NCBI GenBank assembly: GCA_024404275.1
Contig: JAKSQG010000014.1
Location: forward strand, 1 to 21,115
Length of the DNA: 21,115 nt
From: Clostridia bacterium
Lineage (GTDB): Bacteria; Bacillota; Clostridia; Christensenellales; Aristaeellaceae
Direction: 5' to 3'
In this document: positions 1-21,115 of the stretch, piece by piece
How the letters are laid out: every line of letters begins with the position of its first letter
How positions within the stretch are numbered: the stretch's first letter is position 1
Program-made: the position numbers and the translations under genes
The notes under the pieces: model-generated
What the model was told of the DNA's origin: nothing
The model's database searches: none
The model's input: only the letters and a program-made list of their open reading frames with translations

Positions 1-2
1 AT

Positions 3-509
3 TTGACCCTACTCGAAGATATTCTGCGCCATAACGCGCAGGACATCGCCGGATTGGCCCGGCTGCTGTACGTACTGGCAGGGTTACATCTCCAGCCGGA
101 AACCGCACATTATGCTCAGGATCTTTACTCACTCGGACGTATCCAAGAAAAACGCGGTCTCATTACCTCGGCCAGAAAATGCTACAAGGCTGCAGATTCC
201 GGTGCCGTCAGTGCTCTCAGCCGTGCGCGGCTTGCCCTTACTTATCAAAGGGAGGGAGAGTGGCAACAAGCTGCAAGCATTTGGCAGCTGATGATCCGTA
301 CTCATCAGGGTGGAGCGGAACCCTATATCGCTCTGGCCAAGCTGCAAGAGCATCGTTTTCATGATCCTTCGGCAGCTGCTGCGACCGTACGATCTGCGCT
401 GGTCTATATGACCGATCAGCCCTCCACCAGCAAAAACAAGCAGCTTTTTGACGATCTGACGCGGCGTTATCATCGTCTGCTGCACACCATCTCCCACCAA
501 ACCGTTTAA
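3..509 (+). CDS. 3' fragment of a larger gene cut by the window edge; possible RNase H-like (YprB-type) exonuclease C-terminus followed by TPR-like helical repeats
   Basis: The open frame runs from the window edge, and the TTG at position 3 is probably not a real start. ILRHNAQDIAGL resembles the last H-x4-D exonuclease motif. The rest is helical and repeat-like. Stop codon is TAA. Confidence 0.4.
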   Translation: MTLLEDILRHNAQDIAGLARLLYVLAGLHLQPETAHYAQDLYSLGRIQEKRGLITSARKCYKAADSGAVSALSRARLALTYQREGEWQQAASIWQLMIRTHQGGAEPYIALAKLQEHRFHDPSAAAATVRSALVYMTDQPSTSKNKQLFDDLTRRYHRLLHTISHQTV

Positions 510-535
510 CTATCGCTACAAGGAGGAACATTTCA

Positions 536-1240
536 ATGGCATTCGGAGATACTTTCAGGGTACGTGCTTCTGTCGCCAAGCAACGCAAAGGTGATATTGA
601 AGGTGCAAAAGCCGATTATCAGCAGTATTATGACCGCGGGCTTATTCTCTCCTTTTATCTGATTCCATGGTCCATTCTGCTTCTCCGCGAAGGCGGCCAG
701 GAGAACCTGCTCAAGGTGAAGGAGATCCTTGTCAAAGCCCAAAAGGCACCCGACCTGAATCCCAACACCCGCAGCGATCTGCTGACCTATTTTGCCGTAG
801 CACAGTGGCTGTTGGGTGAAAAGGACAAAGCCGTGGAGCTGATGGAGCGTGTGCATCAGAAATCCCCCATGAGCAACACCTATACAGCACTCGGCTATAT
901 GTATATTGACACTGTCACCCCCGAAAAGGCATTGGAATTCTGTCTGAATGCCCTTGAGTATGATGATGAGGACCCTGTGCTGCTCGATAACGTGGGACAG
1001 ACCTATTATCGTGCCCTGCATGATCCTGAAAAAGCCCTGCCGTACTTCAAAAAGGCCATTGAGATCAAAGATACGCAGGTGGACACGCTGTGGTTCCTTT
1101 CCCGTTACGATCTGGAAGCCGGCGATAAAGCCGCCGCCATCGAAAAGCTGGAACGCTCTTTGGAAGGCCGTTTTGCCCCCCTCAATTACCGCAACCGTGG
1201 TGATATTGAGGCCGAGCTCGCCCGCTTGATGGCCGAATAA
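536..1240 (+). CDS. tetratricopeptide-repeat (TPR) protein
   Basis: An AGGAGG ribosome-binding site at 521-526 lies 9 nt before the ATG. The 234-aa product has repeated A/Y/L TPR-like helices (ALEFCLNALEYD, YYRALHDPEKALPYFKKAIEI). Stop codon is TAA, followed by a terminator. Confidence 0.7.
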   Translation: MAFGDTFRVRASVAKQRKGDIEGAKADYQQYYDRGLILSFYLIPWSILLLREGGQENLLKVKEILVKAQKAPDLNPNTRSDLLTYFAVAQWLLGEKDKAVELMERVHQKSPMSNTYTALGYMYIDTVTPEKALEFCLNALEYDDEDPVLLDNVGQTYYRALHDPEKALPYFKKAIEIKDTQVDTLWFLSRYDLEAGDKAAAIEKLERSLEGRFAPLNYRNRGDIEAELARLMAE

Positions 1241-1249
1241 ATGCACAGC

Positions 1250-1277
1250 AAAAAAGTCCGCTTTCGCGGACTTTTTT
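1250..1277. terminator. bidirectional intrinsic terminator between convergent genes
   Basis: A-tract, GTCCGC stem (1256-1261), TTTC loop, GCGGAC stem (1266-1271), then TTTTTT. It sits between the TPR stop (1240) and the MATE stop (1279). Confidence 0.75.
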
Positions 1278-1278
1278 A

Positions 1279-2691
1279 TTATGCCAGCTTTTTGTCCAAC
1301 CACTTTTTCTGACGGATACGTTTTCCGAGAAGCCCCTGCCGCACAAAGGCATCAACGACATAGGCGATCCACGGACCGGTCGCAGCCAGATAATAGCCGG
1401 GATACATCTGCTCCAGCGGGATGCAGAACACATAGGTCAGAATGGGGCGAAGAATGGTAACGCTCAGCAGCGCGCAAATCGCTACATAGCGCACATCGCC
1501 GGCACCGCGGAGACAGCCGGAATAGACCACGCGTCCGTTTTGCGGTATCATACCGAGGTTGCATACCCAGAAGGAAACGGTCACCATGCGGATGACGACT
1601 TCATCGGTGGTAAACAGCAGCGCCAGCTGACGGCTCAGGATAAAGATGACTACCATTAACAGTGTAGAGATTACAAAACCGATCTTCCTGCAGATCATCG
1701 CGTGTGCATAAGCCAGGTCCTTGCGTTTTGCGCCCAGGCTTTGTCCAACCAGCGATGTACCGGCCACCGCCACGCCATCCCCCAGCGTGAAGGACAGCGT
1801 TGTTACCTGCGAGGTGATTTGGTACGCGGCGAAAACCATAGTTCCGGCAGCAGCCACCATCTTGGCGTTGATGAAGAATCCGATGCGCAGGCAGGCGGAT
1901 TCCAGTACCGAGCCGCTGCCGACATTCATAAGGCTCTTCAGCGTTTCTTTGTCAAACTTCGGCAACTTCAGATGATAATAACCGTTTTTGCGGCAAACAT
2001 TGAAAATGGCGATGAGACAGGAAACGCAGGTACCCGATACTGTGGCGATCGCTGCTCCACGAACGCCCAGAGCGGGGAAACCGAAATGCCCGCCGATAAG
2101 CAGATAGTTGAGGCACACGTTCACCAGGTTGGCCGTGATATTGGTCACCATGGTGATTCGCGTCTCGCCAATGGCTTTAAGAGCTGCACAGATACACAGT
2201 GACCAGCTGTTGAACATCAAGCCAAGGGCGATGATACGGAAGTAAGCAGTACTCAATTCCAGTGTGTCTTCATTTGCACCGGCCAGGTTCATCAGGAACC
2301 CTGCTCCGAAGTAACCCAGCACCATCATGATAGCGCCAAGAACGGTTGCCAACGCGAGCGACTGGTTCAAGCAGTTGTTTGCACCCTCGGGGTTACCCGC
2401 GCCTTTTCTTCTGGCACAAATGGCGGTAGTGCCCACACACAGTGCCTGCATCACCACGAGCAGAATCATACGCGGTTGGCTGGTTAATCCCACCGAAGCG
2501 ATGGCTGCCGTTCCCAATGTTCCCACCATGGCGGTATCCACGGAGCTGATGATGCTCATCAAAGCGCCTTCCACAATGGAAGGCCAGGCAATGCGCAGGT
2601 TTTGTTTGTATAGGGCGGCTGATTCGCTTGCGGTAAGCTGGTTTCCGTCCCCGTCCCGCACACACATCAGCTTTTCAATTGATTTCAACAT
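1279..2691 (-). CDS. MATE family multidrug/toxin efflux transporter
   Basis: The 470-aa polytopic membrane protein has a typical MATE N-terminus (LRIAWPSIVEGALMSIISSVDTAMVGTLG...ASVGL). Its two-fold internal repeat is consistent with 12 transmembrane helices. Confidence 0.88.
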   Translation of the reverse strand: MLKSIEKLMCVRDGDGNQLTASESAALYKQNLRIAWPSIVEGALMSIISSVDTAMVGTLGTAAIASVGLTSQPRMILLVVMQALCVGTTAICARRKGAGNPEGANNCLNQSLALATVLGAIMMVLGYFGAGFLMNLAGANEDTLELSTAYFRIIALGLMFNSWSLCICAALKAIGETRITMVTNITANLVNVCLNYLLIGGHFGFPALGVRGAAIATVSGTCVSCLIAIFNVCRKNGYYHLKLPKFDKETLKSLMNVGSGSVLESACLRIGFFINAKMVAAAGTMVFAAYQITSQVTTLSFTLGDGVAVAGTSLVGQSLGAKRKDLAYAHAMICRKIGFVISTLLMVVIFILSRQLALLFTTDEVVIRMVTVSFWVCNLGMIPQNGRVVYSGCLRGAGDVRYVAICALLSVTILRPILTYVFCIPLEQMYPGYYLAATGPWIAYVVDAFVRQGLLGKRIRQKKWLDKKLA

Positions 2692-2728
2692 AATGCCTTC
2701 TTCTATACTCTGATTTTCAAAACCGTAC

Positions 2729-2737
2729 TATTATACC
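2729..2737 (-). promoter_or_regulatory. candidate extended -10 promoter for the MATE gene
   Basis: The minus strand reads TGgTATAAT about 40 nt upstream of the MATE ATG. No good -35 element is present. Confidence 0.3.
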
Positions 2738-2872
2738 ATAGCTGTAAAGCAAGTTCCAGTCCTATGCAAACATATTTCAAACAAACCCGCAAATTACGTA
2801 TCCATTTCCAACAGTGACAATGATTGCAAAAACAAGGTGTTGAAAAAAAGAAAAAATAACTTAAATTTGTGC

Positions 2873-2901
2873 TTGACATTCCATCCCCTTTCTGCTATAA
2901 T
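2873..2901 (+). promoter_or_regulatory. consensus sigma-A/sigma-70 promoter driving the tRNA
   Basis: TTGACA (2873-2878), a 17-nt spacer, then TGcTATAAT (-10 at 2896-2901, extended TG at 2893-2894). An A-rich UP-like tract lies upstream at 2843-2870. Confidence 0.75.
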
Positions 2902-2952
2902 TCTTCTTGCTTCAGGGGAGTCAGAAAGATTCCTGAGGAAGCAAATGTGGAT

Positions 2953-3029
2953 CTGGGTGTAGCGCAGCTTGGTAGCGTGCTTGAATGGGGTTCAAGAGGT
3001 CGAGAGTTCAAATCTCTCCACCCAGACCA
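2953..3029 (+). tRNA. tRNA-Pro, anticodon GGG, with encoded CCA
   Basis: Manual cloverleaf: acceptor CTGGGTG/CACCCAG (C1-G72, typical of bacterial tRNA-Pro), D-arm GCGC/GCGT, anticodon stem CTTGA/TCAAG with loop A-T-GGG-G-T (G37), T-arm GAGAG-TTCAAAT-CTCTC, then discriminator A plus CCA. Length is 77 nt. Confidence 0.92.
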
Positions 3030-3030
3030 A

Positions 3031-3057
3031 AGAAGTGATGTAAATCACTTCTTTTTT
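3031..3057 (+). terminator. intrinsic terminator after the tRNA
   Basis: AGAAGTGAT stem, GTAA loop, ATCACTTCT stem (9-bp), followed by TTTTT. Confidence 0.75.
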
Positions 3058-3077
3058 GTTGCTTTTTTACACATATG

Positions 3078-3110
3078 AAGCGCCCGGGCCTTTCTTTGGT
3101 CCGGGCGCTT
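3078..3110 (-). terminator. GC-rich hairpin downstream of the ABC ATPase gene; possible terminator with a weak U-tract
   Basis: AAGCGCCCGG (3078-3087) pairs with CCGGGCGCTT (3101-3110), 34 nt past the ATPase stop. No clear T-run follows it on the minus strand. Confidence 0.4.
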
Positions 3111-3143
3111 TCCATGATGCAGTTGTTTTATCGGAAACGATCG

Positions 3144-4274
3144 TTATTCCCCGCAGCAAAGGTTCAGCTTGCTTTCAGCATCAAAGAAATGCATCACCTT
3201 GCCGCTGAAGGTAATGTTCAGCCTGGCGCCGGCAACAAGACCGGAACGCTGAGCGCTGCTCAGGTTCAGAGTAGGTACACGCACAATGAGGCGGGTGCCG
3301 TCCTCGGTATACACGTGCAGATGCAGCTCGCTGCCCATCATTTCGTTGACCTCGAGTGTGCAGGGAATGCTGCTTTCAGAGGCGCTGTCTGCCAGCACAA
3401 TGTGCTCCGGCCGCACACCAAGGATGATCTCGCGACTGCCTACATCTCCCTCGAGCAGCAGCTCTCGCTTCTCTCCATCCACCGGCAGTCTGGCCCCAAA
3501 GGGACTGACCGTATAGTTGTCACCGCTCCGGGTCAGTTTGGTGGGAATCATATTCATCTTGGGTGCGCCGATAAACTCCGCTACAAAGATATTGCGGGGC
3601 ATCTCAAACACTTCCGTCGGCGTACCGACCTGCTCAATATAACCATCCTGCATGATCACGATCCGGTCGCCCAATGTCATGGCTTCGGTCTGGTCATGTG
3701 TCACATAAATGAATGTGGTATTCAGCTTCTGACGCAGCAGAATGATTTCCGCTCGCATCTGATTGCGCAGTTTGGCATCCAGGTTGCTCAGCGGCTCATC
3801 CATCAGAAAGACCTTTGAATTACGCACCATGGCGCGGCCAATGGCCACGCGCTGGCGCTGACCACCCGACAAGGCGCGGGGTTTGCGTGTCAGATAATCA
3901 GTAATGCCCAGAATCTCGGCAGCATTGGTCACCTTTTCATAGATCTCGTCTTCCGGCATCTTTTTGAGCCGCAGAGAGAAGGCGATATTGTCATACACCG
4001 TCATATGGGGATAGAGCGCGTAGTTCTGGAAGACCATGGCGATATCGCGATCCTTGGGCTGCAGGTCGTTGACCACTTCACCGTCAATCTCCACCGTGCC
4101 CTCGCTGATATCCTCCAGACCGGCCACCATGCGCAGCGTGGTGGATTTGCCGCAGCCGGAGGGGCCGACAAACACCACAAACTCTTTATCCTTGATATCC
4201 AGGTTAAAGTCGTGTACGGCAGTCACTTTGTTATCATATATCTTTTTGACACCCGTCAGCTTTACACTTGCCAT
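3144..4274 (-). CDS. sugar ABC transporter ATP-binding protein (MalK/MsmX/UgpC type with a C-terminal regulatory domain)
   Basis: Walker A GPSGCGKST, Q-loop, signature LSGGQRQRVAIGRA, Walker B VFLMDEPLSNLD and H-loop VTHDQ are all present. The start was chosen at MASVKL (ATG 4274) because AGGAGA lies 6 nt upstream. The ORF-track start at 4316 would overlap the upstream permease gene. Confidence 0.93.
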   Translation of the reverse strand: MASVKLTGVKKIYDNKVTAVHDFNLDIKDKEFVVFVGPSGCGKSTTLRMVAGLEDISEGTVEIDGEVVNDLQPKDRDIAMVFQNYALYPHMTVYDNIAFSLRLKKMPEDEIYEKVTNAAEILGITDYLTRKPRALSGGQRQRVAIGRAMVRNSKVFLMDEPLSNLDAKLRNQMRAEIILLRQKLNTTFIYVTHDQTEAMTLGDRIVIMQDGYIEQVGTPTEVFEMPRNIFVAEFIGAPKMNMIPTKLTRSGDNYTVSPFGARLPVDGEKRELLLEGDVGSREIILGVRPEHIVLADSASESSIPCTLEVNEMMGSELHLHVYTEDGTRLIVRVPTLNLSSAQRSGLVAGARLNITFSGKVMHFFDAESKLNLCCGE

Positions 4275-4299
4275 ATTGATTCTCCTTTCTTGTTGCCCG

Positions 4300-5178
4300 T
4301 CATCCCTTGACGGCACCGCCGGTCACACCCTCGACATAATACTTCTGCAGGCACAGGAACAGCACAGTGACCGGGATGGCCACCAGCACGCCGCCGGCAC
4401 AGAAGAGCGTGTAATTGTTGGCGATCTGGTCTTTGTTCAGCCATCCGTACATACCGACCGCGACGTTTTTGCCGGCGCTGGCGCCCATGGACACATACTG
4501 TGCAAAGACAAAGTCGCCCCAGGGGCTCATAAAGGCCGTCAGAACGGTATAAATGACAATGGGCTTGGACAGCGGAAGAATGATCTTTTTGAGCACCTGA
4601 AAGCGCGTAGCGCCGTCCACGCGTGCCGCCTCGTCGAGGGATTTGGGAATGGTGTCAAAGAAACCCTTGGACACATAATAAAGCATACCGGAGGAGGCAA
4701 CGTACACCAGGATCAATCCGGGTACGGCATTGGCCTGCGTCATGCCCAGATCGGCCAGCACGCGGTAGAGGATGATCATTGTCAGCATGCCCGGGAACAT
4801 GCCCAGGATCAGCATCAAGCGCATCAGCAGCTTGCGCCCTTTGAAACGGAAACGGCTCAGCGCGTAGCTCATACACAGCACGATGAACGTCTGAAGAACA
4901 GAAGAAACCAGCGCAATGATAAAGGTGTTCAGATACCATTTGGGAAAATCCGTCTGGAAAAGCCTGAGATAGTTATCAATGCCCCAGCGTTTGGGGATCA
5001 CATAGCCGACCGGCATGGTATTTTCCACGCGGAAGGATTGAAGCAGAATGCAGATAAAGGGAATCAGCCAGACAACGGAGATGACCGCCAGCAGCACATA
5101 AATGGCGGTATTGCTGATTCTGCGGGAGGTTTTCAGGCCCATGTGCTTCTTGGGGGCCATCACAGTATTCTCACTCAT
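4300..5178 (-). CDS. carbohydrate ABC transporter permease (MalG/GanQ-like)
   Basis: The 292-aa protein has 6 predicted transmembrane helices and an EAA-type loop (LDEAARVDGATRFQVLKKIILPLSKP). Its ATG overlaps the stop of the upstream permease (TAATG). Confidence 0.9.
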   Translation of the reverse strand: MSENTVMAPKKHMGLKTSRRISNTAIYVLLAVISVVWLIPFICILLQSFRVENTMPVGYVIPKRWGIDNYLRLFQTDFPKWYLNTFIIALVSSVLQTFIVLCMSYALSRFRFKGRKLLMRLMLILGMFPGMLTMIILYRVLADLGMTQANAVPGLILVYVASSGMLYYVSKGFFDTIPKSLDEAARVDGATRFQVLKKIILPLSKPIVIYTVLTAFMSPWGDFVFAQYVSMGASAGKNVAVGMYGWLNKDQIANNYTLFCAGGVLVAIPVTVLFLCLQKYYVEGVTGGAVKG

Positions 5179-6719
5179 TACTGGAAATCCTCCTCATTTT
5201 TGATGGACGGCAGCAGGTTGTAGACCACCAGCGAAATGATAGCCACGACCAGGAATACCAGAATACCGACCACCGAAGCCAGATAATAGTTCGCCTCCGC
5301 GCCCTGTGTGATCTTAAACAGCCAGGTGATCAGCAGATCGGTGTAACCTACCGTGCCGGGAGCGGTAGACAGGTTGTTGGTCGGGGCGCCGCCCGTGAGC
5401 AGATAGATCACATTGAAGTTGTTCATGTTGCCCGTGAAACTGGTCAGCAGATAAGGACCCGTCACAAACAGCATATAGGGCAGCGTAATCTTGGAATACT
5501 GCTGCCAGCCGCTGGCGCCGTCGATGCGGGCAGACTCATACAGATCGGCCGGAATATTCATCAGAATGCCGGTGGTGATCAGCATCAGATACGGAATGCC
5601 GATCCAGATGTTGATGATGATTACGGTAATGCGCGCCCAGGTGGGATCCGTCCAGAACGGCAGCAGATGATCCATATCAATGATGCCCAGATCCATCAGC
5701 AGACCGTTGACGATGCCGTTGCTGGCAAACATTTTGGATACATAAAGCAGCGAAATAAACTGCGGAATGGCCACTGTCATCACCAGTACGGTACGCCAGC
5801 CTTTTTTGAAATGAATGCCTTTTTTATTGATGGCCATGGCCACCATCATGCCCAGGAAATAGTTGGTGAAGGTCGCAAAGAACGCCCAGATCAGCGTCCA
5901 CGCCAGCACCTCGCCAAAGGTCGCGGCATAAGAAGAGGAACCGTTGGTCCAGTTGAGCATGGTATTGAAATTATCCAGGCCCACCCAATGGAACAGGTTG
6001 TTGGTATAACCGTTGTTGGCACCGCAATAGTTGGTAAACGCGACCAGAATCATGAAGATGATGGGCAAAACGGTAAATACCAGAATGCCCGTCATCGGCA
6101 GCGCCAGCAGCGTTTTGTGGAACTGATCATCCACCAGCGAGCGCAGGTCTTCCTTGCCGCTCCTGAGCTTTTTTCCGCTCTTGAGGATGCGTTCCGCCGT
6201 CAAGTTCTGCTTCACATTCACACGCCAAGTGTAAATAAACGCGATGATGAAGAAGATGGTCAGTACGCTGTAAAGCAGGATGCGGAAGGAATTGTCATGA
6301 TAGATGGTCACTGTCGCCGTACCGCGAAGGCCGCTGGCCACTTTTTCGGTCGTCGGACCCTGTTTACCCAACGATGGCATCATACCCAGATAATAGCCTC
6401 CGAAGAGTACCATGTACCCGATAAAAACAACTTCGAACAGCAGGAACAAAACTCCTCGCAGGATCTGTCCGCGCGCAAAACAGCCAAAGCCCATCACCAG
6501 ATAAGAGACTTTGGTCTTCCAGTCCCCTGTTACAAAACCCATACAGATGTCACGAGCTTCGCCCGCAATTTTCAAAGCCGCCTGTTTGATGCCGGTAAGA
6601 AGCATCAGGAAAAAGGCGGCCGTTTTTCGGGGAATGGAACAGAGAAAGCTCAGCAGTTTCAAGCCGAACCGCTTTCCCTTTTTCATCCGCAGATATTCAA
6701 GGTCTGTGTATTTAACCAT
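5178..6719 (-). CDS. carbohydrate ABC transporter permease (MalF/GanP-like, with a long N-terminal extension)
   Basis: The 513-aa polytopic protein has an EAA loop (YESARIDGASGWQQYSKITLPYM). Confidence 0.9.
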   Translation of the reverse strand: MVKYTDLEYLRMKKGKRFGLKLLSFLCSIPRKTAAFFLMLLTGIKQAALKIAGEARDICMGFVTGDWKTKVSYLVMGFGCFARGQILRGVLFLLFEVVFIGYMVLFGGYYLGMMPSLGKQGPTTEKVASGLRGTATVTIYHDNSFRILLYSVLTIFFIIAFIYTWRVNVKQNLTAERILKSGKKLRSGKEDLRSLVDDQFHKTLLALPMTGILVFTVLPIIFMILVAFTNYCGANNGYTNNLFHWVGLDNFNTMLNWTNGSSSYAATFGEVLAWTLIWAFFATFTNYFLGMMVAMAINKKGIHFKKGWRTVLVMTVAIPQFISLLYVSKMFASNGIVNGLLMDLGIIDMDHLLPFWTDPTWARITVIIINIWIGIPYLMLITTGILMNIPADLYESARIDGASGWQQYSKITLPYMLFVTGPYLLTSFTGNMNNFNVIYLLTGGAPTNNLSTAPGTVGYTDLLITWLFKITQGAEANYYLASVVGILVFLVVAIISLVVYNLLPSIKNEEDFQ

Positions 6720-6743
6720 CGATCGCTCCCTCTTTCAAAACAG

Positions 6744-6769
6744 CCGGAGCCGGGCTCACCCGACTCCGG
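6744..6769 (-). terminator. intercistronic hairpin after the binding-protein gene; candidate partial terminator or mRNA stabiliser
   Basis: CCGGAGCCGGG, CTCA loop, CCCGACTCCGG (10 of 11 positions pair). On the minus strand it is followed by CTGTTTTG. It lies between the SBP stop (6808) and the permease start (6719). Confidence 0.45.
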
Positions 6770-6807
6770 CCGCTGCAGCCGTTCGCCGTATCGCGGCGGA
6801 AGAATTG

Positions 6808-8328
6808 TTATTCGGTCACCAGGCTGACTTCGCCGGTGGTTTCGTTGAACTGCACAAAGTAAGTGCCGTCGGCTTCCACCTTGAAGTTGTCGGCCGGGAA
6901 AGCGTTATCCCAGCTACGACCCTGACGCACCTTGAACTCGGTACCGGCGGGCATGGCATAAGCCTGAGTGGTCTTCCAGATGCCGTTTTCGCCGGTCATC
7001 GGGATATCATCGGCCCAGTTGGAGCGGGTTTCGCCGTTGTAATCGGTATAGAAGAAGCCATCCACCAGATTGCAGGTGCCGATCACGCCCCAGGAAGTCT
7101 TTTCTTCACTGGTCATGGTGAACAGCGCGGCGATCTTGGAGGTGTAGTTATCCAGCGCGGCCTGCAGACCGGCTTCGTCCTGAGCAGCCTTCACGTCATC
7201 GCCGATAACCTTGGCAATATCCCACCAGGCGCCGTGGATCTGACCCTGAGGAGTGGAGTAGGGAGACTGAGCCAGCAGAGCAGCCAGACCGGGGTTGGCC
7301 TGAACGGCTTCGGATTCCTGCGCCAGCAGATTGGAGGGGCCCCAGGCCATCTCGTTGAAGCGGTCCATCTGGCAATCATAACCGGTCAGGTACTCCGCCA
7401 GAATTTCCAGAGCAACGGCCTTGTCGCCATCCACCTGAGGCTTAATGCCCAGCAGCTTGCTGCCGGAGAAGCTGCCCAGATGATAGTTAACGCCGTCCAC
7501 AGTGAAGCAGGGCAGGTCAGCCACGCCCATGTTCTCGCCCAGAATGGATTCCACAGTGGCGTAGTCCCAGGTACCGGTCACAACCACAGCGCTGCCGGAC
7601 GCGAAGTCGGCACCGGCGGAGGAGTTGACCAGGCAGCTGGAGTCCACCAGCTTCTTCATACCCTTCACGGCAATCAGGCCGTTCGGGCTGTTGAAGGTAT
7701 CGTTAACGGAAATGAAATCGCCGTTTTCATCGGTCGTCCACTCAGACACGCAGCCGGTGGCGAAGAAGAAGGAGGCGTTGTACCAGGCGCTGCTGTTCAT
7801 TTCGAAGGAGAAGAACTTGCCGGCAGCCTCACAGTCGGCGATGATGGCTTCCAGAGAATCCACATCCGCCTCGGGGATCACGCTCTTGTCATAATACATG
7901 AAGTAGCCGTTATCAGCGGTCAGCGGATAGGCGTACATCACATCACCGGCCATACCGGCAGCCACAACGCCGGCGGCGTTGGCTTCGGTCACGATGGCGG
8001 CAGAGTCTTCGCTCAGCTCAGCCAGAGCACCGGCCTGCACCAGACGGGCAAACTGGTCATTGGCGAAGCAGTAAATATCCGCACCGGCTTCGACGTCCAC
8101 GATCATGTTGGTCGCGGCTTCACCTTCGGAAACAGGTTCCACGGCGGCGTTGAACTTGATGCCGTATTCGTTGGTGGCATTGAAGGTTTCGATCTGAGCC
8201 TTGGTCATGTCGACGATCTTTTCGGCGACCCAAACAGTGATGTTGTACTCGTAGGTGTTTTCAGCCAGGGCGGACACCATGGACAGAGCCATCACTACGG
8301 ACAGTACAAGAGCGAGCAGTTTCTTCAT
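6808..8328 (-). CDS. extracellular solute-binding protein (family 1, MalE/CycB/GanS-like) with an extra C-terminal beta-sandwich (CBM-like) domain
   Basis: The N-terminal signal peptide is MKKLLALVLSVVMALSMVSALA|EN. Residues of about 25-405 form a family-1 SBP-like body. Residues 411-506 are an additional domain with WGVIG...W...M...GIW...AGTEFKVRQGRSWDN...DGTYFV. Confidence 0.85.
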   Translation of the reverse strand: MKKLLALVLSVVMALSMVSALAENTYEYNITVWVAEKIVDMTKAQIETFNATNEYGIKFNAAVEPVSEGEAATNMIVDVEAGADIYCFANDQFARLVQAGALAELSEDSAAIVTEANAAGVVAAGMAGDVMYAYPLTADNGYFMYYDKSVIPEADVDSLEAIIADCEAAGKFFSFEMNSSAWYNASFFFATGCVSEWTTDENGDFISVNDTFNSPNGLIAVKGMKKLVDSSCLVNSSAGADFASGSAVVVTGTWDYATVESILGENMGVADLPCFTVDGVNYHLGSFSGSKLLGIKPQVDGDKAVALEILAEYLTGYDCQMDRFNEMAWGPSNLLAQESEAVQANPGLAALLAQSPYSTPQGQIHGAWWDIAKVIGDDVKAAQDEAGLQAALDNYTSKIAALFTMTSEEKTSWGVIGTCNLVDGFFYTDYNGETRSNWADDIPMTGENGIWKTTQAYAMPAGTEFKVRQGRSWDNAFPADNFKVEADGTYFVQFNETTGEVSLVTE

Positions 8329-8403
8329 TAGTACTTCATCCTTTCTTTTATTTCAAAGACTTTCGTCTATGAATCACGCCTTATATGGTTAACAATCGAC
8401 CAT

Positions 8404-8432
8404 ATTATAGTCTGTTCATTAGTCTTTGTCAA
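8404..8432 (-). promoter_or_regulatory. perfect-consensus promoter for the transporter genes, overlapping the 3' end of the GH42 gene
   Basis: The minus strand reads TTGACA (8432-8427), a 17-nt spacer, then TATAAT (8409-8404). Confidence 0.6.
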
Positions 8433-10473
8433 TCATCAATTCAGTATTCTGCTCCTTGGTCGTCCGTGTCAGCACCAGGATTCCGTTCGGCTCCAACGCA
8501 ACCGGGCCGTTTTTTTCCGTTTTCTCCAAAGTGTCCGTAAAGGTACACGGCAAATGAACTGTCTGTTGAACGCCGGAATAGTTCTGGACAAAAAAACAAT
8601 TTCCGCGCACCGTCACCGTTACGCCCCGCGGCAGATCGGCAAACGGATGCCCGCGAAGCGCCAGCTGACCGGCAAGTTTTCCGTAAAATGCATTCAGAGC
8701 GGCTTGTTCTACCCGGGCCGCGATGTAATAAGCCTGGCCCTCGCCGTAATGATTTCTTGTAATCACAGGCAGTCCCCTGTAAAAGTCCTGCTGATAAGCC
8801 GCCATCGTCTCTGCCCCTTCCGGAACGCAGAGTTCACACAGATCGGCAATTTCATACTGTTTGCCGTATAGCATCGTATGATTGCGCTCCGACGGATGCA
8901 ATGCGTCCATCTCTTCCACACGCAGCCCCAGTACCTCTGTCAGCCCATGAGGCGTATCTCCCATGAAAGCCAGATCGGTATCATCCACAAGTCCGCTGAA
9001 ATAGCTCATGACCAATGTGCCGCCATGCGAAACATATTCCTTCAGCTTCTTTTCAAAATCATTGCGGAGCATAAACAGCATTGGCGCGATGACCAGCGAA
9101 TAGCCCTCCAGATCGGTGCAGGCGCGCATATCACAAAAATCGACGCTGATTCCCTGCTCCCACAGAGCCCGGTAGTGTCCGTTGACGGTGTCAAAATAGC
9201 GCATCTGCCCTTTCAGTCCCGCCTGCGCGAAGTCCACCGCCCAGCGGCAATTCCAGTCAAAAATGATACAAACCTTTGCCTGCACAGGTGTACCGGCCAG
9301 CGGACGCAGGCGCTCCAGCATTTCTCCCACCTGCGTTACATCCCGAAAGACCCGGGTATCCGCCCGGTTGTTGTGGCTGACCACCGCGCCATGGAAGGTC
9401 TCCGGCCCGCCCACGCATTTGCGCCATTGGAAATACTGCACACTGTCGCTGCCGTGCGCTACCGCCTGCAGGGAAGAAAGGGTGTGCATGCCCGGCTTTT
9501 TCAGCTTATTGACATTCTTCCAGTTCACCTGCGACGGCGTGCTTTCCATCAGCAGGAACGGCGCCTTTTTCAATGAACGCATGATATCATGGTTCATGGC
9601 AAATTCCGCAGCCCGGGCAATGTCATCGCCGCTGTGCCATTCCGGATAGCTGTCCCATGAGACCACGTCCAGCGTTTCCGCCAGCGCAAAGTAATCATAA
9701 TCCCAGAAGCGTTCCATCAGGTTGGCGGTCACGGGCAGTTTCACCGCCGCAGACTGTACAGCCTGCTTTTCCATACGGATAAAATCCGCACAGGTCTCAC
9801 TCATAAAGCGCTGCCAATCCACCCGCAGGGAAACGCAGCTCATCTCTCCCAGCGGCGAAGGACTTTCCACCTGCTCCCATTCGGTATACCACTGATTCCA
9901 CACGCCGGTGCACCAGCGGCGATTCAATTCCTGAAGCGTACCGTATTTCTTCCTGAGCCAGTTACGAAAGGCCGCCTGACAGTTTTCACAATGACAGGTA
10001 CCACCAAATTCATTGCTGATGTGCCAAAGAATCACCGCCGGGTGCGCCGCGTAACGCTCGGCCAGCGCTGTATCAATGGCCCGCACCTTTTCACGGTAAA
10101 CCGGCGATGTCAGACAGTGATTCTGTCTTTCTCCGAAAAGCAGCCGCTCCCGCCTTTCATTGACCCGCAGAACCTCGGGATATCTGCGAGCCATCCAGGC
10201 AGGCTTCGCTCCGCTGGGAGTGGCCAGAATAACATGGATGCCGCCCTTCCACAGGCGGTCGATCACCTCATCCAGCCATTCAAAATCATACTCCCCCTCC
10301 CGTGGTTCCATTCTTGTCCAGCTGAAAATACCGACGGAAACGCAGTTGACATGTGCCTGATGCATCAGGCGGATATCCTCTTCGAGAATATCCTTCCTGT
10401 CCAGCCACTGATCCGGATTATAATCACCGCCGTGCAGAAAGCCCGCTTGGTGGATAAAATCATTGCTCATCAT
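8419..10473 (-). CDS. GH42 beta-galactosidase (GanA/LacA/BgaB-like)
   Basis: GGDYNPDQW, IFSWTRMEPREGEYDFEWLD and WHISNEFGG (acid/base Glu) are present. A Cys cluster is also present (C110, then CHCENC), and the length of 684 aa fits a trimer-type enzyme. GGAGGA lies 9 nt before the ATG. Confidence 0.93.
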   Translation of the reverse strand: MMSNDFIHQAGFLHGGDYNPDQWLDRKDILEEDIRLMHQAHVNCVSVGIFSWTRMEPREGEYDFEWLDEVIDRLWKGGIHVILATPSGAKPAWMARRYPEVLRVNERRERLLFGERQNHCLTSPVYREKVRAIDTALAERYAAHPAVILWHISNEFGGTCHCENCQAAFRNWLRKKYGTLQELNRRWCTGVWNQWYTEWEQVESPSPLGEMSCVSLRVDWQRFMSETCADFIRMEKQAVQSAAVKLPVTANLMERFWDYDYFALAETLDVVSWDSYPEWHSGDDIARAAEFAMNHDIMRSLKKAPFLLMESTPSQVNWKNVNKLKKPGMHTLSSLQAVAHGSDSVQYFQWRKCVGGPETFHGAVVSHNNRADTRVFRDVTQVGEMLERLRPLAGTPVQAKVCIIFDWNCRWAVDFAQAGLKGQMRYFDTVNGHYRALWEQGISVDFCDMRACTDLEGYSLVIAPMLFMLRNDFEKKLKEYVSHGGTLVMSYFSGLVDDTDLAFMGDTPHGLTEVLGLRVEEMDALHPSERNHTMLYGKQYEIADLCELCVPEGAETMAAYQQDFYRGLPVITRNHYGEGQAYYIAARVEQAALNAFYGKLAGQLALRGHPFADLPRGVTVTVRGNCFFVQNYSGVQQTVHLPCTFTDTLEKTEKNGPVALEPNGILVLTRTTKEQNTELMIDKD

Positions 10474-10489
10474 TTCTTTTTATCCTCCG

Positions 10490-12085
10490 TCAGCGCAGCA
10501 CAGCACTGGTCTGAGCCTCCAGGGTTACAACGGTACCGTCCAGTTTCGCCGCGCCCTGTCCGATGTACGCGCTGACCGTATCAAAGCTCAGCTCCGTCAC
10601 AGCGGCAAGATCGAGCGTCACAGCACGCTTGGTGGTATTGTGAAGCACGCAAACGGTGCTGCCGTTCAGCGTGCAAAGGAAGCCGCCGGCTTTGGTATCG
10701 TTGAAGTTCAAGGCCCGATAATCACCCGCCGCGATCTCGGGATGGGCTTTTCGTATCATCAGCAGCTGCCTGTAATAGTGATAAACGCTCGTTTCATCCT
10801 TCATCTGATCCGCCACGGTATAAGGCATCTGATTCGCCTTTTCATAGGTGGCCCCCACAGGATCCCGCACCGTGTCGCCATCCCCCCACAGCATTGCCAG
10901 ACGACGATTGGCGTCCGTGGACGCGCCGCCGCGCGAACCACGCAGACCAATCTCCTCACCATAATAGATGAACGGGGATCCCGGCGAGAGCAGATACAGA
11001 TTGGCCGCCATCTGCATGCGGTGTGTTGCCACTGTGAGGTAGCCGGCCGCACGGTCTGTATCATGGTTGGCCACAAAGAGCATATTCATGGCTGCAGGAT
11101 TCAGCTTTTTGATCTGATGAATATAGCCCTCGATATAGGCGGTGAATTTGTTGACATTGCCCGCCGCCGCAGTGGTGGCAATGAGTCCGGAGGCCTGTGA
11201 AGCCGTAAAGTTGAAACAATTGACCGCCCCGGCATAGCGTTCGGTAATGCTGTCGCTGTCCCACACCTCCGCCACGGTATAAACATCGGGCTTGATCTTT
11301 TTTAATTCGCCGATGTACCATTCCCAGAATGCTGCATTGGCGTCGTGATCGCCGTAATAGATGTATTTGGCGGCGTCAAAACGGAAGCCGTCCACGCCCA
11401 ACGCCAGATAGTATTCCGCTATTCTGAGCACCTCGGCGCGGATGGTTTCATTGTCAAAATTCAGCTCGGGCATATTGTCCGAAAAATTGGCCTCCACGCG
11501 CATATCGGAAACGTTCATAAAATGCCGTCCCGCCGGCAAAGAAGCATCCGCCGGCACCCAGCTATAATAATCATAATACTTGTTGGCCGGATTATGCGTG
11601 ATGTGCGCGTTTTTGAAATTGACATACCACTTGTTCCGGTCGCCGGTATGATTGATGGGCAGGTCCAGAATCACCAGCATGCCGCGCTCATGGCACAGTG
11701 AGACCAGCTCCTTCAGCTCCTCCATCGTGCCGAACGCGGGATCGACGGTATAATAATCCGTCACGTCATACTTGTGGTAAGAAGGGGATGAATAGATCGG
11801 TGTCAGCCACAGTCCCTCCACCCCCAGCGACCGTCCGGAATCGGGATCGCCGTCGTTGAGATAATCCAGACGGTTGATGATGCCCCTGAGATCGCCGATG
11901 CCGTCTCCATTGGAATCGGAGAATGAACCGACAAAAATCTCATAGAACACACGATTCTGCCCGATATCCATCTTTTCCGATTCGGATCCTTTCTGTGCCT
12001 GTTCTTCCGCCAGAATACTCCCTGTGTCTGAAAAAGGGCAAACGATGAGAATCAGAAGAGCAATTGTCAGATATACAAATTTCAT
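10490..12085 (-). CDS. secreted GH13 alpha-amylase-family glycosidase
   Basis: An N-terminal hydrophobic signal is present. GH13 regions seen are YEIFVGSFSDSNGDGIGDLRGIINRLDYL, VILDLPINHTG, GVDGFRFDAAKY, AEVWD and VANHDTDR. The stop lies 16 nt upstream of the GH42 ATG, with the ribosome-binding site in between. Confidence 0.9.
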   Translation of the reverse strand: MKFVYLTIALLILIVCPFSDTGSILAEEQAQKGSESEKMDIGQNRVFYEIFVGSFSDSNGDGIGDLRGIINRLDYLNDGDPDSGRSLGVEGLWLTPIYSSPSYHKYDVTDYYTVDPAFGTMEELKELVSLCHERGMLVILDLPINHTGDRNKWYVNFKNAHITHNPANKYYDYYSWVPADASLPAGRHFMNVSDMRVEANFSDNMPELNFDNETIRAEVLRIAEYYLALGVDGFRFDAAKYIYYGDHDANAAFWEWYIGELKKIKPDVYTVAEVWDSDSITERYAGAVNCFNFTASQASGLIATTAAAGNVNKFTAYIEGYIHQIKKLNPAAMNMLFVANHDTDRAAGYLTVATHRMQMAANLYLLSPGSPFIYYGEEIGLRGSRGGASTDANRRLAMLWGDGDTVRDPVGATYEKANQMPYTVADQMKDETSVYHYYRQLLMIRKAHPEIAAGDYRALNFNDTKAGGFLCTLNGSTVCVLHNTTKRAVTLDLAAVTELSFDTVSAYIGQGAAKLDGTVVTLEAQTSAVLR

Positions 12086-12117
12086 ATTCAGAAACCTTCC
12101 TTCGTTTTTTCAACGAT

Positions 12118-12146
12118 ATCGTAAACTTTTCAAAACAGCTTGTCAA
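12118..12146 (-). promoter_or_regulatory. candidate promoter for the GH13/GH42 operon
   Basis: The minus strand reads TTGACA (12146-12141), a 17-nt spacer, then TACGAT (12123-12118), about 35 nt upstream of the GH13 ATG. Confidence 0.5.
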
Positions 12147-12168
12147 GAAAAATAAAAAATGTTAATAT
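12140..12168 (+). promoter_or_regulatory. candidate divergent promoter for the membrane-protein/GH53 unit
   Basis: TTGTCA (12140-12145), a 17-nt spacer, then TGtTAATAT (-10 at 12163-12168). Its -35 element shares base pairs with the minus-strand -35. Confidence 0.5.
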
Positions 12169-12201
12169 GAACTCAAATTCCGCCATAAAGGTGAAACCAT
12201 C

Positions 12202-12687
12202 ATGCATATATATTCCGAGCTTCAAATCCGTCAAATGAAAAAACGTGCCGCGCTGTACAAAACAGCGGCGGTTCTGATTGCCGTGTGTGCCTGGATCACT
12301 TGCGTAACGCTGTGCATCATCACGCGTACAGCCACAGACGCCATCCTGCACACGGCGGTTGTTCTGGTCTCGCTGTGTGCCGGCTGGGCCGTCATTCTGC
12401 TTTTGACCATGGGCTATCAACCCAACAAGGCAGGCGCCTCACACGCGGAAGGCATTCTGAAGGACATTGCCCGGGAAGAAACCGTCAGCGGTCTTCTGCT
12501 TCAGACAGACAGCCCCGTACGCATACCCGGTTCTGTGGAGATCTGCCGTGTCAGCATCCTTTGCGGCGAGGAAAAAAAGCGGCTGAGTATTCTGGAGAGC
12601 AAACGGGAGACGCTGCCCTCCCCCGGTTCCCCAGTCACCGTAAAAGTTGTCCGCAGCTTTATCAGCGAGGTGGAAGATGCGCGGTAA
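12202..12687 (+). CDS. hypothetical membrane protein (2 predicted transmembrane helices plus a soluble C-terminal domain of about 85 aa)
   Basis: AAGGTGA lies upstream of the ATG. Two hydrophobic helices are present (AAVLIAVCAWITCVTLCII and VVLVSLCAGWAVILLLTMG). I recognise no family. Confidence 0.55.
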   Translation: MHIYSELQIRQMKKRAALYKTAAVLIAVCAWITCVTLCIITRTATDAILHTAVVLVSLCAGWAVILLLTMGYQPNKAGASHAEGILKDIAREETVSGLLLQTDSPVRIPGSVEICRVSILCGEEKKRLSILESKRETLPSPGSPVTVKVVRSFISEVEDAR

Positions 12688-13222
12688 ATTGAGGATACTC
12701 AAACGGCAGCTGCCGCTGCTGATCATCTGGGCTGTACTGAGCAGCCTGATCTGGTCCTGGATCTTCATGCTGGTCACCGAGCCCGATGCCCGGCACAAGC
12801 TGGTCATTGCTGTGGACGCCACGGTATCCGACGTGACGGAGCTGGCGGTCTCGCTGGAATCGTTCATGGAAGGTGATATCCAAAGGATCAAGGTTTACCC
12901 TTTTACTTATGCAATGATGGACAGCAGCACGCTGGAAAAAGCCGATCTGCTGATTCTCTCCGCTGAAGGCATAAATACCTATCTTGACTGGCTGGCGCCG
13001 CTGCCCGCCGCAATCGCTTCCGATCAGGCTCTGTCGGTGATGGGGATCGCCTACGGGCTCCCTCTTAAAAACCCCCTTGTACTGCGGCATCTTTCCGGGG
13101 ACGCCGGCGCGTGGTATGTCTGTCTCGGACAAAAAAGCATCCATGCCGGCCGCGCTGACGGACAGGGTTCCGAGGCGTTGCCTTATCTGACTTTACTTTC
13201 CTCCGGTGCATCGGTGGACTAA
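12677..13222 (+). CDS. hypothetical single-pass membrane protein with an extracytoplasmic domain
   Basis: The start was chosen at MRGKLRIL (ATG 12677, GAGGTGG upstream), which overlaps the previous stop (ATGCGCGGTAA). One N-terminal transmembrane helix is present (LPLLIIWAVLSSLIWSWIFMLV). I recognise no family. Confidence 0.55.
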   Translation: MRGKLRILKRQLPLLIIWAVLSSLIWSWIFMLVTEPDARHKLVIAVDATVSDVTELAVSLESFMEGDIQRIKVYPFTYAMMDSSTLEKADLLILSAEGINTYLDWLAPLPAAIASDQALSVMGIAYGLPLKNPLVLRHLSGDAGAWYVCLGQKSIHAGRADGQGSEALPYLTLLSSGASVD

Positions 13223-13233
13223 AGGAGAAAAAG

Positions 13234-14139
13234 ATGAAAAGAATCGCCCTGCTCCTGATCCTGACGCTGCTTGCCGCGCTGAATTGCATTGCCTTTGCGG
13301 AAGAGAGCCCCGCAGCAGGCAGTACCCTTTATGTCAAAAAGGTGGAGAACCTTTCCGATGATTTTGTTTTCGGCATGGATGCCTCTTGCGTGATTGCTCT
13401 GGAAAACAGCGGCGTCCGATTCTATGATTTTAACGGCATCGAACAGGATGTTTTTAAAACATTGCACGAAAACGGTATCAATGCCATTCGCGTCCGGATC
13501 TGGAATGATCCCTATGACCCTGCCGGTCACGGCTATGGCGGCGGCAACTGCGATATCGCCAAAGCCATCGAGATCGGCCGCCGTGCCACCGAAAACGGCA
13601 TGTCGCTGATTGTCAGCTTCCATTACAGCGATTTCTGGGCCGATCCCTCCAAGCAGATCGTTCCCAAGGCTTGGAAGGGGCTCAAAATTGCCGATAAGAC
13701 TACTGCGGTTTATGAGTTTACCCGGGAATGCCTCCTGCAGCTGAAGGATGCGGGAGTGGATGTCTGCATGGTGGCGGTCGGCAATGAAACCAACCAACTG
13801 ATGTGCGGAGAGAAAACCTGGTTCAACATTCAGTACCTGATGCAAGCCGGCGCCCGGGCGACACGGGAAATCTTCCCCGAAGCGCTGGTGGCACTTCATT
13901 TTACTAACCCCGAGAAGGCCGGCAGCCTCATGACATACGCCAAAAAGATGGATTATTATCAGGTAGATTACGATGTGTTTTCCACCTCCTATTATCCTTA
14001 CTGGCATGGCACGCTGCAAAACCTTTCATCCGTGTTGAGCGAAGTAGCCGAAACTTATGGCAAAAAAGTGATGGTAATGGAAACCAGCTATGCCTACACC
14101 TCCGAAGACAGCGATTTTTACGGCAACACCATCTCATAG
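13234..14139 (+). CDS. GH53 endo-beta-1,4-galactanase (GanB/GalA-like), signal peptide plus most of the catalytic domain, ending at an in-frame TAG
   Basis: AAGGAGA ribosome-binding site and signal peptide ...CIAFA|EE. GH53 motifs present are GMDASCVIALENSG, NAIRVRIWNDP, FHYSDFWADPSKQ.VPKAW, VGNETN (acid/base) and METSYAYT (nucleophile). The frame stops at TAG 14137-14139. Confidence 0.9.
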   Translation: MKRIALLLILTLLAALNCIAFAEESPAAGSTLYVKKVENLSDDFVFGMDASCVIALENSGVRFYDFNGIEQDVFKTLHENGINAIRVRIWNDPYDPAGHGYGGGNCDIAKAIEIGRRATENGMSLIVSFHYSDFWADPSKQIVPKAWKGLKIADKTTAVYEFTRECLLQLKDAGVDVCMVAVGNETNQLMCGEKTWFNIQYLMQAGARATREIFPEALVALHFTNPEKAGSLMTYAKKMDYYQVDYDVFSTSYYPYWHGTLQNLSSVLSEVAETYGKKVMVMETSYAYTSEDSDFYGNTIS

Positions 14140-15183
14140 GGCGGCGCCGTCATCAAGGATTATCCTTTCACCGTTCAGGGACAGGCGAATTCCCTTCGGG
14201 AAATTACCAATACGCTGGTCAACCGGACGAGCAGCGCCATCGGCATGGTCTACTGGGAAGGCACATGGATTGGCGGCGGCGGCGGCAGCTGGGAAGAAAA
14301 CCATGCCCTGTGGGAAGAGTACGGCAGCGGCTGGGCCAGCAGCTACGCCCGTGCCTACGATCCGAATGACGCTGGAAAATACTACGGCGGCAACGCGGTG
14401 GATAATCAGGCGATGTTTGACCCGGAAGGGCACCCGCTGGAATCGCTGAAGGTTTTTTCCCTGATGAAAACCGGCAATGAGATATCTCCCGTGGCCGATG
14501 CTCCCGAAGACGTCCGCCTGATTGTCGATATCAACGGTGATATCACGCTGCCGGATACCGTTGATGCCATCATGACGGATAACTCCCGCCGCTCTATCCC
14601 CGTGGAGTGGGATTTTACCGCCGAACAGGATGCCATGATGCACGAAAACGGCGTTGCGGCTTATACGATCACCGGCACCGCCGGCGGCATGACCGCCACC
14701 TGTTATATCAACATGGTCGAATACAATTATCTGAACGATTACAGCTTTGAAGAAGGCGGCAGCTGCTGGGTGCTTACCGATCTGAACAAAGCCGATGAAT
14801 TGTATGTGGAAGAGAAAAAATCCGACAGTCTGACCGGCGTAAAGCATCTGCATTTCTGGAGCGCGGCAAAAAACAGCGTGGAATTCACCGCGGAGCAGAC
14901 CCCGGAAAACCTGCCTGCCGGGCGTTACAAATTCAGCATGTCCGCCATGGGAGGGGACTGCGGCGCCACAGAGGCATACATCTACGTCAAGGTGAACAAC
15001 GAAATAATCGCCCGCGCCAATCTTGTCTTCAGCAGCTACGGCAACTGGTATACCGCCGTCATTCCCGCCTTTGAGCACGCTGCGGAGGATACGGTCACGG
15101 TCGGTGTATATGTCAAAGCGCAGGGAACCGGCAACGGCGCCTGGGGTAAGCTGGACGACGCGCTGCTCAACAGCGTAAAATGA
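14140..15183 (+). CDS. continuation of the same GH53 galactanase in the same frame: end of the catalytic domain, an Ig-like domain and a CBM-like domain
   Basis: The sequence directly after the TAG reads GGAVIKDYPFTVQGQANSLREI...GMVYWEGTWI...ALWEEYGSGWASSYA..YDPNDAGKYYGGNAVDNQAMFD. This is conserved GH53 C-terminal core sequence. The first ATG (14245) lies inside that core, and no separate ribosome-binding site or signal peptide is present. Confidence 0.85.
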   Translation, partial: GGAVIKDYPFTVQGQANSLREITNTLVNRTSSAIGMVYWEGTWIGGGGGSWEENHALWEEYGSGWASSYARAYDPNDAGKYYGGNAVDNQAMFDPEGHPLESLKVFSLMKTGNEISPVADAPEDVRLIVDINGDITLPDTVDAIMTDNSRRSIPVEWDFTAEQDAMMHENGVAAYTITGTAGGMTATCYINMVEYNYLNDYSFEEGGSCWVLTDLNKADELYVEEKKSDSLTGVKHLHFWSAAKNSVEFTAEQTPENLPAGRYKFSMSAMGGDCGATEAYIYVKVNNEIIARANLVFSSYGNWYTAVIPAFEHAAEDTVTVGVYVKAQGTGNGAWGKLDDALLNSVK

Positions 15184-15200
15184 CAAAAGCCGATTTCACT

Positions 15201-15229
15201 AAAAAAGATGCCTTATCGGCATCTTTTTT
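15201..15229. terminator. bidirectional intrinsic terminator between GH53 and pyruvate kinase
   Basis: AAAAAA, GATGCC stem, TTATC loop, GGCATC stem, TTTTTT. Confidence 0.8.
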
Positions 15230-15239
15230 GTTTATCTGA

Positions 15240-16652
15240 TTACACCTGTTCGACCTTGATGATGTTGGTATTGCCGATCTGACCATTGATCTGGCCGCCC
15301 GTCAGCACCACATTGTCGCCCTTCTGAAGACCAAGCTCCTTCTGGGCAATCTTCATATCCTGCCAGAACATAACATCCATATTGGGATATGCCTCGCACA
15401 GCACCGGCAGAACAGACCAGGAAAGGTTCAGCTTGCGCCATGCCTTGGGATCGGTAGTCGCCCCCAGAATGCAGACAGGTCCGCGGAAACGGGACACCAT
15501 GCGGGCAGTACGGCCGCTGATCGAGTTGACCACAATAGCTTTGGCTTTGACATCCACTGCCATGGAACACACCGCGTGGGAGATGGCATCCAGATTGCTG
15601 TGGATGGTAAAATCAGCCTTTTTGAAGAATTCTTCGTAGTCGATATGATTCTCGGTAAATTCGGCAATCTCCGCCATCGCTTTGACGGCCTGCACCGGGA
15701 ACTTACCCGCAGCAGTCTCACCGGAAAGCATCACGGCAGAAGAACCGTCATACACGGCATTAGCCACGTCACTGACTTCTGCACGGGTGGGACGGGGATT
15801 ATTGATCATGCTTTCCAGCATTTCCGTCGCCGTAATGACGCGCTTGCCCAGCATACGGCACTTTTCGATCAGATACTTCTGTACCGGCGGCACCTCCATG
15901 AAGGGGATCTCCACACCCAGGTCACCGCGGGCCACCATGATACCGTCAGCCACCTCGCAGATTTCGGACACGTGATCCACACCGCTGCGGTTTTCAATTT
16001 TGGCAATGATATCCACATCCTTGCCGCCGTTTGCATCCAGCAGCTCGCGGAGGCTCTGCACATCGCTCTTGCAGGAAACAAAGGAAGCCGCGACAAAATC
16101 GACATCATTGGCAATGCCAAACAGGATATCTTCCTTGTCCTGTTCGGACAGATATTCATGCTTCATCACCTTGCCGGGGAAGCACATGCTCTTGCGGTTG
16201 CTCAACACACCGCCGGCCACAACACGGCAGTTGATATCATTATCCGTAATGCTTTCTACCTTCAGGGAGACCAAGCCGTTATTGACCAGCACGGTATCGC
16301 CTGCCTGCAGTTCCTTGGTCAGATTCTTATAGTTCACGGAAACGCGTTCGGCATTTCCTTCAATTTCATCCGTGGTCAGCACAAAGGGCGCGCCATCCTG
16401 CAGCGTCACCTTACCCTCTGCAAACGTTTTGATGCGGTATTCGGGGCCTTTGGTATCCAGCATGATAGCAATCGGCAGACCCAATTCTTCACGCACCTGC
16501 TTGATGGCATTGATCTTCTTCAGATGTTCTTCATGGGAACCGTGAGAAAAGTTCAGGCGGGCCACGTTCATGCCGGCCAGGCAAAGCTCTTTCAGTGTTT
16601 CAATGTTTTCACTGGAAGGGCCGATAGTGCAAATGATCTTGGTCTTACGCAT
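15240..16652 (-). CDS. pyk: pyruvate kinase
   Basis: MRKTKIICTIGPSS, NVARLNFSHG, MLDTKGPEYR, MVARGDLGVEIP and a C-terminal allosteric domain are present. The start was set at the second ATG (16652) because GGAGG lies 9 nt upstream. The first ATG (16661) directly abuts the ribosome-binding site. Confidence 0.95.
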   Translation of the reverse strand: MRKTKIICTIGPSSENIETLKELCLAGMNVARLNFSHGSHEEHLKKINAIKQVREELGLPIAIMLDTKGPEYRIKTFAEGKVTLQDGAPFVLTTDEIEGNAERVSVNYKNLTKELQAGDTVLVNNGLVSLKVESITDNDINCRVVAGGVLSNRKSMCFPGKVMKHEYLSEQDKEDILFGIANDVDFVAASFVSCKSDVQSLRELLDANGGKDVDIIAKIENRSGVDHVSEICEVADGIMVARGDLGVEIPFMEVPPVQKYLIEKCRMLGKRVITATEMLESMINNPRPTRAEVSDVANAVYDGSSAVMLSGETAAGKFPVQAVKAMAEIAEFTENHIDYEEFFKKADFTIHSNLDAISHAVCSMAVDVKAKAIVVNSISGRTARMVSRFRGPVCILGATTDPKAWRKLNLSWSVLPVLCEAYPNMDVMFWQDMKIAQKELGLQKGDNVVLTGGQINGQIGNTNIIKVEQV

Positions 16653-16681
16653 GGTTTGCATCCTCCTTTGTTCCTGTTTCC

Positions 16682-16711
16682 ATTATACAGTTTTTTTGCC
16701 TCTGTCGCAAT
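16682..16711 (-). promoter_or_regulatory. candidate pyk promoter
   Basis: The minus strand reads TTGCGA, an 18-nt spacer, then TATAAT (16687-16682), about 30 nt upstream of the pyk ribosome-binding site. Confidence 0.45.
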
Positions 16712-16737
16712 AGTGCAAAAGCGGAATCCATCCTATC

Positions 16738-16766
16738 TTGACGGAAAAGAAAATACGGCATACAAT
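16738..16766 (+). promoter_or_regulatory. candidate promoter for the rhomboid-like/SGNH unit
   Basis: TTGACG (16738-16743), a 17-nt spacer, then TACAAT (16761-16766). Confidence 0.5.
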
Positions 16767-16794
16767 AGTACGGAATCATGAAAGGGGTTATTAT

Positions 16795-17481
16795 ATGCAA
16801 AAGCTGATCAACAGCCTTGAAAGAAAGCTGTACCGTTACCGCATCCCGCCCATTATGAAGTATATCATTTATGCCATGGCGGGTGTTTTTGTGCTCGACC
16901 TGTTGTTTGCCTCCTCTACCGCCTATTCCTATCGTTTCAGCCTCATCAGCCATCTAATGCTCAGCACCAACGCCATCCTGCATGGTCAGATCTGGCGTCT
17001 GGTAACATGGATCTTTATTCCGGACAGCAGCAGCATGCTATGGCTTTTGCTGAGCCTGTACTTTTACTTCATGGTCGGTACAACATTGGAAAACCGTTGG
17101 GGCACCCGCCGCTTTCTGATCTATCTGGTCATTGGCGCTGTTGCCAACATTATCGGCGCATTTGTGGCCCATCTGCTGTGCGGCTATGGCATCGGCACCA
17201 ATGCTTATCTGTTCTATTCGCTTTTCCTGGCATTTGCCGCGCTGTATCCGGACGCGGAATTTCTGCTGTTTTTTGTGTTGCCGGTCAAAGCCAAGTGGCT
17301 GGCGCTGATCGATCTGCTCTACTTCCTTTCCGCCATCTTCTTCGGTGGTCTCCAGATGCGCTGCGCCGCCATTGCTTCCTTAGTCAATGTCATGCTGTTC
17401 TTCGGCGATGACCTTTACCGTCTCTGCCGCAGAACGATTGATCAATTCAACCGCCGCAGGTCTTTTCACAATTACAGATAA
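16795..17481 (+). CDS. rhomboid-superfamily membrane protein, apparently lacking the catalytic Ser/His dyad
   Basis: The start was chosen at MQKLINS (ATG 16795, AAAGGGG 7 nt upstream). The ORF-track TTG start at 16738 coincides with the promoter -35. The GQIWRLVTWIF motif and LENRWG loop are typical of rhomboids, and about 6 transmembrane helices are predicted. Confidence 0.65.
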   Translation: MQKLINSLERKLYRYRIPPIMKYIIYAMAGVFVLDLLFASSTAYSYRFSLISHLMLSTNAILHGQIWRLVTWIFIPDSSSMLWLLLSLYFYFMVGTTLENRWGTRRFLIYLVIGAVANIIGAFVAHLLCGYGIGTNAYLFYSLFLAFAALYPDAEFLLFFVLPVKAKWLALIDLLYFLSAIFFGGLQMRCAAIASLVNVMLFFGDDLYRLCRRTIDQFNRRRSFHNYR

Positions 17482-17492
17482 GGAGAATCACC

Positions 17493-18635
17493 ATGAACGA
17501 TCAAAAATGGGTGGCTGTCTGGGGTTGTGCCCCTTCCATTGCCGAGCCGCGTCCTGCACGCTACGCAAAGAACATCACGCTTCGCTATATTCTCCGTGCA
17601 CCGTTCGACGGTACAGCCATCCGTCTTCATTTTTCCAACATCGGCAGTGATAGCCCTGTCACGCTGAGCCGTGTTGTGGCAGCTCCCGTTACCGAGGGAA
17701 ATATCATCGATCCCGCCGCCGCAGTCACCGTCACCTTCAAAAACGAAAATAAGGGCATCCTTCCCGCAGGCGGCACGCTGAAAAGTGATGAACTGCCACT
17801 TGCGATCAAGGGCGGCAGCGATTTTGCTGTCAGCATCTATCTGGAAGAACTGACCCACATGGCTTCCGGTACCAATTGTACCGGTCCTCTCAGCCGCGCA
17901 TTCTTCGCCGAAGGCAGCTATGCCGAAGCTGCGCAGATGGCCACTGCCGCTACGGCTGATACCGCCACCTTCTTCTTCCTGGATACGGTGGAAATGCTGA
18001 GCAGTGCCGATTGCCACGCAGTGGTCTGCTTCGGCGACAGCATTACCGCCCAGTCCTGGCCCGACTATCTGCTGCTGCGGGTGCTGCGCGATGCCGATAA
18101 CCGCACTGCCGTGGTGCGCCGCGGTATCGGCGGCGGACGCGTACTGCGGGCCTATCATCATGTTAAAAACCGTCATTATGGTCCCGCGGGTCTGGAACGC
18201 TTTGAAAAAGAAATCAGTGCTGCCGGGGTAGACAGCGTTATCATCCTGCACGGCGTCAACGACATCATTCATCCCGAAGGCAGCGAATTCCGTCCCTGGA
18301 GCGATCTTCCCACCGCGGAGGAACTGATCAACGGACTTCGCTTCTATGTGACAAAAGGTCATGAAATGGGCAAGCGCGTTTACCTTGCCACCATCATGAC
18401 CATCAAAAACTGGTCCTCCTTCGTCCCCCTGCGCGATGACCTCCGCCATCAGGTCAACGATTGGATCCGCACACAAACCGAAGCAGACGGCGTTGTGGAT
18501 TTTGACGCCGCCTGCCGCCGGGCAGACGATCCCGACCTGCGTATTCCCGAATACGACAGCGGCGACCACCTGCACCCCAGTCTGGCCGGTGCAGAGCACA
18601 TGGCGGAAAGCGTTCCCGAAGCTTATATCAAATAA
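17493..18635 (+). CDS. SGNH/GDSL-family hydrolase (esterase) with an N-terminal beta-sandwich domain
   Basis: AAGGAGA ribosome-binding site. Block I is VCFGDSITAQ (nucleophile Ser), block II GIGGGRV, block III HGVND and block V DSGDHLHPS (Asp/His). Confidence 0.85.
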   Translation: MNDQKWVAVWGCAPSIAEPRPARYAKNITLRYILRAPFDGTAIRLHFSNIGSDSPVTLSRVVAAPVTEGNIIDPAAAVTVTFKNENKGILPAGGTLKSDELPLAIKGGSDFAVSIYLEELTHMASGTNCTGPLSRAFFAEGSYAEAAQMATAATADTATFFFLDTVEMLSSADCHAVVCFGDSITAQSWPDYLLLRVLRDADNRTAVVRRGIGGGRVLRAYHHVKNRHYGPAGLERFEKEISAAGVDSVIILHGVNDIIHPEGSEFRPWSDLPTAEELINGLRFYVTKGHEMGKRVYLATIMTIKNWSSFVPLRDDLRHQVNDWIRTQTEADGVVDFDAACRRADDPDLRIPEYDSGDHLHPSLAGAEHMAESVPEAYIK

Positions 18636-18642
18636 CCGAAAT

Positions 18643-18671
18643 GCCCGTGCCTCAACAAGGCCGGGCTTTTT
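18643..18671 (+). terminator. intrinsic terminator after the SGNH hydrolase gene
   Basis: GCCCGtGCC stem, TCAACAA loop, GGCCGGGC stem (one bulge), then TTTTT. Confidence 0.7.
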
Positions 18672-18736
18672 GATTGTCAATTTGCTTGCCCGTCAGTTAA
18701 AGTGGATTTGCCTCAAATTTGTGTATCTTTCCGCAC

Positions 18737-18765
18737 TTGACAACCGCATTATCCATCTATATAAT
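18737..18765 (+). promoter_or_regulatory. perfect-consensus promoter for the FAD oxidoreductase gene
   Basis: TTGACA (18737-18742), a 17-nt spacer, then TATAAT (18760-18765). Confidence 0.6.
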
Positions 18766-18787
18766 AATATATAATAACATATAATAC
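18758..18787 (+). repeat. three tandem 10-bp units, each containing TATAAT
   Basis: The units read TATATAATAA / TATATAATAA / CATATAATAC. This was read directly from the sequence. Confidence 0.85.
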
Positions 18788-18808
18788 ATTGCAGAAAGGA
18801 CGGCTTTT

Positions 18809-20113
18809 ATGAAAACAATTTCCTTGTCCAAAGAAGTGCCTGTCATCGATCATTTTGATACCGTGGTCTGCGGCGGCGGTCCTGCCGGCTGGGTTGCGGC
18901 ATTGGCTGCAGCGCGTGCCGGAAAAAAGACCGCGCTGATTGAGCGTTTTGGCTTTCTCGGCGGTACTGCCACTGCCGGATATGTGATCCCGCTGAGCGGC
19001 TGTTTTTTCCATGGAGAACGTGTGGTGGGCGGCATCACCTGGGAGTTTATCACCCGCATGACAGAACGTAAGGCCGCGCAGGTGGAGCTGCCCAAGGGGC
19101 ATGTTTCGCTTGACCCGGAAGCATACAAACTTCTTGCCTGGCAGATGGTAGAAGAAGCCGGAGTAACGATCTATTCCAATGCCTACCTTTCCGGCTGCCA
19201 TACCGATGGCCGTCATGTGACCCATGTATTCTTTGAAAGCAAAAACGGCACCGAAGCCATCGAAGGCGATGTCTTCATTGATGCCACGGGCGACGGCGAT
19301 CTGTGCCACATGGCAAACGTGCAGATGCTGCCGCAAACAAACGAATTGCAGCCTCTGAGCATGTGTTTCCTGCTGAGCGGGGTCGATACAAGCACCGATC
19401 TGCTTCGGGATCACATCCGTCATGACGGTGTCAAGTGCAAGCAGTCCGTGGTCACCGAAATTCACGATAAGCTTCAGTCACTTGTCGGAACGACCGATGT
19501 GCCGCAGTTTGGCGGCCCCTGGTTCAATGTTTTGGAATGCGGCGATCTGCTGACGGTCAACATCACCAGAAGCGGCTCCAACGCAGCCGACCGTGCCGAG
19601 CTGACCCACGCTGAAGCACAGATGCGCAAGGATGCTTTCCGGCTGGTCGAACTGCTGAAGGAAAACTTCCCAGAGTTCAAAAACGCCGTCATTGCCGCCA
19701 CAGCAGTCAGCGGCGGCGTCAGAGAAACGCGTCATATCCGTGCCCTGCACACGCTGAAGGGACAGGATATCCAGTCCAGCGCCACCTATCCGGATTCCGT
19801 CGCCTGCTGCTCACATCCGATGGATATCCATTGTGCCGGAGACAACGACCAAATTCTGATCCACCTCAACGCAGCGGGTCGTATCCCCTTCAGAACCATG
19901 GTACCGTTTGAATATGACAACCTGTTGGCCGCCGGACGCTGCATTTCCGCCGACCGCGAAGCTTACGCTTCCATGCGCGTACAAGCCAATGTCATGGCAC
20001 TGGGCGAAGCTGCGGGCATTGCCTCCTCGCTTTATAACCCCGGTGATTCCTTCGCGTCTGTGGACATTGACAAGCTTCATGAGCTGCTGGACAAAGCCGG
20101 CTGCATTTATTGA
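18809..20113 (+). CDS. FAD-dependent oxidoreductase (FAD_oxidored/GidA-like fold family)
   Basis: The N-terminal dinucleotide-binding motif is DTVVCGGGPAGWVAALAAARAGKKTALIERFGFLGG. The C-terminal region contains GRCIS...A..S.RV motifs. The product is 434 aa. Confidence 0.8.
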   Translation: MKTISLSKEVPVIDHFDTVVCGGGPAGWVAALAAARAGKKTALIERFGFLGGTATAGYVIPLSGCFFHGERVVGGITWEFITRMTERKAAQVELPKGHVSLDPEAYKLLAWQMVEEAGVTIYSNAYLSGCHTDGRHVTHVFFESKNGTEAIEGDVFIDATGDGDLCHMANVQMLPQTNELQPLSMCFLLSGVDTSTDLLRDHIRHDGVKCKQSVVTEIHDKLQSLVGTTDVPQFGGPWFNVLECGDLLTVNITRSGSNAADRAELTHAEAQMRKDAFRLVELLKENFPEFKNAVIAATAVSGGVRETRHIRALHTLKGQDIQSSATYPDSVACCSHPMDIHCAGDNDQILIHLNAAGRIPFRTMVPFEYDNLLAAGRCISADREAYASMRVQANVMALGEAAGIASSLYNPGDSFASVDIDKLHELLDKAGCIY

Positions 20114-20123
20114 CCAAACAAAA

Positions 20124-20147
20124 ACCGGCTGCCTCACGGCAGCCGGT
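20124..20147. terminator. bidirectional terminator between the FAD oxidoreductase and barstar genes
   Basis: ACCGGCTGCC stem, TCAC loop, GGCAGCCGGT stem (10-bp). A T-rich run follows on the minus strand (TTTTGTTTGG) and a weaker one on the plus strand (GCTTTC). Confidence 0.7.
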
Positions 20148-20151
20148 GCTT

Positions 20152-20418
20152 TCAGTGAATCGTCACGCGGATAAATTCATTTTCTTCCGCCGCATCCTGC
20201 AGCATACGGATCAATGAGTTTCCCCAGCGGTCAAACTTTTCCCGCAGGCTATCGGCATTCTCGATTGTCAGTTCAATATCCCGGGCTTCCGTCAGCGCAT
20301 CATACAGTGCGTCAAGATTGGAAGCATACTCCTCGCTGAGCTCCAACGCGTCATGCAGGGCCTTTCTTGCTTCGGTTCTGCTCTCCCACAGAGCGGCATC
20401 CAGGCAAATTGTCCGCAT
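20152..20418 (-). CDS. barstar-family ribonuclease inhibitor
   Basis: ALELSEEYASNLDALYDALTE matches the barstar core ([20 protein letters not shown]), including the two Asp residues that contact barnase. The product is 88 aa. GGAGGTG lies upstream, and the ATG starts 1 nt after the RNase stop. Confidence 0.88.
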   Translation of the reverse strand: MRTICLDAALWESRTEARKALHDALELSEEYASNLDALYDALTEARDIELTIENADSLREKFDRWGNSLIRMLQDAAEENEFIRVTIH

Positions 20419-20419
20419 C

Positions 20420-20767
20420 TTATTTCACCTCCGTAAAGGTCTCATAGTGATCATTGGTATAATAGATCTTGCCATTTTTGCCGATGATCAGGCGTTCTGT
20501 TCCGCGGAAACCACCATGATAATTCACATCGCATTCAATATATGTGGTATTTTCAGGCAGCTGACCTTCATAGTTGCCAAATCGGTCTCCACCGATGGAT
20601 TTGCCCGGCGCTACCTCCCACAGGTTGCCCTTGGAGCTGACCCAGCCGAGGTTCTGCGCTTTGGACTTGGTAATGTAGTTGGACGGCAGTTTGCCATATA
20701 AACGATAGTATGCCGCTACCTCTTCCGGCGTATCATAGGTACCGTTTTTATCAAGGACCGGTGCTTC
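20420..20767 (-). CDS. barnase-like guanyl-specific ribonuclease domain with no start codon of its own, in frame with the upstream ORF across a TAG
   Basis: My manual translation gives EAPVLDKNGTYDTPEEVAAYYRLYGKLPSNYITKSKAQNLGWVSSKGNLWEVAPGKSIGGDRFGNYEGQLPENTTYIECDVNYHGGFRGTERLIIGKNGKIYYTNDHYETFTEVK*. It aligns along its length with barnase (YHKLPDNYITKSEAQALGWVASKGNLADVAPGKSIGGDIFSNREGKLPG...EADINY..GFRNSDRILYSSD.LIYKTTDHYQTFTKIR). Confidence 0.85.
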   Translation of the reverse strand, partial: EAPVLDKNGTYDTPEEVAAYYRLYGKLPSNYITKSKAQNLGWVSSKGNLWEVAPGKSIGGDRFGNYEGQLPENTTYIECDVNYHGGFRGTERLIIGKNGKIYYTNDHYETFTEVK

Positions 20768-21115
20768 CTACGGTACTTCGTAACGGCTCCAAAGGCTGAC
20801 ACCGTCATCGGTATAGTATGCCAGCTTGCCCTCTTCCTGTTGAATCAGGGCATCCTGTTCAGAAAGGATAACGATGCCATCGGCATCCATTTCCCACATT
20901 CCCTTTTCCGTAACCACCTGTTTGGCGGTGGTATCGGTCAGGGTGTAGGTGCCGTCTTCTTCAAAGCTGAGCAGCTTTTCCGCTTCCTTGAAGGTGATTA
21001 CACTGCTGCCGTCCGTGTAGCTTTCCTCCTGCCAGAGACCCACAGGAAACACCGTTTCCCCCAGTGCAGGCAGCACAAGCAGCAGACACAGCAGCAGACA
21101 CAATAATTTCTTCAT
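20768..21115 (-). CDS. signal peptide plus a small N-terminal beta-rich domain (possibly lipocalin-like) of the secreted RNase; the ORF ends at an in-frame TAG
   Basis: The ATG falls on the last three bases of the window. The signal peptide is MKKLLCLLLCLLLVLPALG|ET. The remaining roughly 95 aa have a G.W...DG.Y pattern. The stop TAG at 20768-20770 is in frame with the barnase domain. Confidence 0.7.
   Translation of the reverse strand: MKKLLCLLLCLLLVLPALGETVFPVGLWQEESYTDGSSVITFKEAEKLLSFEEDGTYTLTDTTAKQVVTEKGMWEMDADGIVILSEQDALIQQEEGKLAYYTDDGVSLWSRYEVP
21079..21102. repeat. perfect 12-bp tandem duplication inside the signal-peptide coding region
   Basis: GCAGCAGACACA occurs twice in tandem on the plus strand. 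It encodes the repeated CLLL-CLLL in the hydrophobic core of the signal peptide. Confidence 0.9.

What the first reader, a model, noticed from the sequence alone, without database searches (positions are those of the whole stretch)
1..21115. Window-level pattern: two internal TAGs, and no gene end uses TAG
I read 18 natural gene ends by eye, and they use TAA 13 times, TGA 5 times and TAG never. The only two in-frame TAGs fall inside two unrelated genes whose downstream sequence is conserved and intact. Both are followed by G (TAG-GGC and TAG-GAA). Both lie in linker or loop regions of signal-peptide-bearing proteins. Together this raises the possibility that TAG is not an efficient stop in this organism. 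The candidate mechanisms are an amber suppressor tRNA, conditional expansion of the genetic code, or TAG reassignment. TAG reassignment is known in some phages and in pyrrolysine users, but is not established as a general feature of a bacterial chromosome. Eighteen stops are too few to settle this. Two independent C-to-T (CAG to TAG) or G-to-A (TGG to TAG) nonsense mutations remain a simpler alternative.
Basis: inference. Interest (0 to 1): 0.8.

Follow-up and report, generated by a model that had tools for sequence, protein, structure and literature searches.

The report
Clostridia clade reads TAG as glutamate
This uncultured gut Clostridia bacterium and its closest relatives appear to translate the stop codon TAG as glutamate, which would be a bacterial genetic code that I could not find described anywhere.

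Summary
The window has 18 natural gene ends (13 TAA, 5 TGA, 0 TAG) and two in-frame TAGs, one in a GH53 galactanase and one in a secreted barnase-fusion gene. The window alone proves little, because relatives end only 5.7% of genes in TAG (P of 0/18 = 0.35).

Comparative data decide it. The window (a Clostridia MAG, GCA_024500545.1) falls in a monophyletic pyruvate-kinase clade. Contigs of that clade, plus an L172 strain group reached through ClpC similarity, carry 13 distinct in-frame TAGs in about 105 kb. They have no in-frame TAA or TGA and no TAG at about 80 natural ends. In 1.88 Mb of outgroup sequence there are 3 candidates.

TAG aligns with invariant Glu in IlvD, FtsK and an ABC ATPase. 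Between near-identical strains TAG corresponds to Glu at all four comparable sites; at the two where DNA is available the codon is GAG, reciprocally within one ABC gene that is under strong purifying selection (pN/pS about 0.08).

Pseudogenes, a G-to-T mutator, Gln and Pyl all fit poorly. The best reading is clade-wide UAG = Glu. The tRNA(CUA) and the state of RF1 could not be examined.

The parts
13234..15183 (+). GH53 endo-beta-1,4-galactanase gene (signal peptide, GH53 domain, Big_4 domain, C-terminal region). It is a single 649-codon reading frame containing one TAG and ending in TGA.
   Evidence: The Pfam GH53 match runs continuously across the TAG. 120 homologs of about 645 aa are uninterrupted and up to 72% identical over the full length.
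14137..14139 (+). In-frame TAG no. 1 (...GNTIS-TAG-GGAVIK...), in a loop after the beta-7 'METSY' strand.
   Evidence: The homolog column is D 78, G 37, E 5. The TAG is kept in a 99.95%-identical Logan contig and in three strain variants whose products are all 301 aa.
20420..21115 (-). Secreted two-domain ribonuclease gene: signal peptide, N-terminal domain, acidic linker and barnase domain. It has 231 codons including one TAG and ends in TAA.
   Evidence: PF00545 matches only downstream of the TAG, and no ATG/GTG/TTG start there gives an ORF of 60 aa or more. PDB barnase matches at 1e-34. Single-chain homologs span the TAG position, for example P0422 covering query residues 3-229.
20768..20770 (-). 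In-frame TAG no. 2 (...RYEVP-TAG-EAPVLD...), in the interdomain linker.
   Evidence: Six strain variants of the N-fragment are all 115 aa. One is the public annotation of this contig, MCQ2453305.1.
20152..20418 (-). Barstar immunity gene immediately downstream of the barnase gene. Keeping it argues that the RNase is made and is active.
   Evidence: PF01337 Barstar, E = 4.6e-10.
1..21115 (.). Window-level stop usage: 18 natural gene ends, 13 TAA, 5 TGA, 0 TAG.
   Evidence: The background TAG share in relatives is 5.67%.

Best explanation
The window comes from an uncultured Clostridia lineage from animal-gut and rumen-type metagenomes in which UAG is a rare sense codon read as glutamate, and in which only UAA and UGA end genes. 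Shown here: in-frame TAGs are restricted to one clade, occur in intact genes under selection, sit at Glu positions, and correspond to Glu in strain comparisons (to the codon GAG where DNA is available). Inferred, not shown: (1) ancestral TAG stops were already rare, about 6% in sister lineages, and were then lost; (2) a tRNA with anticodon CUA arose, most simply from a GAG-reading tRNA-Glu(CUC) by a single change at anticodon position 36, and is still charged by GluRS; (3) RF1 was lost or weakened; (4) GAG-to-TAG changes then became effectively synonymous and now drift at low frequency, about 0.5 per 1,000 codons or 0.7% of Glu codons. Under this reading the GH53 galactanase and the barnase-fusion RNase of the window are full-length functional proteins with Glu at the TAG positions.
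For: (1) Recurrence and clade restriction. There are 13 distinct in-frame TAG sites in about 105 kb: window 2, L002 3, L083 1, L085 1, L172 4, L174 1, L175 1. Outgroups give 3 candidates in 1.88 Mb and 1,410 genes, and two of those are one adjacent gene pair (Fisher p = 5e-14). In the NJ tree of pyruvate kinases, the TAG-interrupted contigs that carry PK (window, L002, L083, L085) form one monophyletic clade. Its sister group includes L164, which has a genuine TAG gene end. (2) Only TAG is involved. There are no genuine in-frame TAA or TGA in the clade. P(13 of 13 are TAG) is 4.5e-4 under random single-step nonsense and 3e-4 under a G-to-T mutator, using the clade's own codon usage. (3) No TAG occurs at about 80 natural gene ends in the clade (P = 0.008 against the 5.67% background), and all 11 readthrough ORFs checked end in TAA or TGA. 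(4) Amino-acid identity. TAG aligns with invariant Glu in IlvD, FtsK and the ABC ATPase position after the H-loop. Other columns are D/G/E (GH53), S/E/E/D/D (TrmH), R/E/S/S/H (PanE) and D (CtsR of L173). (5) Strain pairs. CtsR has TAG in L172 and Glu in P0362. ABC codon 193 is TAG in L172, L175 and L176 and GAG in L174. ABC codon 81 is GAG in L172, L175 and L176 and TAG in L174. MMPL has TAG in L175 and Glu in P0534 and P0535 (Ala in P0541). (6) Purifying selection. pN/pS is 0.07-0.09 in the TAG-bearing ABC gene at pS 0.10-0.13, and codon 193 stays TAG across that divergence. (7) Persistence. The window's two TAGs and L002's TAGs are kept in 3, 6, 4 and 8 strain variants from several assemblies.
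Against: No tRNA with a CUA anticodon and no release-factor gene lie on any contig I could read, so the mechanism itself is unobserved. The window's own two TAG sites are in variable positions and cannot identify the amino acid by themselves. The strongest strain-level evidence comes from the L172 group, which is linked to the clade by ClpC similarity (78% to L083) and not by PK. Only 13 sites were found, all in metagenome assemblies. The PK tree is a simple NJ tree without support values. L086, a clade member, and L173 contain no TAG at all, which is neutral. GAG-to-TAG is also the commonest one-step route to an amber nonsense codon, so the Glu signal alone would not exclude nonsense. The exclusion rests on the selection, specificity and persistence arguments.
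Confidence: 0.8

Rival explanations
1. Ambiguous code. UAG is efficiently suppressed by a Glu-inserting tRNA(CUA) while RF1 is still present, so UAG is partly stop and partly Glu. This would be an intermediate stage and not a completed reassignment.
For: Nothing here shows that RF1 is absent. TAG is very rare, 0.48 per 1,000 codons, as expected early in a transition. Archaeal Pyl lineages keep their release factor during such a transition (10.1101/2024.09.30.615893).
Against: TAGs sit at invariant catalytic-core Glu positions of FtsK, IlvD and an ABC ATPase, where substantial termination would be costly. No natural gene end uses TAG. TAG persists across about 10% synonymous divergence.
Confidence: 0.12
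2. UAG is a sense codon but encodes something other than Glu: Gln as in recoded phages, pyrrolysine, or a mixture inserted by near-cognate tRNAs after RF1 loss.
For: The amino acid is inferred only from alignments. Several TAG columns are variable. Gln is the usual outcome of UAG reassignment elsewhere.
Against: Three TAG sites are invariant Glu. At all four strain-level sites the counterpart residue is Glu, and at the two with DNA the codon is GAG, a transversion away, never CAG. No methylamine methyltransferase genes or other Pyl context were seen. A bulky Pyl at invariant Glu positions is implausible.
Confidence: 0.05
3. The TAGs are ordinary nonsense mutations (pseudogenes or segregating null alleles), possibly favoured by a G-to-T mutational bias. 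The lack of TAG gene ends is just the low TAG usage of this taxon.
For: 0/18 TAG ends in the window is unremarkable (P = 0.35). GAG-to-TAG is a one-step change and GAG is the commonest precursor codon. MAGs do contain pseudogenes.
Against: 13 of 13 interruptions are TAG, with none TAA or TGA and no frameshifts. They are confined to one clade. The genes affected include FtsK, IlvD and CtsR. There are reciprocal TAG/GAG differences in one gene with pN/pS about 0.08, including downstream of the TAG. TAGs are retained across multiple diverged strains and samples.
Confidence: 0.02
4. Assembly or sequencing artefact that creates TAG in consensus sequences.
For: All data are short-read metagenome assemblies.
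Against: The same TAGs appear in independent assemblies made by different pipelines and from different samples: NCBI MAG, Logan, ENA MEGAHIT/SPAdes assemblies and JGI co-assemblies. The changes are codon-specific and clade-specific.
Confidence: 0.01

Closest known systems
Bacterial UGA reassignments: table 4 (UGA=Trp; Mycoplasmatales and others, recently Eggerthellaceae, PMC13462651) and table 25 (UGA=Gly; Gracilibacteria/Absconditabacteria)
   Same: A stop codon is captured as a sense codon for a standard amino acid, in a monophyletic bacterial lineage, after that stop had become rare. The expected mechanism, a new cognate tRNA plus loss of the matching release factor, is analogous.
   Different: The codon here is UAG, not UGA. 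The release factor at stake is RF1, not RF2. The amino acid is Glu. The genomes have moderate to high GC (52-65%), not AT-rich or reduced genomes. Reviews and screens up to 2026 list only UGA changes for bacterial stop codons (PMC8629427; 10.64898/2026.05.24.727570).
Amber-recoded bacteriophages (TAG=Gln, 'code 15'-like; crAss-like and Lak phages; 10.1101/2021.08.26.457843)
   Same: In-frame TAG in otherwise normal genes, decoded through a suppressor tRNA(CUA).
   Different: Those are phage genomes that recode late genes while their hosts use the standard code. Here the TAGs are in chromosomal housekeeping genes (FtsK, IlvD, CtsR, pyruvate-kinase neighbourhood) and align with Glu, not Gln.
Archaeal Genetic Code 34 (all TAG = pyrrolysine; 10.1101/2024.09.30.615893)
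   Same: Genome-wide sense reading of TAG in a prokaryote. It is hard to detect because coding density under table 11 barely changes. The classification of TAG genes into 'internal' and 'extension' types applies here too.
   Different: It depends on the pylTSBCD machinery and inserts the 22nd amino acid, and its distribution is sporadic. Here the residue is a standard Glu and the distribution looks monophyletic.
Eukaryotic UAR=Glu codes (peritrich ciliates, table 30; Blastocrithidia nonstop, PMC12153298; the UAA/UAG split code in a ciliate, PMC10553269)
   Same: UAG is read as glutamate through a tRNA-Glu with a mutated anticodon.
   Different: These are eukaryotic nuclear codes with eRF1 changes, and UAA is usually reassigned as well. 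Here UAA is the main terminator, ending 13 of 18 genes in the window.
Engineered RF1-free E. coli (C321.deltaA and RF1 knock-outs; PMC4434889, PMC11903333)
   Same: They show that a bacterium can live with UAG freed from termination and assigned to an amino acid once natural TAG stops are removed.
   Different: They are synthetic. This would be the natural counterpart.

Membership tests
Genome-wide stop-codon reassignment (UAG as sense codon) | In-frame occurrences of the codon in conserved genes, with homology continuing downstream | tested here: met
   13 sites. Pfam or PDB homology is continuous across the TAG in GH53, barnase, IlvD, PanE, FtsK, TrmH, CtsR, the ABC ATPase, T2SSF and MMPL.
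Genome-wide stop-codon reassignment (UAG as sense codon) | The codon is no longer used at genuine gene ends | tested here: met
   0 of about 80 natural ends in clade contigs against 5.67% in outgroups, P = 0.008. For the window alone (0/18, P = 0.35) the test is inconclusive.
Genome-wide stop-codon reassignment (UAG as sense codon) | A consistent amino acid at aligned positions (Codetta-type inference) | tested here: met
   Invariant Glu at 3 sites and acidic-rich columns elsewhere. TAG corresponds to Glu in all 4 strain comparisons, and to the codon GAG in the two with DNA. No formal Codetta run was possible.
Genome-wide stop-codon reassignment (UAG as sense codon) | Lineage-restricted (monophyletic) distribution | tested here: met
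   The PK NJ tree puts the PK-bearing TAG-interrupted contigs in one clade, and the sister group uses TAG as a stop. The tree has no support values, and L172 is linked only through ClpC.
Genome-wide stop-codon reassignment (UAG as sense codon) | Genes carrying the codon remain under purifying selection | tested here: met
   pN/pS is 0.07-0.09 for the ABC gene with two alternative TAG sites.
Genome-wide stop-codon reassignment (UAG as sense codon) | A cognate tRNA with anticodon CUA | not testable with these tools
   None on any contig held.
Genome-wide stop-codon reassignment (UAG as sense codon) | Loss or alteration of release factor 1 | not testable with these tools
   No RF gene (GGQ motif) on any contig held.
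Pyrrolysine decoding (pylTSBCD) | In bacteria, in-frame TAG essentially confined to methylamine methyltransferase genes; a Pyl gene cluster present | tested here: not met
   The TAGs are in unrelated housekeeping and secreted-protein genes and align with Glu. Presence of pyl genes is not testable.
Phage amber recoding (TAG=Gln) | Phage genome context; TAG aligned with Gln | tested here: not met
   The context is chromosomal: pyruvate kinase, tRNA-Pro, ABC sugar transporter, FtsK, ClpC. The aligned and strain-level residue is Glu.
Pseudogenes / nonsense alleles | A mixture of disruption types (TAA, TGA, frameshifts), relaxed constraint and no phylogenetic persistence | tested here: not met
   Only TAG is involved. 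Selection is strong. The TAGs persist in several strains and samples.

The most novel reading that the evidence does not exclude
A fourth bacterial genetic code, and the first natural bacterial reassignment of UAG: UAG = Glu across a family-level, uncultured Clostridia clade of animal guts. It would presumably involve a tRNA-Glu(CUA) and loss of RF1, leaving UAA and UGA, both read by RF2, as the only terminators. Public annotations of these genomes would then systematically split or truncate roughly one gene in eight to ten.
Probability: 0.72. Interest if true: 0.93.

Novelty: new variant of a known kind. Interest (0 to 1): 0.9.

Why it matters
Stop-codon reassignment in bacteria has so far meant UGA (tables 4 and 25). 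Large screens (Codetta, 250,000 genomes) and current GTDB tooling list no bacterial UAG reassignment. A natural UAG=Glu lineage would have several consequences:

- It would add a new entry to the genetic-code tables.
- It would give a natural test of codon-capture versus ambiguous-intermediate models for the RF1-dependent stop. The transition appears recent, with TAG at only about 0.7% of Glu codons and still interchanging with GAG within species.
- It could provide a natural RF1-independent or RF1-attenuated bacterial translation system and a natural Glu-accepting amber suppressor tRNA, both of interest for genetic-code engineering.
- It would explain and correct mis-annotation. In the public record of this contig the barnase gene is a 115-aa 'hypothetical protein' and the galactanase is split in two.
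- It bears on phage-host biology, since amber-recoded phages are common in the same gut habitats.

Tried and rejected
- **E. coli identity:** megablast of the whole window against E. coli genomes found no match.
- **More of the source genome:** The contig is only 21,252 bp, so the window is almost all of it. The genome is not among the GTDB representatives.
- **Synteny for reading orthologous TAG sites:** relatives share only PK with the window.
- **Direct tests for tRNA(CUA) and RF1:** ARAGORN and a GGQ-motif scan on all 176 loci and the window found none.
- **PK identity as a proxy for the trait:** rejected. L082 (P0122, 42% GC) scored high only because of an internal duplication and uses TAG stops normally. 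The P0141 species (77% PK) is standard code.
- **Automatic 'split gene' flags:** TGA and TAA flags in clade contigs, and the TAG flag in L133/L073 (PurN followed by a PurO-like gene), are neighbouring genes that share a frame.
- **Barnase linker alignment:** too variable to show the residue at the window's second TAG.
not general across clade TAGs.
- **One look-up failed** for technical reasons.
Full report
**1. What is in the window**

The 21.1-kb window has about 53% GC and shows no megablast similarity to E. coli. Pfam and a codon-usage gene caller give one consistent model:
- two TPR proteins and a MatE exporter;
- tRNA-Pro(GGG), at 2953-3029 by ARAGORN;
- a galactan-utilisation block on the minus strand: MalK-type ATPase, two permeases, a solute-binding protein, GH42 beta-galactosidase and a GH13 enzyme;
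- two small hypothetical genes;
- a GH53 endo-galactanase (13234-15183, +) and pyruvate kinase (15240-16661, -);
- a rhomboid-like protein, a GDSL hydrolase and an FAD oxidoreductase;
- barstar (20152-20418, -) and a secreted barnase-fusion protein (20420-21115, -).

**2. The two internal TAGs**

TAG 14137-14139 lies inside the GH53 catalytic domain. Pfam profile positions 2-260 precede it and 266-340 follow it. 120 homologs of about 645 aa, up to 72% identical, are uninterrupted and carry D (78), G (37) or E (5) at that column.

TAG 20768-20770 (minus strand) lies between a signal-peptide N-domain and a barnase domain. The barnase domain matches PDB barnase at 1e-34. It has no start codon of its own and is followed by barstar. 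Homologs with the same two-domain architecture in one chain span the TAG position.

**3. The window alone does not settle it**

I called genes with the same method in 120 related loci (1.88 Mb, 1,410 genes). Only 5.67% of those genes end in TAG, so 0 of 18 has P = 0.35. The G after both TAGs is not a general feature.

**4. Source and relatives**

The GH53 N-fragment and the TPR protein are on record in NCBI assembly GCA_024500545.1, and the matching PK record (P0121) is labelled 'MAG: Clostridia bacterium' on a contig of 21,252 bp. The same GH53 fragment is in a Logan assembly of SRR17543910 that is 99.95% identical and keeps the TAG.

Pyruvate kinase was used to sample relatives from GTDB representatives, JGI metagenomes and the protein database. 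An NJ tree of these PKs shows one monophyletic clade: window/P0121, L002/P0123, L083/P0124, L085/P0127, L086/P0126 and P0125. Its sister group is large and includes L164, which has a genuine TAG gene end and no interrupted genes. GC in the clade ranges from 52 to 65%, so the clade is not shallow.

**5. In-frame TAGs recur in this clade**

- L002 (15 kb): an IlvD-type dehydratase, a PanE reductase and a 1,400-aa Cys-rich protein.
- L083 (16.7 kb): FtsK.
- L085 (10 kb): a SpoU/TrmH methyltransferase.
- L172 (22.5 kb of a 131.7-kb contig, found through ClpC at 78% identity to L083): CtsR, an ABC ATPase, a T2SSF protein and a large surface protein.
- L175: an MMPL transporter.
- L174: a second site in the ABC ATPase.

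With the window's two sites this makes 13 distinct sites in about 105 kb. Outgroups give 3 candidates in 1.88 Mb, two of which are one adjacent PurN/PurO-like gene pair (Fisher p = 5e-14).

In the clade there is no genuine in-frame TAA or TGA; the flagged cases are neighbouring genes that share a frame. No TAG occurs at about 80 natural ends (P = 0.008). All 11 readthrough ORFs checked end in TAA or TGA.

**6. Which amino acid**

| Gene (locus) | Residues at the TAG column in homologs |
|---|---|
| IlvD (L002) | invariant Glu of the 'IADS[VI]E' motif |
| FtsK (L083) | invariant Glu of 'V.EM..RY' in FtsK and an ESX ATPase |
| ABC ATPase (L172) | invariant Glu after the H-loop in ten displayed NBD alignments |
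| GH53 (window) | D / G / E |
| TrmH (L085) | S / E / E / D / D |
| PanE (L002) | R / E / S / S / H |
| CtsR (L172) | D in L173 |

Near-identical strains found in the 90%-identity clusters give the most direct evidence:
- CtsR: '...VPVP#AVKDAL...' in L172 against '...VPVPEAVKDAL...' in P0362.
- MMPL: '...SAAMP#EMDSVQ...' in L175 against '...SAAMPEEMASVQ...' in P0534 and P0535, and Ala in P0541.
- ABC ATPase, at DNA level: codon 193 is TAG in L172, L175 and L176 and GAG in L174. Codon 81 is GAG in L172, L175 and L176 and TAG in L174.

So at four of four strain-level sites the counterpart residue is Glu, and at the two sites with DNA the codon is GAG. It is never Gln, Lys, Tyr, Trp, Ser or Leu.

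**7. The genes are functional**

Between these strains (pS 0.10-0.13) the ABC gene has pN/pS of 0.07-0.09. Its operon partners have 0 and 0.02. Codon 193 has stayed TAG across that divergence.

The window's TAGs are kept in three GH53 variants and six barnase N-fragment variants. L002's PanE and IlvD TAGs are kept in four and eight variants, from several runs and assemblers.

**8. Rivals**

- Random nonsense, or a G-to-T mutator, would give TAA and TGA about as often as TAG. P(13 of 13 TAG) is 3-5e-4 with the clade's codon usage. It would also relax selection, which is not seen.
- Artefact is excluded because the same TAGs appear in independent assemblies.
- Gln would predict TAG/CAG exchange and Gln columns.
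- Pyl would predict methyltransferase contexts and would not fit invariant Glu positions.
- An ambiguous code with RF1 retained cannot be excluded.

**9. Mechanism (inferred)**

TAG stops were already rare in the wider group, about 6% of ends. That fits a codon-capture-like path.

GAG is the major Glu codon here, at 40.8 per 1,000 codons, and a tRNA-Glu(CUC) exists in a related locus, L153. A single change at anticodon position 36, from C to A, would give a UAG reader.

From general knowledge, not tested here: many Firmicutes lack GlnRS and use a non-discriminating GluRS that tolerates variation at position 36. That would favour Glu charging of such a tRNA.

RF1 would then be dispensable, because RF2 reads UAA and UGA. 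None of these components lay on the contigs available.

**10. Prior knowledge**

- The Codetta screen states that all known bacterial stop reassignments involve UGA (PMC8629427).
- The 2026 gTranslate preprint cites only the archaeal UAG=Pyl code as a genome-wide UAG change in prokaryotes.
- The Code 34 preprint counts three codes in Bacteria.
- Targeted searches found UAG/UAR=Glu only in eukaryotes.

Within the searchable library I found no description of this code. A paper outside the library cannot be excluded.

**11. Verdict**

The two window genes are most likely intact, with Glu at the TAG positions. The remaining gaps are the tRNA, RF1, genome-wide counts and protein-level proof.

Noticed in passing
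window 3144-15183: A compact galactan-utilisation locus: GH53 endo-galactanase, GH42 beta-galactosidase, a GH13 enzyme, a solute-binding protein with a pullulanase-X25-like C-terminal extension, an unusually long 513-aa permease plus a second permease, and a MalK-type ATPase encoded next to the permeases.
   Followed up: partly
window 20152-21115 (-): Barnase-barstar pair in which the RNase carries a signal peptide and an extra N-terminal domain (weak DUF5004 match) joined by an acidic linker. Many homologs show variable N-terminal domains fused to barnase. This suggests a family of secreted or polymorphic RNase toxins.
   Followed up: partly
window 20771-21115 (-) and 13234-14139 (+); public record of the contig: Public records treat TAG as a stop. 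The barnase N-fragment is annotated by NCBI as MCQ2453305.1, 'hypothetical protein MJ136_01815', 115 aa. The 301-aa GH53 N-fragment is on record as a product of GCA_024500545.1, and in the Logan copy of the locus (L001) the gene is called as 301-aa and 312-aa halves. Clade genomes are probably mis-annotated in this way throughout.
   Followed up: partly
L003-L163 (outgroup loci): The whole wider group of rumen and gut Clostridia MAGs (labelled Eubacteriales, Oscillospiraceae, Saccharofermentans or Aristaeellaceae) ends only about 5.7% of genes in TAG. Such low usage would ease loss of TAG as a terminator.
   Followed up: partly
L090 841-3723 (+): An outgroup contig (PK 68% identical, 47% GC) has a single in-frame TAG in an LtaS/sulfatase-like gene ('FFGDH#AML') and no other TAG gene end. 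It could be an ordinary pseudogene or a hint that TAG readthrough extends beyond the clade.
   Followed up: no
L173 (whole locus, 16.6 kb, 62% GC): 11 of 12 genes end in TGA, one in TAA, and there is no TAG at all. Its ClpC is 74% identical to L083's. Whether it belongs to the TAG=Glu clade is unknown.
   Followed up: no
L082 9503-11248: The pyruvate kinase of this standard-code organism is 581 aa because about 110 residues of the barrel domain are tandemly duplicated almost exactly. This is probably an assembly artefact.
   Followed up: no
L083 1-265 and upstream (contig k141_46366): The FtsK fragment upstream of the TAG is recorded as only 229 aa, much shorter than a normal FtsK N-terminal part. 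The gene may contain a further in-frame TAG upstream of the stretch I could read.
   Followed up: no
window 2953-3029 and L002 8105-8181: A tRNA-Pro(GGG) gene lies in the pyruvate-kinase neighbourhood in both the window and its closest relative. Apart from PK itself, it is the only shared feature between the two contigs.
   Followed up: no
window 12647-12687: The two small hypothetical membrane-protein genes (12202-12687 and 12647-13222) overlap by 41 nt if the TTG start is used. L001's gene calls place the second start later. Neither has a Pfam match.
   Followed up: no
L175 4192-4733 and L176 726-1267: A small ParE-toxin pair and a tRNA-Ser(CGA) lie just upstream of the TAG-bearing ABC operon in two strains but not in L172. 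This marks a strain-specific insertion point.
   Followed up: no

Follow-up and report, generated by a model that had tools for sequence, protein, structure and literature searches.

A gut Clostridia bacterium encodes a predicted secreted barnase-type ribonuclease whose reading frame is interrupted by an in-frame TAG, and we consider it probable that the organism as a whole uses TAG as a sense codon, codon 116 of the RNase gene being translated in the ordinary way and not through a signal specific to that gene. The gene occupies the minus strand at 20420-21115 of the 21,115-nt stretch of DNA analysed here (the window); readable sequence for the species amounts to about 41 kb. Within it, a lone in-frame TAG flanked on either side by homologous sequence recurs in three other genes: a GH53 galactanase, an MrfB-like exonuclease and a GNAT acetyltransferase. 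That TAG would be decoded genome-wide is an extrapolation from 32 genes in these about 41 kb.

Translation of the RNase locus from the ATG at 21115 gives 115 codons, the TAG, 115 further codons in the same frame and a TAA, which bears out the arrangement of two 115-codon halves around a TAG described in the initial annotation, made from the sequence alone (Table 1). The first half, M1 to P115, reads MKKLLCLLLCLLLVLPALG... and comprises a signal peptide and an N-terminal domain. The latter matches DUF5004 weakly (E 3e-4), and its remote homologues in a full HMMER search are tandem Lipocalin_4 repeats within large proteins. Among 5.8 billion proteins it forms a single 90% cluster in which every member is 115 aa long, and the product of the window is identical to a protein of an NCBI MAG. 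Across strains the domain shows pN/pS of 0.06-0.2. An AlphaFold model made without an alignment was too poor for use (pLDDT 49.5).

Table 1 Features of the RNase-barstar unit and of two other TAG-containing genes, in window coordinates.
Feature	Position	Strand	Basis or remark
RNase precursor, codons 1-115 (signal peptide + small lipocalin-like beta domain)	20771..21115	-	Translation
Sec-type signal peptide, about codons 1-19	21059-21115	-	Ends ...LPALG/ET
In-frame TAG, codon 116	20768..20770	-	Predicted to be translated as an amino acid
Short linker + complete barnase-type (N1/T1 microbial) RNase domain, codons 117-231	20423..20767	-	PF00545
TAA, actual stop of the RNase gene	20420..20422	-	Translation
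Barstar immunity gene	20152..20418	-	PF01337, E 4.6e-10; begins 1 nt past the RNase stop
Intrinsic terminator-like hairpin + T tract closing the RNase-barstar unit	20114..20147	-	10-bp stem, 8 GC pairs
GH53 endo-beta-1,4-galactanase + Big_4 + C-terminal region	13234..15183	+	Pfam; PDB 1R8L
MrfB/YprB-like exonuclease, 3' part (TPR tail)	3..509	+	TAG just beyond the window, L091:9396-9398

The 115 codons behind the TAG read EAPVLDK...TFTEVK. They match the Pfam family PF00545 (Ribonuclease) over profile positions 6-97 of 98 (E 2.5e-19) and align with barnase residues 6-109 (E about 3e-35). Equivalents of barnase K27, E73, R83, R87 and H102 are all found, in ITKSK, IECD, FRGTER and NDHY; the aligned catalytic segments (RNase/barnase) are itKsk/itKse, yiEcd/wrEad, gfRgteRl/gfRnsdRi and ndHye/tdHyq. 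The profile match and the alignment thus confirm the full barnase-like domain, with its catalytic residue equivalents, that had been read from the letters. That no start codon comes ahead of a GTG behind the Lys and Glu equivalents proved correct as well: in the window strain the earliest in-frame ATG, GTG or TTG past the TAG is the GTG at 20525-20527, codon 81 of the 115. The signal peptide and the RNase domain share one product only if the TAG is translated.

The barstar gene was also correctly placed by the initial annotation. The segment NLDALYDALT aligns with NLDALWDALT of barstar, covering the binding helix with the equivalents of D35 and D39, and the gene shows pN/pS of 0.06-0.17 between strains. 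It is followed by the terminator-like hairpin, whose 10-bp stem has 8 GC pairs (TTTTGTTT), and strain L089 has the same element after its barstar gene. This is the sole terminator in the unit, with none between the TAG and the RNase domain. Since the window stops exactly at the ATG of the RNase gene, the promoter and ribosome-binding site were taken from L089, where a promoter-like site (11/12 matches, extended -10) and a GGAG RBS lie upstream of the gene. Judged by these elements, the RNase gene and barstar form one transcription unit. The gene itself reads as an ordinary secreted barnase with its barstar, for which RNase activity is predicted, and not as a new form of toxin regulation.

The TAG was compared between the window and assemblies from six other samples (Logan, ENA) and is invariant in all seven sequences (the window, L001, L004/L089, L005, L006, L007 and L008), while its neighbours vary at position 3 of codon 115 (CCG/CCA) and position 2 of codon 117 (GAA/GCA). 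The TAG is not a base-call error: at assembly level, the same codon is TAG in each of the six other samples. Strong purifying selection acts on the domain behind it. Between the window and L006 it has 20 synonymous and 2 non-synonymous differences (Sd 20, Nd 2; pS 0.26, pN/pS 0.03), which argues that it is translated, and the roughly 27 variable sites of the RNase half across strains fall mostly at third codon positions. In the 13 codons after the TAG both amino-acid changes are linker substitutions, and the core has one more, H201Q. The domain in the window strain is by these measures intact and not an old pseudogene, as had been argued before. Being intact, under selection and without a start of its own here, it can be made only by translating through the TAG.

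The main alternative, which we hold to be unlikely, is a split gene in which the TAG is a true stop. The locus would then encode a 115-aa secreted lipocalin-like protein and, separately, a leaderless cytoplasmic RNase that starts downstream or by termination-reinitiation and forms a toxin-antitoxin-like pair with barstar. Some strains offer a start for such a protein: L004 and L005 have ACG changed to ATG at codon 129, one of just three non-synonymous changes in the RNase half (a rough count puts the share of possible changes that give an ATG at that codon at about 1 in 150), and L006-L008 have GTG at codon 133. Gene callers accordingly annotate separate RNases of 103 and 99 aa from codons 129 and 133. 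The window strain and L001, however, have neither start; their earliest in-frame start, codon 197, lies behind K27 and E73, and an independent start codon is ruled out for the window strain by this lack of an early in-frame start. Nor does a good Shine-Dalgarno sequence precede codon 129 or 133.

Codons 117-128, which would go untranslated in a split gene, are constrained: 2 of their 36 nt are variable compared with 24.6% at four-fold sites (P = 0.003), and they retain the V-x-(D/E)-(K/D/N)-G-x-Y motif of the RNase family. The upstream intergenic region is conserved as well (5 of 97 nt variable), so low variability is by itself no proof of translation. Homologues from other species also bear on the split gene. 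At all 80 homologous RNase loci a signal peptide and the RNase share an ORF without interruption, and no leaderless locus occurs among them, from which it follows that a functional RNase here needs the upstream signal peptide. Finally, a start behind the stop leaves unexplained the TAGs that fall in the middle of the catalytic domains of the GH53, MrfB and GNAT proteins.

The orthologue comparison proposed at the outset returned TAG in all seven sequences of the species and no orthologue with a sense codon at this position in the collections, where the N-terminal domain falls in one 90% cluster and HMMER finds only remote proteins. A scan of genome contigs yielded no relative closer than 70%, and a degenerate DNA pattern spanning the RNase TAG had no match in JGI metagenomes.

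The three further TAG-containing genes are unrelated to the RNase and non-toxic. The GH53 TAG (14137-14139) lies inside the catalytic domain and splits its Pfam match, and a full-length alignment of the protein to PDB 1R8L runs across the TAG (E 2e-147). The best 120 GH53 orthologues, the closest available, are all uninterrupted, while the TAG itself is kept in L090 and L092. The MrfB-like exonuclease aligns with PDB 8UN9 across its TAG (E 7e-36), and the GNAT gene, an ArsN1-like acetyltransferase, has its TAG at L089:3160-3162. All four genes are stored in databases as fragments. The homologues have D (78), G (37) or E (5) at the GH53 position, E in the closest relatives and F/C/V/I/L elsewhere at the MrfB position, and L/I/I/L/V at the GNAT position; these residues conflict and no single amino acid is indicated. 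The codons of the nearest relatives at TAG positions, GAC and GAA, are not one-step neighbours of TAG.

Stop-codon usage was tallied over 32 verified genes (12,047 codons). Their terminal stops are TAA in 19, TGA in 13 and TAG in none, and the internal stops are four TAGs, in 4 of the 32 genes, with no TAA or TGA. Related gut Clostridia may themselves seldom end genes in TAG (background rate 7-14%), so that the absence of TAG terminators is alone only modestly significant (P about 0.01-0.1); among the 80 RNase homologues from other Clostridia, 11 end in TAG. Two long TAG-terminated ORFs on the plus strand (4036-5223 and 6511-8331) were rejected as antisense shadows of permease and SBP genes. 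Two relatives, L093 (0/14 TAG stops) and the human-gut L097 type (0/15, with a crude gene caller), have no internal TAGs either; that they share the altered use of TAG is suggested by these counts, which are not significant.

A programmed leaky stop, as put forward by the initial annotation, would make the TAG a normal terminator at which low readthrough has been selected to limit the dose of a toxic RNase. This we judge very improbable. The conserved TAG, the selected domain behind it and the retained barstar gene would all fit, and the long minority product would be secreted along with the short majority one. The same feature, however, recurs in three non-toxic genes within the same 41 kb, no verified gene uses TAG to terminate, and the other 80 members of the RNase family do without such a stop. 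Stimulatory structure is lacking too: RNA folding downstream of the four TAGs did not differ significantly from shuffled controls (z -0.43 for the RNase, -0.65, -1.71 and -0.01 for the others), no motif shared by the four contexts was found, and an Rfam search of the available sequence returned tRNA only. With neither a structure nor a motif in common, decoding looks context-independent. Three unrelated non-toxic genes with TAG, no TAG terminators and no recoding structure together point to a property of the organism's decoding. Of the original interpretation, the part in which the RNase is made only through the TAG stands, and the dose-limiting leaky stop is not supported.

Recent nonsense mutations, with the four genes as young pseudogenes of accessory functions in a gene-losing lineage and an RNase not yet degraded, are equally improbable in our assessment. 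All four affected genes are indeed accessory, the strain differences downstream of the GH53 TAG are few and neutral-looking (Sd 2, Nd 6, too few to judge), and ordinary nonsense does occur in these strains, as in the private TCA->TGA of the L091 amylase gene. Against such decay, the RNase TAG is older than a strain divergence of pS 0.2-0.3, over which the domain has kept pN/pS of 0.03 with no indels, and the tail of the MrfB-like exonuclease shows Sd 40 and Nd 10 between the window and L091 (pN/pS 0.08). The four conserved interruptions are moreover all TAG, with zero TAA or TGA, and the sole TGA interruption, that of the amylase gene, is private to one assembly.

A sequencing or assembly artefact, or contamination from a TAG-recoded phage, is exceedingly improbable even though all data are metagenome assemblies and TAG-to-Gln phages are common in guts, as the identical TAG recurs across samples and pipelines amid ordinary polymorphism and the contigs carry pyruvate kinase, NifS/NifU, HflX, Lon, peptide deformylase and tRNA-Pro, with sugar ABC transporters, GH42 and GH13 as further neighbours and no viral context.

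Taking TAG as a sense codon, we propose that the minus-strand gene is one cistron in which a barnase-type RNase follows a signal peptide and a lipocalin-like domain. The cistron would be co-transcribed with barstar from a promoter just past the end of the window, and transcription would stop at about 20114-20147. Decoding of codon 116 as an amino acid would give a precursor of about 231 aa, and the full-length product would be secreted, as are all other members of the PF00545 RNase family examined, with barstar shielding the cytoplasm. TAG would be rare inside the conserved domains of unrelated genes and unused for gene ends. A tRNA with anticodon CUA would be expected, alongside a release factor 1 (RF1) that is absent or outcompeted. 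Such a tRNA might be tRNA-Pyl with PylS and PylBCD, as in a bacterial version of archaeal 'Code 34', or else a suppressor tRNA that carries one of the standard amino acids. The window and its flanks contain no tRNA(CUA), only tRNA-Pro(GGG), and the about 41 kb of readable sequence holds no prfA, pylT, pylS, pylBCD or TAG-containing methylamine methyltransferase. On balance, we lean towards a species, and possibly a wider clade, in which UAG has ceased to be a stop and is a rare sense codon, either for pyrrolysine at every TAG or for a standard residue read by a tRNA(CUA) after loss of RF1; this fuller account is somewhat less secure than the decoding of TAG itself.

Barnase-barstar is a secreted guanyl-preferring RNase with its cytoplasmic inhibitor. 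The present gene shares the PF00545 fold family with the Bacillus amyloliquefaciens pair (and with binase and RNase Sa), as well as the five catalytic or substrate residues, a signal peptide and a pro or linker region encoded ahead of the domain, and an adjacent inhibitor gene; unlike barnase, its precursor has an extra lipocalin-like domain and an in-frame TAG before the RNase. For the TAG, the closest parallel is archaeal 'Genetic Code 34' (Kivenson et al., bioRxiv 10.1101/2024.09.30.615893), where TAG always stands for pyrrolysine. Common to both are rare TAGs in ordinary enzymes at sites that relatives do not conserve, two-sided homology ('Category 1'), a lack of TAG terminators and of a PYLIS-like signal, and genes split by gene callers. 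Code 34 was, however, described as confined to archaea; in bacteria, pyrrolysine is reported only from methylamine methyltransferases and one serine dehydratase, TAG being otherwise a stop (bioRxiv 10.1101/2024.09.30.615893), and the host here is a gut Clostridia bacterium known from about 41 kb.

In code 15, found in crAss-like, Lak and other gut phages, TAG is Gln, usually through a suppressor tRNA(CUA). There too gut-associated sequences use TAG as a sense codon, whereas the present TAGs lie in a chromosomal region with housekeeping genes and the homologue residues at these sites do not favour Gln. Bacterial reassignments include UGA to Trp (Mycoplasmatales and others) and UGA to Gly (Absconditabacteria, Gracilibacteria). 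They likewise turn a stop into a sense codon genome-wide, presumably via loss of the matching release factor, but the surveyed bacterial cases are all UGA/RF2 and none is UAG/RF1. No account of a bacterium with reassigned UAG turned up in the literature consulted, surveys of code changes included.

If borne out, the change would make this the first free-living bacterium with a reassigned UAG and would add a new bacterial code. Phages, eukaryotes and, of late, archaea are the groups for which genome-wide decoding of TAG has so far been reported (for the last, bioRxiv 10.1101/2024.09.30.615893). The organism would also show in nature what losing RF1 entails and may be a source of new orthogonal tRNA/synthetase pairs. 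So far, loss of RF1 has mostly been seen in engineered E. coli. Roughly one in every eight of the organism's genes would be mis-annotated as two fragments in public databases, and because standard pipelines split TAG-containing genes, the functional profiles of these gut bacteria would be wrong.

On translation, the ribonuclease gene of the window consists of 115 codons, an in-frame TAG and 115 further codons in the same frame, and all of the factual statements that the initial annotation made on 20420-21115 hold. The second half matches PF00545 (Pfam, E 2.5e-19) and can be aligned to barnase residues 6-109 (E about 3e-35). This alignment contains equivalents of K27, E73, R83, R87 and H102 (5/5), in line with the earlier claim that the catalytic and substrate residues are all there. 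The domain had also been described as start-less apart from a late GTG; in the window strain the earliest in-frame ATG, GTG or TTG past the TAG is indeed a GTG at codon 197, 3′ of the Lys and Glu equivalents. As likewise reported, a barstar gene (PF01337, E 4.6e-10) begins 1 nt past the RNase stop, and its product retains the NLDALxDALT binding helix. The N-terminal lipocalin-like domain (20771-21115, minus strand) is a near-orphan: a set of 5.8 billion proteins contains a single 90% cluster of it, and its other relatives are all remote (26-39% identity), occurring as tandem repeats of the Lipocalin_4 type within large secreted proteins.

Coordinates of the genes carrying in-frame TAG codons (window positions unless a same-species contig, L089 or L091, is named)
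Feature	Position	Strand	Remarks
RNase precursor, 5′ half	ATG at 21115, 115 codons	minus	MKKLLCLLLCLLLVLPALG..., Sec-type signal peptide and small domain
In-frame TAG, codon 116 of RNase gene	20768-20770	minus	
RNase half	115 codons after TAG, to TAA 20420-20422	minus	same frame, EAPVLDKNGTYDTPEEV...TFTEVK
GH53 endo-beta-1,4-galactanase	13234-15183, TAG 14137-14139	plus	split Pfam match, frame continues to TGA
GNAT (ArsN1/phosphinothricin acetyltransferase-like)	L089:2839-3417, TAG 3160-3162		alignment across TAG to 5JTF and other structures
MrfB/YprB-like DEDDh exonuclease with TPR tail	L091:8835-9974, TAG 9396-9398		alignment across TAG to MrfB 8UN9, E 7e-36

The initial annotation had proposed a comparison with orthologues. 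Searches for exact protein matches and the members of protein clusters led to same-species contigs from other samples (L001, L004/L089, L005, L006, L007 and L008). An NCBI MAG labelled 'Clostridia bacterium' encodes proteins identical to those of the window itself. The TAG is present in all seven sequences spanning the RNase site (window included), none of which has a sense codon there. It is invariant beside a variable third base of codon 115 (CCG/CCA) and a variable second base of codon 117 (GAA/GCA). Given that strain-to-strain synonymous divergence reaches pS 0.26, a TAG common to all strains is older than their divergence.

Codons 117-231 contain about 27 sites that vary across strains, most of them in the third position of a codon. 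Three substitutions alter the amino acid: E117A and T129M, both within the 13 codons following the TAG, and H201Q in the RNase core. Between the window and L006, the RNase half has 20 synonymous and 2 non-synonymous differences (pN/pS 0.03), as compared to roughly 3.5 non-synonymous per synonymous change expected for an untranslated remnant, which supports the earlier contention that this is no old pseudogene. Constraint is at least as strong as in the N-terminal half (pN/pS 0.06-0.2) and barstar (0.06-0.17). In the first 12 codons past the TAG, 2 of 36 nucleotides are variable vs 24.6% at four-fold sites (P = 0.003), and these codons retain V-x-(D/E)-(K/D/N)-G-x-Y, a motif located 5′ of the domain in homologues; the upstream intergenic region is likewise conserved (5/97 nt vary), and low variability is by itself no proof of translation. 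Overall, these substitution patterns indicate that the RNase domain downstream of the TAG is translated.

In-frame TAGs also interrupt GH53, MrfB-like and GNAT genes. The GH53 ORF (13234-14139) stops at profile position 260/340, inside the catalytic domain, and the same frame past the TAG runs on to the TGA at 15183, covering the remainder of the GH53 profile as well as a Big_4 domain. The read-through product aligns end to end with the B. licheniformis galactanase 1R8L (E 2e-147) and matches the 120 closest orthologues, about 645 aa and all uninterrupted. This TAG is also found in the same-species contigs L090 and L092. In the MrfB-like gene, the TAG lies between exonuclease motifs in flanking sequence (strain ERZ27247129); the 3′ part of the gene, window 3-509, is under purifying selection (Sd 40, Nd 10, pN/pS 0.08). 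The GNAT gene is found about 7 kb past the window's right end in the flank of the same strain, the TAG sitting in the helix after motif A at a site covered by a single strain.

The window also holds a galactan/galacto-oligosaccharide utilisation cluster (3144-15183) comprising a MalK-type ATPase, two permeases, a solute-binding protein, GH42 beta-galactosidase, GH13 and GH53. GH53 is stored in databases as two proteins of 301 and 312 aa, and 14140-15183 is mostly its non-catalytic C-terminal part. The closest relative (L093) has a similar gene set (GH42, GH13, GH53, SBP, permeases, MalK); its transporter genes lie on the opposite side of GH53. Two small ORFs between GH13 and GH53 (12166-13222, plus strand; 161 and about 181-191 aa) have no Pfam match, and their position is kept in L090, L092 and L093.

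For family architecture, a genome contig scan supplied 80 loci for comparison, all from other gut and rumen Clostridia and each encoding a related RNase. The RNase domain lies in a single unbroken ORF at every locus not cut by a contig end, and these ORFs start at least 33 codons 5′ of the domain with a signal or lipoprotein peptide; no stop just 5′ of the domain was found among the 80 loci. As the uncut loci are all signal- or lipoprotein-led single ORFs, the RNase made here should, to be useful, include the signal peptide encoded upstream. In L089, a promoter-like site (TTGAAA-17-TATAAT with TG) lies upstream of the RNase ATG, with GGAG about 9 nt 5′ of this ATG. The sole strong terminator follows barstar (window 20124-20147 plus T tract), and the RNase-barstar arrangement is, as judged from these signals, one transcription unit.

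A separate RNase could instead be initiated downstream of the TAG. L004 and L005 have an ATG at codon 129 (window 20729-20731, from ACG) and L006-L008 a GTG at codon 133 (20717-20719, from GTA), from which gene callers annotate RNases of 103 and 99 aa, respectively; that the codon-129 change is one of the three non-synonymous changes in the RNase half is a little suspicious. Nonetheless, we consider independent initiation unlikely. The window strain has neither start codon, both lack a good RBS upstream, the region 5′ of them is constrained, and a leaderless barnase would be unprecedented among the 80 homologous loci. Furthermore, such initiation is no rescue for GH53, MrfB and GNAT, in which the TAG splits the catalytic domain. 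The codon-129 ATG and codon-133 GTG may be chance changes or secondary start codons.

A leaky stop specific to the RNase gene, limiting toxin dosage as the initial annotation had suggested, is very improbable because in-frame TAGs are also found in GH53, GNAT and MrfB. It is likewise very doubtful that the TAG-interrupted genes are young pseudogenes: the GH53 tail past the TAG (14140-15183, window vs L092) has Nd 6 and Sd 2, against Sd 7 and Nd 1 before it, but these changes are too few to interpret and sampling too thin to judge, and the selection data on the RNase domain and MrfB tail contradict this reading. Sequencing or assembly artefact and phage contamination are excluded for practical purposes by the recurrence of the TAGs in independent assemblies and their housekeeping gene context.

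A stop-codon census covered 32 genes backed by Pfam or synteny (12,047 codons, about 41 kb of metagenome assemblies). Terminal codons were TAA (19), TGA (13) and TAG (0), and internal stops were TAG (4), TAA (0) and TGA (0). Elsewhere, TAG terminates 11/80 RNase homologues and, by a crude codon-usage gene caller, 19/276 genes in RNase-homologue loci and 30/149 in unrelated metagenome loci. Against these frequencies, 0/32 alone is only moderately unusual; the weight of the census is the clean separation of always internal TAG from always terminal TAA and TGA. A TGA in the GH13 alpha-amylase gene (L091:19954-20705, minus strand; window about 11198-11200) is private to L091, the window and L090 having TCA (Ser), and unlike the conserved TAGs appears to be an ordinary mutation or an error of assembly. 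Two long TAG-ended ORFs (4036-5223 and 6511-8331, plus strand; 395 and 606 aa) have no Pfam match and were rejected as antisense shadows of the genes for an ABC permease and a solute-binding protein; a stop-codon count that took them at face value could go wrong. The closest relatives found are syntenic (GH53 identity 67-72%, MrfB 63-69%), and TAG terminates 0/14 genes in L093 (ERZ1767599 NODE_381) and about 0/15 in L097/L103/L110 (human-gut metagenome contigs), with no internal TAGs in either. TAG avoidance may be wider than this species.

The most economical account of the sequence data is that TAG would be decoded as an amino acid wherever present in this organism. The TAG contexts are unlike each other (ccgTAGgaa, tcaTAGggc, ttgTAGgaa, ggaTAGccg), the 120 nt 3′ of each of the four TAGs are no more stably folded than shuffled controls (z -0.43, -0.65, -1.71, -0.01), and an Rfam search returned tRNA-Pro only. 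Homologues have D/G/E at the GH53 TAG column (120 closest orthologues), E (closest relatives) or F/C/V/I/L (others) for MrfB and L/I/V for GNAT; the RNase TAG is located in a linker. These scattered residues fit rare new TAGs at tolerant positions, as described for archaeal Pyl, and also fit a standard-amino-acid suppressor. The pattern agrees with the features by which Code 34, the archaeal code with TAG read as pyrrolysine (Kivenson et al., bioRxiv 10.1101/2024.09.30.615893), was defined: many internal TAGs with two-sided homology, no must-be-stop TAG and no PYLIS. The 41 kb of species sequence contains neither a tRNA(CUA) nor pyl genes nor prfA.

In the searchable literature, bacterial stop-codon reassignments are all of UGA (Shulgina and Eddy 2021), and a survey from 2026 spanning about 2.7 million assemblies, in which Pyl was not modelled, gives no UAG case. 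The Code 34 preprint confines known bacterial Pyl to methylamine methyltransferases plus a single serine dehydratase, TAG being otherwise stop (bioRxiv 10.1101/2024.09.30.615893). TAG recoding in that literature is otherwise phage, archaeal or eukaryotic only. With no UAG reassignment in bacteria found there, TAG as a sense codon in this bacterium would be new, the kind of phenomenon being already known. The RNase-barstar pair itself is ordinary, and with its TAG read as sense the RNase gene would encode an ordinary secreted precursor.
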